A DNA stretch of 64,000 nt, from positions 26,660 to 90,659 of the forward strand of contig JAGWGZ010000001.1 of assembly GCA_028867075.1 (NCBI GenBank). Reading direction: 5' to 3'. Shown here piece after piece: positions 1 through 64,000 of the stretch. The notes beneath the pieces were generated by a model. That model did not search any database, was not told where the DNA came from, and saw nothing but the letters and a program-made list of their open reading frames with translations. Positions within the stretch are counted from its first letter, which is position 1. Each line of letters opens with the position of its first letter. The DNA comes from Nanobdellota archaeon. Lineage in GTDB: Archaea > Nanobdellota > Nanobdellia > Pacearchaeales > GW2011-AR1. The position numbers and the translations under genes are program-made.

Positions 1-128
1 TTTCTTCAGGTTTTTTTTCTGTTTTCTTCTCTGATTTTTTTGGCATTTAGTTAATTTGCGAAGTAGTTTTTTAAATGTTCCTGTACCTTTTATGTAAGAT
101 TTTTAAATAAGGTTTCATTGTTAAAAAT

Positions 129-926
129 ATGGGCAAGGTTATCGGCATACTGAGCCTCAAAGGGGGTGTCGGGAAAACTTCTGCAGTACTTTCTCTTGGT
201 TCTGCAGTCGCAGAGCTTGGAAGAAGAGTCCTGCTTGTCGATGGAAATCTATCTGCCCCTAATCTCGGCGTGCACTTAAACCTGATTGAGCCTGAAATCA
301 CGCTCCATCACGTCCTGAATAGCGATCAGAACATTGAGGACTCAATTGTGACTCTTGACGACTTTAATTTTGATGTCATTCCGGCTTCAATCTTTTACAG
401 AAGCAGGATAAATCCATTCAAGCTGAAGGAGAAACTAAGAATCATGAAAGGGAGATATGATTTAATACTCATAGACTCATCGCCTGCTATGAATGATGAA
501 ACTCTGGCTGTTATGCTTGCTTCTGATGAAATCTTTATTGTGACGACCCCGGATTATCCCACTCTGAGCATGACTATAAAGGCGATAAAGGATGCACGAA
601 CAAGGGGAATAAAGGTCGATGGTCTGATACTTAACAAAGTATATGGTAAGCCTTTTGAAATCCCGATTGACCAGATAGAAAAAACAGCAGACATCCCTGT
701 CCTGGCAGTGATACCTGATGATATGAGCGTGCTGAAATCCACCTCGCAATTTGTTCCGCCATTCATGCAGAATCCAAATTCCAGAGGGGGAGCAGAATAC
801 AGGAAACTTGCAGGAGTCATTATCGGAGAAAAGTACAAGCCGCGCGGTCTTTTCGGTTTCCTTAGAACTCCAAAAAGGCAGGATGTCAACAGGGAAATCT
901 TTTACGAGACAATTTTCAAGGACTGA
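129..926 (+). CDS. MinD/ParA-family P-loop ATPase
   Basis: N-terminal deviant Walker A LKGGVGKT; length and layout typical of MinD/ParA/Mrp ATPases. Confidence 0.8.
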   Translation: MGKVIGILSLKGGVGKTSAVLSLGSAVAELGRRVLLVDGNLSAPNLGVHLNLIEPEITLHHVLNSDQNIEDSIVTLDDFNFDVIPASIFYRSRINPFKLKEKLRIMKGRYDLILIDSSPAMNDETLAVMLASDEIFIVTTPDYPTLSMTIKAIKDARTRGIKVDGLILNKVYGKPFEIPIDQIEKTADIPVLAVIPDDMSVLKSTSQFVPPFMQNPNSRGGAEYRKLAGVIIGEKYKPRGLFGFLRTPKRQDVNREIFYETIFKD

Positions 927-972
927 TTCTTTTAGACAAACCTTATAAAGAATTTATTTTTGTTTCTTCCAT

Positions 973-1045
973 AGCCCTGTAGTCTAGTGGTCAAAGATAC
1001 AAGGTTTTGGACCTTGTGACCCAGGTTCGAATCCTGGCAGGGCTA
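973..1045 (+). tRNA. tRNA-Gln (anticodon UUG)
   Basis: Manual cloverleaf: acceptor AGCCCTG/CAGGGCT plus A73, anticodon stem ACAAG/CTTGT with loop TTTTGGA, T-arm CCAGG-TTCGAAT-CCTGG. Confidence 0.8.
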
Positions 1046-1248
1046 ATAATGATTGAAGATATCGCCCTAGAAATTGGGATGTTAGGATTAGGAGAATTGC
1101 TTTTTTATTATCTGGGATTTACTGTCTTTACAGATATTTCGCTTTCAATGAAGTGTCTTCTTTAGTTTTAGGGTGCTTTTTATTAGGTCTGACTATATTC
1201 GGAATAATTTATTGGATTTTTAAGAAAGAAAGTCTTTTCAGTCATTCT

Positions 1249-1878
1249 TTATGAGCCCTGCTTGTATCTCCCGCGTTTTTCAACAGCCTCAAGCCTTTCA
1301 AGAACTTTATGAGACTCTGAAGAATAATCTGCTTCATATCCACTTCTTACAGAATTGAATAAGGCCTTCCAGTTTGCAGAAAAGCCGGCTTCAAGAGCTT
1401 CTTTCAGGAGATGCAAATCAACTGCCTTATCTTCTATTTTCATGCTTATGAATCCCAACCCAAAGTCAATCAGGTAAATCTTAGTTTCACCTTTATTTCC
1501 GGCAAGAATCATGTTACTTGGTGTCAGGTCACCATGGATTATACTCTCATGGTGGAGTTTTGCTATGTTCTTTCCGACTAATTCGCAAATCTCTTTCTGT
1601 TTCTCACTTGGAAATTTGTCAAGATAATCAGAAAGTCTTTCTCCGTCGATTTTTTCCATAACAATTTCTTTTGAATTTTCATCAACTTTCAAAACCCGCG
1701 GTGCGGGAATAACTCTTCCCGCTTTCTCCAAAATCTTTGCCTCGCTACGTGTCCTTAACTTCCTGATTTTTTCATCGATCTCTTTTATTCTATAAGACTT
1801 TGAAATCCTTTTTTTTACAATTCCCTCTTTCCTTTCTTCGATTAATGCTTCTGCTCCTTGTGAAATAATCCGGCCCAT
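1249..1878 (-). CDS. bud32: Bud32/PRPK kinase (KEOPS complex, Kae1-associated)
   Basis: About 209 aa; small atypical kinase motifs IIHGDLTPSNMIL and LIDFGLG characteristic of archaeal Bud32. Confidence 0.8.
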   Translation of the reverse strand: MGRIISQGAEALIEERKEGIVKKRISKSYRIKEIDEKIRKLRTRSEAKILEKAGRVIPAPRVLKVDENSKEIVMEKIDGERLSDYLDKFPSEKQKEICELVGKNIAKLHHESIIHGDLTPSNMILAGNKGETKIYLIDFGLGFISMKIEDKAVDLHLLKEALEAGFSANWKALFNSVRSGYEADYSSESHKVLERLEAVEKRGRYKQGS

Positions 1879-1881
1879 TTT

Positions 1882-2328
1882 TTACCCTCTGCTTTTGCTT
1901 GCTTCTTCATTTATTTTTCTAATTTTTTTCTCAGGAACATTCAGGATTATAAACCCGGCGATCATTCCGAGGTCCACCACAAGACAATACTTGCAATAGG
2001 CATGAATAACAAACTGCTGAAGATAAAGGAAATACAAGACAATGAGTGTTCCGATGAAAACTCCTATGTGAATCAGAAATTTTGTATGCCTGTGTGGTCT
2101 TCTTATGTGAAGAATTGCAAGAAAAGACATCAGCGCAAAAATCGCAATGCCATAATAACTGTTGGAGATTCCGAAAGTTTTTGCATATACTGAAGTTTGC
2201 ACTGCATTGCATCCCGCGAACTGCGTGCATATCAACGGAAGAGGCACAAGAGACAGAACCAGAGAACTTGCCAAAGCCGCGAGAAATATCACGAGGAGTA
2301 TTTTGTAGCGAAGATGTGCAACTCTCAT
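1882..2328 (-). CDS. small polytopic membrane protein, possibly VKOR-like (CxxC pairs)
   Basis: Multiple predicted TM helices; CTQFAGC and CKYC motifs. Family assignment is tentative. Confidence 0.4.
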   Translation of the reverse strand: MRVAHLRYKILLVIFLAALASSLVLSLVPLPLICTQFAGCNAVQTSVYAKTFGISNSYYGIAIFALMSFLAILHIRRPHRHTKFLIHIGVFIGTLIVLYFLYLQQFVIHAYCKYCLVVDLGMIAGFIILNVPEKKIRKINEEASKSRG

Positions 2329-2369
2329 GAGAATATCTTGAAAAGATTATTTAATAAGATTATGCATCG

Positions 2370-3785
2370 CTAAAATCTCAGCCCCTTCTTTCCAAGTTTT
2401 TTCATCATCTTCTGCAGCTGCTTCTGGCTTATGCCATTCGAGAGATCTGCAGAGGATGCATCTTTTATCATTGAGCTTAACAGGTCATACTGTTTTAGCA
2501 GGGAGCGAATATTTGCGGTTGCAACTCCAGCGCCTTTTGCAATCCGTGCAATCCGCGAAGTTTGTTTTTTCAGAAGTTCGGGATTGTTTTTTTCTTCCTC
2601 AGTCATTGATTTCAGGATGTGTTCCCATTTTGAGATCTTCGCATTTTGCGATTCCATCATTCCCTCCGGCATTTTCGCGCTGATATCTGAAAATCCAGGA
2701 ATAAGGGATTTTATCTTTTCCAGGCCTCCAAGAGAATTCATGGATTTTGCCTGTTCAACAATATCACCGAGAGAAAGTTTTCCTTCTTCCAGCCTCTTTT
2801 TCATGCCTTCCTGCTTTTTTTCATCTGTCACTGAGCGAACTTTTTCAAGAAGTGCTTCAAGGTCGCCCATGCCGAGAAGGCGCGAAAGGAATGATTTTGG
2901 ATTGAATTCTTCCAGGTCATTTATCTTTTCTCCTGTTGTAATGAAATATACGGGCGCTTTTGTCTGCGCGCATGCTGTCAGTGCCCCTCCGCCCTTTGCA
3001 GTTGAGTCCATTCGGGTTATTATAACTCCTGAAATATTCAGAGCATTCCTGAAGTATTCTGCCTGTTCTTTTGCAGCTTGTCCAATGTCTGCAGGCATGA
3101 CGAGAATTGTTTCTGTAGGCTGTATTTTTTTATGCAGTTGTTCTATTTCTTTTACAAGCTCCTTGTCAAGATTGTGCCTTCCGGCAGTATCAATTAGCAC
3201 GACATCAAACTTTTTCAGTTCAGGTTCAAATCTTTTCCAGATTTTCAGCGCATCTTTTTCATCCTGTTCTGTAAAGACAGCAAGATTATTCTGCTTTCCA
3301 AGCTGCATTAACTGCTCTTTTGCAGCCGGACGATGCACGTCCAATCCGATAAGCGCCACTCTGCTGCTTCTTTTTGCAAACCAGTTTCCCAACTTTGCAA
3401 TTGTTGTTGTTTTTCCAGAAGCATACAACCCCACGAGCATTATTCTGTTCTGGCTTTTTTTAAGAATGAGCTGCTTATGCTCTCCGAGAATTGAAAGAAG
3501 CTCATCATAAAGTGCCTTCACAAGGTGCTCTTTTTTTTCTATCCCCACTATTCTTTCATCAAAAGCAATTTTCCTTATTTTATCGCTTAATTCTTTCACG
3601 AGCGCGATGTTTACGTCTGCTTCAATCAGCGCTCTTTGCAAATCACGGACTATAGAATCAACCAAATCCCGGTCCAAAAACAGCGCATTTGTTATGCGGT
3701 TTGTGGTTTTTTTCAGTATCTCGCCAAGCCTTTCCAGCATGCTTTTCTGAGACAACAGAGAGTTAATAAATTTTGGGTCAGGCAA
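2370..3785 (-). CDS. srp54: signal recognition particle protein SRP54
   Basis: GTPase motifs GLYASGKTTT, DTAGRH; Met-rich C-terminal M-domain; 471 aa. Confidence 0.9.
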   Translation of the reverse strand: MPDPKFINSLLSQKSMLERLGEILKKTTNRITNALFLDRDLVDSIVRDLQRALIEADVNIALVKELSDKIRKIAFDERIVGIEKKEHLVKALYDELLSILGEHKQLILKKSQNRIMLVGLYASGKTTTIAKLGNWFAKRSSRVALIGLDVHRPAAKEQLMQLGKQNNLAVFTEQDEKDALKIWKRFEPELKKFDVVLIDTAGRHNLDKELVKEIEQLHKKIQPTETILVMPADIGQAAKEQAEYFRNALNISGVIITRMDSTAKGGGALTACAQTKAPVYFITTGEKINDLEEFNPKSFLSRLLGMGDLEALLEKVRSVTDEKKQEGMKKRLEEGKLSLGDIVEQAKSMNSLGGLEKIKSLIPGFSDISAKMPEGMMESQNAKISKWEHILKSMTEEEKNNPELLKKQTSRIARIAKGAGVATANIRSLLKQYDLLSSMIKDASSADLSNGISQKQLQKMMKKLGKKGLRF

Positions 3786-3926
3786 ATTTAAAAATCCTAA
3801 ACTTCATCAAGCAGGTGAAAACCAAAACAGAAAAGTGTCCTATCTGTTGCATCAAGGCATCACCGGAATGTTACAAGTGCAATAAGCATTGCGATTGTGA
3901 ATACTTTGACTTAAATTTAAACAAGA

Positions 3927-5039
3927 TTATAGGCCCAATTTGTCAAGGAACTTATTTTTATCAAAAGGTTCTATATCGGAGTACTTTTGGCCTGTGCCGA
4001 GGAATAATATCGGCTTTTTTGTAACAAAACCGACTGAGAGCGCAGTGCCGCCTTTTTCATCTATGTCTGATTTTGCAAGAATCAATCCGTCTATTCCTAT
4101 ACTCTCATTGAAAATCCTCGCCTGTTCGGTCGCATCATTTCCGGTTATTGATTCTCCGACAAATATCTTCAGGTCAGGAGAGCAGACTTTGGAAATCTTT
4201 TCCATCTCTTTTATCAGGTTCTTTTCAGTATGCATTCTTCCGGCAGTGTCTATTAAAACGCAGTCCGCCCTGTTTTTCTTTGCATAGTTTATTGCATCAA
4301 AACCAACTGATGCAGGATCAGATCCATATTCGTGAGCTATAACTGGAATTCCGATATTTTCTCCGTGCTCTTTCAGCTGCTCTATTGAGGCTGCCCTGAA
4401 TGTATCTGCCGCAGCAAGCACGCATTTTATCTTCCGCGATTTCAGGAATTCCGCAATCTTTGCAATTGAAGTTGTTTTCCCGCTTCCATTTATCCCGAAA
4501 AACAGGATGACAAAGGGTTTCTTTTCACTTTCAATTACCCTTTCAAGAAGGTCGAATGGCTTGACCAATATCTCAGAGATAATATCCCCGAGAGCATTTT
4601 TTATTTCTCCCTCAATTCCATTTTTTAGCAACTCTCTTCCGACGATCCGCGATTTCAGCTCTTTTATTATTCTGTCGGAGACTTCAAAGGCGACATTATT
4701 CTCAAGAAGAAGGAGTTCAAGTTCATCCCTGTACCTGTCAAATTCATCCTCCGATATCTTTATTTTCCCTGTTTTTTCTTTTATCCTCTGGAAGAAAGAT
4801 TTCGGGAGTTCCTTTTCATTTTCCCGGTCTTCTAGCTTTGGTTCATGGCCAAATATTTCACCCCTTAGGGCCGCGTCCAAATCCGTTCCAAGCTGCTTCA
4901 ATGCAATTCCTTTCTTTGGTTTTTTAGAAATCTTTTCCTCAGGTTTGGTCTCGGATTTTTCTTCTTTCGGGGATTTTGCGACTTTTTCTGTCCACTGTTT
5001 CAGCTTTTCTTTCAGAAATTTGAACATTTTACTTATCAA
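3927..5039 (-). CDS. ftsY: SRP receptor FtsY
   Basis: SRP-GTPase motifs GINGSGKTTS, DTAGRMH; Lys/Glu-rich N-terminal region; adjacent to srp54. Confidence 0.9.
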   Translation of the reverse strand: MISKMFKFLKEKLKQWTEKVAKSPKEEKSETKPEEKISKKPKKGIALKQLGTDLDAALRGEIFGHEPKLEDRENEKELPKSFFQRIKEKTGKIKISEDEFDRYRDELELLLLENNVAFEVSDRIIKELKSRIVGRELLKNGIEGEIKNALGDIISEILVKPFDLLERVIESEKKPFVILFFGINGSGKTTSIAKIAEFLKSRKIKCVLAAADTFRAASIEQLKEHGENIGIPVIAHEYGSDPASVGFDAINYAKKNRADCVLIDTAGRMHTEKNLIKEMEKISKVCSPDLKIFVGESITGNDATEQARIFNESIGIDGLILAKSDIDEKGGTALSVGFVTKKPILFLGTGQKYSDIEPFDKNKFLDKLGL

Positions 5040-5051
5040 GAATTTGCATTA

Positions 5052-5384
5052 TTAAACTCTTCCGTATTCGTCTTCATATCTTTTTTCATCGTTTTCCCTG
5101 AAGCTTCCTGTCGCGATTTCTATCAGTTCAACTTTTTTGTTCCCCGCAATTATCCTGTGCTTTTGGTTTTTTTTGACATGCACAAAATCGCCCTCTTTTA
5201 CACGGAATTTCTTGCTGCCAACCTGTGCTGATGCACTGTCAAGAAAATACCAGCTTTCTTCCCTATGCCTGTGGCTTTGAAGGCTTAATTCTTGGTGCGG
5301 ATTTAATGTTAGAAGCTTTACAGTGCATTTTTTGTTAAGGGCAAATTGTTTGAAATTTCCCCATGGTCTTTTAACCTCTTTCAT
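5052..5384 (-). CDS. cupin-domain protein
   Basis: 110 aa; H-x-H...E metal-site pattern typical of small cupin proteins. Confidence 0.5.
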   Translation of the reverse strand: MKEVKRPWGNFKQFALNKKCTVKLLTLNPHQELSLQSHRHREESWYFLDSASAQVGSKKFRVKEGDFVHVKKNQKHRIIAGNKKVELIEIATGSFRENDEKRYEDEYGRV

Positions 5385-5437
5385 ACACTATATCAGAGTT
5401 AAAAAATCTTTATAAAGTTTAACACTCTTTTTAGCTT

Positions 5438-6730
5438 ATGAAGGGGGTGCTGGTTATTCTTGACGGTCTTGGGGATTTGCCTACTGACTCACTTGAAGGT
5501 AAAACCCCCCTTGAATCAGCTGAAACTCCCAACCTGAATTTCCTTGCTACGAGAGGAGAGACAGGATATCTCTATTCAGTGCGCCCTGGTTTTATCCCGG
5601 AATCAGATGAGGCGATTGTTTCTATCTTTGGAAACGAACAGATAGACAGTACGAGAGGTCAGTTGGAAGCGCGGGGTGCAGGCCTAGAATTAGCGCACGG
5701 AGACCTGGCATTCAGGGTTAATTTTGCGACCGTGGATTCTTTCAAATCAGGAAATATAATTGACAGGAGGGCAGGCAGAACACTCACTACTGCAGAAGCA
5801 GAGAGTCTTGCAAAAGCACTCAATAAAATAAAGATGCCGTGCAGTTTTGTTTTTAAGCCTACTGTCCAGCATCGCGCAGCCCTTGTTTTCAGAGGGGGAT
5901 TTTCTGACAACATATCAGAGAATGACCCCACTTACTTTGAAGGACAGGCGAAATCAATAGACAAGGTGATTCCAATCAGGCCGATGGATGATGATGAAAA
6001 TTCACAGTATACTGCTAATCTTGTAAATGAATTTATTGAAAAGGCATTTGAAGTGCTTGATAAACATCCAATCAATGAAGATCGGAGAAAGAGAGGGCTT
6101 CTTCCCGCAAATTATCTTCTGATTCGCGGACCCGGAATAGATGTCCCGAAGATTAAGCTTTACAGAAACTGGTTGTCTGTTGCATATATGCCTCTTGAAA
6201 AAGGATTTTCACAGCTTAGCGGCATGAAGGTTTTCGGGTTTGATTACCCCAAGCTGAAAGGAATAGACGTTTACAAGAATCTTTGGGAGGGACTTAAAAA
6301 AGCATGCTCTTTTTCAATAAAAGTACTGAGAAGGCAGAAGAATAATTTTGATTATGCTTACATCCACATAAAAGAAACTGATCTGCCGGGGCATGATAAC
6401 AAGCCTCTTGAAAAAAAGGCGATGATTGAGTATCTTGACAAGACGCTTTTCAAGTTTCTCAGGGAATTCGCGCCGCCAAACAAAATTAATGTCGTGGTAA
6501 CTGCGGACCATTCAACCCCCTGCAGGCTGAAAAAGCATTCTGCAGATCCTGTTCCCGTGCTTTTATACAATCAGTCGCTTCCAAGAATTGAGAAAAAGTA
6601 TTCTTATTCAATAGAAAAAGGCAAAGAAGAAAAGATTGCCGGCCAGAAATTCTGTGAGGGGGAAGCAAGAAAGGGAAGCCTTGGCAGGATGATTGCGAGC
6701 GAGATGTTAAAGAAAGTTGGGTTTGTCTGA
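5438..6730 (+). CDS. apgM: 2,3-bisphosphoglycerate-independent phosphoglycerate mutase, archaeal type (aPGM)
   Basis: N-terminus VLVILDGLGD and 430 aa length match archaeal ApgM; conserved C-terminal TADHSTP. Confidence 0.85.
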   Translation: MKGVLVILDGLGDLPTDSLEGKTPLESAETPNLNFLATRGETGYLYSVRPGFIPESDEAIVSIFGNEQIDSTRGQLEARGAGLELAHGDLAFRVNFATVDSFKSGNIIDRRAGRTLTTAEAESLAKALNKIKMPCSFVFKPTVQHRAALVFRGGFSDNISENDPTYFEGQAKSIDKVIPIRPMDDDENSQYTANLVNEFIEKAFEVLDKHPINEDRRKRGLLPANYLLIRGPGIDVPKIKLYRNWLSVAYMPLEKGFSQLSGMKVFGFDYPKLKGIDVYKNLWEGLKKACSFSIKVLRRQKNNFDYAYIHIKETDLPGHDNKPLEKKAMIEYLDKTLFKFLREFAPPNKINVVVTADHSTPCRLKKHSADPVPVLLYNQSLPRIEKKYSYSIEKGKEEKIAGQKFCEGEARKGSLGRMIASEMLKKVGFV

Positions 6731-6778
6731 TTTTTGTGGCATAACAATTCTTAAAAACATCTGGATTTTTTTAGAAAA

Positions 6779-7333
6779 ATGATAACGTACAATGAGATTT
6801 ATGAATCTGCCAGGAAGGAGAGATATTCCGAGCAACTGCAACCCCTGCCGAAAAATTTCATTGCAAGCGTTGCCGAGTATCTGAAAGAAAAGAAAGAGAT
6901 GTCTATGAAAGAAGACGATTCCTTTTCAGATATGATAACAAAAACAAAAAAACAGTTTGAAAATGCCGTAACTTTGTTTAATGAACTAAAAAGAATAAGA
7001 AGAAGAAAAATCCTGAATCTGGTTCTTGTTGCGTCTGAGACCGGAATTTCAAAAAGGGATTTTGAGAACATGCTTGATTTTGAAAAAGAGCTATTTGAAG
7101 AACTGATGAAATGCATTGAAGCGTCAGACAAGAAATTTAACGGGTTGCTTAACGGAGCGAAAAATGAAGTGATGAAGAATGAGATGGTTATGTTCCGGGA
7201 TGATGTTGAAGAATTTCTCGGGCCTGACGGGGAAATGATGGGCGGGTTTATGAAAGGGCAGATTGCAAATCTTCCGCACCAGATTGCACAGATTTTGATT
7301 GAAGACGGAAAGGCGGAGAAAGTTGAAGAATAA
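6779..7333 (+). CDS. GINS subunit (Gins51-like)
   Basis: N-terminal LQPLPKNF A-domain-like segment; C-terminal FLGPDGEMMGGFMKGQIANLPHQIAQILIEDGKAEKV resembles the Gins51 B-domain. Confidence 0.5.
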   Translation: MITYNEIYESARKERYSEQLQPLPKNFIASVAEYLKEKKEMSMKEDDSFSDMITKTKKQFENAVTLFNELKRIRRRKILNLVLVASETGISKRDFENMLDFEKELFEELMKCIEASDKKFNGLLNGAKNEVMKNEMVMFRDDVEEFLGPDGEMMGGFMKGQIANLPHQIAQILIEDGKAEKVEE

Positions 7334-7363
7334 GTTTAAATTCTAAGCAATTGTTATAACTAA

Positions 7364-7891
7364 ATGAAAAGCCTTTCAAGAATAATCACGGGGGTTTTAC
7401 TTGCTTTGGCCGGAATCGGGTTAGTCTTATTCTCCATTTTAACACAGGCAAATTATTATTCTGTTGTTCTCGGCTCTTTTTTTCTATTGTTTGGAATTAT
7501 AATCTTGCTAAACAAGCATGAGGACAAGATTGAAAAAAGCGGAAAAGAAGAGAGTTTGGTTAACGCAAAAAAAGGCATTATTGTGACGACTATGAATGAT
7601 ATCCCCGGAAGGAAAATTCAAAGAGTTTTGGGTATTGTGAGGGGGAATACCGTGAGAAGCAGGAACATTGGAAGAGATATAATGGCCGGTTTCAAGAGCA
7701 TTGTTGGAGGGGAAATAGGAACTTTCACAGAACTGATAAGCCAGTCGCGCGATGAAGCTTACAACAGAATGGTGAACAAGGCAATTGAAATGGGTGCGGA
7801 TGCGATAATCATGATGAGGTTTGATGCTTCTTCTGTGATGAAAAATTCGTCAGAGATTCTGGCTTACGGGACGGCTGTGAAGCTGGGATAA
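7364..7891 (+). CDS. YbjQ/UPF0145-family protein with N-terminal TM segments
   Basis: C-terminal ~100 aa matches the UPF0145 (YbjQ) domain pattern GIVRGNTVRSRNIGRDI...GADAII. Confidence 0.7.
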   Translation: MKSLSRIITGVLLALAGIGLVLFSILTQANYYSVVLGSFFLLFGIIILLNKHEDKIEKSGKEESLVNAKKGIIVTTMNDIPGRKIQRVLGIVRGNTVRSRNIGRDIMAGFKSIVGGEIGTFTELISQSRDEAYNRMVNKAIEMGADAIIMMRFDASSVMKNSSEILAYGTAVKLG

Positions 7892-7892
7892 A

Positions 7893-8468
7893 ATGAAGGG
7901 GATTCAACATTTTTCAATTTCCCTTTTTATTATTCTTGTTATAATCCTATCAGGAGTATTTTTAAAATTCCCGAAATTTTCTTATTTCTCTATTAGCATT
8001 TGGGCTGTTGGACTTTTCTTAATCCTTTTAGGCTCTCTTTTGCCTGACTCCGATAGTGGAAATAAAAAATCTTTAATCTTTGTTTTTTCTAATTCTTCAT
8101 TAAAAAATAATTTTAAATGGGAAGAAAAAGAAATTGTTAAATCGTTTATGGTCTTTTTAGGGGTTCTCTTTTTTCCTATTGCATCTATCACGAATCAATT
8201 GGAGAAACTTTTAAGATTCTACACAAAATTGCCGAGAGGCCATAAACAAACCCTGCATACGATCTTTGGTGTTTTAATAACCTCATTATTTTGGTCTTTA
8301 GTATTTTATTTAATCTTTTTTTGGATAAATCCTTCTAATAATAACTTCTTTATTTTATTGTTTTGGTTTTTATGTTTGCTTTCATCACAGATTTTGCATC
8401 TATTAGAAGATCGGATAGTTGAAAAGCAAGGTTGGAAAATTTCTTGGAAAGGAATGCAAAGCCTCTAG
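7893..8468 (+). CDS. hypothetical polytopic membrane protein
   Basis: ORF with several hydrophobic helices; no recognisable motif. Confidence 0.4.
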   Translation: MKGIQHFSISLFIILVIILSGVFLKFPKFSYFSISIWAVGLFLILLGSLLPDSDSGNKKSLIFVFSNSSLKNNFKWEEKEIVKSFMVFLGVLFFPIASITNQLEKLLRFYTKLPRGHKQTLHTIFGVLITSLFWSLVFYLIFFWINPSNNNFFILLFWFLCLLSSQILHLLEDRIVEKQGWKISWKGMQSL

Positions 8469-8532
8469 AGGGATTTGAACCCCCGACCCCCGGTTTACAA
8501 AACCGATGCTCTAACCACTGAGCTATAGAGGC
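8460..8532 (-). tRNA. tRNA-Thr (anticodon UGU)
   Basis: Reverse complement folds: acceptor GCCTCTA/TAGAGGC plus U73, anticodon loop TTTGTAA, T-arm GGGGG-TTCAAAT-CCCTC. Confidence 0.8.
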
Positions 8533-8640
8533 ATAAGCAAAATCCACGGTTTTTCTTATCAACTTTTCCCCTACGGTGTCTACGGTTTCGTTCGCTTGAC
8601 TTCCCCATAGGGGAGTTTCCCGCAGGCTTAAATTTTAGAG
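8533..8640 (-). promoter_or_regulatory. long structured 5' leader of tRNA-Thr carrying the conserved AAACCGTAG motifs and a CCCCTATGGGG palindrome
   Basis: In RNA orientation it reads GAAACCGTAGACACCGTAGGGG ... AAAAACCGTGG; the related motif recurs upstream of four other minus-strand tRNAs. Confidence 0.45.
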
Positions 8641-8662
8641 AATTGGTTATTTAAAAGATTTC

Positions 8663-9214
8663 TTATTCTACTTTTAGGGGTTTGATAATTTCAAGAACCC
8701 TTATTTCACAAGCTGATAATGGATAGATCTTTTTCAATTTCAGGCTGAGTTCTTTCTGCAGCTGATTTTTCATAAGTTCATCAAATAATGTCTCAGAACT
8801 TTTGTTCTCAAGTTCTGTTATCATCTCTTCTCTTGCCTTGCTCCTAAGGGCTGTTTTTATTGAGTTGTGGACTTTTCTCCTTGTTATCATGAATAGCTTG
8901 ACTTTCAATTCAGAATCTTTGCATTTTGCCGTAAATGAATCCTCAACATAGTCTGTTCCTCTTCGCACGAGCCTGCCGAGCGATGAATGTACTATTTCCA
9001 TTTTTTTGGGAAATGCTGTAAACTTGTCTTTCTCTCCTGAAGGCTTAACTTTAAGGTAAAGCAGAATATTCTTTCCTTTCAGGAGCCTTGTCATGTCGTA
9101 TTTTATCGTCTTCCCCTCAAGTTCTTCAGGCTCATAAGCATAAAGCTGCGTTTCTTTTCCTATAATCGGAATTTCAACATCAAAAAATCTTTTTCTTTTT
9201 TTTGCCTGTGCCAT
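8663..9214 (-). CDS. rps3ae: 30S ribosomal protein S3Ae (S1e)
   Basis: Sequence pattern of archaeal S3Ae; probable start at MAQAKKRKRFFDVEIP (9214) rather than the upstream ATG at 9241. Confidence 0.8.
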   Translation of the reverse strand: MAQAKKRKRFFDVEIPIIGKETQLYAYEPEELEGKTIKYDMTRLLKGKNILLYLKVKPSGEKDKFTAFPKKMEIVHSSLGRLVRRGTDYVEDSFTAKCKDSELKVKLFMITRRKVHNSIKTALRSKAREEMITELENKSSETLFDELMKNQLQKELSLKLKKIYPLSACEIRVLEIIKPLKVE

Positions 9215-9215
9215 T

Positions 9216-9527
9216 TTATTCCTGTGTTTGTTTTCCTGCACGGATTCCTTTCTTCTGGTACTTGGATTTTCCGCATACGCTGCAGGTATACATTATGTTT
9301 GTCTTTTTAGTTGTTTTAGTTTTTCTTTTGAATTTTGTGACAGCAGGCTTGGAACCCCATTTCCCCTTATTTCCAATTCCCCGTCCAAGGCCCCTTAATC
9401 TTGCTCTCTGTTTTGAACCTCTTGTAAGGGTTCCTCTTTTTGCTCCTGTTGAAACTAACTTAATCTTTTGTTCTGTCTGCTTCTTACAATAAGGGCAATA
9501 TCTTTTTGTCTTCTTTGGGATTTTCAT
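9216..9527 (-). CDS. rpl44e: 50S ribosomal protein L44e
   Basis: Two CxxC zinc-ribbon pairs (CPYCKK, CSVCGK) and basic composition match L44e; immediately upstream of rps3ae. Confidence 0.8.
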   Translation of the reverse strand: MKIPKKTKRYCPYCKKQTEQKIKLVSTGAKRGTLTRGSKQRARLRGLGRGIGNKGKWGSKPAVTKFKRKTKTTKKTNIMYTCSVCGKSKYQKKGIRAGKQTQE

Positions 9528-9567
9528 TTTGTTATTGTTTTGACAAGAAAAATTTGGTTTTTAAATC

Positions 9568-9885
9568 TTAGTATGTCCCCGTTAGAATCTTAAATATTAA
9601 TGCCAATGTTATAACTATTACCCCAACAATATATCCTTCTTTAAAGTCGGGGATATACTTCATATATCTTGCAGTTCCGAAATAAGTTCCGGCACTGATT
9701 AAATAATAAAAAGTCAGTTGTAACAGCAATGAATGATAACCAGATATGGGAAATAAAAAATATTTTATATTATAAATAAGTCCATCTGCTATCAGGCTTA
9801 CTCCTCCAGAACCCAAAAGGCCTAAGAAGAAAAAACCGGTAAAATTTGGAAGAGTTGTAGTTTTCTTCTTGCGATTATTTTTCAT
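9568..9885 (-). CDS. hypothetical small membrane protein
   Basis: Three hydrophobic segments; no motif. Confidence 0.35.
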   Translation of the reverse strand: MKNNRKKKTTTLPNFTGFFFLGLLGSGGVSLIADGLIYNIKYFLFPISGYHSLLLQLTFYYLISAGTYFGTARYMKYIPDFKEGYIVGVIVITLALIFKILTGTY

Positions 9886-9916
9886 ATTATCATCCGGAAT
9901 CTTTTATTTATAAAAA

Positions 9917-9988
9917 TGGTCCCACGCAGAATCGGACTGCGGTCTCGTCCACGTCAAGGACGCGTCTTAGCCACTGGACTATGGGACC
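9917..9988 (-). tRNA. tRNA-Val (anticodon GAC)
   Basis: Reverse complement: acceptor GGTCCCA/TGGGACC plus A73, anticodon stem CGTCC/GGACG with loop TTGACGT. T-loop reads TCCGATT, which is non-canonical. Confidence 0.7.
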
Positions 9989-10073
9989 GCGAGGACACCC
10001 ATCGTTTCCTTCGCTTAATCTTCCTTTAAAAGATTATAAAAATATTTAAATATGAAGCGCATTTAAATCTATC

Positions 10074-10265
10074 ATGGCAAGGTTAAAAGGGCTGATGTTT
10101 CTTCTTTATCTGATTTTTGGATTGTATTTTATAAACTATTCACTCAACTTAATTACTCTTCCAGGCTTTTTTTCAAGCATAGACCAATGGATAATCCTCG
10201 TCGGCGGACTGCTGATAATTCTCGGCGGGATCAACCAGATGGGATTGAACAAATTTGCCCCGTAA
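10074..10265 (+). CDS. small two-TM membrane protein (first gene of giant-protein locus)
   Basis: 63 aa, two hydrophobic helices; TATA-like AT-rich promoter upstream at 10030-10060. Confidence 0.35.
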   Translation: MARLKGLMFLLYLIFGLYFINYSLNLITLPGFFSSIDQWIILVGGLLIILGGINQMGLNKFAP

Positions 10266-10305
10266 TCACACTAAGATTTATATATCTCTTTCTCATCATT
10301 TTCCC

Positions 10306-12213
10306 ATGAAGCCGGAGGTGACTTATAGAAGGAATTTTGCTTCAAAAAGAGCTCATTCACACTTATTTTGCAGTTTTTTTCTGAAAAATCGCAGAGGCCA
10401 GGTTACGCTTTTTGTCATTCTTGCAATAATAATCCTTGCAGCTGTCGCAGGATTCTTGATTTATAAGAGTACCTTGCCGCCGGTTGTCCAGATTCCATCG
10501 GAGTTTCAGCCGATTTACAATACTTTCCTTTCATGCGTTCAAAGCACAACCCTTTCCGGGATAAGCATTCTTGAAAGTCAAGGGGGTTATATCTATCTTC
10601 CTGCATTTCAGCAGGGCTCCTCGTACATGCCGTTTTCATCGCAGCTTAATTTTTTGGGGAACCCGATTCCTTATTGGTATTACGTCTCAGGAAATAATAT
10701 AGCGACACAACAAGTTCCGTCCGAATCCGGAATGGAAGCGCAGCTCGCGCAGTTTATTAACCAGAATATAAGAAACTGCAATCTCGCACAGTATACTGAT
10801 GAAGGATATGTTGTTCAGATGGGTCAGCCAAGTGCAAGCGTCAGCATAAAATCAGATACTGTTGATGTGAATCTTGCAATGAACATGAACATCAGTAAGG
10901 GGAACTCAAGCATTTTTGTAAGCAACCACAATTCAAATGTGAACTCCGAACTCGGAAACTTATACTCTGATGCGCAGACAGTTTACCAATATGAACAATC
11001 AAATATGTTCCTTGAAAATTATACTCTTGATACAATCAGAAATTATGCTCCTGTCGACGGGGTTGACATAAAATGTTCCCCCGAAGTTTGGAATGCTTAT
11101 GGCATTGTCGCAAACCTAAGCCAGGCAATCCAGGACAATATAATGTCCCTTCATACAGGGAATAATGCAACGGATTATTTTTCATTGAAGATTCCTGTTC
11201 AGAATGTGAGATTTTTGACTTCTTCAGGTTGGCCAAGCGATTATGAAATTAATCCCTCTGAAGGAAGCCTGCTTGTTGCACAGCCGATAGGAAATCAGCA
11301 GGGACTGGGCTTATTGGGATTCTGTTATGTTCCTTATCATTTTGTATATGATGTAAAATACCCGGTCCTTGTGACTTTGCAAAGAGGAAGTGAAATTTTC
11401 CAATTCCCGTTTGCCGTCGTTATTCAGGGAAATGAGCCGCGGACATCTCTTGTTGGAAATGCGACATCTGTTTCAGCCCCTGTGCTCTGCCAGAATGAGA
11501 ATACAAATATGACTGTAAGCGTCCAGGATTCAAATTCAAATCCGGTAGATGCGAATATTTCCTACGAGTGTTTCGGAGAAACATGCAGCATCGGGGAGAC
11601 CAGATCAGGGAGCATTAATGCTCTTTTCCCCCAATGCGTCAATGGTTATGTCCTTGCCTCTGCCCCAGGATTTGTAACCGGGAAATATCAGCTCACAACC
11701 ACACAATCAGGAAGCATTTCTGTTGTGCTGAATAAGTTGTATAACGAATCTGTTGATTTGCAGATTGACGGAAAGGAATATACCGGAAACATGGCTCTTA
11801 TTACCTTCACATCTTCGGATGGAAGTTCGCAGACAATTAATTATCCCGCTCAAAAGAGCATAGGCCTGAGCGAGGGAGATTACACAATACAGGTTTCTGC
11901 TTATGATAACTCTTCAATAAATCTCGGCGCGACTACCGGACAGCAATGCATTAATGTAGCCGGGAATGCAGTGGAAGGAGCTTTGGGCGTGACACAGCAG
12001 CAGTGTTTTAGTGTAAATGTTCCAAGCCAGGTAATATCAAGCGCTCTTTCGGGAGGAGGACAAGCAGAGACTTATATCTTTGAATCAGACCTCCAGAATT
12101 CAAACACGATCAGGATAAATGCCCAATCTCTCCCTGCACCGACAACCATAGCACAACTCCAGAATAATTATGTTCTGCTTGAAAATAAAACAGTATCGGT
12201 AAATTTTGCATAA
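10306..12213 (+). CDS. secreted/anchored N/Q/S/T-rich surface protein (about 635 aa)
   Basis: ATG at 10306; the track's 10255 start is a TTG overlapping the upstream ORF. N-terminal TM/signal anchor VTLFVILAIIILAAVAGFLIY; composition similar to the downstream giant protein. Confidence 0.6.
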   Translation: MKPEVTYRRNFASKRAHSHLFCSFFLKNRRGQVTLFVILAIIILAAVAGFLIYKSTLPPVVQIPSEFQPIYNTFLSCVQSTTLSGISILESQGGYIYLPAFQQGSSYMPFSSQLNFLGNPIPYWYYVSGNNIATQQVPSESGMEAQLAQFINQNIRNCNLAQYTDEGYVVQMGQPSASVSIKSDTVDVNLAMNMNISKGNSSIFVSNHNSNVNSELGNLYSDAQTVYQYEQSNMFLENYTLDTIRNYAPVDGVDIKCSPEVWNAYGIVANLSQAIQDNIMSLHTGNNATDYFSLKIPVQNVRFLTSSGWPSDYEINPSEGSLLVAQPIGNQQGLGLLGFCYVPYHFVYDVKYPVLVTLQRGSEIFQFPFAVVIQGNEPRTSLVGNATSVSAPVLCQNENTNMTVSVQDSNSNPVDANISYECFGETCSIGETRSGSINALFPQCVNGYVLASAPGFVTGKYQLTTTQSGSISVVLNKLYNESVDLQIDGKEYTGNMALITFTSSDGSSQTINYPAQKSIGLSEGDYTIQVSAYDNSSINLGATTGQQCINVAGNAVEGALGVTQQQCFSVNVPSQVISSALSGGGQAETYIFESDLQNSNTIRINAQSLPAPTTIAQLQNNYVLLENKTVSVNFA

Positions 12214-15200
12214 ATGAAAAATAAAATGATGCTGAGAATTGAAATTTTATTAGTGGTAGCTGCTGCACTCTCACTCATATTGTTTGCAAATCCTGTTCTT
12301 GCATTCTCTGATTCAACTTTTCAGACCTCTGCATTTAACAATCTTATTTCTCCAACCGCAAGTTCTGGTTTTGACAATTCAATGTGCCAACAAGGGCAGG
12401 ATTTTATCCTTCAGATCTCTCCGACAGGATGCATGCCTGCAGTTGTAAGGAGCGATTTGCTTGAACAGCAGGATGTTCCCGTAATGTGCCCTATTGTAGC
12501 GACGCAGATAAATCCCCTGATAAGCGTAAATTCAATACAGGGAATGACTATTTCTGTTTCAGGAAATGCTTCCCGGTATGTCAATACTGCCGGATTTTAT
12601 CCTGCACAGGCAGCTCTTAACTTGCAGGGGCAGCAGAACACATATCCCCTCCTGAGCAATGTAGGATATGCTGTTATAGACCTGAAGCAGATGCCGAACG
12701 AATCTTCAATGCCTGACTTTGTATCAGGAAATCTGACAGCGACGATAAATTACAATGCGCAGAACATTTTTGGGGGAAATTCCAATTTTTACATTCCTGT
12801 AATGTCTGATTCTGACTGGCAGAATAATTATCCGGATTATAATTTCTGGAATAGTAAAGGCTATCTGAGAGTGACCAGCATACAAAATGACAATGCAAAC
12901 ATAAATGTTTACGGGACAAATCTGAATCAGCTTTCAAGCCTTAATCTCAAGACAGGCCAGACATCAGGCAACATTGCCATTCCTGGATTTGACTTTTGTT
13001 CTGCAACAATGCAGATTAAACTGAACAGTTTGCAGAATGCAAACACAATGGCTAATCTTGAAGTGAACGGGAATCCAGTTACTGTTGAAAAAGGCGGGCA
13101 GTTTATCGATAACAACTGTCAGGTTTCAAACATTTATCAGCAGGGGCTTTCTCAGGATGTGCAGATAGGATGCAATACTGATTCTGGAAATAAAAATTTT
13201 GACCTGAGGGTTGCACCGAAATTAGTCATGAATATTAATGGGCAGACAAGAACAGTCGGCCTTGGCGATTATCTGTACACCATTCCGGGCGATCCTAACG
13301 CAATAACAGACGCGGGAAAATCAGTTTTCCTTGCTTATATCGGAAGCAATAACACGAAAGGCGATCTGAACGGATTGTATGTTTACCTTGTTGCACTCCC
13401 AAAAAATGCGTTGCAGAGTGAGAGCTCTCTTACTAACGATGAGCTTTCTTCAATAGCAAGCTGGGTTCAACATGAAAATCTGGACTTCAAGGTAGGAATG
13501 AGTGGAATTTTGAGCGGCCTGCTTGATGTTGGGAAAGTTTTTGCCGGAACTACTGAATCGATTCTGAGGTATATTATCTCAGGGCAGGATCTTGCTCTTT
13601 TGCCTTATAATCCTTCAATGATAGCATCCAATCAGAATATTCCTCCCTTTCAGCAGGGCGCGGAACAGAGCGTGAGTATTGTGAGTTTTGCAGCAGGAAG
13701 CGATATGCTCCTTCAATCTCCTGTGAATCAATATTACCAGAATGCAACAAAAGATTATCAGGCAATACAAAATAATTACAAAACAGAAACATATTCTTCT
13801 GCAGGAACAGCAACTCTTGGAGAACAAGCCCTATATCAGCAAATGTCTCTTGCTTATAATCTTGGAGAGAAATATACGCTGAATACTCTTTGCAATCAGT
13901 TTGAGCAGCAATACCCGAAATCAACTTATGATACAAGCTTCTGCAGCGGTTTGCAGATTTCAAGCCAAACATCAGCAAGCCAGTTGATTTCCATAAATGG
14001 GCAATCATACCAGATAAATCTTAAAAGCGTTTATACTCCGACGTACAATGATTATGGGGCACAGATTCTTGTTAAGTATAAGGACGGGAGTTCAAAACAA
14101 TTTGATTTGGGTCAGAATGAGATGCAAACCATAAATGATACCTCCGGAGAATTTATGCAACTTGTTTCACTCACTCCAACCACAGCAACAGTTTCCGGGA
14201 ATATAAAAGCGTTCTCTTCCAATACTGTGACTCTGACAGAGAATGTTCCTGCAGTGTTCGGTAATTATGTGCTTACATTACAGAACGTGAATCTCAAACA
14301 ATTTGCAGACATCTCTGTTATTTCAAATCTTAACACTGCCGGCGCCAGGGCAAATGTTTCATTCAATATCAGCATTGAAAAAAGGCTGATACAGCTAAAT
14401 CCGGACAAGGTAAAACAGCAGATTTCAGATCTTAATTCAACAATTTCAACATGGGAGAGCATTGCGAACACGACCGGCACGGTTGTCCAGGCATTGGGAA
14501 CAGTTTGCCAGGATGTTGGAATAGGTCTGACTGTAAAAAATCTTCTTACAAATCTTTTCACAATGACGGGAACTGCAAGACAGATCGTGATGACTGGCGC
14601 GGGGGGATGGAACTCAAAATGCCAGACCCTCATTAATAACGGAAAATATTCCACTCTTGACCAGTGTTTTAATGACAATTCAAAGCAGATAGACTCCGAT
14701 GTAAGTCAGATGAGCCAATTCATGCAGAGCCAGAATGCAGGGATACAGAATCTGCAAAAAGATTATACGCAGCCTGCAAGCAACATTGTCGGGCAGGTTT
14801 TCCAGGGAAGCACAGTCAATACAGACAAGTTCATGAGCAGTTATCTTCCGCAGATTCAGTCATGTCTTGCTAATATGGGAACGGTTGCAAGCTCCTCAGA
14901 CTCAAGCAAGACAATAACATCTTCTCAGGCGCAGAACCTATTGATTTACCAGTATTATACAAATAATTTCTTCAGCCTTTCTGACGCGCGAAATGTTGAA
15001 TTGTACTGCAACATACTGAATTCTAATGACGCAAGCACTTCATTGAAGGCAATAGCACAACAAGGGATGTATTCAACACTTTCTGGAATCCAGCAAAATT
15101 CAAACACTTTCCAGCAACAACAGACTATTGCAGCAAAGCTAAATGTTCCAAGCAGTGTTGTTTTCACGGGCTCTCTGCAGCAGAATTCCAGGCCGATATC

Positions 15201-18200
15201 AATAACAGCCCCACAATCTTTTGGAACAAGTCCGTTTACAAACACAAATCTAAATGGTTTACCAGCCGGTTCTCATTGCGACTCCAATCCCCAATGCCAG
15301 AGCGGAGATTGCGATCCAACATTGAAGGTCTGCATTGGTAATCCTTCAATCGATCCAAGCAGTTATTACTTCATTTACAATGATCAGAGCAGTAGCAATT
15401 CATACCTGGTTGATTATAACGCAGATGGAATTGTTCAGGGAACTTATCTTATTAACACTGCAAGCAATACCCTTTCTCAGATAACAGATGCAAAAGGAAA
15501 TATTCAGAAGAATTATTTTAATTTTGCCATCAAGATTTATTCTGCGGGGAGCTACCAGAATGAATACAAGAACCCGACTGTCCAATATTTTGAAACCTCG
15601 CCATATCAGGGAATGCCTGCAATTGTTCCGTTTGATTTGAAGAACGGGTGGTATGCTGCTGTCCGGCAGGTTCTTCCGACAGGAGGGAATAGCGCGACAC
15701 AGTCATATACAGCGGCAGGACAAGTGCAAAGTTTCTATTTATGCAATGTCGGCCCAAACGGGTTGGAAGATGGAATAAACAACGGAGATGATATTTGCGA
15801 GGGAATAAATCTCGGAACAAACCAGCCATACAATCAGTTCCCCGGAATTACCGATCCGAACCAGGCTTCACAGTTGGTTAACAGTGCAGAGTCTGCCATA
15901 AAACAGGCTGCACAGGCAAGGGCAAACAATCCAAGCGGTTTGACTTATGTCACTATAAATAATCAGAGAATAAAAGTAGGTGCACCCGCAACTTCCACAC
16001 CGCAGATACAGTGCACTGATTTCATGTCTCCGACTGATTGCAACATCCTCTTCAATGCCTGCGACCCTGTTGTCTGTCCCGCAAGCAGATGCGACTTCGG
16101 TGGAGCTTATCATGTTCAGGATGTTGTGCAAAGCGGAATAATAGGAAGCATTGCTTTGTGCCTTCCGAATTATAAAGAAGGAATCGCAGTGCCCGTCTGC
16201 CTTACAGGAATCCAGGCAGGTGTGGAGAATATAATTTCGTACCAAAAAGCATACAGAGATTGCCTTCAGAATAATCTTAACACGGGACAAACGACAGGAA
16301 TCTGCAATGAGATATTAAGTATTTATCTTTGCCAGGATTTGTGGCAGCAGGCGCAACCTCTTGCAAATCTCGCAGTCTCAAAAGTTACGCAGACTGTTTT
16401 AGGGCAGAATAATGCCGGCGGGGGAGAATATATGTCTGTACAAAATGCTTACAATACTGCGCAGCAATCGTTCAACTATATCACTAATTACTATGCTTCC
16501 AGTTCTTCAAAGTCTTTCAGCAGTCTGTCAACACAGAATCTAGGGGCGACTGTCTGCCAGAATTTCCCATCAATCGTATTTCCGAACAGCGCAAACATGC
16601 TCACGCAGCTTTCAGCTATTGATTCTCCACCTCAGTTTTCAGGAAATTTCCAGGAGATTCCTTTCTCAAGCGCGACTGTCCCACCGACTTCGCAATACCA
16701 AGTTTATTATCACATCTATGCGGGGCAGAACTCAGGTGCTTATTACAGTGTTTATTTGCAAAGATCTTCTGGAAGCGGAAGCTCTTACTATCAGGATACT
16801 TCTGCTATACGGCAGACTGATTCCGGTTATATTGACACCGGCAGTTACCAAGACCAGACAAAAGATTTCACGGCGCCTTCCGGATATGACCAGTTGTGCA
16901 TAAATGTCAACGGGCAGGTTGACTGCGGATTCAAGCAGGTGTCAACATCTCTAGTGCCAAATTACATTCAGGCGCAATACCTTGCGGACCAGGCAAATAA
17001 TACACAGATAACAACTGAATCGCAGTGCGTTTCAGGAACAATTGACACTTCAAGTTTGTTACAGGCTTTGAATCCGAATGTCCAGAATGCAGTGCAGAAT
17101 GCTGCAAGCCCGCAACTTTACAATCAGGGAATAACAAGAATCTGCGCTACAGGAAATCCAGGACAGGGAAGCGATCCTTATGCAGGAACGCAGAATTCAC
17201 GATGGATTAAAGTAGGTTCATGCGGAAGCCAGAATCTTTCATGCTGGCTTGATACACAAAGCGTTAAGAATGCCATTAATGCTCCGGACTTAGCGTCTTA
17301 TCTTGCAAACGGAACAACGCAAAATCTGGGAAATGCAACGTTGCAAAGCCTGCAGTCCAGTTATCTTTCTGTTCTATTGAGCCAAAGCGGATATTTGAGC
17401 AATGACCAGTTTACAAGCAGTATACAGGATATTCAGTCGCAGACAGATTTAACGCAGAAAATAAACACAATAAATAATGTAATAAATAAAGTGTTCTATA
17501 ATAATCAGAAAGCATATCTGCTTTTCCTTAGGGGACTGGCTTATGGACAGCTGGCTCTGAAATCTTATTCAGCAAGTATTCCGGCCAGTGGTGCAGGCCA
17601 ATTTACAAGTTATCAGGATTGCATGTCTAAGATTGCAAGCAACTCTGTCTGCAGTGCAATGTTCCCTGTTTCTTCTGGACAGGGGAATTCACAGGGGGCT
17701 CCAACAGGAACGCTCCTGCCTGTTGGTTCTGCTTGCACAAAGGATTCTGATTGCCAGAGCGGGAGTTGTGTTGACACCGGAGATGCAACACTTGGAAAGA
17801 GATGCGCCGCTTCAACAAACATTCCCAACGGGGTTACTCTCTCAAGCCTTTCAAATGCAATGTCTTCACCGGAACTTAACTGTCAGTGCGGAAATAACTG
17901 CGAGCAGTATGCGCAATCCTTAATCAATGCCGCAAACACATATCATGTTAATCTTGTTCTCTTGCTTTCAATCATGGTCCAAGAATCTCATTGCAATGTT
18001 AATGCACAAACTTCTCCTGATTCTTCAGGATATTCTTCAATTGGATTAATGCAAATTTATAACAGCCCAAGTAACCTTCAGCAATATTGCGTTGGAAAAA
18101 TAAGCGGGATAAGCAGTGCAAGTGATATAACCGGTGCTGTAAATTATGATAAGAACATCCAGTGTGGCGCTTCTGTCTTGAAGAGCAAATATGCAGAGAG

Positions 18201-20250
18201 GCCTGCTCCGCAAACCTATACCTGTGATGGTGTCACAAAAACTTATTCAACTCCTTCTGATGCGGCCGTAAGAGGGTACATTGGATACGGGTGCACAAAT
18301 AATCCAAGCATAGACGTCCCGAGTTATGTTGATGATGTTAATCAGAGGTATAATCTCATAATGAGCATAATAAATCCGCAGCAGAGTACAGCAACGGCAT
18401 TGTATCAGACAGCTGCATATTCCCCTGATTTTGTTTCCCCCGTATTTAATTATAATAGTCTTTATTATGAATTTTCAGGAGGAACCTGGCAGTGGTCAAA
18501 TGATGGAAAAAAGTGGAATAATCTTGTGAACTCAGGAAGTTTAAGCGGAAGCAATTCAGTCATTGTCCAAAATTTAAATGGTAGATCATATGAGCAAGGA
18601 TTAAAAATATTAATTGATAGCGAACTTTCAAGTACTGGTGTTAAGGTCCCACTTATAAATTTGGCTCTCCCTATAGGTTATCCAATGCTTTCAACCCAAT
18701 ATGTTTCAATGGATCATAATGGACAGTTTAATTTCCTTTATTCCAAAGATAGAAGTTTCCCATTTTATTTCAAATTCTTAAATGGTAAGTGGATGTGGGA
18801 GACTAGTTCTAATTTAAATGGATGGATGGACACCAGTATCTCAAGCACAACTGTTGAGAGCGCGGGTGCCCCCCCAATGCTGACAAGTTTCTTAAGTAAT
18901 CTTGACCTTTACCAAGGTGCAGAAGCTTTGTTCAACAGCGGAGGAGATGATACTATCCCTGTTTCAGTTCCAACCTCCGCTTTTGATTATACCCCTTCCC
19001 TTCCTTCAACACCCATAACACCAAGTTCACAAACCCAAACCTCTTCAACAGCCCAGACACCTTCGACGTCTTCTATATCCCAATCACAGATATCCTCAGA
19101 TGATATAGGTTCTTATAACAATTTTGCATCTTTATTTAGTCAGTATTCACAGTCTAATCTTCCAAATGTGGTGATTGCACCTGCTCCAGGGAAATCTTTT
19201 TCTTCTGAAAGCGTTACAGGTCCAAGTACAAACGATATTTATTGGACGCAAAATGATTTTGAGGCTTTATTGATTTCAATTGCGCAGCAAAATGAATGGG
19301 GGCAGTTTGACACAAGTGGCAGCTGGTTGATGGGATATAGAGCTGGAAATCCTCACTATCAAACTGCAGATATCCAGATACGGGCCACCTCACTTATTTT
19401 AGAATCAGCAATACAAGGGGAAGGTAATTCTCTTGCGGACCAAGCAGGAAAGATTGTATCTTATGACTCTTGCAAACAATATTATAGAGTTGATACCACC
19501 AAGCAAATTTCATGCATATTGAGTATTTATCACACTGGAAGTTATTATACAGGGTTTTGGTTTACCGGAATAGGTGCAAATAAAGACGGAAACAATTATG
19601 CATCAAATGTCCTTGGAAACTGGACGTTATGGAAAAATTACCTAAGTTTGCAGCAAGGATCATCATCACAAACTCCCTCTTCTTCTAGTTCATCTGCAAA
19701 TTTAAATCCCACTTCTGCTCTTCCAGTCTCTCAATATAGTCCTTTCTCTGGCGTTTTTGCAAATTATGCGCAGGTTAATCTCCCTAATTCTGTTCTTGTG
19801 CCTGGTTCAATAATTGGTCCAAGTTCTAATGATGTCTATTGGAGTCAGAATGATTTCAAAGCTCTACTGGTAGCAATTGCGCAAATGAATAATTTTGGAA
19901 TTAATAGTAATGGTGATGGTATGATGGGTTATAGTCTGAGTTCTAGTTCAAGCCTTGATAAATATAATCAAATTAACATCGTCTCTTCAGCTTTAAAATC
20001 CGCAATTGAAGGAACAGGAAGTTCGCAGCCAGACCAAGCAGGGAATCTTGTTTCATATAATACCTGTAATCAATATTATAGAATAAATATGAATAATCAA
20101 CTGACATGTATCTTAAATATCTATAAGACGGGAATGAGTTCTGACAGCAGCGGGGTAGCTTATGCAAATAACGTCTTGAGTCTCGCAAAGATATGGGATG
20201 ATTACTTTAGCAGTAGTGGATCTAGTAATCTCGACCAACTTGCACTATAA
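12214..20250 (+). CDS. giant (2678 aa) secreted N/Q/S/T-rich surface protein with Cys-rich modules and an SLT/lytic-transglycosylase-like domain
   Basis: Signal peptide MKNKMMLRIEILLVVAAALSLILFANPVLA. Repeated C..(S/D)..CQSG.C motifs. Segment VQESHC...GYSSIGLMQIYN matches the E-S...GLMQ catalytic signature of the SLT lysozyme-like fold. C-terminal ~170-aa tandem duplication. Confidence 0.8.
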   Translation: MKNKMMLRIEILLVVAAALSLILFANPVLAFSDSTFQTSAFNNLISPTASSGFDNSMCQQGQDFILQISPTGCMPAVVRSDLLEQQDVPVMCPIVATQINPLISVNSIQGMTISVSGNASRYVNTAGFYPAQAALNLQGQQNTYPLLSNVGYAVIDLKQMPNESSMPDFVSGNLTATINYNAQNIFGGNSNFYIPVMSDSDWQNNYPDYNFWNSKGYLRVTSIQNDNANINVYGTNLNQLSSLNLKTGQTSGNIAIPGFDFCSATMQIKLNSLQNANTMANLEVNGNPVTVEKGGQFIDNNCQVSNIYQQGLSQDVQIGCNTDSGNKNFDLRVAPKLVMNINGQTRTVGLGDYLYTIPGDPNAITDAGKSVFLAYIGSNNTKGDLNGLYVYLVALPKNALQSESSLTNDELSSIASWVQHENLDFKVGMSGILSGLLDVGKVFAGTTESILRYIISGQDLALLPYNPSMIASNQNIPPFQQGAEQSVSIVSFAAGSDMLLQSPVNQYYQNATKDYQAIQNNYKTETYSSAGTATLGEQALYQQMSLAYNLGEKYTLNTLCNQFEQQYPKSTYDTSFCSGLQISSQTSASQLISINGQSYQINLKSVYTPTYNDYGAQILVKYKDGSSKQFDLGQNEMQTINDTSGEFMQLVSLTPTTATVSGNIKAFSSNTVTLTENVPAVFGNYVLTLQNVNLKQFADISVISNLNTAGARANVSFNISIEKRLIQLNPDKVKQQISDLNSTISTWESIANTTGTVVQALGTVCQDVGIGLTVKNLLTNLFTMTGTARQIVMTGAGGWNSKCQTLINNGKYSTLDQCFNDNSKQIDSDVSQMSQFMQSQNAGIQNLQKDYTQPASNIVGQVFQGSTVNTDKFMSSYLPQIQSCLANMGTVASSSDSSKTITSSQAQNLLIYQYYTNNFFSLSDARNVELYCNILNSNDASTSLKAIAQQGMYSTLSGIQQNSNTFQQQQTIAAKLNVPSSVVFTGSLQQNSRPISITAPQSFGTSPFTNTNLNGLPAGSHCDSNPQCQSGDCDPTLKVCIGNPSIDPSSYYFIYNDQSSSNSYLVDYNADGIVQGTYLINTASNTLSQITDAKGNIQKNYFNFAIKIYSAGSYQNEYKNPTVQYFETSPYQGMPAIVPFDLKNGWYAAVRQVLPTGGNSATQSYTAAGQVQSFYLCNVGPNGLEDGINNGDDICEGINLGTNQPYNQFPGITDPNQASQLVNSAESAIKQAAQARANNPSGLTYVTINNQRIKVGAPATSTPQIQCTDFMSPTDCNILFNACDPVVCPASRCDFGGAYHVQDVVQSGIIGSIALCLPNYKEGIAVPVCLTGIQAGVENIISYQKAYRDCLQNNLNTGQTTGICNEILSIYLCQDLWQQAQPLANLAVSKVTQTVLGQNNAGGGEYMSVQNAYNTAQQSFNYITNYYASSSSKSFSSLSTQNLGATVCQNFPSIVFPNSANMLTQLSAIDSPPQFSGNFQEIPFSSATVPPTSQYQVYYHIYAGQNSGAYYSVYLQRSSGSGSSYYQDTSAIRQTDSGYIDTGSYQDQTKDFTAPSGYDQLCINVNGQVDCGFKQVSTSLVPNYIQAQYLADQANNTQITTESQCVSGTIDTSSLLQALNPNVQNAVQNAASPQLYNQGITRICATGNPGQGSDPYAGTQNSRWIKVGSCGSQNLSCWLDTQSVKNAINAPDLASYLANGTTQNLGNATLQSLQSSYLSVLLSQSGYLSNDQFTSSIQDIQSQTDLTQKINTINNVINKVFYNNQKAYLLFLRGLAYGQLALKSYSASIPASGAGQFTSYQDCMSKIASNSVCSAMFPVSSGQGNSQGAPTGTLLPVGSACTKDSDCQSGSCVDTGDATLGKRCAASTNIPNGVTLSSLSNAMSSPELNCQCGNNCEQYAQSLINAANTYHVNLVLLLSIMVQESHCNVNAQTSPDSSGYSSIGLMQIYNSPSNLQQYCVGKISGISSASDITGAVNYDKNIQCGASVLKSKYAERPAPQTYTCDGVTKTYSTPSDAAVRGYIGYGCTNNPSIDVPSYVDDVNQRYNLIMSIINPQQSTATALYQTAAYSPDFVSPVFNYNSLYYEFSGGTWQWSNDGKKWNNLVNSGSLSGSNSVIVQNLNGRSYEQGLKILIDSELSSTGVKVPLINLALPIGYPMLSTQYVSMDHNGQFNFLYSKDRSFPFYFKFLNGKWMWETSSNLNGWMDTSISSTTVESAGAPPMLTSFLSNLDLYQGAEALFNSGGDDTIPVSVPTSAFDYTPSLPSTPITPSSQTQTSSTAQTPSTSSISQSQISSDDIGSYNNFASLFSQYSQSNLPNVVIAPAPGKSFSSESVTGPSTNDIYWTQNDFEALLISIAQQNEWGQFDTSGSWLMGYRAGNPHYQTADIQIRATSLILESAIQGEGNSLADQAGKIVSYDSCKQYYRVDTTKQISCILSIYHTGSYYTGFWFTGIGANKDGNNYASNVLGNWTLWKNYLSLQQGSSSQTPSSSSSSANLNPTSALPVSQYSPFSGVFANYAQVNLPNSVLVPGSIIGPSSNDVYWSQNDFKALLVAIAQMNNFGINSNGDGMMGYSLSSSSSLDKYNQINIVSSALKSAIEGTGSSQPDQAGNLVSYNTCNQYYRINMNNQLTCILNIYKTGMSSDSSGVAYANNVLSLAKIWDDYFSSSGSSNLDQLAL

Positions 20251-20256
20251 TTCTAA

Positions 20257-20427
20257 TGCCCCCGACAGGATTTGAACCTGCGACCCTTAGCTTTCTCCTT
20301 TTGCACGCGGAGGTGCGGAACCGTTTGGGTTCTGTTGCAACTTCCTGTTGGGATGCAGGAGGTGCGGAAACCCGCAGGTGGTTCTGGTTAGAAGGCTAAT
20401 GCTCTATCCAGGCTGAGCTACAGGGGC
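20257..20427 (-). tRNA. tRNA-Arg (anticodon UCU) with a ~96-nt intron after position 37
   Basis: Exons 20389-20427 and 20257-20292 fold into acceptor GCCCCTG/CGGGGGC plus A73, D-arm GCTC/GAGC, anticodon stem TTAGC/GCTAA with loop CTTCTA|A, T-arm GCAGG-TTCAAAT-CCTGT. The intron (20293-20388) interrupts at canonical 37/38. Confidence 0.65.
20293..20388 (-). other. tRNA-Arg(UCU) intron
   Basis: Intervening sequence ACCAGAACCACCTGCGGGTTTCCGCACCTCC...GGTTCCGCACCTCCGCGTGCAAAAGGAGAA with an internal direct repeat TTCCGCACCTCC. Confidence 0.55.
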
Positions 20428-20548
20428 TCATTTTATTCGCCCTTAGTTTTCCTTCTTCCATTTTTACTAAGGGGCTCACTCGCTTCGCTCGTTCACCCTA
20501 CGCTCCTTCGTCGCATAGGGCTACTATAAGTTATGTAAAAGAATGAAT

Positions 20549-20743
20549 TTAAAACTTTTCTATTGAATCTTCCAGCCCGTTTATCCTTTCAACATCCTTC
20601 ATGAAACTCTCCAGGTCATCAACCTTGATTACCCGCCCTTCCTGGTTTTTTATCCTGTAATTTCCGTTTATCTTCTCAACACGATAAATCTGACCGTATT
20701 TATCCCGATATGTCCCGCCTTTCCATTTTTTCAAATTGGCCAT
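20549..20743 (-). CDS. hypothetical small protein
   Basis: 64-aa ORF immediately downstream of rnz; no motif. Confidence 0.3.
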   Translation of the reverse strand: MANLKKWKGGTYRDKYGQIYRVEKINGNYRIKNQEGRVIKVDDLESFMKDVERINGLEDSIEKF

Positions 20744-21663
20744 TATATTTCAAAGCTTTTCAAATCTTGGGCAAGAAATGAATTCTTGAAAGTCTTTTTT
20801 GCCTCGTTCAGGACAACTTCAGGATTTTTGTCATATCTGTTTGTGAGATGGGTCAGAAATAATCTTTTTGCATCAGACTTTTTTGCAATTTCTGCGCATT
20901 GTTTCGCGGTCCTGTGTTTGTGCTCTTTGGCGAGTTCTGCAAACTCATCAGTGTATGCTGACTCCATGATGAGGGCATCAGATTCTTTGGCATACCTGAC
21001 AATTCCGGGTTCGTATATGCCGTCCATTACAATGCAGATTTTCCTGCCTTTTTCCGCGAACGCCAAATCCTTTTGAGAGTATCTTTTTCCATTATAGGAG
21101 ATTGTTTTTCCTTTTTTTATTTCGGCAAGATGTTTTCCTGGCTTTATTCCGAGTTTTTTTAATTTATTCTTGTCTATTCTCATCTTGTCTTTGATGACAA
21201 AGCAATAGCCATTGCTTGCTATTCCATGTTCCACGGGAAAAGCTTCAATGAAAAAGTCCTCTTCATCAATGAACTTTCTGCTTGCTTCTTTTACATCAAG
21301 TCTTAGCTTATTTCTCATTTCATTTACAACCACTGACGGAAAAGCCTTCAGAACATTGTCCATCTCTTTTTCTATCCCTCTTGGCCCGTATATCCTCAGG
21401 ATTTTATTGTAATCCTGAAAAGACAGTGTCTGCAATAATCCCGGAATTCCGAGGACATGGTCTCCATGCCAGTGAGTTATCAACAGCTTTGTGAGTTTTG
21501 CAGCAGAAATCTTTGCCTTTCTGAATTGTGTCTGCGTCCCTTCGCCGCAATCCACGAGAACATTTTCTTTTCCGAAGCTAATCAGAATTGCAGGGTGATT
21601 TCTTTCAGGAGTCGGCACAGCGCCGGAAGTTCCCAGAAATGTTATCTTTACTTTTTCTGGCAT
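20743..21663 (-). CDS. rnz: ribonuclease Z (tRNA 3' processing endonuclease), metallo-beta-lactamase fold
   Basis: HWHGDH motif and short-form RNase Z length (306 aa); N-terminus ITFLGTSGAVP. Confidence 0.8.
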   Translation of the reverse strand: MPEKVKITFLGTSGAVPTPERNHPAILISFGKENVLVDCGEGTQTQFRKAKISAAKLTKLLITHWHGDHVLGIPGLLQTLSFQDYNKILRIYGPRGIEKEMDNVLKAFPSVVVNEMRNKLRLDVKEASRKFIDEEDFFIEAFPVEHGIASNGYCFVIKDKMRIDKNKLKKLGIKPGKHLAEIKKGKTISYNGKRYSQKDLAFAEKGRKICIVMDGIYEPGIVRYAKESDALIMESAYTDEFAELAKEHKHRTAKQCAEIAKKSDAKRLFLTHLTNRYDKNPEVVLNEAKKTFKNSFLAQDLKSFEI

Positions 21664-21729
21664 TAATAAACAAAGAAAGAGCAGTTTTTATTTGTTATCC
21701 TATACTATAATAAATTATAAAAGTTACGC

Positions 21730-22122
21730 GTGGTTTTACATGGAATGTCTTGGGATGAATTTGATTTTGGGATATCCTTTTTTTGCTGGTATAGGATTCT
21801 TGGCAACAGTGATACGGTTCCGACGAGCGACAATGAATTAGACCGCGCGATGAAAAAAGCCGTGGATTCGGGAAGATATGATTCTATCGCTGAATTTTTG
21901 CATTTTTCAAATACAAGAACCTGTTTGCGCTGTGTTGAGCTTCCTTCTCTTGAAAGAACGGCAATTAATTCGCAAATAATCTGTTATGCTCCGGAAAATT
22001 ATAAGTCCGACCGCATTTTAATCTCTCAAAGGGTTGCAGAAAGAATTTTACAAAGGTATGATAATGTTCCCGACATGAAAGAATTTGTTTCAGAAGTATT
22101 AACCAGCCTCAGCCAAAACTAA
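21730..22122 (+). CDS. hypothetical protein
   Basis: ORF only; a possible internal start at MKKAVDSGRYDSIAEFL resembles ribbon-helix-helix proteins. Confidence 0.3.
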   Translation: MVLHGMSWDEFDFGISFFCWYRILGNSDTVPTSDNELDRAMKKAVDSGRYDSIAEFLHFSNTRTCLRCVELPSLERTAINSQIICYAPENYKSDRILISQRVAERILQRYDNVPDMKEFVSEVLTSLSQN

Positions 22123-22131
22123 GTTTTGTTA

Positions 22132-22383
22132 TTAATCCTTCTTCAAAGATGTTGATGACGGGGAAATGAAGATTATAGTATCTCCTCTCAGGAACCCCAA
22201 GCCGAGATTTCTTTTTACTTCTCCGCCTTCTATCTCCTTGATGTTGTCAAGAACAAGATTTATATGAATGTCGAATGCCAAAAGTGTACCGACAATCTGC
22301 TTGTCTCCTTTCAATTGCACTAAAACCTCTTTTCCTTTTGAGTTGTTAAGGAGGTCAAGAGGCCTTTCAATTCCATTAACCAT
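22132..22383 (-). CDS. Sm-like archaeal protein (SmAP/LSm)
   Basis: 83 aa; Sm1/Sm2 pattern LDLLNNSKGKEVLVQLKGDKQIVGTLLAFDIHINLVL...GGEVKRNLGLGFLRGDTIIFI. Confidence 0.8.
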   Translation of the reverse strand: MVNGIERPLDLLNNSKGKEVLVQLKGDKQIVGTLLAFDIHINLVLDNIKEIEGGEVKRNLGLGFLRGDTIIFISPSSTSLKKD

Positions 22384-22506
22384 AAGTCTAATCTATAAGA
22401 ATTGTTTATAAATATTTCTATGATGATTCTGGTTGAATTTCTTTGGATTTTTACTGCTATATCTTGTTTCAGAAAGTTATTTAAATGAAAATTAAACATT
22501 CATTAT

Positions 22507-22866
22507 ATGCACACAGGGAGAAAAAAGACAGGCGGAAAATATCAGATTAACCGCAAGAAAAAACTTTATGAAAAACGGGGGCAGGCAAGAAAGACAAAGC
22601 TTGGCGAGGAAAAAAGGAAGTCCAAGAAAGTTATGGGCGGGGGAAGAAAAGTTTTCCTTCTAAAGGTGAAATCAATGAACCTTCGCGATGGAAAGAAGAT
22701 CATAAAATCTGAGATAAAAAATGTTCTTGAGACCCCTTCAAACCGATTCTTTGCAAGGCAGAATATTCTTACGAAGGGAACAATTGTTGAAACAAGCCAC
22801 GGAAAAGCGAAAATAACTAACAGGCCGACACAGGAAGGGGTTGTTAACGGGATTCTTTTGAAATAA
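22507..22866 (+). CDS. rps8e: 30S ribosomal protein S8e
   Basis: C-terminal NRFFARQNILTKGTIVETSHGKAKITNRPTQEGVVNGILL matches the S8e signature; basic N-terminus. Confidence 0.8.
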   Translation: MHTGRKKTGGKYQINRKKKLYEKRGQARKTKLGEEKRKSKKVMGGGRKVFLLKVKSMNLRDGKKIIKSEIKNVLETPSNRFFARQNILTKGTIVETSHGKAKITNRPTQEGVVNGILLK

Positions 22867-22955
22867 CTTGTTATTTTTACCGACTATAAGCTCAGAAAAA
22901 TTTATAAAGGCAAAAACTTTATAAACCGTACGCGAAAAACTTTTCTATCCAAAAA

Positions 22956-23882
22956 ATGGCCTTTGTAAAGAAATGTCCCGAATGCGGAAGCGTGAATATT
23001 ACACACGATCCACAGTTAGGGGAAGTGATATGCAATGACTGCGGGCTGGTAATTGAAGAGGAAATGGTTGATTCTGGCGCTGACCTTTCCGGAAAGTTTG
23101 ACAAATCAGAGAAAAAAGGGCGTGGCGGAGCTCCAATCAGCATGCAGAAATTTGACAAGGGGCTTATCACGAATGTAGGGGAAATTTCTGATATCTATCG
23201 CCTAGAGCCGGGTCAGACGAGAAAATTCCTGAGACTGAAAAAATGGCAGGAAAGAGTTTCCACTTCAATTGAAAGAAACCTGAGATTGGCAATGGCCGAG
23301 TTAAGAGTTATTGCTTCTTATCTGAATCTGCCTAATGTTGTCCGTGATGAGGCCGCAAGAATATATAACTATGTCCTGCAAAGAGGGCTTGTTCGCGGAA
23401 GAAGCATGGAGTCTGTGATTGCAGCTTGCTTGTATACAGCATGCCGCTCTTACAATATTCCAAGAACGCTTGATGAGATGGCAATTGCCTCCGACGTCGA
23501 GAGAAAAGAAATCGGGAGAACTTACAGGTTCATAATCAGGAAATTGGGAATAAAGATAAAACAGAGTTCACCGAAAGATTATATCTCCAGATTTGCATCT
23601 GTTCTGAAACTTTCCCCTAAGACGCAGAATGATGCTCTTAAAATTCTTAAGAGGGCTGAAGAAGTCGAGCTCACTTCGGGGAGGGGTCCCGCGGGAATCT
23701 CGGCAGCCGCGTTATATGTCGCAGCCCTGATGAACGATGAGAAGAAAACGCAGAGGGAAGTTGCAGATATTGCGGGAATAACTGAAGTCACAATAAGGAA
23801 CAGATACAAGGAACTGATAGAAAAGCTTGAGCTTGAAGATAAGATAAAGCAGAAAGAAGCTGAGACTAAATCTGAGAAATAA
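22956..23882 (+). CDS. tfb: transcription initiation factor TFB (TFIIB)
   Basis: N-terminal zinc ribbon CPECGS...CNDCG, followed by two cyclin-like repeats; 308 aa. Confidence 0.9.
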   Translation: MAFVKKCPECGSVNITHDPQLGEVICNDCGLVIEEEMVDSGADLSGKFDKSEKKGRGGAPISMQKFDKGLITNVGEISDIYRLEPGQTRKFLRLKKWQERVSTSIERNLRLAMAELRVIASYLNLPNVVRDEAARIYNYVLQRGLVRGRSMESVIAACLYTACRSYNIPRTLDEMAIASDVERKEIGRTYRFIIRKLGIKIKQSSPKDYISRFASVLKLSPKTQNDALKILKRAEEVELTSGRGPAGISAAALYVAALMNDEKKTQREVADIAGITEVTIRNRYKELIEKLELEDKIKQKEAETKSEK

Positions 23883-23890
23883 TTATAAAT

Positions 23891-24448
23891 TTATTTCTCT
23901 GAAATAACTCGATAATCTTTTCTTAATGCATCCAATGCTTTTTGAGGTATCCATCCACTTCCAGTTCTTGTTATTAAAGTATTTTTGCTTCCTATACAAG
24001 CAGAACCTCGTACATCCCTACTATCATAAACCTGAAGAACTATTCCAGATTCTACTGAAGGGTTTGGTCTGTATCCTTCATGATATAGTCTATCCAAAAA
24101 TTCAATTGTTGTTTTAATACTACTGCATCCATGCGGGGTCCCAAAAACCATATATAATGGATTGAGAGTAATCTGAGGTAAAATTTTTTCTATTATGAGA
24201 GGTTCTCCTCTTTGTGTTGTAGCTTTTATTTTGGTGATATAATCTTTTGCAGAAGTCCCATCTCCTTCGGACTGCTCATCTTTTTCTAATATAACTTCTG
24301 TTCGATATCCAGACTCCGAAAAGAAAGGATTAACTAAATTAGCATTAATCTCAAAAAAGTCCCAAATTTTTGAGTATGTTTCTCCAAAGTCTAAGTCTCT
24401 TATTAGATTAGGCCATTTTACAGGGGTTTCAAATATAATCTCGCTCAT
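23891..24448 (-). CDS. hypothetical protein (conserved PHGCSS segment)
   Basis: 185-aa ORF; no confident family. Confidence 0.35.
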   Translation of the reverse strand: MSEIIFETPVKWPNLIRDLDFGETYSKIWDFFEINANLVNPFFSESGYRTEVILEKDEQSEGDGTSAKDYITKIKATTQRGEPLIIEKILPQITLNPLYMVFGTPHGCSSIKTTIEFLDRLYHEGYRPNPSVESGIVLQVYDSRDVRGSACIGSKNTLITRTGSGWIPQKALDALRKDYRVISEK

Positions 24449-24510
24449 GCAATCAATGAAAATGATAACTATAAAAAGATTTATACTTGCTGAAATATAT
24501 TTTATTTAAT

Positions 24511-24594
24511 GCAGGAGTAGCGAAGTGGTCTAACGCGCAAGCTTCAGAGGCTTGTCCCTTAGTGGGTTCCCAGGTTCGAATCCTGGCCCCTGCA
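24511..24594 (+). tRNA. tRNA-Leu (anticodon CAG), class II with long variable arm
   Basis: Anticodon stem CAAGC/GCTTG with loop TTCAGAG; T-arm CCAGG-TTCGAAT-CCTGG. The acceptor has one A6-C67 mismatch (GCAGGAG/CCCCTGC). Confidence 0.7.
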
Positions 24595-24647
24595 CTTTAA
24601 CAAGTTATAAAAATAGTTCTGGTTTTTTTGTTTGTTAGTGAATTGTC

Positions 24648-24731
24648 GCGGGGGTGCCGGAGTGGTCAAACGGGCTGGATTTAGGCTCCAGTGGCTTAGT
24701 GCCTGCACAGGTTCAAATCCTGTCCCCCGCA
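24648..24731 (+). tRNA. tRNA-Leu (anticodon UAG), class II
   Basis: Acceptor GCGGGGG/CCCCCGC plus A73; anticodon stem CTGGA/TCCAG with loop TTTAGGC; long variable arm; T-arm ACAGG-TTCAAAT-CCTGT. Confidence 0.8.
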
Positions 24732-24776
24732 TTTACTTCAAGAAACAATTAAAAATCCAAGCGACTTTATTCATGA

Positions 24777-25991
24777 ATGCAAATCTGGCGAAGGCATCAT
24801 TTCAAGGTAATCACTAAGCTCGGAATATTCTACCTCTTTCTTTCCATAGGAATCTCGCTTGCAGCGACGATATGGTCTCTTTATCTTAACTCTTTCCTTA
24901 ACAGTTCTGCGCTTGTCGGATTCCTTACCAGTTTTTTCATGGTCGCGGAAATCCTTGCGTATATACTACTTATCCCTTTGATAGAAAAGGGGAATAAGGC
25001 AAAGATGTTGATTGCTTCGCTTGTATTCTTTGCAATTTCCTATCTCCTCTTCTCGGTTTATTCAAGCATTTATCTTGTCATATTTTTAGGAACCTTGATA
25101 TCCATAATTACCAGCCTCAGAATCACTGTATTCGGGCTTATCCTCCGCGACAAGACAAAGGACGACAGCGTTTCAAAGAATGAAGGACTGATGTATGCCC
25201 TGCTGAACTCTGCCTGGCTTATCGGCCCTCTTGTTGCAGGATATTTCGCAAAGAACTATGGTTTTGGCAGTGTCTTCTTCCTTTCCTCTGTGTTCATCTT
25301 TATCTCTTTATTCTTCTTCAAAACGTTTAGAATCAAAGATGGAAGAAGGACAAGAGAAATAGACCACCATAGATTAAGAATTGTCACTGATTTTTTCAGG
25401 CACAAGGGCAGAGTTTTCACATATTTACTTAATACTGCCGTAAATTTTTGGTGGGCATTCATTTACATTTACATGCCGATTTACATAGTTGATAACGGGC
25501 ACAGTGAAGTTGTGGTTGGAATCTTTCTTGCAGCAGTTACATTGCCTCTTGTTTTCCTTGATTACCTCTTTGGCAGGGTGGCCGGGAAAAGCGGCTTCAA
25601 GAAGCTATTTTTTATCGGGTTCATAAGCCTCGGAGTCCTTGCAGTCATCTGCTTTTTCATTTCTGACCTATATGTCATACTTGGATTGCTTGTTCTTGCA
25701 AGTTTCAGCTTATCAATGATAGAACCTACGGCAGATGCATATTTCTTCGACATAGTTGAAAAAGAAGAAAGGGACAAGTATTACGGGATATATACTACTT
25801 CAATAAACACGGGAAATCTCCTGGGTTCACTTCCGGCTGCAGCATTGCTGCTTTTCCTTCCATTCAATTCCCTATTCATATTTTACGGCCTGCCGATGAT
25901 AGTTCTGGCATTTCTGGCTCTGGGAATAGAAGATTCTTATGAGTTCACTAAGGCCAAAGAATATAAAAAAGACCCTGAGATAAAGAAATAG
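24777..25991 (+). CDS. MFS-type transporter (12 TM)
   Basis: About 12 hydrophobic helices in a two-fold arrangement; 404 aa. Confidence 0.65.
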   Translation: MQIWRRHHFKVITKLGIFYLFLSIGISLAATIWSLYLNSFLNSSALVGFLTSFFMVAEILAYILLIPLIEKGNKAKMLIASLVFFAISYLLFSVYSSIYLVIFLGTLISIITSLRITVFGLILRDKTKDDSVSKNEGLMYALLNSAWLIGPLVAGYFAKNYGFGSVFFLSSVFIFISLFFFKTFRIKDGRRTREIDHHRLRIVTDFFRHKGRVFTYLLNTAVNFWWAFIYIYMPIYIVDNGHSEVVVGIFLAAVTLPLVFLDYLFGRVAGKSGFKKLFFIGFISLGVLAVICFFISDLYVILGLLVLASFSLSMIEPTADAYFFDIVEKEERDKYYGIYTTSINTGNLLGSLPAAALLLFLPFNSLFIFYGLPMIVLAFLALGIEDSYEFTKAKEYKKDPEIKK

Positions 25992-26031
25992 TTTTAAACC
26001 TGCGATTTATACTTTAATTATGCGGAGATGG

Positions 26032-26104
26032 CACAACGGTCACTGCATTCGGCTGCAGCCCGAATTTTTCCGGGTTCAACTCCCGGTCTCCGCTTTCTAA
26101 AAAA
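26032..26104 (+). tRNA. tRNA-Cys (anticodon GCA)
   Basis: Acceptor GCGGAGA/TCTCCGC with U73 discriminator (Cys identity element); anticodon stem TTCGG/CCGAA with loop CTGCAGC; T-arm CCGGG-TTCAACT-CCCGG. Confidence 0.75.
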
Positions 26105-26175
26105 TTTATAAATTGTAGTTCCTAAGAAGATATGCCCTTGACTGCGGGAATTCATAAAAACCCGCCGGAGGTTTT

Positions 26176-27858
26176 ATGGCATTTATAGTAAAAAAGAAAA
26201 TTCATGGGAGAGAATATTATTACCTTAATGAGAATAAAAGGGTTGATGGCAAAGTAAAAACAAAAACTCTCGCGTATCTGGGAAAAGACAGGCAAGAAGC
26301 TGAGATAAAAAAAAGAGAATTTATGGACAGCAGAATAACAGAAGCAGTAAATGGTAACGGGGGGGATGAGCCGCCCGGAATGAAAATCTCAATTGAAGAA
26401 CTCGGAACATTCTGCAAAAGAAAAGGGTTCATTTTTCCCTCAAGCGAGATTTACGGCGGAATTGCAGGGTTTTGGGATTTTGGGCCGCTGGGGGTTGAGT
26501 TGTTGAATAACATAAAAAAAGAATGGTGGGATTATTTTGTCCGCGGAAGAGATAACGTCGTAGGGATAGAAGCAAGCATAATAAGCTCGCCAAAAATATG
26601 GAAAGCCTCAGGACATGTCGCAAATTTCAATGATGTTTCTGTAAGATGCATGAAATGCAAAAAATTTAACAAGGTTGACAAAGTTGAGCTTGAAAGTGAG
26701 AAGGTTGCCTGTTCTTTTTGCGGCGGAAAACTTGATAAGTCAACAGCGAAAGATCTGAACCTGATGTTCGGGACGAATGTCGGGCCGATTGAAGAAGATT
26801 CGCTACTTTCTTATCTTCGTCCCGAGACAGCTCAGGGGATGTTTTCCGATTTCAAAATCGTGCAGCAGACTTCACGACTGCAACTGCCATTCGGGATCGC
26901 GCAAATCGGAAGATGTTTCAGAAATGAAATCGCTCCGAGAGATTTTCTCTTCAGAAGCAGGGAATTCCATATAGGGGAGTTTGAGTTTTTCATAAATCCC
27001 GAGGAAAAGAAATGCGAGCTGTTGGATGAGGAACATCTTAATGTCAAGTTCAGATTTCTAAGCGCTGAAGTGCAGGCTCAAGGAAGCGGAGAGTTAACTG
27101 AGAAAACAATCCAGGACATCCTGAAAGAAAAGAGGCTTGAAGAGTGGCATGCCTACTGGTTAGCGGAGCAGATTCTGTGGTTCAGGTCCATTGGACTGAA
27201 TGAGATAAAGATAAGGGAGCACATGAAAGATGAATTAAGTCATTATTCTTCTGCAACTTTTGATGTTGATTATGAATATCCTTTCGGAAGCAAGGAAATT
27301 GCCGGCATTGCAAATCGGGGCCAGTTTGACCTGACAAACCATGAAAAAGAGAGCGGGCAAAACATGTCTGTGTTTGACGAGAGATATAAGAATAAAGTCA
27401 TCCCAAAAGTCATAGAGCCGACATTCGGAATTGAGAGAGTTTTCCTGGCTGTGCTTGCAAAGGCATATCATTACAATAAAGAAAAGAATTACACGACACT
27501 TAAGATTCCCGCAAAATTAGCACCGATAAAGGCAGCTATTTTCCCGCTGGTCAAGCAGCCGGAATACGAGAAAATGTCAAAGAGCATTTATCATGAACTG
27601 AGAAAAGAGTTCAATGTTTTCTATGACAGTTCAGGAAGCATCGGCAGGAGATATGCAAGAAACGATGAGATAGGGACACCATTTTGCATCACAATTGATG
27701 AAGACAGCCTGAGAAACCATGATGTCACGGTAAGATTCAGGGACACGGGAGAGCAGAGGAGGATAAAAGAAAAATCAATTATTAACTTCATGAAAGCGGC
27801 TGTCAGGGGCGAGAATGTCCTAAGATTGGGGAAGAAAGTTAATACAAGAAAAAAATAG
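26176..27858 (+). CDS. glyS: glycyl-tRNA synthetase (archaeal/eukaryotic alpha2 type)
   Basis: Class II motifs FRNEIAPR, GIERV; core begins near 26380 (MKISIEELG...FIFPSSEIYGG). The annotated ATG adds a ~68-aa N-terminal extension. Confidence 0.85.
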   Translation: MAFIVKKKIHGREYYYLNENKRVDGKVKTKTLAYLGKDRQEAEIKKREFMDSRITEAVNGNGGDEPPGMKISIEELGTFCKRKGFIFPSSEIYGGIAGFWDFGPLGVELLNNIKKEWWDYFVRGRDNVVGIEASIISSPKIWKASGHVANFNDVSVRCMKCKKFNKVDKVELESEKVACSFCGGKLDKSTAKDLNLMFGTNVGPIEEDSLLSYLRPETAQGMFSDFKIVQQTSRLQLPFGIAQIGRCFRNEIAPRDFLFRSREFHIGEFEFFINPEEKKCELLDEEHLNVKFRFLSAEVQAQGSGELTEKTIQDILKEKRLEEWHAYWLAEQILWFRSIGLNEIKIREHMKDELSHYSSATFDVDYEYPFGSKEIAGIANRGQFDLTNHEKESGQNMSVFDERYKNKVIPKVIEPTFGIERVFLAVLAKAYHYNKEKNYTTLKIPAKLAPIKAAIFPLVKQPEYEKMSKSIYHELRKEFNVFYDSSGSIGRRYARNDEIGTPFCITIDEDSLRNHDVTVRFRDTGEQRRIKEKSIINFMKAAVRGENVLRLGKKVNTRKK

Positions 27859-27868
27859 AATGAGTGAA

Positions 27869-27941
27869 TGGCTGCACCAAGAATTGAACTTGGGACCCCT
27901 GCCTCATGAGAGCAGTGCTCTGCCAACTGAGCTATGCAGCC
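27869..27941 (-). tRNA. tRNA-Met/Ile2 (anticodon CAU), elongator-like
   Basis: Reverse complement: acceptor GGCTGCA/TGCAGCC plus A73; anticodon stem CTGCT/GGCAG with loop CTCATGA; T-arm CCAAG-TTCAATT-CTTGG. Confidence 0.75.
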
Positions 27942-28047
27942 GTGTGAAACCTCCTGCGGGTTTCTACAATTTCCAGCGACCCTGCAATTGCAGTGTATAT
28001 TAAAATTAAAAATAAATCCTTTAAAAATCTTTAAAATTTACAGAAAT

Positions 28048-28257
28048 CTAATCCCCGGAAGTTTCCTGCTCTTTGTGTTCTATGTTCCTCTTCTTTGTCC
28101 TTGCAATAAGCCCTGCAATCTGATTCCTGATTTTCTTGCTTGGCATAGTTTCACCAAGGACTTTTTTGTTCAAATCAAAGTTTTCACTGAAAGGGAGGTC
28201 TTTTTCTATTAATGTCTGGGCCGTTCTCTTAACAAGCTTTGTCTTTATTTTTCCCAT
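28048..28257 (-). CDS. rps17e: 30S ribosomal protein S17e
   Basis: MGKIKTKLVKRTAQ...SKKIRNQIAGLI matches S17e N-terminal consensus; 69 aa. Confidence 0.75.
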   Translation of the reverse strand: MGKIKTKLVKRTAQTLIEKDLPFSENFDLNKKVLGETMPSKKIRNQIAGLIARTKKRNIEHKEQETSGD

Positions 28258-28291
28258 ATTAACAAATTTTATCCTATATTTTTAAGGGTTT

Positions 28292-29200
28292 CTATTCTAT
28301 CTTTTCCAGACCCCTCATGCTTTTTAATGCAGCCATCAGATTGTCAAATTTCTTTACCGGCTCGCCCAGGGCCCATATCTTGTATTGAAGTTTGAGCTCA
28401 TGGGATTTTTTGTAAGAGCTGATTATGTCCTGCTCTGATATCTTTCTTTTATTATAGGCTATAATGAGATATTCTTCATGGTCTTTAACCCGGAATATTA
28501 TCCTGTTTATGCTTATTTCTTCTATGTCTATGATCTCAATTTTCTTTTTTGAGAGAAGTTCCTTGACTTTATTGAAGAATTTATTATCCTGACTTTTCTT
28601 TTTTGTCGGCTTCTGCGGCCTTTTTATCGGTTTTCTAGGTTTCCTTTCTTGTTCTTCACTTTCAACTGATTCTATCTCTTCGACAGGAGATTTAATTTCA
28701 GTCATTATTTCGGTTATTGCCTCTCTTGCAGGCTCCTGCGCAGTTTCCTCGACATTTAGCTGAATTTCAACTTTTTTAAATTGCGGAATAAAATCCGATT
28801 CCTGCGAGGTGAAGAATCTCCACAGTACCTCTCCGTCTTTTTCAAAAGGGACCGCAAAATCTTTTATGTCCCTCATTGCCACGCGTATTGCAGGTTCAAG
28901 TTCTTTGTCAGTCAGGAATCTCTTTTCTTTCAGGAGCATGAATGCATCTTTTTCCTTGTTTTTCAGGTATTGCGAAAAATTTTCTAACAGAGGTTCCTGA
29001 CCCGGGATAAAATAGAGCGGCGAGCTTCCGACTCTTAGGTTGGAAATCCTGAGTTCCTTATTTGAAAGAAGCTCTGAGAGAAATGCAGAAGCAAAAAGTA
29101 TGCTGAGCCCTGTTTCTTTTGCAATGAAGACAGGCAGACTTGGGCCGTGCATCTTTATCAGATACAATATTTTTTCCCTCATCAATGACGCGTCCACCAT
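28292..29200 (-). CDS. hypothetical protein with basic/acidic low-complexity C-terminal region
   Basis: 302-aa ORF; an N-terminal segment could be a winged helix. No confident family. Confidence 0.35.
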   Translation of the reverse strand: MVDASLMREKILYLIKMHGPSLPVFIAKETGLSILFASAFLSELLSNKELRISNLRVGSSPLYFIPGQEPLLENFSQYLKNKEKDAFMLLKEKRFLTDKELEPAIRVAMRDIKDFAVPFEKDGEVLWRFFTSQESDFIPQFKKVEIQLNVEETAQEPAREAITEIMTEIKSPVEEIESVESEEQERKPRKPIKRPQKPTKKKSQDNKFFNKVKELLSKKKIEIIDIEEISINRIIFRVKDHEEYLIIAYNKRKISEQDIISSYKKSHELKLQYKIWALGEPVKKFDNLMAALKSMRGLEKIE

Positions 29201-29245
29201 TACGCTGGAAAATATTTAAAAGTTATAAAGATTGTTATGTCGCGA

Positions 29246-29264
29246 GACAACCTACGGTTTTCTT
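29246..29264 (-). promoter_or_regulatory. 19-nt element GACAACCTACGGTTTTCTT, identical to the tRNA-Ala 5' leader motif at 38791-38809
   Basis: Exact 19/19 identity between the two loci; lies in the endA to downstream-ORF intergenic region within an inverted repeat GCGAGACAA...TTGTCTCGC. Confidence 0.5.
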
Positions 29265-29345
29265 TAACTCGCAACCTTGCTCGTTGCGGATTTTGCAATT
29301 TTGTCTCGCAAAATTGCTCGGCTTAATTTTCCCTCAATGTAGCCT

Positions 29346-29885
29346 TTACGGCTTAACCCAATTTACTTCATAATAGGTAATGTCTCCTTCTTCATCCACA
29401 ATTGCTATCAGAAGTTTCTTCTTCGTTGAATGAGCAACACGGTTCTTTGCCGAGAATTCCTGCCAAGTGAATGTTTTTGATTCATAATCTGTGAAAGCGA
29501 CCCACTTTGAATGTTTGTCTCCCATCTTTGCCCCTTTTTCATAAATTCGGAATTCTGCGCCGAATTTAAGCGCTGTTTTTACAACGTATCCTTTTTCGCG
29601 AAGGTCCCTGAATACCGGATATTTCAATTGGATTTTTTTGTCAGATTTCTTGAATCGCTTCATCAGCCCGTCAAAAGAAATTTTCTTTCCCGAGGATAAT
29701 ACTTCTATTTTTCCTTTCTCAACAAGGAAGAGCGCTTCCGAGGGGGAATAGATAACCTTGCCCTCTTTTTTCTCGCCGAAGCTGCTTTTTTCATGAAGAG
29801 AGAATGCTTCAGATGAATTGCTGGAAACCTGCTCTCCGACAAGATAGGCCTGTATTCTTTCCATTTTTGAATAAGACAACAGCAA
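29346..29885 (-). CDS. endA: tRNA-splicing endonuclease catalytic subunit EndA
   Basis: 179 aa; conserved segments SPSEALFLVEKGKIEV, YPVFRDLREKGYVVKTALKFGAEFRIYEKG and the catalytic His region HSKWVA match archaeal EndA. Confidence 0.8.
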   Translation of the reverse strand: MLLSYSKMERIQAYLVGEQVSSNSSEAFSLHEKSSFGEKKEGKVIYSPSEALFLVEKGKIEVLSSGKKISFDGLMKRFKKSDKKIQLKYPVFRDLREKGYVVKTALKFGAEFRIYEKGAKMGDKHSKWVAFTDYESKTFTWQEFSAKNRVAHSTKKKLLIAIVDEEGDITYYEVNWVKP

Positions 29886-29901
29886 TATTTAAAAGTTTGT
29901 C

Positions 29902-32391
29902 GTGGTATTTTACATCATGGATTATAATTTCACTGCACTTGAAAAAAAATGGCAGAAAAGATGGGGTGAGAAAAAAATATTTGAGGTCAAAGAAGAGAAA
30001 AAAGGCAAAGAGAATTTTTACTGTCTTGAGATGTTTCCCTATCCTTCTTCCAGCGGGCTCCACATCGGGCATGCATTCAATTATACAATAGGGGATGTTT
30101 ATGCGAGATTTAAGAAAATGCAGGGGTTCAATGTTCTTCATCCTATGGGATATGATTCCTTCGGGCTTCCGGCAGAGAATGCAGCAATAAAATCGCATGC
30201 AGATCCGAAAGAATATACAGAAACAGCCATAAAGAATTTCATAAAACAGCAAAGGCTTCTCGGGCTCAGCTATGACTGGACGAGAGTTCTCATGACTCAC
30301 AAGCCTGATTATTACAAATGGGACCAATTTTTCTTTCTGAAACTTTTTGAGAAAGGTCTTGCTTATAGAAAAAAATCTCCGGTGAACTGGTGTCCAAAGT
30401 GCAACACTGTGCTTGCAAATGAGCAGGTTGTCAACGGGAAATGCTGGAGGCATCAGGATACAGACGTTGAAATAAGAAATCTTGAACAGTGGTTTGTCAA
30501 GACGACCGATTATGCAGAGGAACTCTTGGAGATGATAGAAAAACTGAACTGGCCCGAGCCCATTAAAATGATGCAGAGAAACTGGATTGGCAGAAGCGAG
30601 GGTGCAGAAGTTGTTTTTGATATTGACGGGGACAAGTGGCCTGTTTTCACGACGAGACCAGATACCATCTTTGGAGTCAGCTTCGTTGTTATCTCACTCC
30701 AGCATCCAAGGCTGATGCAATTAGTCTCACCCGACAGAAAAAAGGAAGTTGAAAAATTCCTGAAGAAAATGAAATCGGTAAAGCAGGAAGACCTGGACAA
30801 GATGGAAAAAGAAGGAGTCTTTATCGGAAGATATGCGAAAAATCCTATGACTAATGAAAAGGTTCCTGTTTATGCCGGAAATTTTGTTGTTGCAGATTAC
30901 GGAAGCGGAATGGTAATGGGCGTGCCTGCCCATGACCAGAGAGATTTTGATTTTGCAGTGAAGTATGGGCTGCCTATGAAGGCTGTAATCGAGCCCAGGG
31001 ATTTTGAAATTTATGAAAGAAACGGACAGCTTCCAAGCGCTTATGAAGGCGATGGGGAGCTGATAAATTCCGGCGAATTCACGGGAATGAACAACAGAAA
31101 GGTTATTGCAGAGATAACAAAATATTTGGATAAAAAGAAACTTGGAAAAGTGCAGGTTCAGTTCAAGATGAGGGACTGGCTTGTCAGCAGGCAGAGATAT
31201 TGGGGCGCCCCGATTCCAATAGTCTATTGCAATGATTGCGGAATTGTTCCTGTTCCTGAAAAAGACCTCCCCGTTCTTCTTCCTGCGAAGGTAGAATTCG
31301 GCATCGGAAATCCTCTTGAGACAAATGAAAAATTTGTGAATGTAAAATGCCCGAAATGCGGCATGAAAGCCAGAAGAGAAACAGACACTATGGATACTTT
31401 TTTTGATTCCAGCTGGTATTTTCTCAGATTCTGCGATCCGCAAAATTCCAAAAAGCCTTTTGATTTTAATAGGGCAATGTACTGGAACCCGGTTGACTTT
31501 TACACCGGGGGGGCCGAGCATGCAGTCATGCATTTGATGTATGCGAGATTTTTTACAAAAGCCCTCCGCGATCTTGGATTCATTGAAATGGATGAGCCAT
31601 TTACACGGCTCTTCAACCAGGGAATGATTCACGGTGAGGACGGATTTGTGATGTCAAAGTCCAGAGGGAATGTCGTAAATCCCATTGACATGATTGAAAA
31701 ATATGGTGCTGATGCATTGAGGCTTGCACTGGTTTCCTTTGCCTCTCCAGACAAAGACACTAATTGGGATGAAAATGTGCTCAACGGGAATTTTAAATTC
31801 CTCCGGAAATTGTTCTCTTATTTCAACGCTGTAAAAAAATTCTCAAAATCAGACGAGCGAATGGACAGCAAGATTAACAGGGCTGTAAAAAATGTCACCG
31901 ACTTCATAGAAAGCATGAAGTATAATTATGCAATCATCGAGATAAGGAATCTGTTCAATTCTTTTCCAGACCAGACAAGCAGGGAAAACCTTGAAAAATT
32001 CCTGAAATTAATCTCTCCTTTCTGCCCGCATATTGCGGAAGAGTTCTGGGAGAAGATGGGAAACAAGAATTTCATTTCTGTTTCTTCCTGGCCTAAGGCT
32101 GATGAGAGCAGAATTAATGAGGGTTTTGAGATGGAAGAGAAAATAGTGGAAAGGCTGGCAGAAGATATCAAGTCCGTGAAGAACCTTATTTCAAAAAGAG
32201 AGAAGCCCGGTGCAGCTTATGTATATGTTATACCGAATGAGAAGAAAGTATTTGAAGACAATCTTGATAACTTGGAGAAAAAAACTCAGATCCATGTAAA
32301 GATTTATTCTGTAAGTGATAAAGACAAACACGATCCCCTGGGAAAATCAAAGAAAGCAAAGCCCGGAAAACCCGCGATTTATCTGGAATAG
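29902..32391 (+). CDS. leuS: leucyl-tRNA synthetase, bacterial-type
   Basis: HIGH variant HIGHAFNY, KMSKS variant VMSKSRGN, bacterial-type segment HPMGYDSFGLPAENAA; 829 aa. Confidence 0.9.
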   Translation: MVFYIMDYNFTALEKKWQKRWGEKKIFEVKEEKKGKENFYCLEMFPYPSSSGLHIGHAFNYTIGDVYARFKKMQGFNVLHPMGYDSFGLPAENAAIKSHADPKEYTETAIKNFIKQQRLLGLSYDWTRVLMTHKPDYYKWDQFFFLKLFEKGLAYRKKSPVNWCPKCNTVLANEQVVNGKCWRHQDTDVEIRNLEQWFVKTTDYAEELLEMIEKLNWPEPIKMMQRNWIGRSEGAEVVFDIDGDKWPVFTTRPDTIFGVSFVVISLQHPRLMQLVSPDRKKEVEKFLKKMKSVKQEDLDKMEKEGVFIGRYAKNPMTNEKVPVYAGNFVVADYGSGMVMGVPAHDQRDFDFAVKYGLPMKAVIEPRDFEIYERNGQLPSAYEGDGELINSGEFTGMNNRKVIAEITKYLDKKKLGKVQVQFKMRDWLVSRQRYWGAPIPIVYCNDCGIVPVPEKDLPVLLPAKVEFGIGNPLETNEKFVNVKCPKCGMKARRETDTMDTFFDSSWYFLRFCDPQNSKKPFDFNRAMYWNPVDFYTGGAEHAVMHLMYARFFTKALRDLGFIEMDEPFTRLFNQGMIHGEDGFVMSKSRGNVVNPIDMIEKYGADALRLALVSFASPDKDTNWDENVLNGNFKFLRKLFSYFNAVKKFSKSDERMDSKINRAVKNVTDFIESMKYNYAIIEIRNLFNSFPDQTSRENLEKFLKLISPFCPHIAEEFWEKMGNKNFISVSSWPKADESRINEGFEMEEKIVERLAEDIKSVKNLISKREKPGAAYVYVIPNEKKVFEDNLDNLEKKTQIHVKIYSVSDKDKHDPLGKSKKAKPGKPAIYLE

Positions 32392-32426
32392 GATAGGTTT
32401 TTATAATTATTTTAACTGGATTTCAT

Positions 32427-33491
32427 ATGCTCGGCAATAAAAGAGGGGAACTTGGGATAAAACAATTTCTCATAATCCTTGCGAGCGCAATCATACTCTG
32501 GATTGCTGTCGTCCTGATATTCATCCTGCCCGGTCAAAACCGTTCATTTTATACTTCAGGAGTGCCGACGTGCGGTGATGGGAGTTTCTACAATACCTGT
32601 TCCCTTGACAAGCCCTATTACTGCAGCAGAGGAATTTTAGTCGCAAACCCTCTTGCATGCGGATGCCCTGATTCTCTGACCAAATCTGGAAATTCCTGCA
32701 CATCAAAATACCAAACTAATCAGAGTAGCATGGTCTTTCATTATGTTCTCAATGGAAGGAACATGAGCGTAAACTATACACTGTATGGCGGGTTTGCAGA
32801 TTATCTCTCGACTCTTCCAGATTCAATCACATATACCGACGGGCAACAGCCGCAAAAGTCTGATTTCGTCCTCATGAAACTGAATAATCCAATTCAGCAG
32901 GCATTTATTGAGCCTCTTGTGAAGCAAATAGAAAATCTGGCCCCGACAGACAAGGTTACCCAAGCCAGAATAGCGATTAGCTTAGTGCAGAATATCCCGT
33001 GGGGCTCTTCAGGAAAAACAGTTAACTTTGGTGCAGGAGCTGTTAACTATTCAAGGTATCCCTATGAAGTCCTGTATGATAATCAGGGTTTGTGCGGAGA
33101 GAAATCAGAACTTTTGGTTTTTCTATTGAGAGATTTGGGATACGGAACCGCGCTTTTTTATTATCCCCAGGAAAATCATGAAACAGCCGGCATAAAATGT
33201 CCTGTTCAGGAGAGCGTGGGCGGAACAGGATACTGTTTTATTGAGGCAAGCGGCCCGGCAATATTGTCAGATGACTCTTTAGTCTATGTTGGGGGAGTGA
33301 CCCTCAGCGAATCTCCGGAGGTTGTTTTGATTTCAGACGGAATTTCTCTGCCAGATAATCTGCCCGAGTACAATGATGCGCGCACTCTTGAAAGCCTTAG
33401 TGGCAGAAGCTGGCTTGATCCGATATCTTCTGCAAAATTGAGCCAACTTGAGCAGAAATATGGCCTGGGCCAGGCTTATAAAATTGATTAA
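32427..33491 (+). CDS. membrane-anchored transglutaminase-like (Cys protease fold) protein with Cys-rich extracellular region
   Basis: N-terminal TM; GLCGEKSELLVFLLRDLGYGTALFY matches the transglutaminase-like core Cys motif with a downstream His (HETAGI). Confidence 0.55.
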   Translation: MLGNKRGELGIKQFLIILASAIILWIAVVLIFILPGQNRSFYTSGVPTCGDGSFYNTCSLDKPYYCSRGILVANPLACGCPDSLTKSGNSCTSKYQTNQSSMVFHYVLNGRNMSVNYTLYGGFADYLSTLPDSITYTDGQQPQKSDFVLMKLNNPIQQAFIEPLVKQIENLAPTDKVTQARIAISLVQNIPWGSSGKTVNFGAGAVNYSRYPYEVLYDNQGLCGEKSELLVFLLRDLGYGTALFYYPQENHETAGIKCPVQESVGGTGYCFIEASGPAILSDDSLVYVGGVTLSESPEVVLISDGISLPDNLPEYNDARTLESLSGRSWLDPISSAKLSQLEQKYGLGQAYKID

Positions 33492-33620
33492 TTCCCTCTT
33501 TGAAAATACAAAAGATTTTTAAAAAAGACAGATTTTATAGAAAAAAGAGGATGAGAAATAAATTCTTCAAGATACAAAATGCGATTATTCATCGCGAAGG
33601 AAAAAAAGGGATTTAGCACA

Positions 33621-34604
33621 ATGAAAGTTGCAATTAACGGATTGGGGAGGATTGGAAGGCTTGTTCTGAAAAGTGGTCTGGACGAAGGGGTGAATTTTGT
33701 CGCTATAAATGACCTTACCGATCCAAAAACATTGGCTTACCTGATCAAGTATGATTCTGTTTACGGAAGATATGATAAAGAGGTTGAAGCTGGAAAAGAT
33801 TTCATAAAGATAGGGAACAAAAAGATCATGATCCTGTCTGAGAAAGAACCGGCAAGTCTTCCATGGAAGAAACTTGGAGTTGACCTTGTTGTTGAGTCCA
33901 CTGGATTTTTCACAGATCGGGAAGGAGCAAGCAAGCATCTTCAGGCAGGAGCTAAAAGAGTTGTCATCTCTGCGCCGGCAAAAGAACCGGACATTACTAT
34001 CGTTCCGGGAGTTAATGATGAATTATTGAAGAGCAGCCATAAAATAATTTCAATGGCGAGCTGCACAACAAACGGGCTCGCACCTGTTGCGAAAGTCCTT
34101 GAAGACGAATTTGGGATAGTAAAAGCTTTCATGACCACAGCACATGCTTATACCGCAGACCAGCATCTTGTTGATTCGCCGCATAAAAAAATGAGACGCG
34201 GGCGCGCCGCTGCCGCAAATATTGTTCCGACGACATCAGGAGCCACAGGGGCAGTTGCAGAGGTGATTCCAACTCTTAAAGGAAAGATGACCGGGCTTGC
34301 GCTCAGAGTTCCCGTTCCAAGCGGGAGCATTGTTGACTTTGTGGCGGAACTTGAAAGAGAAGTCACAAAAGATGAGGTCAATAAGGTCCTGAAGAAGGCC
34401 GCATCTTCGGGAAGATTAAAAGGGATAATGAAATACACAGAAGACGAAATCGTTTCTTCAGATATTGTCGGGGAAACTCATTCATCAATTGTAGACGGGC
34501 TTTCCACGCAAACTATCGGGAACATGGTCAAAGTCTTAGCATGGTATGACAATGAATTCGGTTATGCTCACAGACTTGCAGGATTTTTGAAAAAATTAGG
34601 ATAA
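33621..34604 (+). CDS. gap: glyceraldehyde-3-phosphate dehydrogenase, type I (bacterial/eukaryotic-like)
   Basis: INGLGRIGR NAD-binding motif, active site ASCTTNGLAP; likely start at MKVAING (33621). Confidence 0.9.
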   Translation: MKVAINGLGRIGRLVLKSGLDEGVNFVAINDLTDPKTLAYLIKYDSVYGRYDKEVEAGKDFIKIGNKKIMILSEKEPASLPWKKLGVDLVVESTGFFTDREGASKHLQAGAKRVVISAPAKEPDITIVPGVNDELLKSSHKIISMASCTTNGLAPVAKVLEDEFGIVKAFMTTAHAYTADQHLVDSPHKKMRRGRAAAANIVPTTSGATGAVAEVIPTLKGKMTGLALRVPVPSGSIVDFVAELEREVTKDEVNKVLKKAASSGRLKGIMKYTEDEIVSSDIVGETHSSIVDGLSTQTIGNMVKVLAWYDNEFGYAHRLAGFLKKLG

Positions 34605-34617
34605 TTCTCATATTCAG

Positions 34618-35772
34618 ATGGAATCAATATCGAAAGCAGATGTGAAAAACAAGATTATTTTGCTTCGCGAGGATTTAAACTCAGATGTTGAAAAGGGTAA
34701 AGTAGTTATGTCTGAAAGGATAAAACAGAGCGCAGAGACGATAAAAGCGCTCCAGAAAAGAGGCGCGAAGATTGTAGTTATTGCACACCAGGGCAGGCCA
34801 GGTAAGGGGGACTTCACCTCTCTTGAACAGCATGCGAAGCTGCTTAACAGGTATGTGAAAATAAAATTTATCCAGGACATAATCGGGAAAAAGGCGGAGA
34901 ATGCAATAAAAGGATTGGGAAATGGTGATGCAATACTTCTTGATAACATAAGAAAACTAAGGGATGAAACGGATTTTACAAAAAAAGATTTTGTTTCCAG
35001 ATTATCGGGATGGTGCGACATCTATGTCAATGACGCATTTTCAGTCTGCCACAGAAAACAGGCTTCTATTGTAAGTTTTCCCCGGCACATGAAAAGTTTT
35101 GCAGGCCCTCTGCTGATGAAAGAAACCAATGCACTGAAAAGGATAAATCTGAAGAACTGCCTTTATATCTTAGCAGGAGCGAAGCCCGAGGACAACATAA
35201 TGCTTATGAGGAAGAATAAGGTTCTTGCATGCGGTTTGTTTGGACAGATGTGCCTTGTTGCTCTTGGAAAGAATTTAGGAGCGCAGAATGCATACCTCAA
35301 AAAAAATATTTCCGATTATGGGAAATCAATAAAGAGCTTGAAGAACAGACTGGGTAAAATGAAGAACCTTGTGAAATTGCCTGTTGATTTTGCAGTAATG
35401 GATGAGAGGAGGAACAGGAAAGAGATTCCGCTGGAGAATTTTCCGAGCAAGTATGAAATTTATGACATCGGGAAAAGAACGCAGAATATTTTTGCAGGTG
35501 AGATCAAGAAAGCAAAATCAATTTATATGAAAGGCCCTGTCGGATACTATTCTGATTCTAAGTTCTTCAAAGGAACATATGCAATTTTAAAAGCAATCTC
35601 AGAGAGCAGAGCGTTTTCTGTTCTTGGCGGCGGGCAATTGAGTGATGCAATTACAAAATCAGGTATTTCCCCGAAAAAATTCGGGCATATCAGCCTTTCC
35701 GGAGGGGCTCTTTTGCAGTATCTTGCAGGAAAAAGACTTCCCGGACTTCAAGCATTGGGATTCTATAAATGA
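34618..35772 (+). CDS. pgk: phosphoglycerate kinase (archaeal type)
   Basis: LREDLNS...AHQGRPGKGD N-terminal motif and 384 aa length; glycolytic neighbourhood. Confidence 0.85.
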   Translation: MESISKADVKNKIILLREDLNSDVEKGKVVMSERIKQSAETIKALQKRGAKIVVIAHQGRPGKGDFTSLEQHAKLLNRYVKIKFIQDIIGKKAENAIKGLGNGDAILLDNIRKLRDETDFTKKDFVSRLSGWCDIYVNDAFSVCHRKQASIVSFPRHMKSFAGPLLMKETNALKRINLKNCLYILAGAKPEDNIMLMRKNKVLACGLFGQMCLVALGKNLGAQNAYLKKNISDYGKSIKSLKNRLGKMKNLVKLPVDFAVMDERRNRKEIPLENFPSKYEIYDIGKRTQNIFAGEIKKAKSIYMKGPVGYYSDSKFFKGTYAILKAISESRAFSVLGGGQLSDAITKSGISPKKFGHISLSGGALLQYLAGKRLPGLQALGFYK

Positions 35773-35820
35773 AAAGGTTTTTAATTTTGCATGGGCTATT
35801 CATGATGTACAAGAGGTAAA

Positions 35821-36726
35821 ATGAAGAAATTTGATGTCGTGACGTTTGGTTCTGCTGTTATTGATATATTTGTAGATACAGATGTGAGAGAGAAAGGAAA
35901 GTTCATGGCTTATCCTGTGGGCAGCAAGATTCTTGTCAGGAACATGAAGTTTAATATCGGCGGAGGCGGAACAAATGCGGCTGTTGCTTTTTCAAGACTT
36001 GGATTGAGAACAGGATATATCGGAAAGCTGGATGCGGATTTCGGCGGAAGAAAGATAACTGAAATGCTGAAGAGGGAGAACATTGAATTTTTGGGGAAAA
36101 TGGAAAAGAACCCTGATATTGTTGGCGGGTATTCCATAATCCTTGACAGCAGGGAAAATGATCGGACAATCCTCACTTACAAAGGGGTCAATGATGATGT
36201 TGGTTTTTCAGACGCAGAGCATGATTTTAAAACAAAATGGTTTTATGTGTCCTCATCAATCGGCGAAAGTTTCAGGACGGTGAAAAGACTGGCAGAATCA
36301 ATGCATAAACACGGCGTGAAAATTGCATTTAATCCAAGCGAGTACATGATAAAGAATGAAAATCTGAAGGACTTCCTGAAAATATGCGACATTATAAGCC
36401 TAAACAAAGAGGAGGCTGAACTTTTAACGAAGAAAAGAGATTTGCTCTTCGGCCTGCATGAACTTGGTCCCAGAATCGTTGTTATCACAAACAAGGACAA
36501 AGAGATTACTGCATATGATGGAATAAGAAAATACGAGCTGGTTCCCCACAAGATAAAAATTGCAGAGCGAACAGGGGCAGGGGATGCCTTTGCATCAGGA
36601 TTTGTTGCCGGGCAGATAACCGGAAAATCTGTTGAAGACAGCCTGAGATTTGGGCTGGAAGAGTCTGAGTCAGTCATAAAACACAGGGGAGCAAAAATCG
36701 GATTGATAAGGAGGAAGTTGAAATGA
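35821..36726 (+). CDS. PfkB/ribokinase-family carbohydrate kinase
   Basis: GGGGTNAAVAFSRLG and C-terminal GAGDAFASGF motifs of the PfkB family. Confidence 0.7.
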   Translation: MKKFDVVTFGSAVIDIFVDTDVREKGKFMAYPVGSKILVRNMKFNIGGGGTNAAVAFSRLGLRTGYIGKLDADFGGRKITEMLKRENIEFLGKMEKNPDIVGGYSIILDSRENDRTILTYKGVNDDVGFSDAEHDFKTKWFYVSSSIGESFRTVKRLAESMHKHGVKIAFNPSEYMIKNENLKDFLKICDIISLNKEEAELLTKKRDLLFGLHELGPRIVVITNKDKEITAYDGIRKYELVPHKIKIAERTGAGDAFASGFVAGQITGKSVEDSLRFGLEESESVIKHRGAKIGLIRRKLK

Positions 36727-36959
36727 GATTTAATAATGAGATAAAACTTCTTGAAGAATTAGCAAAATTAGAACATCAACAATGGGCTCATTGGACTACA
36801 TATCTACTAAATAATCTTACAAAAGAAAATATTAAGAAATGGACAAAGCAGATTAAGACACCCTACCCAAAACTTTCTGAAAAGGAAAAAGAATCGGACA
36901 GGGAGTGGGGTAAGAAAGTGCTGGAAATAATTAAACAAAAGAATAATCTTGGGCTATAA
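36723..36959 (+). CDS. hypothetical small protein
   Basis: 78-aa ORF overlapping the kinase stop by 4 nt; no motif. Confidence 0.3.
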   Translation: MRFNNEIKLLEELAKLEHQQWAHWTTYLLNNLTKENIKKWTKQIKTPYPKLSEKEKESDREWGKKVLEIIKQKNNLGL

Positions 36960-36962
36960 CTT

Positions 36963-37970
36963 ATGAAAATTGCGTTCTTTGAGATGAAGGAGAAATGGGA
37001 AATAGAATACATGAAAAAACATCTGAAGAATCACAGGCTATTCTTCTTTAGCGGAGAACTCAACAAGAATAATGCAAAAAATTTCAGGGATTTTGACATA
37101 ATCTCCATTTTCATTTACTCAAATATAACTCCGGACGTTATTTCTGAATTAAAAAAGACCAAGGCAATTATAACGCGTTCCACAGGCTTCGACCATGTTG
37201 ACATTAAATCATGCGACCGGAATAAAATAAAAGTTTACAATGTTCCAAGATACGGCAGCAACACCGTTGCGGAATACGCCTTTGCCTTGGTGCTTGCACT
37301 GGCAAGGAAGATAATAAGGAGCAATGAACGAGTCAGAAACCTGGATTTTAGTCTTGATGGATTAAGGGGGATGGACATCAAAGGGAAAACTCTTGGTATT
37401 GTGGGACTTGGCGAAATAGGGGCATGCGTTGCAGAAATTGCGAGAGGATTCGGGATGAATATTCTTGTTTCAACTAAGATAAAAGATCCCAAAACCGCGA
37501 AGTCTCTTGGATTCAGGTATGTCAATTTCAACTATCTTCTGAAGAATTCCGATATAATAACATTCCATGTTCCGCTCCTGCCCTCAACAAAACACATGCT
37601 TAATTCCGGAAACATCAATCTTGTGAAAAAAGGGGCTTTGCTGATAAACACCTCGCGAGGGGAAGTTATTGAAACGGAAACGGTAATAAAAGCATTGAAT
37701 AGAGGAATAATCTCGGGAGCTGCTATGGACGTTCTTGAGGGCGAGGAACTGATAAAAGACGAGAGAGAATTATTATTTAAGCAACACTCGCATGAGGAAC
37801 TTAAAGCTGCATTGGAGGAAAGTGTTCTGGCAGAACATGAGAATGTGATAATCACCCCACACAATGCCTTTAACACACAAGAGGCACTGCAGAGGATTCT
37901 TGATGTGACAATTCAGGATGTAAGATTTGCAATTCAAAACAAAAAGGAGAATACTGTGAAATGCGAGTGA
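36963..37970 (+). CDS. D-isomer-specific 2-hydroxyacid dehydrogenase (NAD-binding)
   Basis: GKTLGIVGLGEIG Rossmann motif, catalytic R...E...H layout (SRG, HNAFNT); 335 aa. Confidence 0.75.
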   Translation: MKIAFFEMKEKWEIEYMKKHLKNHRLFFFSGELNKNNAKNFRDFDIISIFIYSNITPDVISELKKTKAIITRSTGFDHVDIKSCDRNKIKVYNVPRYGSNTVAEYAFALVLALARKIIRSNERVRNLDFSLDGLRGMDIKGKTLGIVGLGEIGACVAEIARGFGMNILVSTKIKDPKTAKSLGFRYVNFNYLLKNSDIITFHVPLLPSTKHMLNSGNINLVKKGALLINTSRGEVIETETVIKALNRGIISGAAMDVLEGEELIKDERELLFKQHSHEELKAALEESVLAEHENVIITPHNAFNTQEALQRILDVTIQDVRFAIQNKKENTVKCE

Positions 37971-38713
37971 ATCTCGGGAAAATAATGAAAAACGGAAAAG
38001 CAATGTTTCTTGCTTACGACCACGGATTGGAACACGGGCCGATAGAATTCAATGACAAAGACGCAAACCCGGAGTATATAATTGATATTGCGAAGAAAGG
38101 AAAATACAATGCATTGATTTTTCAGAAGGGAATCGCGGAGAAATACAATGAGAAAATAAAAAAGTCGAAAATTCCTTTGATAATAAAACTCAATGGAAAA
38201 ACAAATTTGTTTCAGGGCGAGCCTGTTTCGAGGCAGATTTGCAGCGTCAAAGAAGCTCTGGACTTGGGAGCGAAAGCTGTGGGTTATACGATTTATATCG
38301 GAAGCAGATATGAATCTGTTATGCTGAAAGAATTTGATTCAATCGAGGAAGAGGCACATGCAAAGGGTATTCCGGTAATTGCATGGATTTATCCGCGTGG
38401 AAAAAGCGTTGAGAAAAAGCCAGGAGGAGAATTGATGGCTTATGCTGCGCGAACGGGTCTGGAAATTGGAGCAGATATAATAAAAATAAAATACAACGGA
38501 AATGTAAAAGACTTGAAATGGGCAGTTAAAGTCGCCGGAAAGACACAAGTCATGATTGCTGGCGGCGTCCATGAAGACGAGAAGATTTTTCTGAAGCAGG
38601 TTAAGGAGATAATCAACGCTGGCGCAGCAGGCCTCGCAGTGGGAAGAAATATTTGGCAGTCTGGAAATCCGGTAGAACTCTCAGGTAAAATAAAAAGAAT
38701 GATTTGGGATTAA
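37961..38713 (+). CDS. class I fructose-bisphosphate aldolase, archaeal DhnA type
   Basis: 250 aa; N-terminal LAYDHGLEHGP pattern and length of archaeal FbaB/DhnA aldolases; sits in the glycolysis cluster. Confidence 0.65.
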   Translation: MRVNLGKIMKNGKAMFLAYDHGLEHGPIEFNDKDANPEYIIDIAKKGKYNALIFQKGIAEKYNEKIKKSKIPLIIKLNGKTNLFQGEPVSRQICSVKEALDLGAKAVGYTIYIGSRYESVMLKEFDSIEEEAHAKGIPVIAWIYPRGKSVEKKPGGELMAYAARTGLEIGADIIKIKYNGNVKDLKWAVKVAGKTQVMIAGGVHEDEKIFLKQVKEIINAGAAGLAVGRNIWQSGNPVELSGKIKRMIWD

Positions 38714-38784
38714 TGGACTTGCCGAGAATCGGACTCGGATCTTCCGGCTGCGAACCGAATATAATGCCATTATACTACAAGCCC
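38714..38784 (-). tRNA. tRNA-Ala (anticodon CGC) with G3-U70
   Basis: Reverse complement: acceptor GGGCTTG/CAAGTCC (G3-U70 Ala identity pair) plus A73; anticodon stem TTCGG/CCGGA with loop TTCGCAG; T-arm CCGAG-TCCGATT-CTCGG (non-canonical loop); weak D-stem. Confidence 0.65.
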
Positions 38785-38815
38785 ATGTACGACAACCTAC
38801 GGTTTTCTTACACTA
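38785..38815 (-). promoter_or_regulatory. tRNA-Ala 5' leader hairpin motif GAAAACCGTAGGTTGTCG, 6 nt upstream of the mature 5' end
   Basis: Motif shared with leaders of tRNA-Val, tRNA-Met, tRNA-Thr, tRNA-Arg(UCU) and the 29246 element; AT-rich TATA-like box about 60-80 nt further upstream. Confidence 0.5.
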
Positions 38816-38883
38816 ACTTTCCCTTAAGTGTCTATTGAAAAAGTTTATATCCCTGCATTTATAATAATTTACTATAAAAGAAG

Positions 38884-39504
38884 ATGATAACAATAATCAA
38901 TTTCAAAACTTATAAGCAAGGAGAAGAGGTTATTAAGCTCACGAAGGAAATTGAGAGAACAGACAAAAATATTATCATTGGAGTTCAGGCTGTTGATATA
39001 AGGGAGATTTCTAAAAAAACAAAGCTCCGGGTTTTTGTGCAACATGCGGATTATTTTGAAAAAGGAAGAAACACGGGATTTGTCATTCCCGAGGCTGTAA
39101 AGGCTGCAGGCGCATCCGGCGTTTTTATAAATCATTCGGAGCACAAATTGAATTTTGATATAATCAAAAGGACAATGAAGAGATGCAAGGAAGTTGGACT
39201 GAAAACAGCTGTTTTTGCGGCGGATTTGGGGGAAATGAAGAAAATTGAACGATTAAAACCCACTTATTTAATCTTTGAGCCTCCTGAGCTTGTAGCAGGT
39301 AAAGTCTCAGTATCTTCTGCTAAGCCTGATATGATAAAAAAGATTTCAAAAGCTGTTAAAATGAAATTTCTTGTTGGTGCAGGGATCCATTCCAGAAAAG
39401 ATGTTGAGGTTGCTTTGAGATTAGGAGCCTCTGGAATTGCGATTTCTTCAGCTATAACGCAAGTGAAAGATCCATCTGCAGAACTGAGAAGACTTATCCT
39501 ATGA
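38884..39504 (+). CDS. tpiA: triosephosphate isomerase (archaeal short type)
   Basis: 206 aa; INHSEH catalytic motif and the archaeal TIM layout. Confidence 0.85.
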   Translation: MITIINFKTYKQGEEVIKLTKEIERTDKNIIIGVQAVDIREISKKTKLRVFVQHADYFEKGRNTGFVIPEAVKAAGASGVFINHSEHKLNFDIIKRTMKRCKEVGLKTAVFAADLGEMKKIERLKPTYLIFEPPELVAGKVSVSSAKPDMIKKISKAVKMKFLVGAGIHSRKDVEVALRLGASGIAISSAITQVKDPSAELRRLIL

Positions 39505-40058
39505 GGAAGTTAATTTTTATTACTGGGATGAATGGCAGCGAAAAAGATATGTTCCTTGTCAGAAAAATGTTGAAAAATTTTGAAGTAATCTATTTTCCAT
39601 ATGATACCACATTAAGAAAGAGTATAACTGAATATGCCTTACAATTAAAATCTTTTATTAATAATTTAAATTTGACAAGAAAAGAGAAGGTCTCTATTTT
39701 TTCTTTAAGTGCAGGAGGGATAATCGCCTCCTATTATACAAAATTTTTAGATAAGAAGAGAGTCAATAAACTAGTTACCGTCTGTTCTCCTTTTGGAGGG
39801 AGCTGGATTCGGATATTTTTTCGAAAAAGAAGAGGGGCGCAAGAACTTGGACCTAATAGCATTTTGTTGAAAAGACTTGCAAATAAAAAGAATAAATTCA
39901 TAAAAGAATTTAATCTCTGGTGCTTTCTGGACCCTTTAGTTCCGGGAACTTCAGGAAAAGGAGATAATTCCAAGCATACTTTATTCTTTTTACATTGGGT
40001 TATACAATTTTGGCCTCCAATAATTCTGAGGGCTAAGGATTTTTTAGAAGAGGATTAG
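39501..40058 (+). CDS. alpha/beta-hydrolase fold protein
   Basis: GxSxG nucleophile elbow SLSAGG; 185 aa. Confidence 0.45.
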   Translation: MRKLIFITGMNGSEKDMFLVRKMLKNFEVIYFPYDTTLRKSITEYALQLKSFINNLNLTRKEKVSIFSLSAGGIIASYYTKFLDKKRVNKLVTVCSPFGGSWIRIFFRKRRGAQELGPNSILLKRLANKKNKFIKEFNLWCFLDPLVPGTSGKGDNSKHTLFFLHWVIQFWPPIILRAKDFLEED

Positions 40059-40810
40059 CCTGCAGCAAAAATCCAGCCGCCGTCAACAACTAGCTCTTCA
40101 CCTGTTATGTACGAAGATGCATCTGAAGCAAGGAAAACAACCGGTCCCCCAATATCTGCCGGTTCCCCTATTCTGTTTAATGGTATCTTTGCAATCTGCT
40201 CTTTTAGCATCTTTTTATTTTTTAACAAATCGCGGGTCATAGGCGTGTTAATAACTCCGGGGTGAATTGAGTTTACTCTTATTCCCTTTTTTCCAAATTC
40301 AACAGCCAAAGATTTTGTCAGCGCACGAACACCTCCCTTTGCAGCGCAATATGCCGCTGAGTTGGAAAATCCGGAGATTCCCGCAATTGAAGAGATGTTG
40401 ATGATGCTGCCTCCCCTTTTCATGTACTTTAATGCTTCACGAGAGCAAAGAAAGACTCCTCGGAGATCAACATGAATCATTTTCTCCCATTCTTCCCCGC
40501 TTACATTTGCCGTCGGAGAAGCCTTGTATATCCCGGCGTTATTCACAAGGATGTCTATTTTTCCGAATTTTTCCATCGTTTTATTGATTAGATTTATAAC
40601 TTCTTTTTCATCAGACACATCAGATCTAATATAAACTGCGTCCCGTTTTAGAGATTTTATTTTCTTTACGGTGTTTTCACCCGGAATTATATCGGAGACA
40701 ACAACATCTGCTCCGGCTTTTGCAAGCTCTATCGCAATACCCTCACCCATGCCCCGTGAAGAACCAGTCACAACAGCCACCCTTCCCTTTAGGCTGAACA
40801 TATCACCCAT
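40055..40810 (-). CDS. short-chain dehydrogenase/reductase (SDR)
   Basis: TGSSRGMG cofactor motif, NNAG, catalytic YCAAK. Confidence 0.8.
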   Translation of the reverse strand: MGDMFSLKGRVAVVTGSSRGMGEGIAIELAKAGADVVVSDIIPGENTVKKIKSLKRDAVYIRSDVSDEKEVINLINKTMEKFGKIDILVNNAGIYKASPTANVSGEEWEKMIHVDLRGVFLCSREALKYMKRGGSIINISSIAGISGFSNSAAYCAAKGGVRALTKSLAVEFGKKGIRVNSIHPGVINTPMTRDLLKNKKMLKEQIAKIPLNRIGEPADIGGPVVFLASDASSYITGEELVVDGGWIFAAG

Positions 40811-40885
40811 TTCATTTTATTGACGGATTTATTTTATTTAAACCTTTTGAGAAACATTTAAAATTATGAATCTATTCTTTTTGAA

Positions 40886-41695
40886 ATGGGCAAAAAAATC
40901 GGGGTGGATCTTGGAGGGACTTTTCTCCGTGTGGGAATTGTCGAGAATAATAGGGTTGTAAAGTACATAAAGAAACAGACTCCGAAAACCGAAAAAGAGC
41001 TTGTAAATGAAATGGCAAAATCAATTTCAGAGTGCATGACCTCTGATGTTACGGGGATAGGGGTCGCCAGTCCCGGGCCATTGAAGGACGGGATAATTTA
41101 TGACACCCCAAACCTGCCATTCACGCATTTCAACATGAAGCAATTTCTGCAAAGGAAATTCAAGAAAAGAGTTGAAATAAAGAATGATGCTCATTGCGTT
41201 GCACTTGCGGAAGCAAAATTAGGATGCAAGAAAAAGAATTTTCTTGTAGTCACTCTTGGAACAGGAATCGGCGGAGGAATCATCATTGACGGAAAATTGT
41301 ATGAGGGGCAGGGTTATGCGGGCGAACTCGGGCATTTGGTTTTGGATGACGGAAAGTATTGGGAGATATTATGGCAGGAAAATAAAAAGAAAACCCAGGC
41401 ATGTTGCAGTGGGAAGTTCATGATAAAAGACATGTTCCATAAAAAAAACAAAGAAGCCGCTGAAATATTAAGGAGCACCACAAGATATTTGGGGCAGGGA
41501 ATCGGTTCTTTGATAAATGCGTTTGACCCTGAGGTTGTAATTCTCATGGGCGGAGTCCGGGAAGCGGGAAGTAAATTCCTTAAAATGATAAGCAGAGAGG
41601 CAAAGAATTATACAATACTTCCCAGAATCCCGCCAATAAGGTGGAGTAGACTTGATCATCCTGGGATTTTGGGTGCGAGCTTGCTGATTAGTTAG
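40886..41695 (+). CDS. ROK-family sugar kinase (glucokinase-like)
   Basis: IGVDLGGT N-terminus, GTGIGGGIIIDGKLYEGQGYAGELGH ROK signature. Confidence 0.75.
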   Translation: MGKKIGVDLGGTFLRVGIVENNRVVKYIKKQTPKTEKELVNEMAKSISECMTSDVTGIGVASPGPLKDGIIYDTPNLPFTHFNMKQFLQRKFKKRVEIKNDAHCVALAEAKLGCKKKNFLVVTLGTGIGGGIIIDGKLYEGQGYAGELGHLVLDDGKYWEILWQENKKKTQACCSGKFMIKDMFHKKNKEAAEILRSTTRYLGQGIGSLINAFDPEVVILMGGVREAGSKFLKMISREAKNYTILPRIPPIRWSRLDHPGILGASLLIS

Positions 41696-43561
41696 TTATT
41701 CAACAACAGCCTTAATTCTCCTGACCCCTGCGCTCGAAGATTCTTCCTTTATGATTTTAAACTTCCCGACCTCACCAGTATTTTTTACATGCGGTCCTGT
41801 GCAGATTTCCCTGCTGAAGAATCCACGCTTTTCTTTCGGATCAAGGACGGTATAAACAGAAACTCTTTCGGGGTATTTTGCACCGAATTCAGCTTCTGCT
41901 CCGGAACTCATTGCGTCTGTGAGCGACATCTCCTGTCTTTCAACCTTTAGATTTTCTTTTATCTTTTTATTGATTAGGTTTTCTGTTTCTTTTAATTCTT
42001 CATCAGAGAGTTTTCTTGGAAAATTAAAGTCAAATCTCAACCTCTCGGCAGTTATGTTTGAACCTTTTTGGTGTATGTTCTTATCTCTCAAAATTTCTTT
42101 CAGTGCAGCATTCAGCATGTGCGTTGCCGTATGTAACCTCGTTGTAGTTGATGAACTGTCTGCAAGGCCTGACTTGAACTTGCCTTCTGCGGCTGCTTTT
42201 GAAAGCGTTTTATGCTTTTCATATTCTTCCCCAAACTCTTTTTCATCGACTTTTATTCCTTTTTCTTTTAATATCTCTTCAGTCATCTCTATCGGGAAGC
42301 CATAGGATTGGTAAAGAAGAAATGCATCTCGTCCGGAAATTATCTTCTTACCCCTTGAAATCTTATGAAGGGTTATAAGACCCCTATCTAATGTTTTATT
42401 AAACGTATTCTCTTCTTCCAGCAAAATATTTAATATTCTTTTTTTATCCTTCAATATTTCATAGTCATCATATATTTCGAAGACAATTTCTGCAATTTTA
42501 TCTGTGAAGAAGCCGGATTTTTGTTCCAATTTTAGATTTACCCGCCCATATTTAACAGCCCGCCTTATCAGTCTCCTTAAGACATATCCCCTTTCGGTAT
42601 TTGATGGGGAAACACCGTCGGCAATTATGAACACTGCCGCCTTGATGTGGTCTGCTATTATCCGCATGGCTTTTATCACCTCTTTTTCATATTTGTCATA
42701 ATCTTCTTTTAATGCGACTATTGTTCTTTCCTTATCATTTTTTGGATAGATCTTTCCTGAGATCTTTTCTATCTCTTTTATTATCGGTAAAAAGCAATCG
42801 CTGAGATAATTATCATCCAGTCCATTCAGCGCAGCGACTGTTCTTTCAACGCCCCCGCCGAAATCTATGTTTTTTTGCTTTGCAATATTGAAATTTCCTT
42901 TTTCATCTTTTACATACTGCATTAAGACATCATTTCCGATTTCGATCCATTTTTTATCCCCCGGGTTGAATTTTGCAGGCGCTTTTTCTTTCCCGCACCA
43001 GAAGAATTGTTCTGTGTCCGGACCGCAGGGCCCTGTTTTTCCCGCGGGCCCCCACCAGTTATTATCAGATTCATAAACTCCTCCTTTTAGATAGGCAATT
43101 CTTTCTTTTGGAATTCCGATTGATTTCCAGATATTTGCAGATTCATCATCCTTTTGGAGCTGCGGAACCCTTGAATCTCCCCCGAAAACACTGACTGCGT
43201 ATTTATTCAGCGGAATTTTAAGGACCTTGTTCTGGAATTCAAAGGTCATCTTTATCGCCTGTTCCTTGAAATAATCTCCGAGGCTCCAGTTCCCAAGCAT
43301 TTCAAAAAAAGTGTGGTGGTACGTGTCTCCGACCTCGTCTATGTCCTGCGTTCTTATGCATCTCTGAACGTTGCACAATCTCTTCCCAAGAGGATGCGGC
43401 TGGCTCAGGAGATAAGGAACAAGGGGGTGCATGCCTGCTGTCGTGAACAGAACTGTCGGGTCATTTACAGGAACAAGGCTCGCATTCGGGATTATCCTAT
43501 GACCTTTTGAACCGAAGAATTTTAGATACCTGTCAATAAGTTCCTTCCTGCTTATTTTCAT
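41696..43561 (-). CDS. alaS: alanyl-tRNA synthetase, bacterial-type, lacking the C-Ala domain
   Basis: N-terminal FTTAGMHPLVPYLL catalytic core; editing-domain HTATHML and CTGPHV motifs; 621 aa, ending directly after the editing domain. Confidence 0.85.
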   Translation of the reverse strand: MKISRKELIDRYLKFFGSKGHRIIPNASLVPVNDPTVLFTTAGMHPLVPYLLSQPHPLGKRLCNVQRCIRTQDIDEVGDTYHHTFFEMLGNWSLGDYFKEQAIKMTFEFQNKVLKIPLNKYAVSVFGGDSRVPQLQKDDESANIWKSIGIPKERIAYLKGGVYESDNNWWGPAGKTGPCGPDTEQFFWCGKEKAPAKFNPGDKKWIEIGNDVLMQYVKDEKGNFNIAKQKNIDFGGGVERTVAALNGLDDNYLSDCFLPIIKEIEKISGKIYPKNDKERTIVALKEDYDKYEKEVIKAMRIIADHIKAAVFIIADGVSPSNTERGYVLRRLIRRAVKYGRVNLKLEQKSGFFTDKIAEIVFEIYDDYEILKDKKRILNILLEEENTFNKTLDRGLITLHKISRGKKIISGRDAFLLYQSYGFPIEMTEEILKEKGIKVDEKEFGEEYEKHKTLSKAAAEGKFKSGLADSSSTTTRLHTATHMLNAALKEILRDKNIHQKGSNITAERLRFDFNFPRKLSDEELKETENLINKKIKENLKVERQEMSLTDAMSSGAEAEFGAKYPERVSVYTVLDPKEKRGFFSREICTGPHVKNTGEVGKFKIIKEESSSAGVRRIKAVVE

Positions 43562-43597
43562 ATATTAATTCCAGAATTATTCTTTATAATTATTTTG

Positions 43598-43993
43598 CTA
43601 ATATGAAAGCGCTTTTAGTCTTTTTTGGATTTCCATGAGCTGTGATTCCAGGTCGCTTTCGTTCTTTGTCTTTAATCCCGGAAGAGAACTCACTGATTTT
43701 TCCTCATGATGCTTCAATATGCGCGGAATTTTTATCTGGGGCATGTTTGCTTCAAGGAGCTTTATGTACATGGTTGTTTTTTTGAGTTCCCGATAAAATC
43801 TGGATTTCAGCTTTGTTTCCATCTCGCGAAGGAGAATATATCTCTGCATGGACTTTATCAGATTAAGGAGGTCCATCTCGGATGAAAGAAGATCTTTTTT
43901 TGACTGAACCGCTTCCGCAAATTCAAATCTTACGTGTATGAAGTTCTCGCCCTTTTCCATTTTATTCAATTTTTGAGAAAATGTCTCTATCAA
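43598..43993 (-). CDS. hypothetical coiled-coil protein
   Basis: 131-aa ORF; overlaps the upstream ORF by 32 nt in a different frame. Confidence 0.3.
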   Translation of the reverse strand: MIETFSQKLNKMEKGENFIHVRFEFAEAVQSKKDLLSSEMDLLNLIKSMQRYILLREMETKLKSRFYRELKKTTMYIKLLEANMPQIKIPRILKHHEEKSVSSLPGLKTKNESDLESQLMEIQKRLKALSY

Positions 43994-44603
43994 TCCGCTC
44001 TATCTGGTTTTTCATTGTCTGGAGTCTCTCCTGCCACGAGTTCAGCTCCTTGCTCTCCTCTTCCTTTGTCCTCTTGATCTCCTCAAGGAGTTTTTCAACG
44101 CCCGCAATTTGCTTCTTTATCTTATCGAATACTTCTATGTTTTCTTCAAACTTGTCCAGCCGCACGAATACCGGCTCTTCTTTCTGAATTCTTCCGGCAT
44201 ATATTTTTTTCGTTGATGGCTCAGAAGAGCTTATGCTTCTCGTCATTGGAGCCATAGAAGGTTCTTCTTCAGGCATTTCTTCTTCCTCATCAGAATTTAT
44301 TTCCCGCGTCATTGGTCCTGATGAAAACATCGGCATCGTCTGAACTTCTTCTTCAGAGTCATTTGTCTCATCACTCTCTTTTCCTCCAGATACGGCATCT
44401 TTTATTGTGTTTTGAGAAAATTTGTCTCCGAGAGAACTCGGCGGGATACGTGGAAGCGCATTAAGTTTTTGTTTCTGAACATTTGATGCAGGCATGTCCG
44501 GAAGCTTTGGCAAAGGCGGCAATTCAGGAAGTTCAGGCAACTCGGGAACAGATGATATATTCGCAGAAGAAGCCCCTTTTTTGTTCTTATTAAACAATCC
44601 CAT
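43962..44603 (-). CDS. hypothetical protein with PELPELPELPPLP repeats, acidic linker and C-terminal coiled coil
   Basis: 213-aa ORF; low-complexity N-terminal half. Confidence 0.4.
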   Translation of the reverse strand: MGLFNKNKKGASSANISSVPELPELPELPPLPKLPDMPASNVQKQKLNALPRIPPSSLGDKFSQNTIKDAVSGGKESDETNDSEEEVQTMPMFSSGPMTREINSDEEEEMPEEEPSMAPMTRSISSSEPSTKKIYAGRIQKEEPVFVRLDKFEENIEVFDKIKKQIAGVEKLLEEIKRTKEEESKELNSWQERLQTMKNQIERIDRDIFSKIE

Positions 44604-44705
44604 TTTATATTGTTGAATATATTAAACAGAATATATAGGTTTAAAAACTTTTCATTGTTTTATTGAAAACGCAAAATATTTATTTGCATTTAATGTCGGA
44701 AAACC

Positions 44706-45407
44706 ATGGATAAGAAACTGATAAAGGACGCATTTACAGAAGCAGCAGGGAAGCAGGCAGAGCTTCTTGTAGACATTCTCGATGACAAAAAGTATATGAA
44801 TGAATTCCTCATTGCAAAAAAACTTGATGTTCCGGTGAATCAGGCAAGGAATATTCTGTATAAGATCTCGGAGCATGGACTTGTGTCTTCTACAAGGAAA
44901 AAAGACAAGAAAAAAGGATGGTTCACTTACTCATGGAAGATTGAGGAAATGAGGTCCCTGGAATTTCTGAAAGAGGCAATTTCCCGGCGAATGGATCAGA
45001 TAAGAAACCAAATCCGAAGCAGAGAGACAAGAGAATTTTATGTGTGCGAAAGATGCCATGTTGAATTCAATGAAGAGAATGCATTGCTCCATGACTTTGT
45101 CTGCCCCGAGTGCGGGAATGTGCTCACGTTGAAGGATAACAGCAAACTTTTGAAAGAATTCAAAAAGAATCTTGAGGGCTTCGAAATTATGCTGAACACA
45201 ATTGACGGAGAGATAGGGAGGGAGCAAGCGATTGAATCAAAGAAAATAAAGATAAAAGAAGCTGTAATGAAGAGGGCTAAACTGAAAGAGAAAGCTGCTG
45301 CACGGGAAAAGGCCAGGAAGGCAGCAAAAAAACCGGCTTCTAAGAAACCCAAGAAACAGACAAAGGCACATAAAAAATCAAATAGTTCTAAAAAGAGAAA
45401 GAAGTAA
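44706..45407 (+). CDS. tfe: transcription factor E alpha (TFE/TFIIE-alpha homolog)
   Basis: N-terminal winged helix, central zinc ribbon CERCH...CPECG, Lys-rich C-terminal tail. Confidence 0.8.
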   Translation: MDKKLIKDAFTEAAGKQAELLVDILDDKKYMNEFLIAKKLDVPVNQARNILYKISEHGLVSSTRKKDKKKGWFTYSWKIEEMRSLEFLKEAISRRMDQIRNQIRSRETREFYVCERCHVEFNEENALLHDFVCPECGNVLTLKDNSKLLKEFKKNLEGFEIMLNTIDGEIGREQAIESKKIKIKEAVMKRAKLKEKAAAREKARKAAKKPASKKPKKQTKAHKKSNSSKKRKK

Positions 45408-45408
45408 T

Positions 45409-46245
45409 ATGGATGGATACAGACTTGTAACCCGCAGAAGATTTCATCTGAGTGTAAACACAATTCTTATCCTGATAAATTTTGTACTCTTCATAATTCT
45501 TTCAGTACTTGTCTCAATAAACCCGAATTTTCTCAGTTATTTCTCACTCAACCCTTCGAATGTGCTGCAGGGGAAATACCTATGGACCTTCCTGACAAGT
45601 ATGTTCTCGCATGTTTACTTCTGGCACATCGCATTTAACATGATTTCGCTTTTCTTTGTTGGGGTTCTTGCGGAGAGGATTATCGGGCCGAAGAGATATC
45701 TTCTGTTTTATCTTGCCGCCGGGCTGTTTGCAGGTCTTGTTTTTGTATTGCTTGCGGGATTCCTTGGAACAAATCCTCTTGGAGCGAAACTCTTTGGAAG
45801 CCCCGACACTGCAGGAATAGGAGCTTCAGGGGCCATATTTGGAATTGTCGGATTGCTTGCAGTCCTGACTCCCAAAAACAGAATTTACTTGGTTGCAGGC
45901 CCGTTGATTGCGATAATTGCTGAATCTGTCCTGTCTAACTTTGCCTCAGCACCGATAATGAGCGCTGTCGATTTGGTTGTCACGGTTTATGTTTTCTTTT
46001 CCCTTTTTGCAATGTTCTCTTTCAACAGCTTTATGAGAAAGATAATTGTCCCGATTAATCTTCCATTCTGGATGCTGCCGATAATAGCCATTGTCCCGCT
46101 GGTTGTAATTGGATTATTTGTACCGCTGCCCATAGGAAATTCAGCGCACCTTGGCGGGCTTTTGATCGGACTCGCATACGGATTTTACTTAAAGCATAAA
46201 TTTCCGAGGAAGACAGAAATGATTTCGCGGGCTTTTTCAAGATAA
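45409..46245 (+). CDS. rhomboid-family intramembrane serine protease
   Basis: GASGAIFG catalytic Ser motif and AHLGGLLIGL catalytic His helix; 6-7 TM. Confidence 0.8.
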   Translation: MDGYRLVTRRRFHLSVNTILILINFVLFIILSVLVSINPNFLSYFSLNPSNVLQGKYLWTFLTSMFSHVYFWHIAFNMISLFFVGVLAERIIGPKRYLLFYLAAGLFAGLVFVLLAGFLGTNPLGAKLFGSPDTAGIGASGAIFGIVGLLAVLTPKNRIYLVAGPLIAIIAESVLSNFASAPIMSAVDLVVTVYVFFSLFAMFSFNSFMRKIIVPINLPFWMLPIIAIVPLVVIGLFVPLPIGNSAHLGGLLIGLAYGFYLKHKFPRKTEMISRAFSR

Positions 46246-46835
46246 TGGCAAGGAAGAAAGAATTTTCAGTAAAGGAACAATACCTGAAGAGCTGGAAATA
46301 TATCAAAGAATCAAGGGGTTTTATCTTTGCGGCAATCGCGTTGTTTTTTGTGTTTGCACTTGCCGGGTTTTTTCTTCCATCGCCGAATTATATCTCACAG
46401 GAAATTGAAGGATACATCTCGCAACTTATCTCACAGACGTCAGGAATGTCCGGGCCGCAATTAGTCTCATTCATCCTCCTTAATAACATAAAAAGCAGCT
46501 TTTTTGGATTGGCGCTGGGAATTTTTTTGGGTATATTTCCGGCAATTCTGGCAATCTTCAACGGATATCTTCTGGGATTTGTTGCGGTTGACAGCGTGAA
46601 GTCAAACGGCGCACTTATCTTACTCCGGCTTTTGCCGCACGGAATTTTTGAATTGCCTGCCGTCTTTGTTTCTCTTGGCATGGGGATGAAACTCGGGGTG
46701 ATGATGTTCTCAAGAAAGAAGGAGCATGCAGGAAAAAACGTGATTAATGCATTAAGAGTTTTTGTTTTTGTAGTAATCCCACTTCTTATAATCGCTGCCA
46801 TCATAGAAGGCAGCCTGATAGTTCTTATAAAATGA
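46245..46835 (+). CDS. SpoIIM/DUF95-like integral membrane protein
   Basis: Topology and spacing resemble the stage II sporulation M / DUF95 family; the assignment is weak. Confidence 0.45.
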   Translation: MARKKEFSVKEQYLKSWKYIKESRGFIFAAIALFFVFALAGFFLPSPNYISQEIEGYISQLISQTSGMSGPQLVSFILLNNIKSSFFGLALGIFLGIFPAILAIFNGYLLGFVAVDSVKSNGALILLRLLPHGIFELPAVFVSLGMGMKLGVMMFSRKKEHAGKNVINALRVFVFVVIPLLIIAAIIEGSLIVLIK

Positions 46836-47186
46836 TTAGTCTCTTATCATGACTTTGGAGATTGATTTCTCCGCTCCGAAGAAACTCTTTGAAAACTCTT
46901 CCGCTTTCTTTTCATCAAAGTCTTTGCATGAGAAAATATCTATGAATGCCCGGTTCTTTATCTTGTCGTCGAAATGCATTGTTATTGATGAAGTTTCAAT
47001 AAACTGAAATGCGGACACTCCTTCAAGAGAGCCTGAACCAAGTTTCTTTATTATCGGCTTTCCGAATCTTTTCATATCTATAACCTTGCAGACCTCAAGG
47101 ATGTATTTTTTTATGTATCTTTTATCCTGTATCAGATTATGATCACAATTATACAGATTTATAGAAGCTAATTTTCCCCAAAACAT
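46836..47186 (-). CDS. speH: S-adenosylmethionine decarboxylase proenzyme-like (SpeH family, pyruvoyl-dependent)
   Basis: 116 aa; LYNCD..., EGVSAF, ETSSITMHF...FIDIFSC pattern parallels archaeal/bacterial SpeH. Confidence 0.6.
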   Translation of the reverse strand: MFWGKLASINLYNCDHNLIQDKRYIKKYILEVCKVIDMKRFGKPIIKKLGSGSLEGVSAFQFIETSSITMHFDDKIKNRAFIDIFSCKDFDEKKAEEFSKSFFGAEKSISKVMIRD

Positions 47187-47192
47187 TATGAA

Positions 47193-48167
47193 ATGTTGAG
47201 TAAATATCTTTTTAAATCTATTCCATCATTTAGGGATATGAAGAAAGTGGAACCGGTGAGAATTTGGGAAGACATGAAGGTTTCTGAACTAGTCGATAGC
47301 ATGGGAGATGCCGGTTTTGGCGCAGGGAAGATAAACCGGGCCGCACAGATAATGGGAAAAATGTTTTCAGATGAAAAATGCAAGGTTTTTGTGGGATTGG
47401 CGGGAGCAATGGTCCCTGCAGGAATGAAACAAATCATTCTGGACCTGCTTGATGATACAGATGTCCTTGTAACAACAGGGGCTACACTCACGCATGACCT
47501 TATAGAAGCGCTCGGAGACGAGCACTATCTGCTTGAAGACTCCGATGGAGATTTTGACGATGGTTCATTGAACCGAAAGGGCTTTGACAGGATGTACAAT
47601 GTTGTGATGAGGAACAGAGTTTACGAGAATCTTGAAAGATTTTTTGTTGTAAACTGGGAGAAGTTCAAAGAATGTAAGACTATAAAAGACATTGTCTGGA
47701 AAATCGGCGAGCTATGCCCAGGAACTTCTGAAGACTGCATACTGAAAAAATGCTATAAGAAAAAAATCCCGCTTTTCTGCCCTGCACTTGCTGATTCCGG
47801 AATTGGGTTGATGATATGGGGAAGGAAAGCATCCGGAAAAGAAATCTTTATCGATGCATTTGAAGACATGAAAGAAATAATTGACATATCCTGGACCGCA
47901 AGGAAAACCGGAGTGATCTATGTCGGAGGCGGAGTTCCAAAGAATTTTATTCAGCAATCATTGCAGTTTTCAAAAGGCGCTGATTATGGAATCCAAATCA
48001 CTGCTGATTCACCAGAGCCGGGCGGGAGCAGCGGAGCGCCGCTGAAAGAAGGAATTTCATGGGGAAAACTCAAGAAGAATGCAGACTTCGCCGACGTGAG
48101 ATGCGACGCAACGATTGCACTTCCTCTCATTTTAGGGGCTGTCAGAGGGAAAAGCAAAAAGCCTTAA
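47193..48167 (+). CDS. dys: deoxyhypusine synthase
   Basis: 324 aa; conserved GLAGAMVPAGMK, VTTGATLTHDL and C-terminal GISWGK (catalytic Lys) segments. Confidence 0.85.
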   Translation: MLSKYLFKSIPSFRDMKKVEPVRIWEDMKVSELVDSMGDAGFGAGKINRAAQIMGKMFSDEKCKVFVGLAGAMVPAGMKQIILDLLDDTDVLVTTGATLTHDLIEALGDEHYLLEDSDGDFDDGSLNRKGFDRMYNVVMRNRVYENLERFFVVNWEKFKECKTIKDIVWKIGELCPGTSEDCILKKCYKKKIPLFCPALADSGIGLMIWGRKASGKEIFIDAFEDMKEIIDISWTARKTGVIYVGGGVPKNFIQQSLQFSKGADYGIQITADSPEPGGSSGAPLKEGISWGKLKKNADFADVRCDATIALPLILGAVRGKSKKP

Positions 48168-48188
48168 ATCAAGTCTCCCTGTAATACC

Positions 48189-49229
48189 ATGCTCACAAAG
48201 AAACAGGTCAATGAAATAAAAGAGATACTCCAAAATTCAAGCAACCCTCTTTTTCTTTTTGATAACGATCCTGATGGACTATGCAGCTTTCTGCTTCTCC
48301 AGAGATATGCCGGACGCGGAAAGGGAGTCCCGATAAAATCTTTTCCCGCCCTTGATGAAGTCTACTTCAGAAAAATAGAAGAGCTGGAACCCGATTGTCT
48401 CTTTATCCTGGACAAGCCCGTTGTTTCAAAAGATTTCTTTGACAGGGTGAGGCAGGTGAATCTTCCTATTGTCTGGATAGACCATCATGAAATAAATAAA
48501 AAAGATATTCCAAGATTTGTAAAGTATTACAATCCCCTGTTCAACAGGAAAAAGTCAGAAGAACCAGTCACCGCCCTTTGCTATCAGGTAAATAACAGCA
48601 GAGACCTAATGTGGCTCGCAGTCGCAGGATGCGTGTCAGACAGTTTCCTTCCAGACTTTTACCATGATTTCAGAAAGAATTATCCCGACCTTTCAGTTGA
48701 AGCAAACGAAGCATTTGATGTCTTTTACAGATCTCAGATTGGAAAGATAGCGAGGATGTTCAGTTTCGGGCTTAAAGATACAATGACGAATGTGGTGAAT
48801 ATGATCCGTTTTCTGGTTAAAGCGAGCACTCCTTATGAGGTTCTGGAAGATTCCTCAAAAAACCACACGATGCATCGCAAATTTGAGCAGATAGAGGGCA
48901 AGTATCAAAAACTTCTGAAAAAGGCGGAGAGACTGGGGGGAAAATCAGGCAAGATCATGTTCTTTGAATACGGCGGAGAGCTGAGCATTAGCTCTGATTT
49001 GGCAAATGAACTTTGTTACAGGTTTCCGAATAAAACAGTGGTGGTGATTTATCTTTCTGGAGTAAAGGCAAATATCTCTGTAAGAGGCGATAATATAAGG
49101 GAGAAATTAGTTGGGGCATTAAATGGTTTGCAGGATTCTTCCGGGGGCGGTCACAAGAATGCTGCAGGTGGACGCGTGAACATAGAAGATCTGAAAGTTT
49201 TCAAGGAAAGATTTCAAAAATTATTTTAG
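48189..49229 (+). CDS. DHH/DHHA1-family phosphoesterase (RecJ-like/nanoRNase-like)
   Basis: N-terminal DNDPDG DHH motif, C-terminal GGGHKNAAGG DHHA1 motif. Confidence 0.65.
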   Translation: MLTKKQVNEIKEILQNSSNPLFLFDNDPDGLCSFLLLQRYAGRGKGVPIKSFPALDEVYFRKIEELEPDCLFILDKPVVSKDFFDRVRQVNLPIVWIDHHEINKKDIPRFVKYYNPLFNRKKSEEPVTALCYQVNNSRDLMWLAVAGCVSDSFLPDFYHDFRKNYPDLSVEANEAFDVFYRSQIGKIARMFSFGLKDTMTNVVNMIRFLVKASTPYEVLEDSSKNHTMHRKFEQIEGKYQKLLKKAERLGGKSGKIMFFEYGGELSISSDLANELCYRFPNKTVVVIYLSGVKANISVRGDNIREKLVGALNGLQDSSGGGHKNAAGGRVNIEDLKVFKERFQKLF

Positions 49230-49559
49230 GTTATGCAGAAGATGAATTAATCCGGATGCCGCGATCCCTGCTCCTGTAATTATGGCAGCATTGTATAAAG
49301 TTAGCAGGACATCTGTCGCAAATCCCCTTATCCTATATTCAGTTATTTTTTCATCTGTTCTTTTTGCAATATACATCGCTTCTGCAATCTTACATTTGTC
49401 CAAGAAATCTCCGATTTCGTATTCATCTAAAAGGGTATGAATCTCATCTCCGGAACTTGCCAGCATCTGATTTAATGCTTTGAGATTTCTATGATGATGC
49501 TGTATCACTCCTCCTATCGGGCTTAAGTCTGAAAATGCTATCTCATATCCGTCTGCCAT
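49221..49559 (-). CDS. hypothetical protein
   Basis: 112-aa ORF only. Confidence 0.3.
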   Translation of the reverse strand: MADGYEIAFSDLSPIGGVIQHHHRNLKALNQMLASSGDEIHTLLDEYEIGDFLDKCKIAEAMYIAKRTDEKITEYRIRGFATDVLLTLYNAAIITGAGIAASGLIHLLHNLK

Positions 49560-49957
49560 TTTTCTGGTGGCAATTTATTGTTTTTAAATTTAGTGGTATT
49601 GCATTTACCAAAGAAATCTTTAAAAATCCAGTCTTCTTGTTTAAGATATGAATAAACCGGATTGGATGTGCGCGAAATTTAATTGCGTGCTTTCTATTCT
49701 AGTTTATACTACAATTAAAAACTCAATTTAATCTGGCTCTCTGGGTTTGGGTTGGATTGAGATGATTCTTATTTAATTCAAGCTCAGGTTCCACGGATTG
49801 GAGTTAAGGTGGAAAAAAACGAAATGGAAAAAGAAGCAGTTGAAAGGGAATTGAGTGTGTTGCTTGAGATGACCTTCAAGCTGGAAGATGAAGTTAATTC
49901 TTTTTCAAACGCGGAAGATTAACCAGAATCAAGCATAGCAAGCTGTTCTTCTAGATA

Positions 49958-51418
49958 TTAGTAGCTCTTTCCAACGTAAACAATTTTATTCGCTTTTCTT
50001 TTGCAGATTATGCATTTTTCATTTGCCCCTGGCTTTTCATTTTTATCTGCCAAAGTTCCCCTGACAGAGGCCCCTATATCTTTTTCTATAATCTCAGCAC
50101 ATTTAATGCCATCATTTTCAGTTGAGCAGAAGCTGATTCTTCCTATCTTCTTTTCTCTTATAGCTTTTTTCAGTTCATCTTTTGTCCTGCAATTTTCTAT
50201 CTTTCCTTTCATAAATGCATCTGCCTTACTTATTAGACGCGCATCATATTCCTCACCTTTCTTTTTCAGTTCGTTCAATTTTGAGAAAGAAACATATTCT
50301 TTTTTTCTGTTATCCCGTGTAAAAATGGATGCTTTTTTTTCTTTCAGTTCTTTTTCCCCTATCTCTATCCTGAACGGCACGCCTTTCAGTTCCCATTCAT
50401 AAAACTTTTCGCCCGGGCGCTTCTCTTCCCGTGAATCAAGCTCAATTCTTAGTCCCTGCTCTTCCAGCATTTCTTTTATTTTTTGCGCTTCTTTGATAAT
50501 CTGACTTTTGTTTTCATTTGTGAATATCGGAATTATCACCGCCTGTATTGGAGAAATGCAGAATGGCATTACCAGTCCTGAATCATCACCGTGTATTGAA
50601 ATTACAGATGCGAGGATCCTTGAAATTGCCGGCCCGTAGCAGGTTTGCCAGACATATTGCTCCTTCCCGTTTTCGTCCCTGAATTTTATGTCAAATGACT
50701 TTGAGAAATTCTGTCCAAGGAGATGGGTTGAGGGCTGCTGGAGAATCTTTCCGTCAGGCATCAGGGTATCAGAGGCGACAGTATACTCTGCTCCTGCAAA
50801 TTTGTCCCATGACGGCCTTTTCATGGGGAGGAAAGGAATCCCGAACCTTTGATGCATTATTTCTTCTGTTGTTTTTATGTCATCCAGAACCTGCCTTTCC
50901 GCTTCTGCTTTTGTCTCGAAGCAATCGTGCGTTTCAATCCAGTAGAACTCGCGCGTTCTTATCAGCGGGCGCGTTGCCTTTGTCTCATAACGAAAAACAT
51001 TTGCCCTTTGATATAATTTTAGAGGCAAGTCTCTCCACGAGCGAATCCAGATTGAATACATCTGGTACATCGCTGTTTCTGAAGTCGGGCGCAGAGCAAG
51101 CTTTTCCTCTCCCTGGACCTTTTCAAGCCAGAAAACTTCAGGAGTGAAGCCTTTGATATGTTCTGCCTCTTTTTTGAAATTTCCCTCGGGAATCACGATA
51201 GGGAAAAACGTGGGCTTGTGCCCTTTTTTTTGGAGAGCTTTTTCATATAAGTCATACATGTTTTCCATTGACATTGCTCCCCACGGTCTTATAACCATGA
51301 AGCCCTTGACCCGGTATCTTATGTCTGTTATTTCTGCTTTTTCAAGAACCTCTGTATACCACTCTGAGAAATCTTCTTTTTTCACGCTCAAACCTTCATG
51401 GGATTTTTGGCCCTTCAT
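49958..51418 (-). CDS. proS: prolyl-tRNA synthetase, archaeal/eukaryotic type with C-terminal zinc-binding domain
   Basis: Class II core; C-terminal CIICKRK...YVGKSY typical of archaeal-type ProRS; 486 aa. Confidence 0.85.
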   Translation of the reverse strand: MKGQKSHEGLSVKKEDFSEWYTEVLEKAEITDIRYRVKGFMVIRPWGAMSMENMYDLYEKALQKKGHKPTFFPIVIPEGNFKKEAEHIKGFTPEVFWLEKVQGEEKLALRPTSETAMYQMYSIWIRSWRDLPLKLYQRANVFRYETKATRPLIRTREFYWIETHDCFETKAEAERQVLDDIKTTEEIMHQRFGIPFLPMKRPSWDKFAGAEYTVASDTLMPDGKILQQPSTHLLGQNFSKSFDIKFRDENGKEQYVWQTCYGPAISRILASVISIHGDDSGLVMPFCISPIQAVIIPIFTNENKSQIIKEAQKIKEMLEEQGLRIELDSREEKRPGEKFYEWELKGVPFRIEIGEKELKEKKASIFTRDNRKKEYVSFSKLNELKKKGEEYDARLISKADAFMKGKIENCRTKDELKKAIREKKIGRISFCSTENDGIKCAEIIEKDIGASVRGTLADKNEKPGANEKCIICKRKANKIVYVGKSY

Positions 51419-51419
51419 T

Positions 51420-52292
51420 TTAATAATTAATTAAGGTCTCATTTAAATATTGCTGTGAAATGTTGTTTATCGCCTGCTTGATATAATTTGATTCAAGGGC
51501 GAAGCCGAGATTTTCTCCTCCTGAGATTTTGAAATTGTTTATTCCTATGACCTGGCCCTGCTGGTTTATCAGAGGCCCGCCGGAGTTTCCGGGATTCAGG
51601 GAAGCGTCTGTCTGGAAATAATAATTTAACCCGTTTATTCCCTGCCTGTTGATTGCAGAAATTATCCCTTCTGAAACAGAGAACTGCAGTCCAAGAGGAT
51701 TTCCTATTGCAATGACTTTGTCTCCAACCTGCACGCTGCCTGAGTTTCCCAAATTAAGGGGAGTGTATGTGCCCGGAATTTTCAACAAGGCTATGTCAAG
51801 ATTTCCGTTGTATCCTATGAATTGTGCATTTATTGTGTTCTGGTTTTCCGTTATTACCTGAATATTTGATGCCAGATAACCGCTTGAGTCTGCAAGGACA
51901 TGCGCATTTGTCACAATGTAACCCCGCGAGTCAATTATGAATCCTGTTCCCTGTGCTGCAGATGTCCTCACGGTCACGACGGACTGGAGAGATGATTGTA
52001 TTATTCCTGAGAAGTCCCCGCTTGAACTTGCTTTTAACAGATTGATTTGGCTCTGAAAGTTTTGCTGGCTGCTTTTAGTCAGGTTTTGCAGCTGCAGGAG
52101 GCTTGATGAAAGAGAATTAATCTGCGATTGCGTTGTTGTCTGCAATTCAGACAGTTTGTCATTTATGATATTGTAATGCTGGATTTCCTGAACGTATAAA
52201 GAGTACATTATAACCCCCAGGATAATAATCAAAGAGATAACAAAAAGGCTGAAGCTCCCGATAAGAATCTTATGATGCCTCTTTAATGCCAT
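51420..52292 (-). CDS. membrane-anchored trypsin-like (S1) serine protease
   Basis: N-terminal TM; catalytic motifs TNAHV (His), GNSGGPL (Ser). Confidence 0.75.
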   Translation of the reverse strand: MALKRHHKILIGSFSLFVISLIIILGVIMYSLYVQEIQHYNIINDKLSELQTTTQSQINSLSSSLLQLQNLTKSSQQNFQSQINLLKASSSGDFSGIIQSSLQSVVTVRTSAAQGTGFIIDSRGYIVTNAHVLADSSGYLASNIQVITENQNTINAQFIGYNGNLDIALLKIPGTYTPLNLGNSGSVQVGDKVIAIGNPLGLQFSVSEGIISAINRQGINGLNYYFQTDASLNPGNSGGPLINQQGQVIGINNFKISGGENLGFALESNYIKQAINNISQQYLNETLINY

Positions 52293-52344
52293 ATCTAGAA
52301 AAGATTTTTATTGTTATTAAATATTCCCACTTTACCGGTGTATA

Positions 52345-52416
52345 TAGGCCCGGAGGGATTCGAACCCCCATTACCCGGTCCGAAGCCGGGGAGTCTATCC
52401 ATTGACCTACAGGCCC
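52345..52416 (-). tRNA. tRNA-Arg (anticodon UCG)
   Basis: Reverse complement: acceptor GGGCCTG/CGGGCCT (G1-U72 wobble) plus A73; anticodon stem CCCGG/CCGGG with loop CTTCGGA; T-arm GGGGG-TTCGAAT-CCCTC; TATA-like box about 30 nt upstream. Confidence 0.6.
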
Positions 52417-52451
52417 AAAAAATCAAATAGAACTCACTTTTTATATTTAGC

Positions 52452-53819
52452 CTATCTCAGCCTCTTCTCCAAAATTTCCTTTGCAATCCTTGAATCAGCG
52501 CGCCCGCGCGATTCTTTCATGACCTGTCCGATTAAGAAATTTAATGCTGTTTGATTTCCTGCTTTGAAATCCTCAACAGCTTTTTTATTGGCTTTTATTA
52601 TTCTTTCTGCAAGAGATTCAATCTCTTTTTTGTCTGTTATCTTTTCTTTCCCCCGGAACTCCTTTGCGGGAGGGAATGAGCGGGGAATAAATTTGTTCAG
52701 GGTCTTCTTTGCCTGTTCTTCTGTTATTTTCCCTTTTTGCAGCAGCTCAAGAAGCTCAATGAAATGCTCTGGTTTTATATCAATCTCCGGCGAATCAAGT
52801 GAAGTTTTGTTATAATTCAAAACTCTAAGAAGTTCAATTGTAACCCACGGTACAGCCAGCTTCGGGTTTATTTTTGTTATGACCCTTTCAAAGAACTCCG
52901 CAACTTCAATCTTTTGCGAGAGAACCTCTGCGTATTTCTTTTCTATGCTGTATTTTTTTATTAATTTCTGCAACTTTTCTTGGGGCGTTTCAGGCAAGGA
53001 TTTTCTTATTTTTTCTATTCTTTGAGCCTCAAGGATAATAGCAGGCAGGTCCGGGTCTGAGATGAATCTGTAGTCCTGTTCTGTTTCTTTCTCACGCATC
53101 TTTTTTGTTATTCCTTTTGCCTCATCAAACATTCTCGTTTCTTTGCTCTTCGGAACTCCCTCTTTCTTTTGCCTTGCTTCTTCATATCCTATCGCTGCCT
53201 TTATGTTTTTCAAGCTATTGACATTTTTTATTTCAACTCTCTCGCCTTTCATTTCCGGAAGAGAAACATTGACGTCTGCTTTCAATCCGAGGTTCCTGTC
53301 CAGGGATTTTATGTAACCTAGGGTTATTATTAATTGTTTCAGCCAGTTGTAAACTTGTTCAGAAGAAACGAAATCCGGCTCTGTGACAATTTCTATTAAA
53401 GGAGAACCGGATTTGTTGTAATCTATTTCTCCTGTCTTTGGATTCCAGGCAGCGGGGTCTTCTTCAAGGTGAACTTCTTTTATCCTTATTCCTAAAAATT
53501 TTCCGTTTATTCCAACCGGAAAAGCATGCGTCCCTGAAATTGTATTCTGATATCCTTTTGGCAGGTCAGGCCAGTCATAATGTTTCCTCTGCCATATCAG
53601 TTCCTTATTTATTTTGCATTGCAGAATCAGAGCAGTCTGCACTGTTTTGTCCACAGCTGCCTTATTTGGAAGCATTGGTTTTGCCCCGGGCTGGCCCGCG
53701 CAAATCGGGCAGATGTTTGTGTTCGGTCTTGTAAGTTTAGCCCCATGGATTGATTTGCATGTGCAGAATAATTTTTCCCTGGTGTCAAGATAGCCATGGA
53801 TTTCAAGCCCTATTTTCAT
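52452..53819 (-). CDS. gatB: Asp/Glu-tRNA amidotransferase subunit B
   Basis: MKIGLEIH...LFCTC, CPICAGQPGAKP, HLEEDPA, DVNVS, EIKNVNS, YRFISDPDLP and C-terminal GatB/YqeY domain. Confidence 0.85.
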   Translation of the reverse strand: MKIGLEIHGYLDTREKLFCTCKSIHGAKLTRPNTNICPICAGQPGAKPMLPNKAAVDKTVQTALILQCKINKELIWQRKHYDWPDLPKGYQNTISGTHAFPVGINGKFLGIRIKEVHLEEDPAAWNPKTGEIDYNKSGSPLIEIVTEPDFVSSEQVYNWLKQLIITLGYIKSLDRNLGLKADVNVSLPEMKGERVEIKNVNSLKNIKAAIGYEEARQKKEGVPKSKETRMFDEAKGITKKMREKETEQDYRFISDPDLPAIILEAQRIEKIRKSLPETPQEKLQKLIKKYSIEKKYAEVLSQKIEVAEFFERVITKINPKLAVPWVTIELLRVLNYNKTSLDSPEIDIKPEHFIELLELLQKGKITEEQAKKTLNKFIPRSFPPAKEFRGKEKITDKKEIESLAERIIKANKKAVEDFKAGNQTALNFLIGQVMKESRGRADSRIAKEILEKRLR

Positions 53820-53892
53820 AAATAAAATATCCAGAAGGAATTTATTAAGTTAATGCTGATAGATTTAAAAGATCCTTCGTACTAATATTGTC

Positions 53893-54096
53893 ATGGAAAG
53901 AAAGGTTAACTGGGTTGTTTGCCTTATCATGTCTATAATTTTTGGAGGATTAGGTGTTGACAGGTTCATCATGGGAAAAGTAGGAACAGGAATTCTTAAG
54001 TTGATTACTCTCGGTGGATTGGGGATCTGGTGGTTAGTCGACCTGATATTGATTGCAACAAAGCATGAGTTCAAAGACGTTCAATGGATAGACTGA
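53893..54096 (+). CDS. TM2-domain small membrane protein
   Basis: GGLGVDRFIMGK...GGLGIWWLVDLIL matches the TM2 domain pattern. Confidence 0.55.
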   Translation: MERKVNWVVCLIMSIIFGGLGVDRFIMGKVGTGILKLITLGGLGIWWLVDLILIATKHEFKDVQWID

Positions 54097-54140
54097 TTTA
54101 AATCGCAAATCTTTTTATATAACTTAATTTTCTTTTAATT

Positions 54141-55448
54141 ATGGAATCAAAATCCCATGATGCAAAGCCGGGCGATTATGTTGAAATCTCCTTGATGAAA
54201 AGTTCATATGAGGGAACCTTGCTTGAAGCGCCTGAAAATGAAAAAGGAATTGTTCTGCTGAAGCTTAAGTCAGGATATAACTTCGGAATAAACAGAAGAG
54301 ACATAACTGAAATAAAAGTTTTGAGAAAGTTTTCTGAAGGAAAAGAGGAGAATTTTGAGGTAAAAAAAGACAGGGAAAAGCCGAATATAGCAATGATAAT
54401 CACCGGGGGGACAATTGCCGCGCGATTAAACCCTAAGAAAGGGGGCGTTGACTGGCTGACTTCACCCGAAGATTTATTCAAGTTTTATCCTGAGATTTTC
54501 AAGATAGTAAATGTTGTAAGGGTTGAGATTCCCTTTATGAAAGCTTCTGAAGACATGAACTATAAGGACTGGCAAAAGATTGCAAAGACAGCTGAGAAAC
54601 TCCTGAATGACGGGAATATCAGCGGGATAATAATAACTCATGGAACTGATTTTTTGCATTATACTTCTTCGGCGCTTTCATTCTTTCTCAGAAATCTGAA
54701 CAAGCCCGTTGCTCTCACATACTCTCAAAGAAGCACTGACCGTGCAAGCAGTGACGCGAATCTGAATCTTCAATGTGCAGCTCTTGCAGCCACTTCTGAT
54801 ATTGCAGAAGTCATGTTGGTGGGTCATGCAACTTCAAATGATGACTTCTGCTATTCAATGCCCGGAACAAAAGTGAGAAAATTGCATACCTCTCGAAGAG
54901 ATGCCTTTAAAATTGTCAATTCAGAGCCGTTTGCAAAAATATTTCCTTCCGGAGATATTCACAAGATCTCCGAGTATAATCTAAGAAATAAGAATAAAGC
55001 CAAAGTCGATGCAAAATTTGAGGAAAAGATTGCGCTTGTTAAAGTTTATCCCGGACAAGATCCGGCCATTTTGGATTATTATTTGAAAAATAAATACAAA
55101 GGAATTGTTCTGGAACTCTCCGGGCTTGGGCATGCTCCAACAATGAGGTCAAGAAAAGGCTGGACAAGAAAACTCAAGGAGGTTATTTCTCGAGGAATGA
55201 TTGTTTGCGCTGCTCCTCAGACAATTTATGGAAGACTTGACCCTTATGTTTACTCCAACGGAAGGGAGATTCTGGACACAGGTGTAATTTATCTTGAAGA
55301 TATGCTTTCTGAAACCGCTTTTGTAAAGCTCGGCTGGGTTTTGGGGCATGGAGAGTGGGTTAAAAGTAAAGAGAAGATTAAAGAGAAAATGCTTGAAAAT
55401 TTTGCCCACGAGATTAACCGAAGGATAAGCGAAAATGAGTTTGCCTGA
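54141..55448 (+). CDS. gatD: Glu-tRNA(Gln) amidotransferase subunit D (asparaginase-like)
   Basis: IAMIITGGTIAAR asparaginase-type threonine motif; 435 aa; N-terminal GatD-specific domain. Confidence 0.85.
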   Translation: MESKSHDAKPGDYVEISLMKSSYEGTLLEAPENEKGIVLLKLKSGYNFGINRRDITEIKVLRKFSEGKEENFEVKKDREKPNIAMIITGGTIAARLNPKKGGVDWLTSPEDLFKFYPEIFKIVNVVRVEIPFMKASEDMNYKDWQKIAKTAEKLLNDGNISGIIITHGTDFLHYTSSALSFFLRNLNKPVALTYSQRSTDRASSDANLNLQCAALAATSDIAEVMLVGHATSNDDFCYSMPGTKVRKLHTSRRDAFKIVNSEPFAKIFPSGDIHKISEYNLRNKNKAKVDAKFEEKIALVKVYPGQDPAILDYYLKNKYKGIVLELSGLGHAPTMRSRKGWTRKLKEVISRGMIVCAAPQTIYGRLDPYVYSNGREILDTGVIYLEDMLSETAFVKLGWVLGHGEWVKSKEKIKEKMLENFAHEINRRISENEFA

Positions 55449-55892
55449 TTATTTTATCTTCTTTTCAATTCGATTAAGCTGTTTTCTTATTTCCTGAATT
55501 TCCTTTTCTGCTTTTCTGTTGACAGCATAATCATATTGTGAGCGAAGCCTGTCCCTTTGAGATTCCCGATTTTGCGACATAAGTATTATCGGTGCCTGGA
55601 TTGCAGCAAGGCAGCTTAAGACAAGATTCAGGAGAATGAACGGGTAGGGGTCCCAGTGATTCATCCAGGCAACAGCATTCAGAATCATCCAAATGACAAG
55701 AATAATTAGAAGAGAGATTATGAAGACCCAGCTGCCTGCGATGGAAGTAAGAATATCTGCTGCTTTCTGCCCGAAGGTTTCCCTGACCTTTGACGGATGA
55801 ACTATTAGGACGGGAGTTTCGTCTTTGAGGTCATCAACAAGGTCCGCATTCTTGATATCTTTCACCTTTTTTTCCATTTCTGTTAAAAACAA
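55449..55892 (-). CDS. DUF1003-family membrane protein
   Basis: Two TM helices followed by QAPIILMSQNRESQRD; typical DUF1003 size (147 aa). Confidence 0.5.
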   Translation of the reverse strand: MFLTEMEKKVKDIKNADLVDDLKDETPVLIVHPSKVRETFGQKAADILTSIAGSWVFIISLLIILVIWMILNAVAWMNHWDPYPFILLNLVLSCLAAIQAPIILMSQNRESQRDRLRSQYDYAVNRKAEKEIQEIRKQLNRIEKKIK

Positions 55893-55985
55893 GAGAGTTT
55901 TATAAAAGTTCTTGACATAAGCGTTATGACTACTCAGGGGTTACAGATAGGAAGATTTAAATATCTTTGAAAATTAGAATGGTTC

Positions 55986-56786
55986 ATGAATTACATTGAA
56001 AGAGAATTGGCTACTGAAATTGAAATGAGGATGGAATTTATTAGAAGTCACTATAATTCTGAAGTGAAATCCAGGTCCAGAAAACTCATGACCAGTGAAA
56101 TTGAGAAGACCTCGCAGGTTCATTCATATAGAATGGAAAATCCCCAGATAATCGTTCCTTTTTCTGTCCCACGAAATAAGCATAAGAAAGAGATTAGACA
56201 AGGAATTAAGAATATAGAAAGAGCATTTGAATGGGGAATAGAGAATTTTGACCCCGGAAATTTTGACGATATCTTTGTAAGGGAGATTGCGGGGAGAGTT
56301 ACTCCTGAGCTTTATGATACACAAATTGCACAGTATCGGGATCGGAATGTGGTTATCTCTGGAGCGAGTGTCACCCCGCCTTATCCGACAAAATTAATTA
56401 AGAAAGAGATGCCGGAGTTTATTCAGTCTCTTAGAAGGCAACTTAAATGCCCAAATGATTTAAACAAAATTGAAGCAGCTATTTATGCTCACCTTCATCT
56501 TGCAAGGATACATCCTTTTTTGGACGGTAATGGGAGAACAGCAAGGGTTGTCCAGAATGTTATACTCTACCATAATGATATCCCCCCTCCAGTGATAGAA
56601 ACCGGTGAGAGAATGACATACTATAAAATGCTTGATCAAGCAGTATTGGATATTGATGAATCAAAGGCCATCGGACATGAAGGAGCTAAAACCGAGGGAG
56701 AGAGCTTATTTTATAATTACATGGCAGGAAAAATAAATGCCTCTTTGGATAAGATAATTTATTACTGCAATAATCATTTTCATTAA
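55986..56786 (+). CDS. Fic-family protein (putative AMPylator)
   Basis: Canonical Fic motif HPFLDGNGRTARV; 266 aa. Confidence 0.8.
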   Translation: MNYIERELATEIEMRMEFIRSHYNSEVKSRSRKLMTSEIEKTSQVHSYRMENPQIIVPFSVPRNKHKKEIRQGIKNIERAFEWGIENFDPGNFDDIFVREIAGRVTPELYDTQIAQYRDRNVVISGASVTPPYPTKLIKKEMPEFIQSLRRQLKCPNDLNKIEAAIYAHLHLARIHPFLDGNGRTARVVQNVILYHNDIPPPVIETGERMTYYKMLDQAVLDIDESKAIGHEGAKTEGESLFYNYMAGKINASLDKIIYYCNNHFH

Positions 56787-56816
56787 TTTAATAAACTCTT
56801 CCCATTTTTTATTTGA

Positions 56817-58262
56817 ATGGGTAAGTTCGATTATAAAGGGCTGGGGTTGAGATGCGGACTTGAAATTCATCAGCAGCTGAATACAAAGAAACTATTTTGT
56901 GAGTGCCTGAGCGTTCTAAGAAGTGATGAGCCTGATTTTACGGTAAAAAGAAAACTTCATGCTGTTGCGGGCGAGAGCGGAGAGATAGACATTGCTGCAC
57001 GTTATCAGGCATCTTTGGAAAAGAATTTTATCTATCAGGGTTATGATGACACGACCTGCCTTGTTGAATTGGATGAAGCTCCACCAAGGGAGATCAACAG
57101 AGATGCTCTTAAAATTGCTGTCCAGGTGGCTTTGCTGCTTAACTGCAAAATAATCCCGATAACGCAGATAATGAGAAAGACCGTGATTGACGGAAGCAAC
57201 ACCTCAGGATTCCAGAGAACGGTTCTAATTGCAAGAGATGGTTATGTTGAAACAGCTTACGGGAAAATAGGAATTGAGAGCGTTTGTTTAGAAGAAGATT
57301 CCGCCAGAATAATCTCAGGAAAAAATAATGAGGTAACATACAGGCTTGACAGGCTTGGGATACCTTTGATAGAGATTGCAACTTCGCCGAACATATTCAA
57401 TCCTGATGCTGCAAAAGAAGTTGCACTGCATATTGGGAATGTCCTGAGAAGTTGTGATGTCCGAAGAGGAATAGGAACCATAAGGCAGGACGTTAATATG
57501 TCTTTAATGAAATTCGGTGGGACGAGGATCGAAATAAAAGGAGTGCAGGAACCGGCCCTGATTATCAAGACGATAAATTCGGAAATTGGACGCGAGTCAA
57601 AGGAGAAAAAGAAGATTGAACCGCAGGTCAGGAAGGCCCTGGAGAGCGGTGAAACCGAATTCCTAAGACCGATGCCCGGAGCTTCAAGGATGTATCCTGA
57701 AACAGACCTGCCTCTTTTAAGAATAAAAAAAGAATTCATTGATGAAGTAAAGAGAAGCCTTCCCAAGTTAAGATCAGAAATTGCAGAGGAGCTTAAACAT
57801 TACGGACTCCATGAAGAACTGATTAAGCTGATACTAAAAGAAGACAAAATTGATGAATTCAAAGAGCTTGCAGGCATAGTGAAGAATCCAGAGATTGTTG
57901 CAAAAGCCCTGGTTCTATATCCGCGCGAACTTGCATCAAAGAATAATCTTTCAGAAGAGAAAATTAATGAACTTCTGAACAAGGATATTTTGGCTTCACT
58001 TCTTGAGGCTGTCGCGGAAAAGAAGATTTCAGAAGGGCAGGTAAAGGAAGCCATGGAAAAAATAGCAGGCGGAAAAGAACTAGAAGAAGCGCTGAAGTTT
58101 GAAGAGCATGATTTTGACAAGATTGAAGAAAAGATAATCAATCTGATAAGGGAAAAGCCCGGGCTTTCACCAAATGCTTATATGGGCCTGCTTATGAAAG
58201 AGCTCAAGGGAAAAATCGACGCCAAGAGCCTGATGGAAGTTATAAACAGGCATTTAAAATAA
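56817..58262 (+). CDS. gatE: Glu-tRNA(Gln) amidotransferase subunit E (short form)
   Basis: LRCGLEIHQQLNTKKLFCEC N-terminus typical of GatE; C-terminal YqeY-like tail. 481 aa is about 140 aa shorter than typical GatE. Confidence 0.75.
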   Translation: MGKFDYKGLGLRCGLEIHQQLNTKKLFCECLSVLRSDEPDFTVKRKLHAVAGESGEIDIAARYQASLEKNFIYQGYDDTTCLVELDEAPPREINRDALKIAVQVALLLNCKIIPITQIMRKTVIDGSNTSGFQRTVLIARDGYVETAYGKIGIESVCLEEDSARIISGKNNEVTYRLDRLGIPLIEIATSPNIFNPDAAKEVALHIGNVLRSCDVRRGIGTIRQDVNMSLMKFGGTRIEIKGVQEPALIIKTINSEIGRESKEKKKIEPQVRKALESGETEFLRPMPGASRMYPETDLPLLRIKKEFIDEVKRSLPKLRSEIAEELKHYGLHEELIKLILKEDKIDEFKELAGIVKNPEIVAKALVLYPRELASKNNLSEEKINELLNKDILASLLEAVAEKKISEGQVKEAMEKIAGGKELEEALKFEEHDFDKIEEKIINLIREKPGLSPNAYMGLLMKELKGKIDAKSLMEVINRHLK

Positions 58263-58808
58263 TTATTTTCCGAACTTTCCGTTATACATCTCATTTGCCC
58301 TTTCAATGTCTTTGAAGGCATTCTCTTTCCCCAGAATTTCCAAGACTTTGCACTGTTTTCCCTGTAACTGCTTGTAAGTCTCAAAGAAATGCTTCAATTC
58401 CGCGAGAGTGTGGGCTGCAACATCACTCACATCCCGAATTTCCTTGTATCTGGGGTCATCATCATAAACTGCAATTATCTTGTCGTCTTTTTCCTCGCTG
58501 TCAATCATCCTCAGAACTCCAATAACCCTTACTTTCACGAGAGTCATGGGATAAATCGGGTGCCCTGTGAGAATCATAATGTCCAGCGGGTCATTGTCGT
58601 CCCAAAGCGTCTGCGGAATAAACCCGTAATCCCCCGGATAGTGAACTGCAGAATAGAGAAAACGATCCATTTTCAGCAATCCGGTTTTCTTGTCAAGTTC
58701 ATATTTTATCTTTGAATCCTTCGGAATTTCAATTACGGCATTGATTATCCCCGGGATTTTTCCGATTTCTCCGAGTTCCACATCATGCCACGGGTTTATA
58801 GAGACCAT
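58263..58808 (-). CDS. ppa: inorganic pyrophosphatase (family I)
   Basis: IEIPKDSKIKYELDKKTG and DGDPLDIMIL-type motifs; 181 aa. Confidence 0.85.
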   Translation of the reverse strand: MVSINPWHDVELGEIGKIPGIINAVIEIPKDSKIKYELDKKTGLLKMDRFLYSAVHYPGDYGFIPQTLWDDNDPLDIMILTGHPIYPMTLVKVRVIGVLRMIDSEEKDDKIIAVYDDDPRYKEIRDVSDVAAHTLAELKHFFETYKQLQGKQCKVLEILGKENAFKDIERANEMYNGKFGK

Positions 58809-58893
58809 TACTGTTTTGCACTTTCAACATTTAAAAATCTGCCGTATTCTTTCATTCAATTAATTTTAAATAGAACTTTTATTTCACATTTAA

Positions 58894-60192
58894 ATGAATT
58901 TGGAAAAACTGAATAAGGAGACCGTTTGTATTGGAGATGTCTTCAAAAATAGCTACAAGGAAGCCGCTGTTGTCGGCTGGGTTGACAATACGCGTGAGCT
59001 CGGAAAAATAAAATTCCTTATTCTGAAGGACAGAACAGGAAAACTTCAGGTTACATCCGTGAAAGGGAAGGCCAGTGACAAGATTTTTGATATTGCTGAC
59101 AAGATTCCAAGAGAGTCTGTAATTTACGTGAAAGGATCTGTTAAAGAATCCAGGCAGGCGCCCGGAGGGAAAGAAATCATTCCTGAAAGAATTGATGTTC
59201 TTAATCCTTCTGAGGCTCTTCCGATTGATGTATCTGAATTTTCAAAGACAGAACTCCCGAAGAGGCTTGACAACAGGTTCCTTGATTTGCATAGAGAGAA
59301 CATTCGGGCAATTTTTAGAATCCAGAGCGAGATCGCTTTTAGATTCAGGGAATTCTTTTACAAGAAAGGATTTTATGAGGTTCAGCTTCCTTCTGTGATT
59401 TCAGCATCAAGTGAGGGAGGGACAGAACTCTTCAAGGTCGAGTATTTTGAGAAGAAAGCTTATCTTGCGCAATCTCCCCAGCTGTACAAGCAGATGCTCG
59501 CCTGTTCCCCTGTCGCAAAAGTCTTCACTATAACTCCTGTTTGGCGCGCTGAGAAACACAATACAATCAGGCATCTGAATGAATCTAGGCAGATGGACAT
59601 AGAAGTTGCATTTGCAGGGCAAATGGAGGTCATGAAAATCGAAGAAGAAGTCCTGAGATACATAATAGAGAATATAATAAAAAATTGTATAGATGAAATA
59701 AAAGTCCTGGGTTTGAAATTAAAAGTTCCAAAGGCAAAATATCTGAGCTATGATGAAGCTGTGAAATTGCTTGGCATGAAATATGGCGAGGATCTTTCTC
59801 CTGAGAATGAAAAAGAACTTGACAGGCATTTTCCTGACACAATAGTCTTTGTCCATTCATGGCCAGCCTCCTTGAAACCATTTTATATTATGCCCAAGGA
59901 TGAGAAATCAGATGCAAAATTGAGTGAAGGCTTTGATGCGATTTACAGAGGCTTGGAAATAACCTCGGGCGGGCAGAGAATCCATCTTCCAGAGCTTCTT
60001 ATCAAGAGACTAAAAGCAAAAGGGCTGAATCCCAAGGATTTCAAGGAATATGTGGATAGTTTCAGATACGGGGCTCCGCCGCACGCAGGCTGGTCTATCG
60101 GGCTTGAAAGATTGACAATGCTGATAACCGAACAGAAGAATATCCGCGAAGCTGTGCTTTTTCCGCGCGACAGGGACAGACTGACGCCTTAA
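58894..60192 (+). CDS. aspS: aspartyl-tRNA synthetase, archaeal type (probably non-discriminating)
   Basis: Class IIb core with C-terminal FRYGAPPHAGWSIGLERL...FPRD; 432 aa. Neighbouring gatCAB suggests a non-discriminating enzyme, but AsnRS cannot be fully excluded. Confidence 0.7.
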   Translation: MNLEKLNKETVCIGDVFKNSYKEAAVVGWVDNTRELGKIKFLILKDRTGKLQVTSVKGKASDKIFDIADKIPRESVIYVKGSVKESRQAPGGKEIIPERIDVLNPSEALPIDVSEFSKTELPKRLDNRFLDLHRENIRAIFRIQSEIAFRFREFFYKKGFYEVQLPSVISASSEGGTELFKVEYFEKKAYLAQSPQLYKQMLACSPVAKVFTITPVWRAEKHNTIRHLNESRQMDIEVAFAGQMEVMKIEEEVLRYIIENIIKNCIDEIKVLGLKLKVPKAKYLSYDEAVKLLGMKYGEDLSPENEKELDRHFPDTIVFVHSWPASLKPFYIMPKDEKSDAKLSEGFDAIYRGLEITSGGQRIHLPELLIKRLKAKGLNPKDFKEYVDSFRYGAPPHAGWSIGLERLTMLITEQKNIREAVLFPRDRDRLTP

Positions 60193-60255
60193 TTTTTCAA
60201 AGAAAAATTTAAAAATGCTTGGAAATAGTAGCATTATCCTTAAAGGAGGATAAAA

Positions 60256-60387
60256 ATGAAAAAAAACGAAGAAAACGAAGATGAAGACGAGAACGAGGAT
60301 GACTACGAAAACGAAGATGAAGACGAGAACGAGGATGAAGATGAAGACGAATCCAGTGATGGAGATTCAGACAGCTCCTGGGATTGA
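60256..60387 (+). CDS. putative 43-aa poly-acidic peptide (MKKNEENEDEDENEDDYENEDEDENEDEDEDESSDGDSDSSWD)
   Basis: Perfect Shine-Dalgarno AGGAGG 6 nt upstream of the ATG; below the 60-aa ORF-track threshold; contains a 32-nt direct DNA repeat. Confidence 0.35.
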   Translation: MKKNEENEDEDENEDDYENEDEDENEDEDEDESSDGDSDSSWD

Positions 60388-60471
60388 TTAGTCATCTTAT
60401 TTTTTATTTTCAGTGGGGTCTTTATTTTTTGTATTGATTAATCTTATAAACTTCTTAATTTTAGAATACGC

Positions 60472-60735
60472 ATGAGCGATTTTTTGTTTCACAGGCTTTC
60501 GGAAAAGGACAAAGAGCAAGTCAGGGAAAAAGCAAAAATGCTTTTGGCCTCTTTTTCCGAGAAAATTTCCAAAGTCAAAATTTCAGATGAAGAGCCTCTT
60601 ATTCTGAGAAAGAATTTTGAAAGGGAAGAAAAAGAGGGGGATAACTGTGATTTACTTTTCAAGGATATAATGTTTGAAAATGCACCTGATAAAAATAAAG
60701 ATTTCATAATCGCGGAGAAAAGATCATGGAACTGA
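60472..60735 (+). CDS. gatC: Asp/Glu-tRNA amidotransferase subunit C
   Basis: 87 aa, immediately upstream of and overlapping gatA; size, position and charge pattern fit GatC. Confidence 0.55.
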   Translation: MSDFLFHRLSEKDKEQVREKAKMLLASFSEKISKVKISDEEPLILRKNFEREEKEGDNCDLLFKDIMFENAPDKNKDFIIAEKRSWN

Positions 60736-62087
60736 TGGGGAAGGATGATGTGATGGTCTCTTCAACTGTTTCAAAACTGAAAGAATATCTTTCTGAGATA
60801 AAGAAGAACGACCAAAACGGAAAGAGAATAAATGCTTTTCTGCATTTGCGCGATGAAAAGAACCTTCTCCACGAGGCAGAGGAAATTGACAGAAAAATAA
60901 AATCAGGAAAAGCCGGAAGACTTGCAGGAAAGGTAATCGCCGTGAAGTCAAATATCAATGTTCAGGGGGAGATTGCTTCATGCGCTTCGCATGTTCTTGA
61001 AAATTATAAAGCACCTTATGATGCCCATGTTATTGAAAGAATAAAATCCGAAGACGGGTTGATAATCGGAATGACAAACATGGATGAATTTGCATGCGGA
61101 GCCAGCGGCGAGACAAGTGCATTTGGGCCGACGAAGAACCCCATTAACCTTGATCTCATTCCCGGCGGTTCTTCAAGCGGAAGTGCAGCCGCAGTTGCAG
61201 CAGGTTTCTGTGACATGGCTCTTGGAAGCGACACGGGAGGGAGCATAAGAAACCCCTCATCGCATTGCGGTGTCGTCGGAATAAAGCCCACTTATTCTTC
61301 AGTTTCAAGATATGGGTTGATAGACCTGTCAATGAGCCTGGACCAGATAGGGACCTTGGCAGGGAATGTGCCTGACGCAGGCCTGCTCCTTGATGTAATA
61401 ATGGGAAGAGACGAAAAAGATTCCATTTCACAGGATTCTCCAAAAATTAATCTCAATGAAACTGAAAGAATTCCAAAAGACATCACTATAGGGATCCTGG
61501 ATTTTGAGATACAGAATAATGAGATAAAAAACCTTATCATGAAAAGGATTAAAGAGGCTGTCAAGAAGTATGGCTGGAAATATAAAAATGTTAAGATAGA
61601 AAATATAGGGCTTGCAATTGAGACTTATTACCCTCTGGTTTATGTTGAATTCTTTTCTGGAACCAGGAAATTTGACGGGCGAAGATACGGAAGGAAAATT
61701 GAAGATGCAGCAGGGGAGGAAGTCTTGCGGAGAGTCTTGGGGGGAAGCGAGATTTCAAAAGAGGAATATGGGGGAAGGTATTATTACCGCGCGCTGAAGA
61801 TAAAGGAATTTATCGAAAAAGAATTTTCCGGTGTCTTTAGGAATGTTGACTGCATCGTCTCAGCCACTGTGCCAAAGCTACCGCATAAAATCGGAACGAA
61901 CATTTCTGTGAGAGAAATGTACGAGTATGACGCACTTACAACCCCGTCAAACCTGGCAGGCAATTGTTCTGTTTCTGTTCCGGCTGGAGAAATTAACGGG
62001 ATTCCGGTGGGGATGCAGATAATATGCGATAAATTTAAAGAACAAAAAATGCTGCAGATTGCAAGAGCTTTTGAAAAATTAAAATGA
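60726..62087 (+). CDS. gatA: Asp/Glu-tRNA amidotransferase subunit A (amidase)
   Basis: Amidase signature GGSSSGSAAAVAAGFCDMALGSDTGGSIRNP; 453 aa. Confidence 0.85.
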   Translation: MELMGKDDVMVSSTVSKLKEYLSEIKKNDQNGKRINAFLHLRDEKNLLHEAEEIDRKIKSGKAGRLAGKVIAVKSNINVQGEIASCASHVLENYKAPYDAHVIERIKSEDGLIIGMTNMDEFACGASGETSAFGPTKNPINLDLIPGGSSSGSAAAVAAGFCDMALGSDTGGSIRNPSSHCGVVGIKPTYSSVSRYGLIDLSMSLDQIGTLAGNVPDAGLLLDVIMGRDEKDSISQDSPKINLNETERIPKDITIGILDFEIQNNEIKNLIMKRIKEAVKKYGWKYKNVKIENIGLAIETYYPLVYVEFFSGTRKFDGRRYGRKIEDAAGEEVLRRVLGGSEISKEEYGGRYYYRALKIKEFIEKEFSGVFRNVDCIVSATVPKLPHKIGTNISVREMYEYDALTTPSNLAGNCSVSVPAGEINGIPVGMQIICDKFKEQKMLQIARAFEKLK

Positions 62088-63133
62088 AATTTATTTTCGG
62101 AAAGGAAGAGGACTTTTTCAGCTTCCTTGAATCTGTAGGAAAAAAAGACAAGGCTGCAATTGTTTCGCATACTGACCTTGATGGGGTGACTTCTGCATTG
62201 CTGATGCATGAAATCCTGAAGTCAAGAGGAATTGATATACAGTCTATAAATTTTGTGAATTATGGCATGGGGGTATTTGATGAACTGTCTTGCAAGTTAA
62301 AAAAAGAAAATATCTCCAAGGTTTTCCTTTCCGATATAAATGAAGATTCAGATTTAGAGGGTTTTGAAAGATTCAGAAATCAGTTTGATATTTTTCTTAT
62401 AGACCATCACCCGTCTGAATCAGGCTACAAGAACCACCTCCTGAAATCGCCTTCGCATGACTGTTCTTCTTTTGTTATTTATAACCTTGGCGTTAAAGTT
62501 ACCAGTCTGGATAAATGGAAAAAGCTTGTTTGTGCAGCAATGATTGCGGATTTTTCATATACTGATGATGAGAATTTCCGGTTTATAAAAAACAACTTTC
62601 CGGATGCAAGTAAAGAGGACATCTATAACTCAGATCCCGGGCAGCTGGATAAAACTATTTCTTATGCGCTCATATATTTCAGGGGTGAACAGAGAAGAAT
62701 ATTTGATATCCTACTGGAACACAAAACAGATACTCTGGAGAAATATAGAGGAATTGTGGAAAAGGATACTCTTGCAACACTAGGTAAGTTCAGGCAGAAC
62801 GCAGAGTTTTATCCAGATGCAAATCTTTATTTTTATTATTATAATCCAAGATACAGCGTTACCTCTATTGTCCTTAATATTTTATCAAAGGAAAAACCGG
62901 ACAACACTTTTATTTTCGCTTCAGATGTCATGGATGATGCAAGATTCTCAAAGGCCAGCTCCAGAAACCAGAGTGGAAACATCGACATGAACTTGCTTAT
63001 GAGAAAAGGAATTCATGGACTGGAAAATGCATCAGGCGGCGGCCATGTGAAGGCTTCTGCCGCCAAATTTATGAAGAAAGATTTTGAAAAGTTCAAAGAG
63101 AATATCCTTAAAGCCCTGACTTACGCTAAATGA
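62084..63133 (+). CDS. DHH/DHHA1-family phosphoesterase (NrnA/RecJ-like), second copy
   Basis: HTDLDGV DHH motif, DHH...IDHH, C-terminal GGGHVKASAA DHHA1 motif. Confidence 0.65.
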   Translation: MKFIFGKEEDFFSFLESVGKKDKAAIVSHTDLDGVTSALLMHEILKSRGIDIQSINFVNYGMGVFDELSCKLKKENISKVFLSDINEDSDLEGFERFRNQFDIFLIDHHPSESGYKNHLLKSPSHDCSSFVIYNLGVKVTSLDKWKKLVCAAMIADFSYTDDENFRFIKNNFPDASKEDIYNSDPGQLDKTISYALIYFRGEQRRIFDILLEHKTDTLEKYRGIVEKDTLATLGKFRQNAEFYPDANLYFYYYNPRYSVTSIVLNILSKEKPDNTFIFASDVMDDARFSKASSRNQSGNIDMNLLMRKGIHGLENASGGGHVKASAAKFMKKDFEKFKENILKALTYAK

Positions 63134-63170
63134 TAATAATCTTTAAAAATGATTTTTGTTTTTCTGAAAA

Positions 63171-63848
63171 ATGAAAGTTGGCAATGCATTGTTGCAGTGG
63201 CTTGGACATGCCAGTTTTATGATAAAAAATTCCGAGGGAAAAGTCATATACATAGATCCTTATTCTCTGAGAGACAGGGATTTTGAAAAAGCAGACATGA
63301 TTCTTATAACGCACAGCCATCCGGATCATTGCAGCATTGCAGACATAAACAGGATAATCAAGCCAAATTGCAGGGTGGTTGTAACTGCAGACTGCCAGAG
63401 CAAAATAATGCGGACAGATGTTCCGATAAGAATCGAAATAATAGAGCCATGGCATGAGTTTGACTTTGGAAAAATAAGAGTATCCGCCATTCCCGCATAT
63501 AATATTGACAAGAGCTTTCATCCAAAAGATGAATCCTGGGTTGGCTATATAATAAAAGTTGATGATGCTGTTATTTATCATGCGGGCGATACAGATGTCA
63601 TCCCTGAGATGCAGAAAATTACAGGATACAAAAAACAGGGCTGTGAATTTGTCGCTCTTCTTCCAATAGGTGGTAAATACACGATGACTGCAGAAGAAGC
63701 CCTGGAAGCCGCCAAGATAATAAAGCCGAACCTCGCAATACCGATGCATTACGGAAGTGTTATAGGCTCAAATGATGATGCTGATGAATTTATCCGGCTC
63801 TGCAAGGAAGAGGGGATTAATGCGATGGCTTTGGAGAAATGGGAATAA
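63171..63848 (+). CDS. metallo-beta-lactamase-fold hydrolase (UPF0173-like)
   Basis: LITHSHPDHC zinc-binding motif; 225 aa. Confidence 0.7.
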   Translation: MKVGNALLQWLGHASFMIKNSEGKVIYIDPYSLRDRDFEKADMILITHSHPDHCSIADINRIIKPNCRVVVTADCQSKIMRTDVPIRIEIIEPWHEFDFGKIRVSAIPAYNIDKSFHPKDESWVGYIIKVDDAVIYHAGDTDVIPEMQKITGYKKQGCEFVALLPIGGKYTMTAEEALEAAKIIKPNLAIPMHYGSVIGSNDDADEFIRLCKEEGINAMALEKWE

Positions 63849-64000
63849 CCCTAGTAAGACAATTCTTGTTTGAGCTTATTTATAATTTTAACAGTATTAA
63901 CGCGGCCCGCCGCGATATTAAGGATTTTTAGTTTTCCAGGGATATCGCAGATTTATTTTAGATTTTTTAAAGCTCGGAAATTCGCAATATGTAATTATTC

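Follow-up and report, generated by a model that had tools for sequence, protein, structure and literature searches.

Why do five tRNA genes of one archaeal contig carry related sequences in front of their mature 5′ ends? The initial annotation of the 64-kb stretch of DNA analysed here (the window) described a hairpin-forming motif in the 5′ leaders of tRNA-Ala, tRNA-Met, tRNA-Val, tRNA-Thr and tRNA-Arg(UCU), and read it as a possible lineage-specific signal for tRNA processing or quality control. All of the strings quoted for this motif could be located on the minus strand, each of them upstream of the tRNA to which it had been assigned. As far as sequence comparison can tell, there is about an even chance that the motif forms the core of a "mobile leader" element, structured and MITE-like and here called E, that would be co-transcribed with the gene and then removed.

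According to GlyRS neighbourhoods, the closest relatives are Woesearchaeota/Pacearchaeota/Nanoarchaeota MAGs. The host of the window is a Woesearchaeota/Pacearchaeota-type DPANN archaeon, and the genes of its clade are leaderless. TATA boxes of the clade end 23 nt 5′ of tRNA +1 (60 of 105 within 21–25 nt) and 21 nt 5′ of ATG (220 cases versus a background of about 12), and no clear SD usage was found in the clade. Five of the ten window tRNAs depart from this fixed promoter distance and have leaders of 35–100 nt, so that the TATA boxes are not uniformly located 50–90 nt upstream as had been proposed. That these five tRNAs, unlike their neighbours, have long structured leaders was correctly recognised: canonical TATA boxes lie 21 nt 5′ of the start of the module or leader, which is probably transcribed, and not 23 nt 5′ of the tRNA. 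The plus-strand tRNAs and tRNA-Arg(UCG) indeed lack the motif, and their TATA boxes end 21–24 nt upstream (35 nt for Leu-TAG). The minus-strand location of the motif-bearing tRNAs is incidental. Nanoarchaeum equitans, a member of the same phylum as defined by GTDB, lacks RNase P and has leaderless tRNA genes with the promoter 26–27 nt upstream (PMC10100707). In the window clade, the TATA box of most tRNAs is likewise at a fixed position, −24 to −31, whereas about half of the window tRNAs, with their 35–100 nt leaders, go against this rule.

E is 40–62 nt long, and the annotated motif is its conserved inner stem. It starts with ATCAG, followed in some copies by a hairpin (P1), then by the purine box AAGGGAAAG(U/A)U and an irregular hairpin of 10–13 bp (P2). 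The base of P2 is located 0–1 nt from tRNA +1 or ATG; about half of the copies directly adjoin the gene, and the others are separated from it by 1 nt. What had been described as a 5–6 bp stem-loop set 5–7 nt off the tRNA is a stem of 10–13 bp reaching tRNA position −1/−2. E starts 21 nt after TATA in L050, L130, L146 and L175, and this spacing is based on only these four clean loci. The window contains the following features:

38786..38824, minus strand: best-kept module, directly 5′ of tRNA-Ala(CGC) (covariance model 57–61 bits, E about 1e-10)
38817–38824, minus strand: purine box of this module, AGGGAAAG
38786–38812, minus strand: hairpin P2 of this module, with the core GAAAACCGTAGGTTGTC at 38791–38807
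38714..38784, minus strand: tRNA-Ala(CGC)
27942..27985, minus strand: tRNA-Met leader, Met-type subfamily (GCTGGAAATTGTAGAAACCCGCAGGAGGTTTCACAC)
27946–27964, minus strand: hairpin GAAACC-CGCAGGA-GGTTTC of this leader, its stem ending 1 nt from tRNA +1
27869..27941, minus strand: tRNA-Met(CAT)
9989..10029, minus strand: diverged module 5′ of tRNA-Val(GAC), AAAGGAAGATTAAGCGAAGGAAACGATGGGTGTCCTCGC (nhmmer E=0.005)
9917..9988, minus strand: tRNA-Val(GAC)
8533..8629, minus strand: tRNA-Thr(UGU) leader of about 97 nt with two tandem, partly decayed modules
8534–8575, minus strand: proximal copy of this leader (GGGGAAAAGTTGATAAGAAAAACCGTGGATTTTGCTTAT), the distal copy lying at about 8576–8629
8460..8532, minus strand: tRNA-Thr(UGU)
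20428..20525, minus strand: tRNA-Arg(UCU) leader
20257..20427, minus strand: tRNA-Arg(UCU) with a 96-nt intron (about 20293–20388)
29240..29335, minus strand: module copy away from tRNAs, following endA and preceding the TATA box of ORF 28292–29200 (E=3e-4)

The idea of one core common to all five tRNAs holds in part. Only the Ala module, in which a single unpaired T (38785) separates P2 from tRNA +1, fits the consensus well. The Val and Thr copies are diverged, and Met represents a subfamily of its own, with a conserved counterpart in the orthologous L004 leader. The stem of the Val module (GCGA-AGGAAAC/GTGTCCT-CGC) is flush with tRNA +1. At tRNA-Arg(UCU), a gene that was detected only by Rfam or by ARAGORN with introns allowed, the cited motif is not immediately upstream of the tRNA but 70–90 nt away. 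It is part of a leader with two P1-like hairpins (CCCTATGCG..GCGTAGGG and CCCCTTAG..CTAAGGG) and GCGA(A/G) repeats, from which P2 is missing. This leader is a decayed copy of a module; the orthologous L004 locus has kept the module intact, whereas L001 and L002 lack it. The intron of the same gene, which is conserved in L003, harbours two antisense module-like units, one being GGAGGTGCGGAAACCCGCAGGTGGTT (about 20355–20383, plus strand) and the other lying upstream of GGAGGTGCGGAAACCCGCAGGTGGTT. The copy near endA consists of a box-like GAGGGAAAATTAAGCCGAG, internal hairpins and an exact core (29246–29262). One of the two exact 17-mers of the window lies between endA and the next ORF and not at a tRNA, and the module as a whole is not tRNA-specific.

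The motif exceeds random frequency. AAACCGTRG has four matches in the window (0.39 expected), none of them on the plus strand, and no shuffle out of 100 reached four; GAAAACCGTAGGTTGTC occurs exactly twice against 0.13 expected. A chance origin of the motif in the window is excluded. Matches of the unfiltered covariance model at Ala (E=8e-11), proximal Thr (E=0.39) and Val (E=0.89) each end 0–2 nt from the tRNA 5′ end. E matched no Rfam family and no paper that we found: Rfam returned only tRNAs in the window and 32 related loci, scans of the archaeal and bacterial modules at permissive E-values gave only noise, and our literature search found no published description of the module. Membership in an Rfam ribozyme, riboswitch, sRNA, C/D or H/ACA family was rejected, as no covariance model matched near its gathering score.

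In 75 distinct copies, 86.9% of the P2 cells are paired, compared to 76.9% in shuffles and 42–58% in slid controls, and 76 cells show double changes compared to 20; none of 500 shuffles attained the observed values. In the outer stem, G.U outnumbers A.C by 32:12 among archaeal-type copies and by 70:1 among the bacterial ones, an excess that identifies the sense RNA as the strand that folds. P2 is kept by compensatory changes, which supports a selected RNA structure. This bears on whether the module might be a DNA-level promoter variant or transcription-factor palindrome, with the purine box as BRE, the variable part as TATA and a start at tRNA +1. The box and variable region do lie at about −40 to −24 from +1, and TTTGATAAA of one subfamily is TATA-like. 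However, an archaeal BRE/TATA promoter was rejected because the sequence at the expected position is variable, frequently GC-rich (TTGACGGTCAA, AGTACGGTAG) and covaries with the 3′ arm. Moreover, covariation of the arms with a G.U bias is a mark of RNA structure and not of a protein-binding site, and canonical TATA boxes are present 21 nt upstream of the module, which leaves this explanation extremely improbable. Other structures were also rejected. A BHB substrate of EndA, with 3-nt bulges on opposite strands around a 4-bp helix, does not fit, as irregularities in P2 are limited to single A.G mismatches or 1-nt bulges and the junction with the acceptor stem has 0–1 unpaired nt. Inspection of the 75 copies revealed one isolated A.G mismatch instead of the tandem sheared G.A pairs and 3-nt bulge of a K-turn/L7Ae site. 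As to C/D box (RUGAUGA/CUGA) and H/ACA RNAs, the subfamilies do not share a conserved TGATAA, and an ACA was seen in just two of the window leaders.

E is multi-copy, with several copies per contig, and divides into subfamilies. At least 15 protein genes have the module in front of their start codon, and it directly adjoins the ATG of housekeeping genes. Antisense copies are found at tRNA 3′ ends in eight cases, at 0–6 nt in L003, L004, L007, L013, L038, L077 and L186 and at 10 nt in L082, and within tRNA introns in at least six. In-frame copies are located inside ORFs in L109, L174 and L183, and other copies are intergenic and remote from any gene start. This distribution does not support a signal for tRNA processing or quality control. 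The genes 3′ of the module encode S3Ae, S27ae, RpoP, TFB, MCM, PolB, Rad50, Mre11, Cdc48, FtsY and tRNAs, which could point to a cis-regulatory leader of a growth regulon, in which a protein or the 30S subunit on the purine box and P2 would act on information-processing genes and tRNAs by controlling translation or stability. In line with this, several subfamilies have a GGAGG-like box (GGAGGTG for the copies in the Arg intron, CGGAGGG for bacteria), and a folded P2 would put it 8–10 nt from AUG. On the other hand, DPANN genomes consist mostly of such genes in any case, the clade lacks clear SD usage, and tRNAs, which are untranslated, are over-represented about tenfold relative to ORFs among the module neighbours. 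Since the antisense, intronic and in-ORF copies also remain unexplained and orthologous copies are gained and lost, we consider such a regulon quite unlikely.

Gain and loss can be followed at orthologous tRNA genes. Those for tRNA-Arg include filled and empty sites with a common conserved promoter, and the tRNA-Met module is present in the window and L004 and absent from L001 and L002. The absence of the module from the tRNA-Arg and tRNA-Met genes of these closest relatives, and its decay at tRNA-Arg(UCU), again speak against a tRNA processing signal. The tRNA-Arg(UCU) gene has survived the loss of P2, which indicates that P2 is dispensable there. Target duplications of 14–35 nt flank some copies, and none were seen at copies inserted at transcription starts. 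Among the archaeal copies, duplications of 14–21 nt occur in L003, L076 and L174; in the latter, the repeat flanking the in-ORF copy (about 21 nt) encodes IDNKKIS twice. Duplicated tRNA ends flank insertions in L003, L076, L110 and L128. Like a MITE, E is short, noncoding, multi-copy and polymorphic for presence and absence. What counts against mobility, besides the lack of duplications at transcription starts, is that the archaeal form has no terminal inverted repeats and that no transposase, reverse transcriptase or integrase was found beside any copy in the loci examined or anywhere in the window. Rickettsia palindromic elements likewise comprise subfamilies and differ in presence between related genomes through gain and loss; they are found inserted in frame within protein genes and next to RNA genes. 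They and other MITE/REP-type repeats resemble E in being short, noncoding, hairpin-forming and multi-copy. In contrast to MITE/REP repeats, archaeal E has neither TIRs nor a short fixed TSD, is placed precisely at transcription starts and tRNA termini, shows RNA-type, strand-specific covariation and has a core common to Archaea and Bacteria. From this we infer that E is a MITE/REP-like mobile or duplicative element with the sense RNA as its functional form.

The position of P2 allows another interpretation, in which an endonuclease would recognise the hairpin that adjoins +1 and so generate the mature 5′ terminus. RNase Z acting on the minihelix, or a hairpin-specific nuclease, would then permit leadered genes in a clade with leaderless transcription, without a classical single-stranded leader. 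The window encodes an RNase Z (20743–21663) and EndA (29346–29885). The base of P2 is indeed always 0–1 nt from tRNA +1 or ATG, its roughly 12 bp equal the length of an acceptor/T-arm stack, a 12-pair model matches most copies from end to end, and the core is strongly conserved. The relatives also contain dicistronic tRNA-Arg/tRNA-Cys genes with 3-nt spacers, which require some 5′ trimming. A precedent is given by the tRNA-like t-elements of Haloferax volcanii, which are substrates of RNase P and tRNase Z; at the one located upstream of 5S rRNA, cleavage by tRNase Z makes the 5S 5′ end (PMC4326828). Like them, E is structured and directly 5′ of a mature RNA, its 3′ boundary being the mature 5′ end; however, it has no cloverleaf and no acceptor stem formed from its two ends, only a terminal hairpin whose processing is predicted. 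Furthermore, RNase Z requires a discriminator, whereas the junction between P2 and the acceptor stem has no unpaired nucleotide in about half of the cases. With its 3–5 nt, the loop does not resemble a T-loop, and there is a long 5′ extension ahead of P2. A cassette dedicated to maturation also leaves the antisense copies at tRNA 3′ ends and in introns, the in-ORF copies and the start-remote copies unexplained, P2 is gone from the tRNA-Arg(UCU) leader of the window, and the closest relatives produce the same tRNAs without the module. We therefore regard it as unlikely.

E is not lineage-specific, as a near-identical core occurs in bacteria: that of the window Ala module is identical to L079 at 33 of 35 positions. 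The bacterial core is found within elements of about 190 nt on high-GC contigs, many of them gut-metagenomic. Both flanks of these units consist of the same locus-specific terminator hairpin, duplicated (22–35 nt), and their ends are TIR-like (CAGNCTGTCGAAAA). Such duplicated-hairpin flanks are documented for an IS30-type element (Calcutt 1999, as cited in PMC7648426). The bacterial units share TIR-like ends and the duplicated terminator hairpin with IS30-type elements such as IS1630, which target and duplicate inverted repeats, but no transposase gene was found with them, and the archaeal copies at gene starts lack duplications. The resemblance of the bacterial units to sRNA units with hairpin terminators would also suit an independent small RNA gene that uses the downstream tRNA, as a sense or antisense cloverleaf, for 3′-end processing. 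A promoter lies 21 nt 5′ of E, and in L157, where E fills exactly the spacer between two tRNAs, tRNA-processing enzymes would free an RNA of about 62 nt. Copies before ATGs, in ORFs and in introns do not fit a small RNA gene, which we think has only a slim chance of being correct.

Under the mobile leader reading, E would survive in this leaderless clade mainly after insertion at one exact site, with the transcription start on one side and the first base of the gene on the other. A normal promoter would then start transcription at the first nucleotide of E, 21 nt after TATA, and E would form the entire 5′ leader with P2 flush with tRNA +1 or AUG. For the five window tRNAs, the leader would be cut away at the P2/tRNA junction, with RNase P as the default enzyme. 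RNase P RNP proteins are present in all DPANN genomes surveyed and HARP in none (PMC6380272); no RNase P subunit was seen in the window, which is one part of the genome. Less likely, RNase Z could read the 12-bp P2 as an acceptor/T-arm minihelix and cut after the 0–1 unpaired nt. In mRNAs, the same cut might restore a leaderless AUG, or the SD-like purine box, brought to 8–10 nt from AUG by the folded P2, might aid initiation.

A further point against the mobile reading is the precise placement of E, 0–1 nt from +1 and 21 nt after TATA, which random insertion followed by selection would not easily produce and which may reflect active targeting or a real function. Yeast Ty3, a eukaryotic LTR retrotransposon guided by TFIIIB, inserts at most one or two bases from the point where transcription of tRNA genes starts. 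Its placement at tRNA starts resembles that of E, as an analogy without homology. A bolder version, to which we give little credence, is that E is a cross-domain RNA-structured mobile leader, targeted to transcription starts and tRNA termini, that ensures its own removal because RNase Z, or another universal nuclease, would take its terminal 12-bp hairpin for a minihelix. If so, it would provide an RNase P-independent route to mature 5′ ends, restore leaderless mRNAs and be functionally an intron-like element for RNA 5′ ends. Tandem copies are present in L050, L184 (identical 61-nt units), L160 and the Thr leader of the window. That the tandem Thr arrangement is kept in the orthologous L160 leader and that the core is near-invariant in two domains also count against the mobile reading, as both argue for constraint on E beyond selfish persistence.

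All leader strings quoted in the initial annotation were found in the window, and the motif occurs above chance. AAACCGTRG is present four times, always on the minus strand, compared to 0.39 copies expected, and none of 100 shuffles reached four. The 17-mer GAAAACCGTAGGTTGTC has two exact copies (0.13 expected). The motif had been assigned to tRNA leaders; it is indeed located at tRNAs, but one exact copy of GAAAACCGTAGGTTGTC (29246-29262) lies at no tRNA and is found after endA, upstream of the TATA box of the next gene. As had also been described, the motif is absent from the plus-strand tRNAs and from tRNA-Arg(UCG), where the TATA box ends 21-24 nt before +1 (35 nt for tRNA-Leu(UAG)). The proposed hairpin core is real, but represents only the inner part of a longer hairpin, P2, of which the variable outer part reaches to 0-1 nt from the tRNA +1.

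Comparison with related loci from other genomes and metagenomes (L-numbers; among others the Arg and Met copies of L004, L011 Met, L050 Leu and the TFB gene of L028) extended the motif to a module of 40-62 nt. In this module an optional ATCAG with hairpin P1 is followed by a purine box, AAGGGAAAG(U/A)U, and by the long irregular hairpin P2, and the 3′ strand of P1 ends in the GGG of the purine box. P1 is present in a subset of the copies, and an ungapped detector did not separate real from permuted upstream regions. With a covariance model derived from six real copies, 96 copies from 92 sources were recovered at E<0.01. In 75 distinct copies, 86.9% of the P2 cells were paired, compared to 76.9% after shuffling and 42-58% when the partner was slid. 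Two-sided changes were observed in 76 cells (20 expected), which was reached by none of 500 shuffles, and each of the four outer pairs of P2 showed four or five pair types. The inner seven P2 positions were fixed by the search pattern and are uninformative on covariation; in copies found independently of it, the inner stem does covary (GAGAACC/GGTTCTC, GGAAACC/GGTGTCC and GGAAATC/GATTTCC). In the outer stem, G.U exceeded A.C by 32:12 in low-GC copies and by 70:1 in high-GC copies, counts that are phylogenetically non-independent. This excess indicates that the folded molecule is the sense RNA.

Within the window, the filter-free covariance scores were E=8e-11 for the tRNA-Ala copy and E=3e-4 for the non-tRNA copy ending at 29262. 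The proximal tRNA-Thr copy (E=0.39) and the tRNA-Val copy (E=0.89) scored weakly; each of them ends at the tRNA 5′ end. The tRNA-Met module forms its own subfamily, which is conserved with L004, and the tRNA-Arg(UCU) leader has kept P1-like stems and lost P2. In total, 10 tRNA genes were found in the window using ARAGORN and Rfam. The other genes are housekeeping genes, encoding aminoacyl-tRNA synthetases, glycolysis enzymes, SRP54/FtsY, TFB, TFE, S3Ae, S8e, L44e, GatDE/GatCAB, RNase Z and an α4-type EndA. Neither an RNase P subunit nor a transposase or reverse transcriptase was seen within the 64-kb window. The nearest GlyRS neighbourhoods all belong to Woesearchaeota, Pacearchaeota or 'Nanoarchaeota' MAGs, with amino-acid identities of at most 76%. 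Protein-coding genes next to tRNAs or module-bearing regions include the following:

12214-20250, plus strand: ORF of 2678 aa with an SLT lytic-transglycosylase domain as sole Pfam match, ending 6 nt from the 3′ end of the convergent tRNA-Arg(UCU)
20743-21663, same strand as tRNA-Arg(UCU): RNase Z gene, directly upstream of the module-bearing tRNA-Arg leader
29346-29885, same strand as the 29262 copy: EndA gene, directly upstream of the region bearing this copy

The linkage of RNase Z and tRNA-Arg is syntenic in relatives. The closeness of the RNase Z and EndA genes to module-bearing regions may be coincidental.

TATA-to-tRNA distances were determined for 165 tRNAs from about 60 related loci (L001-L061) and the window, using the nearest strict TATA 8-mer. 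Such an 8-mer was present for 105 tRNAs, in 60 of which it ended 21-25 nt before +1; the most frequent distance was 23 nt. In ORFs of 80 aa or more, the TATA-end-to-ATG distances peaked sharply at 21 nt and nowhere else (220 cases, background about 12), and no clear Shine-Dalgarno signal was found in the related loci. This TATA geometry is that of the tRNA genes of Nanoarchaeum equitans, in which promoters 26-27 nt upstream result in leaderless tRNAs (PMC10100707). Given the fixed TATA distances and the lack of a clear Shine-Dalgarno signal, the clade appears to be essentially leaderless, for mRNAs and tRNAs alike, and the tRNAs for Ala, Met, Val, Thr and Arg(UCU) are exceptions. In the spacer between tRNA-Leu(CAG) and tRNA-Leu(UAG) (24596-24647), the TATA box is 35 nt away from the second tRNA, compared to 24 nt in L001 and L002, which leaves about 11 extra leader nucleotides in the window.

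In L050, L130, L146 and L175, the distance from the end of the TATA box to the A of ATCAG is exactly 21 nt, which places the first base of the module where the ATG of a leaderless gene would be. Since the base of P2 lies 0-1 nt from the tRNA +1 or the ATG, the module fills exactly the interval from the old start site to the gene. By applying the 21-nt rule to the window, we infer the following leaders.

Predicted leaders of the five minus-strand tRNAs of the window
tRNA-Ala: about 35 nt, first bases at the purine box
tRNA-Val: about 35 nt, first bases at the purine box
tRNA-Met: about 33 nt, first bases GGAAATTG
tRNA-Thr: about 97 nt, first bases GCCTGCGGG
tRNA-Arg(UCU): about 97 nt, first bases AGTAGCCC

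Furthermore, we scanned metagenomes with the pattern AGGGAAAG-N8-13-AAACC-N2-5-GGTTGTC, which matched at least 120 stretches. Contexts were counted for 70 distinct low-GC copies.

Context of the 70 distinct low-GC copies among the matches listed
Immediately before an ORF ATG: 15
Immediately upstream of a tRNA, in sense orientation: 9
Within a tRNA intron, in antisense orientation: 4
At the 3′ end of a tRNA, in antisense orientation: 2
Tandem pair, upstream copy: 2
Other positions: 38

Among the ORFs with the module at the ATG, we found those encoding S3Ae, S27ae, RpoP, MCM, PolB, Rad50, Mre11, Cdc48, FtsY-like and TrmB-like proteins, and the TFB gene of L028 carries it at this position too. 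In L157, the module is the exact spacer between tRNA-Arg and tRNA-Cys. Five more antisense copies are located 3-6 nt from tRNA 3′ ends in the GlyRS loci L003, L004, L007, L013 and L038, and in L077 and L186 an antisense copy is immediately adjacent to the complement of the discriminator base. Three in-frame copies are part of ORFs (L109, L174 and L183). The window tRNA-Arg(UCU) has a 96-nt intron (20293-20388) that is conserved in L003. In antisense, this intron comprises two units resembling the module, with a GGAGGTG box, which are likewise conserved in L003; along the tRNA sense, it has two occurrences of the anti-SD-like CCGCACCUCC. This spread of contexts shows that tRNAs are strongly over-represented, yet that the module is neither tRNA-specific nor strand-specific. 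The initial observation is partly confirmed, and there is only partial support for reading it as a lineage-specific tRNA processing signal. Random insertion does not account for the exact placement at start sites and, on either strand, at tRNA termini.

The presence of the module is polymorphic. The tRNA-Arg(UCU) promoter (AAAAGYTTTAAATY) can be aligned in four genomes (L001, L002, L004 and that of the window); it is followed by the tRNA at 25-26 nt in L001 and L002, whereas in L004 and the window 75-100 nt lie between the promoter spacer and +1. At the tRNA-Met site, the module is present in the window and L004 and missing from L001 and L002. For S3Ae, the module is found in L083 and L160 and is absent in the window. 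Tandem modules are present in L050, L160 and at the window tRNA-Thr, as well as in L184, where the tandem units are identical and 61 nt long. Some insertions are flanked by direct target duplications, which comprise 15 nt from the tRNA-Met 5′ end in L003, 17-21 nt from tRNA 3′ ends in L076, L110 and L128, and about 21 nt encoding IDNKKIS twice in L174. When TIR-like ends were searched for away from modules, no autonomous element was found. The data fit a structured, multi-copy, MITE- or REP-like element, presumably mobile, of which the selected form is a sense RNA. The tandem leader of tRNA-Thr is kept between the window and L160, which counts against the element being purely selfish. In this leaderless clade, it would persist chiefly when it forms the whole 5′ leader.

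Two further features were observed at tRNA genes. In L003 (5048-5273; compared to L004 5466-5640 and window 20257-20560), tRNA-Arg(UCU) is flipped with respect to the upstream RNase Z gene and the module-like sequence, and it has gained a canonical promoter at its other side. In both L004 (about 8350-8406) and L028 (about 1700-1766), the full tRNA-Leu gene is immediately preceded by 14-16 nt copied from the tRNA-Leu(UAG) 5′ end and, after them, about 40 conserved nucleotides (..GCCAATATTCTYTGGCT..). This partial copy could be a duplication scar or a non-canonical arrangement.

The module would be transcribed as a leader and subsequently removed. As the five window tRNAs are retained and relatives have tRNA pairs 3 nt apart, some 5′-processing activity must exist. 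Such a pair, tRNA-Arg(UCU) and tRNA-Cys, is found in L032 (8656-8805) and L041 (9468-9619), which implies a dicistronic precursor and a 5′ trimming activity at least there. Our default proposal is that RNase P would remove the leader, because, according to one survey, RNase P RNP subunits are present in every DPANN genome it covered and HARP is absent from them all (PMC6380272). Alternatively, RNase Z might cut P2 as a minihelix, for which the t-element of Haloferax is a precedent (PMC4326828). The sequence of the junction where the cut would fall is not conserved, which speaks against self-cleavage at this point. If the proposal of transcribed and removed leaders is true, DPANN genomes with a leaderless organisation carry elements that turn leaderless tRNA and housekeeping genes into leadered ones. 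This would raise the question of how minimal cells strip leaders, and would bear on the distribution and necessity of RNase P in Nanoarchaeota. In practice, the elements will mislead the annotation of promoters, UTRs and tRNAs in DPANN MAGs.

Rfam searches with window, archaeal and bacterial copies, at gathering and permissive thresholds, returned only tRNAs and no module family, and no match to the exact module sequence was found in the papers searched. The element therefore appears to be undescribed. By eye, the aligned copies lack the defining nucleotides or bulges of C/D box, H/ACA, K-turn and BHB motifs and of hammerhead, pistol and twister cores. A promoter, with the purine box as BRE and the variable part as TATA, was rejected in view of the covariation and of the TATA boxes located upstream. 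The purine box resembles a Shine-Dalgarno sequence; the clade itself has no clear Shine-Dalgarno usage. The window trailers contain no complement of the purine box, and a leader-trailer processing stem was rejected. As AACCGUAGG and helix 45 of 16S rRNA have different pairing partners, their likeness was regarded as a coincidence.

More than 40 of the scan hits are located on high-GC contigs (0.5-0.66), many of them from human gut metagenomes, and these contigs carry bacterial genes, for example those for class II aldolase, RlmB and DinB. The bacterial core, cggAGGGAAAGATAGTGTGAAAGAAAACCGT(C)AGG(G)TTGTCTTTCGCG, and the window tRNA-Ala leader agree at 33 of 35 positions, with an additional 2-nt indel (L079). 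Covariation is seen in the outer stem of the bacterial core, for instance as ATCGGAAAG/CTTTCCGAT in L154, and the bacterial unit folds far better than shuffles (z = −9.6). The near-identical RNA core points to a universal interacting factor or to inter-domain transfer of a tiny element, neither of which has previously been described for this sequence. In one bacterial setting, the core belongs to a structured unit that is about 190 nt long and has TIR-like ends (CAGNCTGTCGAAAA). To either side of this unit lies the same terminator hairpin of 22-35 nt, which is specific to the locus (seven loci: L085, L089, L090, L133, L141, L156 and L173). This duplication is the pattern attributed to the IS30-type IS1630, which, according to the mention of Calcutt 1999 in PMC7648426, targets and duplicates inverted repeats. 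The bacterial unit had no match among PLSDB plasmids, and nothing specific was found in the literature on a terminator-duplicating MITE. In the other setting, tandem units of about 148 nt, each comprising the module, a copy of a tRNA 3′ end and its terminator, are located downstream of tRNA operons, at tRNA 3′ ends by predicted prophage borders (L079, L134, L177, L107 and the IMG/VR loci L194-L203). These units look like repeated integration scars of a mini-element.

Finally, in a 'group A' subfamily, a short variable region (AGGGAAAGTTYCAAGAAAACC..) precedes conserved sequence (..AACGNCGAG..). This subfamily was found in L170 (1909-1939 minus, 8823-8853 plus), L187 (86-116 minus, 4261-4291 plus) and about 12 other contigs. 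It forms outward-facing inverted pairs, 4-7 kb apart in L170 and L187, and is located beside a transposase-like ORF fragment (..NNVIERFHSTF).

Follow-up and report, generated by a model that had tools for sequence, protein, structure and literature searches.

Organisation of the Locus

Three open reading frames (ORFs) lie head-to-tail on one strand of the window, i.e., the whole stretch of 64,000 nucleotides analysed here, which belongs to a 98,858-bp Nanoarchaeota MAG contig, and the GenBank calls agree with all three (Table 1). As described in an earlier note on this DNA, the TAA stop codon of the middle gene (12211-12213) is immediately followed by the in-frame ATG of the giant gene (12214), with a gap of 0 nt, and the giant gene takes up 8037 of the 64000 bases, i.e., 12.6% of the window, close to the 12.5% put forward there. 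For the middle gene, the mechanical ORF list begins at a TTG (10255) upstream of the ATG at 10306; as the tool queries for its product began at 10303, residue numbers in tool outputs are shifted by +1. TATA-box-like elements were read by eye in front of both the small and the middle gene, and the spacing of the first implies a putatively leaderless or near-leaderless transcript of the small gene.

On the 3' side, a tRNA-Arg gene, with an anticodon loop reading CTTCTAA in the sequence, is convergent with the giant gene and does abut its stop codon, at a distance of 6 nt; it contains an intron. ARAGORN missed this gene and Rfam recovered it. It is the boundary of the cassette and stands outside the cassette itself. 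At the orthologous position of another locus (L001), there is a tRNA-Arg(tct) with a short intron. The archaeal origin of the window, from a small-genome DPANN-type organism as anticipated, is confirmed by TFIIB, Gins51, rpS3Ae, and GatD/E.

Table 1. Features of the three-gene cassette and its borders (window positions; a slash within a signal sequence marks the predicted cleavage site)
Feature	Position	Strand	Description	Basis
TATA-box-like element	10045..10052	+	TTTAAATA; centre ~26 nt 5' of small-gene ATG	by-eye consensus, no statistics
Small gene, membrane hairpin protein	10074..10265	+	63 aa; two hydrophobic segments, TM1 LYLIFGLYFINY, TM2 WIILVGGLLIILGGINQ	GenBank MDE1848456.1; hydropathy
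Second TATA-box-like element	10277..10284	+	TTTATATA; ~26 nt 5' of ATG 10306	by eye only
Middle gene	10306..12213	+	635 aa counted from ATG	GenBank MDE1848457.1, 'hypothetical'
Class III (prepilin-like) signal-peptide look-alike	10390..10464	+	N-R-R-G / Q-V-T-L-F-V-I-L-A-I-I-I-L-A-A-V-A-G-F-L-I-Y	
Membrane-proximal alpha/beta domain	10480..11472	+	aa ~59-389; most conserved motifs of the 635-aa protein	
Tandem transthyretin-like/CnaB-like beta-sandwich domains	11485..12210	+	aa ~394-635; stalk-like region	
Giant gene	12214..20250	+	2678 aa	GenBank MDE1848458.1
Sec-type signal peptide of giant protein	12214..12303	+	MKNKMMLRIEILLVVAAALSLILFANPVLA / FS; sole hydrophobic segment of the protein	
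Conserved scaffold	12304..17583	+	aa 31-1790; ~1760 aa, 26 invariant cysteines	
4-Cys knot 1	15277..15333	+	aa 1022-1040, CDSNPQCQSGDCDPTLKVC; poorly conserved scaffold part	regex
Most conserved block	15979..16623	+	aa 1256-1470	top density of invariant columns
4-Cys knot 2	17734..17805	+	aa 1841-1864, CTKDSDCQSGSCVDTGDATLGKRC; linker preceding enzyme domain	regex on translation
GH23/SLT lytic transglycosylase domain	17809..18366	+	aa 1866-2051	Pfam PF01464
Two W modules	18343..18990	+	aa 2044-2152 and 2147-2259; YYEFSGGTWQW / FYFKFLNGKWMW	
Tandem duplicated X module	19138..20214	+	aa 2309-2479 and 2516-2667	copies 40% identical, E=2e-47
tRNA-Arg(TCT)	20257..20427	-	171 nt, intron ~99 nt	Rfam RF00005, 50.7 bits

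The Two Upstream Proteins

The small protein indeed exhibits the two transmembrane segments (TMs) attributed to it, with a K/R-rich N-terminus, a short outer loop (..ITLPGFF..) between them and a basic C-terminus, and an N-in/C-in topology is predicted. Conserved motifs are visible in an alignment of 58 orthologues, and zero matches were returned from Pfam, NCBIfam and PHROG.

Homologues of the 635-aa protein, 606-641 aa long and 50-67% identical across 96% of the length, number at least 1816, and all of them are devoid of Pfam domains. Its AF2 model has a mean pLDDT of 83. Near its N-terminus, the 635-aa protein displays a site resembling a class III (prepilin-like) signal peptide, of which the +1 Gln is residue 32 (codon from 10399). 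Among 119 family members, position -1 is occupied by G (104), A (13) or S (2), and positions -2/-3 mostly by K/R, +1 Gln and +5 Phe are each present in 119/119, and ~22 hydrophobic residues come next. The pilin sites processed by EppA, namely KGQV, KGQI and RAQI, agree with this site (PMC4371748); among the Pfam and NCBIfam models, none for pilins or class III signal peptides matched the protein. Shorter paralogues of 187-272 aa have the same KRGQVTIFIIIAI N-terminus. The alpha/beta domain, harbouring the motifs GNPIPYWYYVSGNN, APVDGV, GFCYVPYHFVY and FQFPxAVVIQGN, has no PDB match.

The Giant Protein: Secretion and Scaffold

In line with the signal peptide ascribed to the giant protein, an N-terminal hydrophobic segment is found here and in 54 of 56 orthologues, with a cleavage site probably located after an AXA-like VLA; none of the 56 exhibits a C-terminal TM or any other membrane anchor. 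BLAST covers the scaffold in 113-119 of 119 homologues but the tail after aa ~1790 in only 10-23 of 119. Dozens of scaffold residues are invariant, including the 26 cysteines, and the Cys-rich modules noticed earlier are indeed present. With aa 1101-1800 as query, the representative clusters matched numbered 1072 at E<=1e-3 and 916 at E<=1e-30; no PDB relative of the scaffold was found, nor, in 24 members, a consistent Pfam match. The most conserved block is Cys-rich, with short hydrophobic stretches (SGIIGSIALCLP and GIAVPVCLTGIQAGV) and a GGGEY motif; it is helical in AF2, but at a pLDDT of only 26-45, and has no structural match.

N-glycosylation sequons are strongly avoided by the giant protein, with 15 N-X-S/T against 49±6 expected, i.e., a 3-fold depletion. 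As for the Asn/Gln/Ser/Thr-rich stretches, their reading as low complexity does not hold: in alignments with orthologues they fall in conserved regions, and charged residues of these domains have been replaced in a lineage-specific manner.

The Giant Protein: A Variable Tail

The length of the tail ranges from 122 to 1250 aa among orthologues. The SLT domain of the window matches Pfam PF01464 at 27.2 bits (cut-off 21.3; E=3e-6; aa 1904-1995), with an intact catalytic Glu1924-Ser1925, GLMQ at 1944-1947 and RGYIGYG from 2020. Of the enzymatic-looking core previously surmised, the enzyme is thus retained but not its position, which is in the variable C-terminal third. The family profile matches MltC (E=6e-7), the T3SS lytic transglycosylase EtgA (5e-6), MltE, g-type lysozyme and Slt70, with ES and GLMQ aligned, and a weak NCBIfam match to IagB was obtained; the window domain itself is divergent, a single-sequence search finding no PDB relative.

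The W module is the commonest tail module (92/176 family members by iterated HMM, mostly in 2 copies) and has no Pfam match. The X module, present in 35/176 members, matches nothing in Pfam or PDB, and its motif ALL(I/V)(S/A)IAQ..N..G ... (L/M)MGY resembles the ES/GLMQ of SLT, with Glu-Ser changed here into N-E and N-N; its hhalign comparison with the SLT region is weak (E=0.011, probability 3.8%) and colinear over 105 columns.

Across the family, an SLT-like domain occurs in 76/176 members, the other 100 having no recognisable one. The domains met in the tails of orthologues are SLT, matrixin plus SLT, glucosaminidase, Trypsin_2, DUF1615, TPM, PT-HINT, ankyrin or LRR, along with M23 in the precomputed Pfam column, and many lack any known domain. 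As judged from these domain matches, peptidoglycan hydrolases predominate among the tail modules, and the enzyme appears as a swappable C-terminal module on a fixed scaffold. With no recognisable SLT in 100/176 members and no known domain in many tails, cleaving peptidoglycan cannot be what the scaffold is conserved for.

Conservation and Genomic Context

Orthologues of the giant gene were found in 79 of 80 species-representative loci, directly 3' of the middle gene; 77 of these 79 are in a single frame, and 56 are complete and uninterrupted, with a length of 1774-3243 aa. The stop and start codons of the middle and giant genes overlap as ATGA in 32/78 loci and are within 2 nt in 49/78, and the two genes are translationally coupled. 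The small gene is present upstream of the middle gene in 48/72 loci (tblastn). The cassette is chromosomal, with one copy per fetched locus; one locus (L056) exhibits an additional mini-cassette, encoding a 238-aa version of the partner and a 1025-aa secreted protein.

Housekeeping genes recur on both sides, namely SRP54, FtsY, apgM, Gins51 and rpS3Ae on the one, and RNase Z, LSm, rpS8e and TFIIB on the other, with a tRNA-Val(gac) immediately upstream of the cassette in 36/64 loci. The middle protein is encoded in at least 305 species genomes of GTDB, almost all of them bearing Woese-, Pace- or Nanoarchaeota names, and by no viral contig. Relative to the window, the middle protein has a median identity of 49.6% and the C-terminal half of the scaffold one of 47.7%; the identity of the giant protein to its orthologues (~48%) is on par with that of RNase Z from the same loci. 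The cassette is vertically inherited, core and clade-wide in Woesearchaeota/Pacearchaeota-type Nanoarchaeota. The possibility that the 8-kb ORF is a relic without function or was wrongly joined during assembly, raised by its origin from a metagenome-assembled genome, is negligible and rejected for practical purposes, given the intact orthologues in 56 independent assemblies, the single frame in 77/79, the 916 clusters at E<=1e-30 and the invariant residues including 26 Cys.

Comparison with Known Systems

The locus had been treated as a novelty, but the family of the giant protein is already published. In Pacearchaeota and Woesearchaeota, a family of large extracellular lytic transglycosylases was proposed to bind or degrade bacterial walls (Castelle 2021, fam00969; PMC8204110), and the same hypothesis was put forward for a "large lytic murein transglycosylase" of the same lineage (Vigneron 2022, PMC9723730), such giants, according to the citations in PMC8204110, having already been noted in Rinke 2013 and Castelle 2015. 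Sharing the lineage, the size class (reaching ~3000 aa), the extracellular location predicted for it, the SLT/GH23 domain and the proposed role, the giant protein of the window is almost certainly a member of this family. As far as found, the published family is defined by SLT alone, whereas SLT is here optional on a scaffold without Pfam match. In the literature found on the family, no mention was met of the three-gene cassette, the prepilin-like partner, the core-genome synteny or the sequon avoidance; what is new here is apparently the two fixed partner genes, one of them pilus-subunit-like, and the swappable enzyme end.

By sequence, the catalytic domain falls into one family with EtgA (EPEC T3SS) and IagB, which are specialised for envelope-spanning machines, and with the housekeeping family-1 enzymes MltC, MltE and Slt70; EtgA/IagB-type enzymes offer a functional parallel, as they open murein locally for a larger apparatus. 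These are, however, bacterial proteins of ~150-350 aa cutting the wall of their own producer, whereas SLT is here embedded in an archaeal protein of 2678 aa. Since the producer archaeon has no murein, the target of the SLT domain must be foreign.

The SPEARE proteins of Nanohaloarchaeota (Hamm et al. 2019, PMC6642349) are likewise giant, mostly extracytoplasmic, multi-domain proteins from DPANN; encoded by an episymbiont and proposed to act in host contact or penetration, they combine hydrolase and adhesion modules (PMC6642349). They differ by their size (3300-8500 aa), their own TM anchor, a cytoplasmic restriction-endonuclease domain and archaeal hosts as targets, and have proteomic support (PMC6642349), whereas the window giant is known from sequence alone; no sequence relation between the two was detected.

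Interpretation and Alternative Readings

The reading we favour, with a probability of roughly 0.55, is that the cassette builds a cell-surface platform acting on bacterial cell walls. The published family hypothesis (PMC8204110), the Sec signal, the coupled anchored partner and the hydrolase tails concur with the host or substrate attachment suggested in the earlier note, though attachment itself is something we infer. Points that weigh against this reading are the 100/176 members showing no SLT, the divergence of the SLT domain of the window, and, for the partner, the Phe at +5, the negative outcome with pilin models and the absence of a prepilin peptidase, PilB and PilC among the 40 window proteins scanned.

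A structural envelope layer, in which a two-component, S-layer-like coat of the SlaA/SlaB kind would have the giant protein as its outer canopy, the 635-aa protein as its membrane stalk and the C-terminal enzymes as mere decorations, seems improbable. Archaeal S-layer proteins are typically heavily N-glycosylated and usually fast-diverging, and many invariant cysteines are unusual in them, whereas the giant protein is sequon-depleted, carries 26 invariant cysteines and evolves as slowly as its RNase Z neighbour. Compared with SlaA/SlaB of Sulfolobales (PDB 8qox), there is no sequence homology, the tails are enzymatic and swappable, and the anchor has opposite polarity, i.e., an N-terminal prepilin-like helix instead of the C-terminal TM helix plus coiled coil of SlaB. 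Profile searches of PDB sequences, SlaA and SlaB included, gave nothing, the SlaB match reaching generic beta-sandwich level only.

Release of the giant protein as a soluble agent, either a polymorphic-toxin-like antibacterial effector or a murein-degrading nutrient scavenger, with export or maturation of the giant as the sole role of the upstream genes, is likewise unlikely. The cleavable-looking Sec signal and the lack of an anchor would fit such release, and polymorphic toxins and the Omnitrophota "Archaeovorins" are likewise built as a conserved trunk with variable C-terminal enzymatic modules, where SLT is occasional and attack on the wall of another cell was proposed (bioRxiv 10.1101/2023.11.21.568195); bacteria-killing archaeal peptidoglycan hydrolases have also been shown elsewhere (PMC12352652). 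Archaeovorins, however, exceed 10,000 aa, the window giant being much smaller, and the cassette is syntenic rather than hypervariable. Neither Rhs, filamentous-haemagglutinin nor any known trunk type is present, and no immunity-like gene lies 3' of the giant gene, where the convergent tRNA-Arg and then RNase Z are found. A pre-toxin HINT domain occurs in one orthologue (P0086) but in only 1/120 homologues, and ankyrin, LRR and W-module tails resemble binding modules rather than toxins. Besides, for a small genome, a conserved scaffold of 1760 aa would be a costly way to carry an enzyme that simply diffuses, and the strict coupling to a membrane-anchored, stalk-like partner favours surface retention.

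It is quite doubtful that the 635-aa protein is a minor or tip pilin and the giant protein a tip adhesin/effector of a type IV filament, making distant contact and pulling cells together by retraction. The invariant prepilin-like motif with its +1 Gln and unusually conserved N-terminal helix would suit a pilin, as would the 187-272 aa paralogues, expected of a pilin set, and the second mini-cassette of L056. The partner resembles EppA-processed EpdB/EpdC of Methanococcus in its [KR][GAS]/Q-V-T site (KGQV), +1 Gln and hydrophobic helix (PMC4371748). It has, however, Phe rather than Glu at +5, the Pfam and NCBIfam pilin models do not match it, and its 580-aa globular part is far above typical pilin size. 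Among 40 window proteins scanned against Pfam (7 ORFs of at least 110 aa lying outside the scan), there is no prepilin peptidase, pilus ATPase (PilB) or platform protein (PilC), nor are these found beside the cassette in related loci. Moreover, a class III signal peptide alone implies no pilus, as illustrated by the Sulfolobus bindosome, the subunits of which are, like the partner, several times pilin size (PMC4371748). The partner differs from these in being no substrate-binding protein, with a globular part lacking a PDB match and a processing that is only predicted, and BasEF, PilBC and EppA genes are not nearby.

Proposed Role of the Cassette

For a surface platform acting on bacterial walls, the following course can be proposed. 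The giant protein would be exported by Sec, lose its signal peptide and fold outside the cell with disulfides. The 635-aa partner would be processed by a prepilin peptidase and either stay in the membrane by its pilin-like helix or be displayed by a type IV filament machinery, like the bindosome proteins of Sulfolobus; as suggested by co-occurrence and coupling, it would bind the giant protein non-covalently and thus keep it at the surface. The hairpin protein may aid anchoring or assembly of the complex. The distal tail would touch the bacterial cell, where SLT may locally cut the MurNAc-GlcNAc backbone of peptidoglycan and thus breach the wall, whether to attach, to feed or to kill; as archaea are without murein, no immunity protein would be needed.

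Gene organisation and genomic setting

The locus comprises three genes in tandem, which encode (i) a 63-aa protein with two transmembrane (TM) segments, referred to as the hairpin protein, (ii) a 635-aa partner, and (iii) a giant secreted protein. Every feature that the earlier note had claimed for it was recovered from the ORF list, by translation and in GenBank, where the same three proteins are annotated on a 98,858-bp contig of a Nanoarchaeota MAG. The partner and giant genes adjoin as had been described, the TAA at 12211-12213 directly abutting the ATG at 12214 in the same frame. Read-through of this single TAA, giving a partner-giant fusion, was considered and rejected: most orthologous pairs overlap by ATGA and lie in different frames, which makes read-through unlikely as a conserved feature. 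A start codon nearer the RGQ motif of the partner was also sought; the codon there is CTG and the ATG at 10306 was retained. Partner residue numbers taken from tool outputs are one too high, the query having started at 10303 instead of 10306.

Features of the three-gene cassette and of the giant protein
Feature	Position	Strand	Length	Annotation or remark
Small ORF (hairpin protein)	10074-10265	+	63 aa	ORF list; GenBank MDE1848456.1 'hypothetical'
Middle ORF (partner)	10255-12213 (TTG start) or 10306-12213 (first ATG)	+	635 aa (first ATG)	MDE1848457.1 'hypothetical'
Giant ORF	12214-20250	+	2678 aa	MDE1848458.1 'transglycosylase SLT domain-containing protein'
4-Cys knot 1	giant aa 1022-1040			C-x5-C-x4-C-x6-11-C pattern
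4-Cys knot 2	giant aa 1841-1864			C-x5-C-x4-C-x6-11-C pattern
SLT domain	giant aa 1866-2051			
Two W modules	giant aa 2044-2152, 2147-2259			
Ser/Thr/Pro linker	giant tail, between W and X modules			
Two X modules	giant aa 2309-2479, 2516-2667			Copies 40% identical, E=2e-47

The tRNA-Arg announced beside the stop codon of the giant is indeed present, as a convergent 171-nt tRNA gene delineated by Rfam at 20257-20427 (-), 6 nt past the stop, with an anticodon loop CTTCTAA corresponding to tRNA-Arg(TCT) and an intron of ~99 nt; ARAGORN in bacterial mode reported no tRNA at this place, though Rfam finds one. The intron is unusually long and contains an internal near-repeat, ccgcacctcc occurring twice, and the orthologous tRNA in one relative locus (L001, 15820-15913) has a short intron only. 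The window is a piece of archaeal chromosome, its proteins including TFIIB, Gins51, rpS3Ae, SRP54/FtsY, GatD/GatE and many aminoacyl-tRNA synthetases. A group of four genes, located at 52452-53819 (-), 54141-55448 (+), 56817-58262 (+) and 60726-62087 (+) and listed here by position and not by product, includes those for GatD and a GatE-like protein as well as for a GatA-type amidase and a GatB-like protein separate from GatE, from which components of both the archaeal GatDE and the bacterial-type GatAB(C) transamidation pathways seem to be present. A 266-aa Fic/DOC-family protein is encoded between gatD and the gatE-like gene, at 55986-56786 (+).

Conservation and inheritance of the cassette

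Scanning one genome per GTDB species, relatives of the partner were found in at least 305 genomes, a lower bound since the scan used only two narrow peptide patterns; by name, nearly all of these genomes are Woesearchaeota, Pacearchaeota, Nanoarchaeota or Nanoarchaeia. The giant comes directly after the partner in 79 of the 80 species-representative loci kept. An ATGA overlap joins the stop of the partner to the start of the giant in 32 of 78 loci, and in 49 of 78 the two are no more than 2 nt apart, while the hairpin gene is found upstream of the partner in 48 of 72 and a tRNA-Val(gac) directly upstream of the cassette in 36 of 64. The window and three distant genomes share the neighbourhood SRP54-FtsY-apgM-Gins51-...-rpS3Ae, cassette, RNase Z, LSm, rpS8e, TFIIB, and no relatives of the cassette were found in viral contigs. 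Median identities to the window proteins over the same loci are 49.6% for the partner, 47.7% for the C-terminal half of the giant's scaffold (aa 1061-1790) and 34.6% for its N-terminal half (aa 31-1060), to be set against 56.5% for rpS3Ae and 89.8% for TFIIB; the slow evolution of the partner and of the scaffold core is thus comparable to that of some housekeeping proteins. The cassette is a fixed and vertically inherited part of the core genome. A mobile island inserted between tRNAs can be rejected, as the same tRNAs and housekeeping neighbours recur in distant genomes and viral relatives are lacking.

Two cassette-bearing contigs, L011 (DATJPO010000003.1) and L042 (DATKUW010000047.1), belong to MAGs that bear the names Omnitrophota bacterium and Bacillota bacterium, respectively. 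This is most likely due to binning contamination; it may also be that the contigs were co-binned with a bacterial partner to which the archaea are physically attached or whose abundance they share.

The giant protein as a secreted scaffold

The giant family is sharply bounded, without a halo of remote relatives. A word-indexed search returned 234 homologues, a count that is probably too low, almost all of 1900-3000 aa and stemming from Nanoarchaeota, Pacearchaeota and 'archaeon' MAGs. By exhaustive phmmer of giant aa 1101-1800 against 1.84 billion representatives, 1072 clusters were obtained at E<=1e-3, 1022 at E<=1e-10 and still 916 at E<=1e-30, with lengths of up to 3779 aa. The scaffold gene is present in 79 of the 80 loci and the 56 complete orthologous ORFs span 1774-3243 aa (median 2236). 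As for frameshifts or assembly artefacts, which the earlier note had named as what could undo the giant ORF, the orthologues are single-frame in 77 of the 79 loci; the ORF is real and the artefact reading is excluded.

The sole strongly hydrophobic segment of the giant is its N-terminal signal (aa 11-29, ...NPVLA|FS); such an N-terminal segment occurs in 54 of the 56 complete orthologues and a C-terminal TM helix in none of them. BLAST coverage by 119 homologues is nearly complete over aa ~50-1790 and then falls to only 10-23 of the 119, whereby the giant divides into a conserved scaffold and a variable tail. The scaffold holds 26 invariant cysteines, and its conservation peaks at aa 1256-1470 (...QCxDFMSPxDCNxLFNxCDPVxCPxSRCDFGG...GGGEY). 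The giant is, in short, a Sec-secreted protein without anchor, made of a disulfide-rich scaffold and exchangeable tails.

Within the giant, the SLT (GH23 lytic transglycosylase) domain was recognised, and the scaffold proved to have no Pfam or PDB relative. Apart from SLT, sequence searches with the giant and the partner (PDB by phmmer and hmmsearch, NCBIfam, PHROGs) returned nothing, the scaffold remaining without match among PDB sequences both in phmmer with the giant and in hmmsearch with a scaffold profile, as well as in NCBIfam and PHROGs; no consistent scaffold family emerged from Pfam when 24 giant family members were scanned singly. An AF2 model of aa 1060-1880, built on a 37-sequence alignment, is mediocre (mean pLDDT 61), with three confident parts, i.e., a beta-rich region (aa 1060-1260), a beta-sandwich (aa ~1471-1590) and a small beta unit with a helical bundle (aa ~1640-1790), while the block of peak conservation is predicted helical at a pLDDT of just 26-45. 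Searched against the PDB with Foldseek, this model gave nothing below E=1e-3, only weak generic Ig-like sandwiches.

The SLT domain and the modular tail

PF01464 (SLT) matches giant aa 1904-1995 with 27.2 bits against a cut-off of 21.3 (E=3e-6), the best E-value in the family being 5e-21. The catalytic-type ES motif (E1924-S1925) is invariant in 14 of 14 aligned family SLT domains and aligns to the ES of MltC; GLMQ (G1944-Q1947) is likewise invariant in the family alignment. A third motif, RGY(N/I)G(Y/W)G in the family and RGYIGYG from residue 2020 in the window, was called by eye as a variant of the downstream aromatic/Gly motif of GH23/SLT enzymes, which we take to be AYNxG-like. By single-sequence phmmer, the SLT segment found no solved relative in the PDB. 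A profile of the 14 family domains matched the solved structures of MltC (E=6e-7 and 2.4e-6), of the T3SS-associated EtgA (5e-6) and, further, of MltE (9e-4), goose-type lysozyme (1e-3) and Slt70 (5e-3), with Glu-Ser and GLMQ aligned. A lysozyme-like fold is thereby likely, and, from these profile matches and the intact ES and GLMQ, the domain carries the sequence features that mark active family-1 lytic transglycosylases. Pseudomurein, with its beta-1,3 linkages, would not be expected as a substrate; since the producing archaea have no murein, the substrate should be bacterial.

Post-scaffold tails measure 122-1250 aa in the orthologues. On ten of them, Pfam recognised DUF1615, TPM, Trypsin_2, ankyrin repeats, PT-HINT, matrixin plus SLT, and LRR, together with a glucosaminidase slightly below its cut-off (29.8 vs 30.2 bits); M23 is additionally listed for giant homologues in precomputed Pfam data. 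With iterated HMMs, an SLT-like domain was detected in 76 of 176 family members, W in 92 (usually as two copies) and X in 35, so that SLT, from which both GenBank and the literature take the family's name, is an optional part of the tail. The X motif, ALLVAIAQx(E/Q/N)(S/T/N)..G...WLMGY, resembles the ES...GLMQ pattern of SLT, and E-S or E-T is kept in several orthologues, the two window copies reading N-E and N-N. The idea that X is a degenerate SLT lacks statistical backing: comparing X and SLT by hhalign gave E=0.011 at a probability of 3.8%, and X showed no BLAST similarity to SLT and no Pfam or PDB match.

Sequon depletion and residue composition

The giant contains 15 N-X-S/T sequons, compared with 49±6 in shuffled sequences (z=-5.6), and its tail a single one where 16.6 are expected. 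The partner (11 vs 9.8 expected) and the other 45 window proteins together (76 vs 77.9) do not depart from expectation in this way, and all 39 giant homologues tested are depleted, mostly 2-6-fold. Avoidance of AglB-dependent glycosylation would be the obvious idea.

Asn, Gln, Ser and Thr make up 37.9% of the window giant, and Lys, Arg, Asp and Glu 10.6%. The low-complexity character earlier attributed to this N/Q/S/T-rich sequence did not hold, as the richness falls within alignable, conserved regions. Charged residues account for 7.8 to 29% of the orthologues and NQST residues for 19 to 39%, the partner family covering the same range; the richness thus comes from charged residues having been replaced in a lineage- or habitat-specific manner. 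That predicted extracellular proteins are charge-poor and N/Q/S/T-rich suggests a habitat-specific adaptation of the surface proteome, for which an acidic or low-ionic-strength habitat would be a guess. A 290-aa trypsin-like protease encoded elsewhere in the window (51420-52292, -) also contains 10.3% Asn.

The partner and the hairpin protein

At least 1816 homologues of the partner were found, of 606-641 aa and 50-67% identical across 96% of the length, all of them devoid of Pfam domains; scanning 45 partner proteins singly against Pfam gave nothing, and hmmsearch of the partner profile against the PDB gave no match. The AF2 model (119 sequences, mean pLDDT 83) lays out an N-terminal helix, a second helix, an alpha/beta domain (aa ~60-390) and beta-sandwich domains to the C-terminus. 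In all 119 members, the N-terminus reads [KR][KR]-[G/A/S]-Q-V-T-I-F-I-I-I-A followed by ~22 hydrophobic residues; position -1 is G in 104, A in 13 and S in 2, positions -2 and -3 are mostly K or R, and Gln at +1 and Phe at +5 are invariant. Such a sequence follows the pattern of archaeal class III (prepilin-like) signal peptides. A helix as strongly conserved as this one is usual at the N-terminus of pilins and uncommon in plain TM anchors. The pattern matches the sites processed by EppA in Methanococcus pilins, i.e., KGQV, KGQI, KGQL and RAQI, where Gln at +1 is obligatory (PMC4371748), but carries Phe at +5 instead of the Glu of EppA substrates. No pilin or class III signal-peptide family was listed on the partner by Pfam or NCBIfam at E<=0.1 to 1. 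Use of a class III signal for surface display by large non-pilin proteins is exemplified by the Sulfolobus bindosome (PMC4371748). The partner is a membrane-anchored, prepilin-like, stalk-bearing protein and an obligatory companion of the giant. Short proteins of 187-272 aa sharing the KRGQVTIFIIIAI start are encoded in several related loci.

Aligned over 58 loci, the hairpin protein shows a basic N-terminus, YLIFGLYFINY, a short loop with I/L-P-E, WIIxxGGILLIIGGINYFR and a basic C-terminus; it has neither a class III motif nor a database match. It was rejected as a pilin, no G/A being conserved at -1 across the 58 orthologues. In locus L013, it is duplicated in tandem (131 aa). Locus L056 contains a second, smaller cassette of the same design (4942-8985), ~1 kb upstream of the main one and composed of a 61-aa two-TM hairpin, a 238-aa protein that begins, prepilin-like, with the same MKKRGQVTIFIIIAI, and a secreted protein of 1025 aa; L013, L044 and L073 also encode short paralogues with this N-terminus.

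Proposed role and alternatives

In the reading judged most likely, the partner would retain the giant at the cell surface and the giant's tail would engage another cell; in this organism, the SLT domain may open bacterial murein locally, for attachment, feeding or antagonism, and the producer would need no immunity protein. This role agrees with the hypothesis published for the giant family (PMC8204110; PMC9723730). In a bolder reading, at a probability of roughly 30%, the trio would be a hitherto undescribed, clade-defining surface-display machine, in which the giant, with a disulfide-rich scaffold whose fold is new and which avoids N-glycosylation, would be held by the prepilin-like ~600-aa protein and the tiny hairpin, and the exchangeable C-terminal effectors (murein hydrolases, proteases, binding repeats) would set partner specificity.

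Two other readings seem improbable to a similar degree. An S-layer-like structural coat of SlaA/SlaB type would also place a large secreted protein with an anchored companion at the surface, but the giant is sequon-depleted, cysteine-rich and slowly evolving, whereas a canopy of SlaA/SlaB type would be sequon-rich and heavily N-glycosylated; the anchor polarity of the partner argues against it too, and no sequence or profile homology of the cassette proteins to SlaA or SlaB was found. Were the giant instead a released toxin or scavenging enzyme, its conserved trunk with variable C-terminal modules would be that of polymorphic toxins. It is, however, coupled to an anchored partner, some tails in the family are non-enzymatic, and in place of a downstream immunity gene stand the convergent tRNA-Arg and RNase Z, while the pre-toxin domain PT-HINT occurs in one homologue only and is absent from the window. 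Slightly less probable still is a type IV pilus tip complex, a variant of the most likely reading to which the prepilin-like start of the partner would lend itself; no prepilin peptidase, PilB or PilC was present among 40 window proteins scanned against Pfam, nor was a prepilin peptidase or pilus ATPase found beside the cassette in the gene tables of three related genomes. Finally, a phage holin-endolysin cassette (the giant has its own Sec signal, the cassette is kept without SLT and PHROGs gave no match) and a conjugation or T4SS pair of VirB1-like and VirB2-like proteins (no VirB4/VirD4 ATPases, housekeeping chromosomal context) were rejected.

Relation to the published family and significance

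Giant extracellular SLT-domain proteins of 'up to 3,000 aa' were described in Pacearchaeota and Woesearchaeota as fam00969 by Castelle et al. (2021; PMC8204110), following notes by Rinke (2013) and Castelle (2015) cited therein, and were also discussed by Vigneron (2022; PMC9723730) and others. With 2678 aa, a signal peptide, an SLT domain, and homologues and loci from Nanoarchaeota, Pacearchaeota and Woesearchaeota MAGs, the window giant would belong to fam00969, as judged from the published description rather than from member sequences. In the fam00969 texts consulted, we found neither the scaffold/tail dissection, the optional SLT and the fixed three-gene cassette in a housekeeping neighbourhood, nor the prepilin-like partner, the sequon avoidance and the observation that the scaffold core has no structural relative. 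Castelle et al. (PMC8204110) nowhere use the words pili, pilus, pilin or secretion. These additions are a refinement of a known family and of the bacterial-wall hypothesis, not a discovery, and do not establish function. They do render the hypothesis of a host interface easier to test.

Few uncultured archaea are as widespread as Pacearchaeota and Woesearchaeota, and we know of nobody who has established their hosts or their mode of attachment. The cassette is the best genomic candidate for their host interface, being near-universal in the loci examined, conserved like some housekeeping genes, and extracellular, with tails that in many lineages carry enzymes making sense only against bacterial murein. 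Seen as a scaffold whose tails can be exchanged, accompanied by a pilin-like partner and a hairpin, it provides concrete reagents and predictions, and tail type may serve as a predictor of host type. If the surface-display reading is true, the trio would be the long-sought molecular interface with which Pacearchaeota and Woesearchaeota reach across domains to attach themselves to bacteria and exploit them.

Follow-up and report, generated by a model that had tools for sequence, protein, structure and literature searches.

Does the giant protein encoded in the window (the whole 64-kb stretch of DNA analysed here) carry a genuine enzyme for cutting cell walls, and what would such an enzyme do in an archaeon? 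The sequence comes from a Nanoarchaeota (DPANN) MAG, and homologs of the protein are named Pacearchaeota and Nanoarchaeia at NCBI. A first-pass annotation had noticed a lytic transglycosylase signature embedded in this protein and had proposed a tool for breaching walls of peptidoglycan or pseudomurein. The features discussed are listed in Table 1.

Table 1. Features of the giant gene and its partner (nucleotide positions in the window; aa positions in the giant protein).
Feature	Position (nt)	Strand	Residues or length	Basis or remark
Conserved upstream partner gene	10306..12213	+	about 635 aa from ATG at 10306	TAA stop abuts ATG of the giant gene
Giant ORF	12214..20250	+	2,678 aa	stop codon counted
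Predicted Sec signal peptide (MKNKMMLRIEILLVVAAALSLILFANPVLA, then F)	12214..12303	+		Kyte-Doolittle scan; cleavage site placed by eye
Conserved core	12214..17583	+	aa 1 to about 1790	alignment of homologs
Cys-rich linker from core to SLT, six Cys	17620..17805	+	aa 1803-1864	Cys positions
SLT/GH23 lysozyme-like domain, eight Cys	17851..18387	+	aa 1880-2058 (approx.)	Pfam, custom HMM, PDB profile, AF2, Foldseek
E-S motif, candidate catalytic Glu (GAA) and Ser	17983..17988	+	Glu1924, Ser1925	Glu 94/94, Ser 88/94
G-L-M-Q motif	18043..18054	+	aa 1944-1947	starts 20 residues past Glu1924
Y-I-G, counterpart of AYNxG	18277..18285	+	aa 2022-2024	alignment of 94 domains
W module (…YYEFSGGTWQWS… / …FYFKFLNGKWMWE…)	18409..19068	+	about 220 aa	HMM iterations 1-3; by eye in tails
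CTR copy 1, probable degenerate SLT-like domain	19108..19665	+	aa 2299-2484	Asn2360 (nt 19291-19293) at catalytic-Glu position
CTR copy 2, probable degenerate SLT-like domain	19729..20223	+	aa 2506-2670	Asn2559 (nt 19888-19890) at catalytic-Glu position

The giant gene and its locus

The product of the giant ORF matches, with 100% identity, a MAG protein annotated at NCBI as [quoted passage not shown]. A Kyte-Doolittle scan showed a single hydrophobic segment, which is N-terminal and of the Sec signal peptide type, and revealed no C-terminal membrane anchor. The protein contains 54 Cys residues and is strongly depleted in N-glycosylation sequons, which, together with the missing anchor, makes a canonical S-layer protein unlikely. 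The upstream ORF lies in the same frame, but we discarded read-through from it, since its TAA is directly followed by an ATG and a signal peptide and since the two genes overlap or are spaced in homolog loci.

The upstream partner encodes a protein with one N-terminal TM helix, and the residues N-R-R-G-Q-V-T before this helix resemble a class III (prepilin-like) signal. Partner proteins in the family are ~600 aa long, and both the synteny and the upstream partner are kept in two distant genomes. Downstream of the giant gene follow an intron-containing tRNA-Arg and an RNase Z-like gene; a VKOR gene is also present in the window. No secretion-system or phage genes were found near the giant gene, and a PHROG search gave no match for the giant protein or the partner. 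The giant gene occupies a fixed housekeeping locus, downstream of the conserved partner. An origin from a prophage or virus was rejected, because the locus is syntenic and housekeeping and lacks a PHROG match.

The first-pass annotation had called the product a giant archaeal surface protein. This holds in part: the window is archaeal, with genes for TFIIB, GINS51, S3Ae, the tRNA-splicing endonuclease and an intron-containing tRNA, and the protein carries a signal peptide. As for the surface, we infer that Sec exports the protein and that it stays on the cell surface or close to it, perhaps via the prepilin-like partner, a link that the adjacency of the two genes suggests.

The SLT domain and its catalytic motifs

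The motif string YHVNLVLLLSIMVQESHCNVNAQTSPDSSGYSSIGLMQIYNS, first reported at about aa 1915-1950, is present at aa 1910-1951 (nt 17941-18066), and the interval originally given for the signature (17880-18340) falls within the whole domain. In the full protein Pfam SLT (PF01464) matches aa 1904-1995 with 27.2 bits (E 3e-6; the gathering cut-off is 21.3 bits), and on the tail alone it scores 29.4 bits. A profile built from the domain and its homologs identified MltC in the PDB with an E of 1e-16 and MltE and Slt70 with about 2e-11 to 4e-11, the ES motif of the giant protein being aligned to the ES of MltC. The profile alone succeeded here, as phmmer with the single domain against PDB sequences found no match; the NCBIfam search of the giant protein returned only a weak match to IagB. 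Beyond the giant family, the nearest relatives are bacterial SLT proteins of ~200 aa (E 1e-14 to 1e-16). The motif is a genuine SLT domain, far beyond chance.

An AF2 model of the domain has a pLDDT of 91 and a pTM of 0.88 and predicts a lysozyme-like alpha-helical fold. The top 50 Foldseek matches of this model in the PDB are all lytic transglycosylases or lysozymes (best MltE, E 3e-4), with TM-scores of 0.46-0.55 (MltC 0.55). Thus, the SLT identity proposed at first sight is borne out by Pfam, by the PDB profile and by AF2/Foldseek, which all returned lysozyme-like folds.

The candidate catalytic residue Glu1924 is encoded exactly where it had been placed (nt 17983-17985). Its conservation in homologs was a check set beforehand, and the Glu is kept in every one of the 94 homologous domains. 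E1924-S1925 corresponds to motif I of family-1 lytic transglycosylases, a Glu that ends a hydrophobic helix and is followed by Ser, and G-L-M-Q corresponds to motif II (Gly 94/94, Met 92/94 and Gln 91/94 in the homologous domains). The motif III region reads G-Y-I-G-Y-G, with Tyr and Gly kept and Asn replaced by Ile; among the homologs Tyr is found in 92/92 ungapped domains, Asn in 82/94 and Ile in 4/94. The region is predicted to encode a family-1 lytic transglycosylase domain of bacterial type (GH23/SLT) whose active-site signature is intact in E-S and G-L-M-Q.

The best matches in sequence and structure, MltC (1B), MltE/EmtA (1C) and Slt70 (1A) of E. coli, share E-S, G-L-M-Q, Y-x-G and the helical lysozyme-like fold with the domain, but identity in the structural alignments is only 14-21%. 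In contrast to the E. coli enzymes, the giant protein has additional conserved Cys (N-terminal CxCGxxC; QESxC), a beta-hairpin insert with Y-x-C and the Ile in place of the Asn of AYNxG, and its SLT domain, as part of an archaeal protein, has no native murein to remodel. The specialised lytic transglycosylases IagB, EtgA and VirB1, which belong to bacterial trans-envelope machines, and the SLT domains of phage tape-measure and tail proteins likewise combine SLT with a large apparatus that opens peptidoglycan locally, and the SLT region weakly matches IagB, EtgA (8urn/4xp8) and a tape-measure protein (9b45). Unlike these systems, the giant gene sits in its syntenic housekeeping surroundings.

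A conserved core with a variable tail

The core aligns in 119 of 119 homologs with 35-54% identity, whereas the tail is variable. Numerous Cys are invariant in the core, and its motifs include CDPVxCPxSRCDxGG and GGGEY. Searches of the core against Pfam, NCBIfam and PHROG gave no match, and the core profile found nothing meaningful among PDB sequences. The family defined by this core comprises about 940 to 1,000 clusters, 940 being the count at 50% identity. According to a custom HMM the SLT module is present in about 40% of the giant-family members and missing from ~60%. Among the modules in the tails of other members are DUF1615, a borderline glucosaminidase, M10, trypsin, PT-HINT and TPM; many members show no recognisable enzymatic domain in the tail. 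The W module is common to many tails (63-69 of 120 proteins in HMM iterations 1-3; iteration 4 was left out because it strayed into the core). Single-linkage clustering of the tails merged everything into one and resolved no groups. As the order core-SLT-W-(CTR) recurs in independent assemblies (P0006, P0008 and P0011), we dismissed both an artefact of assembly and a gene fusion.

The SLT domain is an accessory, exchangeable module that follows the conserved core, in a C-terminal tail whose modules are shuffled. It was described initially as embedded in the giant protein, which is correct for the ORF but not for the conserved body, as the domain lies in the variable C-terminal third. Because about 60% of the members lack the module, wall cutting cannot be the core function of the family. 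This type of giant protein is Cys-rich and predicted to be secreted, and it seems to be specific to Pacearchaeota/Woesearchaeota-type DPANN archaea.

The two CTR copies at the end of the tail are probably degenerate SLT-like domains, with Asn at the position of the catalytic Glu. Profile-profile alignment with hhalign matched CTR to SLT in the correct motif register (E 2e-4, probability 44%; with larger profiles E 1e-4, probability 58%). Of 47 CTR instances, 15 have E, 13 have N and 12 have Q at the catalytic-Glu position. Foldseek searches of the CTR model against PDB and BFVD were not significant (best E ~1); the best-superposing of these non-significant matches, 3w6e and 4hpe, have TM-scores of 0.37-0.44. 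When the CTR profile was used in a word-indexed search for homologs, just two fragments were found.

A large conserved N-terminal region followed by variable C-terminal enzymatic modules is also typical of polymorphic toxins (Rhs, CdiA, MAF-type), and one family member (homolog P0086) has the PT-HINT pretoxin domain, which the giant protein here does not have. In contrast to polymorphic toxins, the locus is a single-copy housekeeping locus and no immunity gene follows downstream, where tRNA-Arg and RNase Z are found instead.

Proposed role of the giant protein

On balance, these features are probably best explained by a giant protein held at the surface, with an SLT module that cuts bacterial peptidoglycan. 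The conserved 1,790-aa core might serve as scaffold or adhesin, and the SLT module would cleave the beta-1,4 MurNAc-GlcNAc bonds. This could breach the wall of a bacterial host or prey at one spot, or free muropeptides as food. The two CTR domains might be non-catalytic binders of glycan strands that keep the enzyme on the sacculus. Against this reading stand the Ile in motif III, the many members devoid of SLT, the missing C-terminal anchor, the absence of genes for peptidoglycan recycling or uptake from the window, and the CTR model's lack of a significant structural neighbour.

The enzyme could also serve scavenging or antibacterial competition instead of host attachment, degrading the peptidoglycan of dead or neighbouring bacteria, with amino sugars and amino acids or the killing of competitors as the gain. 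Experiments have demonstrated the killing of bacteria by archaeal peptidoglycan hydrolases, which are reported to be prominent in Nanoarchaeota (PMC12352652), the giant protein has no C-terminal membrane anchor, the window contains a ROK-family sugar kinase and glycolysis genes, and the patchy distribution (~40%) suits an accessory ecological trait. A fusion to a 1,790-aa core at a fixed locus would however be a costly carrier for a 180-aa enzyme, and no genes for muropeptide uptake or peptidoglycan recycling were seen in the 64-kb window. This use of the enzyme has some chance of being the right one, but we consider it unlikely.

We give a rather small chance to an activity other than that of a lytic transglycosylase: with the same fold and Glu, the domain could be a goose-type lysozyme, which acts by hydrolysis, or a chitinase-like enzyme of GH23. 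Family-1 lytic transglycosylases cleave non-hydrolytically and release 1,6-anhydro-MurNAc; here, water would replace the intramolecular attack of the MurNAc C6-OH, or the substrate would be chitin or a GlcNAc polymer. All three activities occur in GH23, and by sequence a lytic transglycosylase cannot be told with certainty from a g-type lysozyme. The profile also matches g-type lysozymes of goose and fish (goose lysozyme, E 1e-9) and the Ralstonia GH23 chitinase 3w6e (E 2e-3), and some homologs have GLMQ[IV]D, whose D we take to be at the position of GEWL Asp97. MltC, MltE and Slt70 score above the g-type lysozymes, though, the residue after GLMQI is Tyr and not Asp in the giant protein, and the loop after ES (x-x-N-x-x-A-x-x-S) follows, as judged by eye, the lytic transglycosylase pattern and not that of g-type lysozymes.

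It is highly unlikely that the SLT domain has decayed and, no longer catalytic, only binds glycans or plays a structural part. The Ile at the Asn of Y-N-G would fit such a decay, and the two probable pseudo-SLT domains in the same tail suggest that degeneration occurs in the family; Glu, Ser, GLMQ and Tyr are nevertheless intact and near-invariant over 94 instances, a pattern that points to purifying selection on catalysis. The first-pass annotation had also raised pseudomurein as a target, which would mean a methanogen host, in line with the frequent discussion of Woesearchaeota and Pacearchaeota as methanogen partners. This has next to no chance of being correct, because pseudomurein contains beta-1,3-linked N-acetyl-L-talosaminuronic acid, lacks MurNAc and is insensitive to lysozyme. 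Known pseudomurein lysins are endoisopeptidases, and the domain is most closely related to murein enzymes of bacteria.

The preferred reading, a surface-held cutter of bacterial peptidoglycan, has a published precedent. Castelle et al. (2021; PMC8204110), who credit Rinke (2013) and Castelle (2015) with earlier notes, described a family of proteins that reach 3,000 aa and carry a murein lytic transglycosylase domain, and Vigneron et al. (2022; PMC9723730) reported a GH23 "large lytic murein transglycosylase". As described there, the DPANN giant family shares the lineage (Nanoarchaeota sensu GTDB), the size of 2,000-3,000 aa, the domain and the proposed role with the giant protein, and these descriptions contain no essential difference from it. 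Likewise, the 2,678-aa protein agrees by description with fam00969 (up to ~3,000 aa, Pacearchaeota/Woesearchaeota, lytic transglycosylase domain). The finding is thus real, but the family and the idea of an attack on bacterial walls are already published, and the cell-wall-breaching tool corresponds to the hypothesis put forward for the family in PMC8204110 and PMC9723730. Not found in those descriptions, and added here, are the accessory nature of the SLT module, the unannotated core, the shuffled tails and the conserved partner and locus.

More tentatively, the family might be a DPANN-specific, chromosomally fixed surface "effector scaffold", in which core and prepilin-like partner present interchangeable modules (SLT, DUF1615, glucosaminidase, M10, trypsin, HINT plus toxin). 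From the modules of a lineage one could then read its type of host, lineages with SLT would parasitise bacteria, and the two E-to-N pseudo-SLT domains flanking the active SLT would clamp glycan strands. We regard this wider picture as possible but doubtful.

For Pacearchaeota and Woesearchaeota, a murein-cutting enzyme on a giant secreted protein would be a rare genomic hint to host and lifestyle, namely that some of them live on bacteria and not on archaea. This hint has been published before, and the window supplies one well-verified example. The anatomy added here makes the idea more testable, as it provides residues to mutate, a confidently folding fragment and a conserved partner gene. 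Since SLT is present in only about 40% of the lineages, a comparison with co-occurring hosts becomes possible.

A lytic transglycosylase/lysozyme-like domain in the giant protein

The giant protein carries a genuine lytic transglycosylase/lysozyme-like (SLT) domain, for which four independent lines of evidence, Pfam, a profile search of the PDB, a structure model and conservation, all agree. The first-pass annotation had read this signature from the sequence and proposed a profile search and a structure prediction as checks; its coordinates and residue numbers proved right within a few residues on the ORF, and both checks bore the reading out. SLT (PF01464) was the sole Pfam family matched when the entire protein was searched with hmmscan (residues 1904-1995, 27.2 bits, E 3e-6; gathering cut-off 21.3 bits). 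A single-sequence query with the domain gave no match among PDB sequences; a 28-sequence profile matched MltC (E 1e-16, ES motifs in register), and MltE/EmtA and Slt70 at ~2e-11 to 4e-11. With the same alignment, AlphaFold2 modelled residues 1870-2065 at a pLDDT of 91 and a pTM of 0.88. The best 50 PDB matches of this model (Foldseek) are lytic transglycosylases or lysozymes without exception. MltE ranks first on E-value (3e-4); the TM-scores of 0.54-0.55 for MltC and Slt are modest, in a uniform match list.

Among 94 homologous SLT domains the candidate catalytic Glu is kept in all 94 and the next Ser in 88, while motif II retains Gly in 94, Met in 92 and Gln in 91; the third-motif Tyr is present in 92/92. 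In the "AYNxG" motif the giant protein has Ile where 82/94 relatives have Asn. The GH23/SLT active-site signature in the variable tail of this secreted protein is intact. Beyond the giant family, the profile matches best (E 1e-14 to 1e-16) to bacterial SLT proteins of ~200 aa found in Metabacillus, Nitrospirae and Synergistetes, which fits a putative bacterial origin of the module.

Features of the giant gene and its surroundings
Feature	Position (nt)	Residues	Strand	Remarks
VKOR (vitamin K epoxide reductase family) homolog	1882-2328		-
Partner gene	10306-12213	~635 aa	+	start TTG at 10255 or ATG at 10306
Giant ORF	12214..20250	2,678 codons	+
Core	12214-17583	1,790 aa	+	aligned across homologs
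SLT module		1880-2058	+
Peptide quoted in the first-pass annotation	17941-18066	1910-1951	+	in giant ORF
Glu1924	17983-17985	1924	+	GAA, candidate catalytic Glu
GLMQ	18043-18054		+	starts exactly 20 residues past Glu1924
W module		~220 aa	+	between SLT and Ser/Thr/Gln-rich linker
CTR copy 1	19108-19665	2299-2484	+	tandem ~180-aa module, unannotated
CTR copy 2	19729-20223	2506-2670	+	tandem ~180-aa module, unannotated
tRNA-Arg(TCT)	20257-20427		-	96-nt intron in anticodon loop; directly downstream of giant gene
tRNA-splicing endonuclease gene	29346-29885		-
Leucyl-tRNA synthetase	29902-32391		+
Fic/DOC-family protein	55986-56786		+

Core and tail modules of the family

Residues 1 to ~1790 are aligned by 119/119 homologs at 35-54% identity; beyond residue 1800 the alignment extends in just 10-23 of the 119. 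Dozens of Cys, Gly and Pro positions in this core are invariant across the homolog alignment, and the core's motifs include CDPVxCPxSRCDxGG…GIIGSIALCLPN and GGGEY. Searches of Pfam, NCBIfam, PHROGs and PDB sequences gave no match for the core, and an exhaustive phmmer search with residues 600-1790 (E <= 1e-30) identified 938 related clusters (50% identity). The protein contains 54 Cys. Its single hydrophobic segment is a Sec-type signal peptide at the N-terminus, and it has no C-terminal anchor. N-X-S/T sequons are strongly depleted compared with composition-preserving shuffles (15 observed, 48.8 +/- 5.8 expected, z = -5.8), also in the tail alone (1 observed, 16.8 expected) and in 40 homologs (median z -3). 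Cytoplasmic controls and the upstream partner show no such depletion; for an extracellular protein of an archaeon the depletion is unusual.

The tail consists of a Cys-rich linker, SLT, W, a Ser/Thr/Gln-rich linker and two CTR modules. According to a family-specific HMM, SLT is present in 47/120 best homologs and in 46/121 further cluster representatives, a share of ~40% in either sample. Among the closest relatives (53-54% identity), the homologs P0002, P0003 and P0007 have the module and P0004 and P0005 are without it; the order is CTR-SLT-CTR in P0002 and P0003, whereas it is SLT-W-CTR-CTR in the giant protein. W modules alone make up the tails of many members, and individual other tails contain a trypsin-like protease, a TPM domain, a matrixin together with SLT, or a borderline glucosaminidase domain. 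DUF1615 was found in further tails; in two homologs (P0025 and P0048) it lies in the C-terminal ~300 residues, and the ES, GAMQ and YNSG motifs recognized there by eye suggest that DUF1615 itself may be lytic-transglycosylase-like. Precomputed annotations list LRR, ankyrin and M23 domains in family members. The tail of P0086 has a PT-HINT pretoxin domain (about residues 2190-2320) and, C-terminal to it, an uncharacterised domain of ~300 aa, the layout typical for polymorphic toxins.

CTR is found in 26/120 homologs, both with and without SLT, and is likely homologous to SLT, judged by profile-profile comparison (E 2e-4, probability 44%; with larger profiles E 1e-4, probability 58%). Both alignments span the whole domain with the motifs in correct register: CTR LLISIAQQNEWG pairs with SLT LLLSIMVQESHC, WLMGY with GLMQI, QI…ILESA with NIQCGASVLKS, Y-x-x-C with Y-x-C, SIYHTG with RGYIGYG and YASNV with YVDDV. 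Where SLT has its catalytic Glu, 47 CTR instances show E 15 times (then S or T), N 13 times and Q 12 times, and both copies in the giant protein have Asn (N2360 and N2559), which makes them probable pseudo-SLT domains. The AlphaFold2 model of copy 1 is confident (pLDDT 86). Foldseek found no significant structural neighbour for it; it superposes best on a GH23 chitinase and on a Tn916-Orf17-like wall hydrolase, with TM-scores of ~0.4. If the homology is true, the CTR copies would be natural E-to-N/Q variants. Substitutions of this kind are used in crystallography for inactive, substrate-binding lytic transglycosylases, and glycan binding would be the obvious guess for the role of CTR.

Locus and partner gene

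The window is archaeal and housekeeping in content, encoding TFIIB, GINS51, S3Ae, S8e, SRP54 and FtsY, many aminoacyl-tRNA synthetases, glycolytic enzymes and a tRNA-splicing endonuclease. The named homologs of the giant protein belong to Pacearchaeota and Nanoarchaeia. The gene order GINS51, S3Ae (opposite strand), small ORFs, a ~610-640-aa protein, the giant gene, then RNase Z, LSM, S8e and TFIIB recurs in L001, a genome from Nanoarchaeia (46% identity). In L003, a genome from Pacearchaeota (39% identity, no SLT), the pair has the same flanking genes with the downstream block rearranged. The ~610-640-aa partner had no Pfam match; its identity among the three loci is 52-59% and exceeds that of the giant protein. 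The N-terminal sequence of the partner is (K/R)(K/R)-(G/A)-Q-V-T (NRRGQVT in the window) and then a hydrophobic helix of 20 residues, by eye a putative class III (prepilin-type) signal. The stop codon of the partner adjoins or overlaps the start of the giant gene, and the two are a vertically inherited two-gene unit rather than a mobile island or prophage.

The intron-containing tRNA-Arg(TCT) was found by Rfam and confirmed by ARAGORN with introns allowed; default ARAGORN missed it. For the leucyl-tRNA synthetase, the Pfam match is tRNA-synt_1_2 ("Leucyl-tRNA synthetase, editing domain", E 5e-62), a model which we take to be typical of bacterial-type LeuRS and which would suggest such an enzyme in an archaeon. 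The Fic/DOC-family gene sits between GatD and GatE-like genes, the archaeal Glu-tRNA(Gln) amidotransferase genes.

Possible role and earlier reports

The giant protein would be exported by Sec and form disulfides, for which the VKOR homolog is a plausible oxidant; it would be retained near the cell surface, where the SLT domain could cleave bacterial murein, a candidate purpose being the opening of a host wall for attachment or feeding. Scavenging of muropeptides or killing of competitors is a less likely alternative. On sequence, the domain may also be a hydrolytic g-type lysozyme instead of a true lytic transglycosylase, with lower probability; goose-type lysozymes were matched by the 28-sequence profile at 1e-9, behind the lytic transglycosylases. 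Pseudomurein, which the first-pass annotation had named as a possible target beside peptidoglycan, is an unlikely substrate on chemical grounds; the rest of that interpretation is supported.

Degradation of bacterial walls has been suggested before. Castelle et al. 2021 (PMC8204110) propose that giant proteins, up to ~3,000 aa long, bind and degrade bacterial walls, and point to Rinke 2013 and Castelle 2015 for previous observations. Vigneron et al. 2022 (PMC9723730), who describe GH23 genes for a "large lytic murein transglycosylase" in Woesearchaeota MAGs, make a case for predation. The idea was repeated or extended by Takamiya et al. 2024 (PMC11537232) and by Strock et al. 2025 (PMC12352652). 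At NCBI, a MAG protein with 100% identity to the giant protein is already entered as [quoted passage not shown]. The SLT domain on the giant protein is thus an already published, database-annotated feature and its detection a correct rediscovery. The points added here are leads: SLT is accessory, tails are shuffled, the core of ~940 clusters lacks annotation, a prepilin-like partner is conserved, the two CTR copies are a probable pseudo-SLT pair, and sequons are depleted. Since SLT is accessory, module order varies and tails are diverse, the family gives the picture of a conserved scaffold whose C-terminal modules are exchangeable, and not of a dedicated muramidase.
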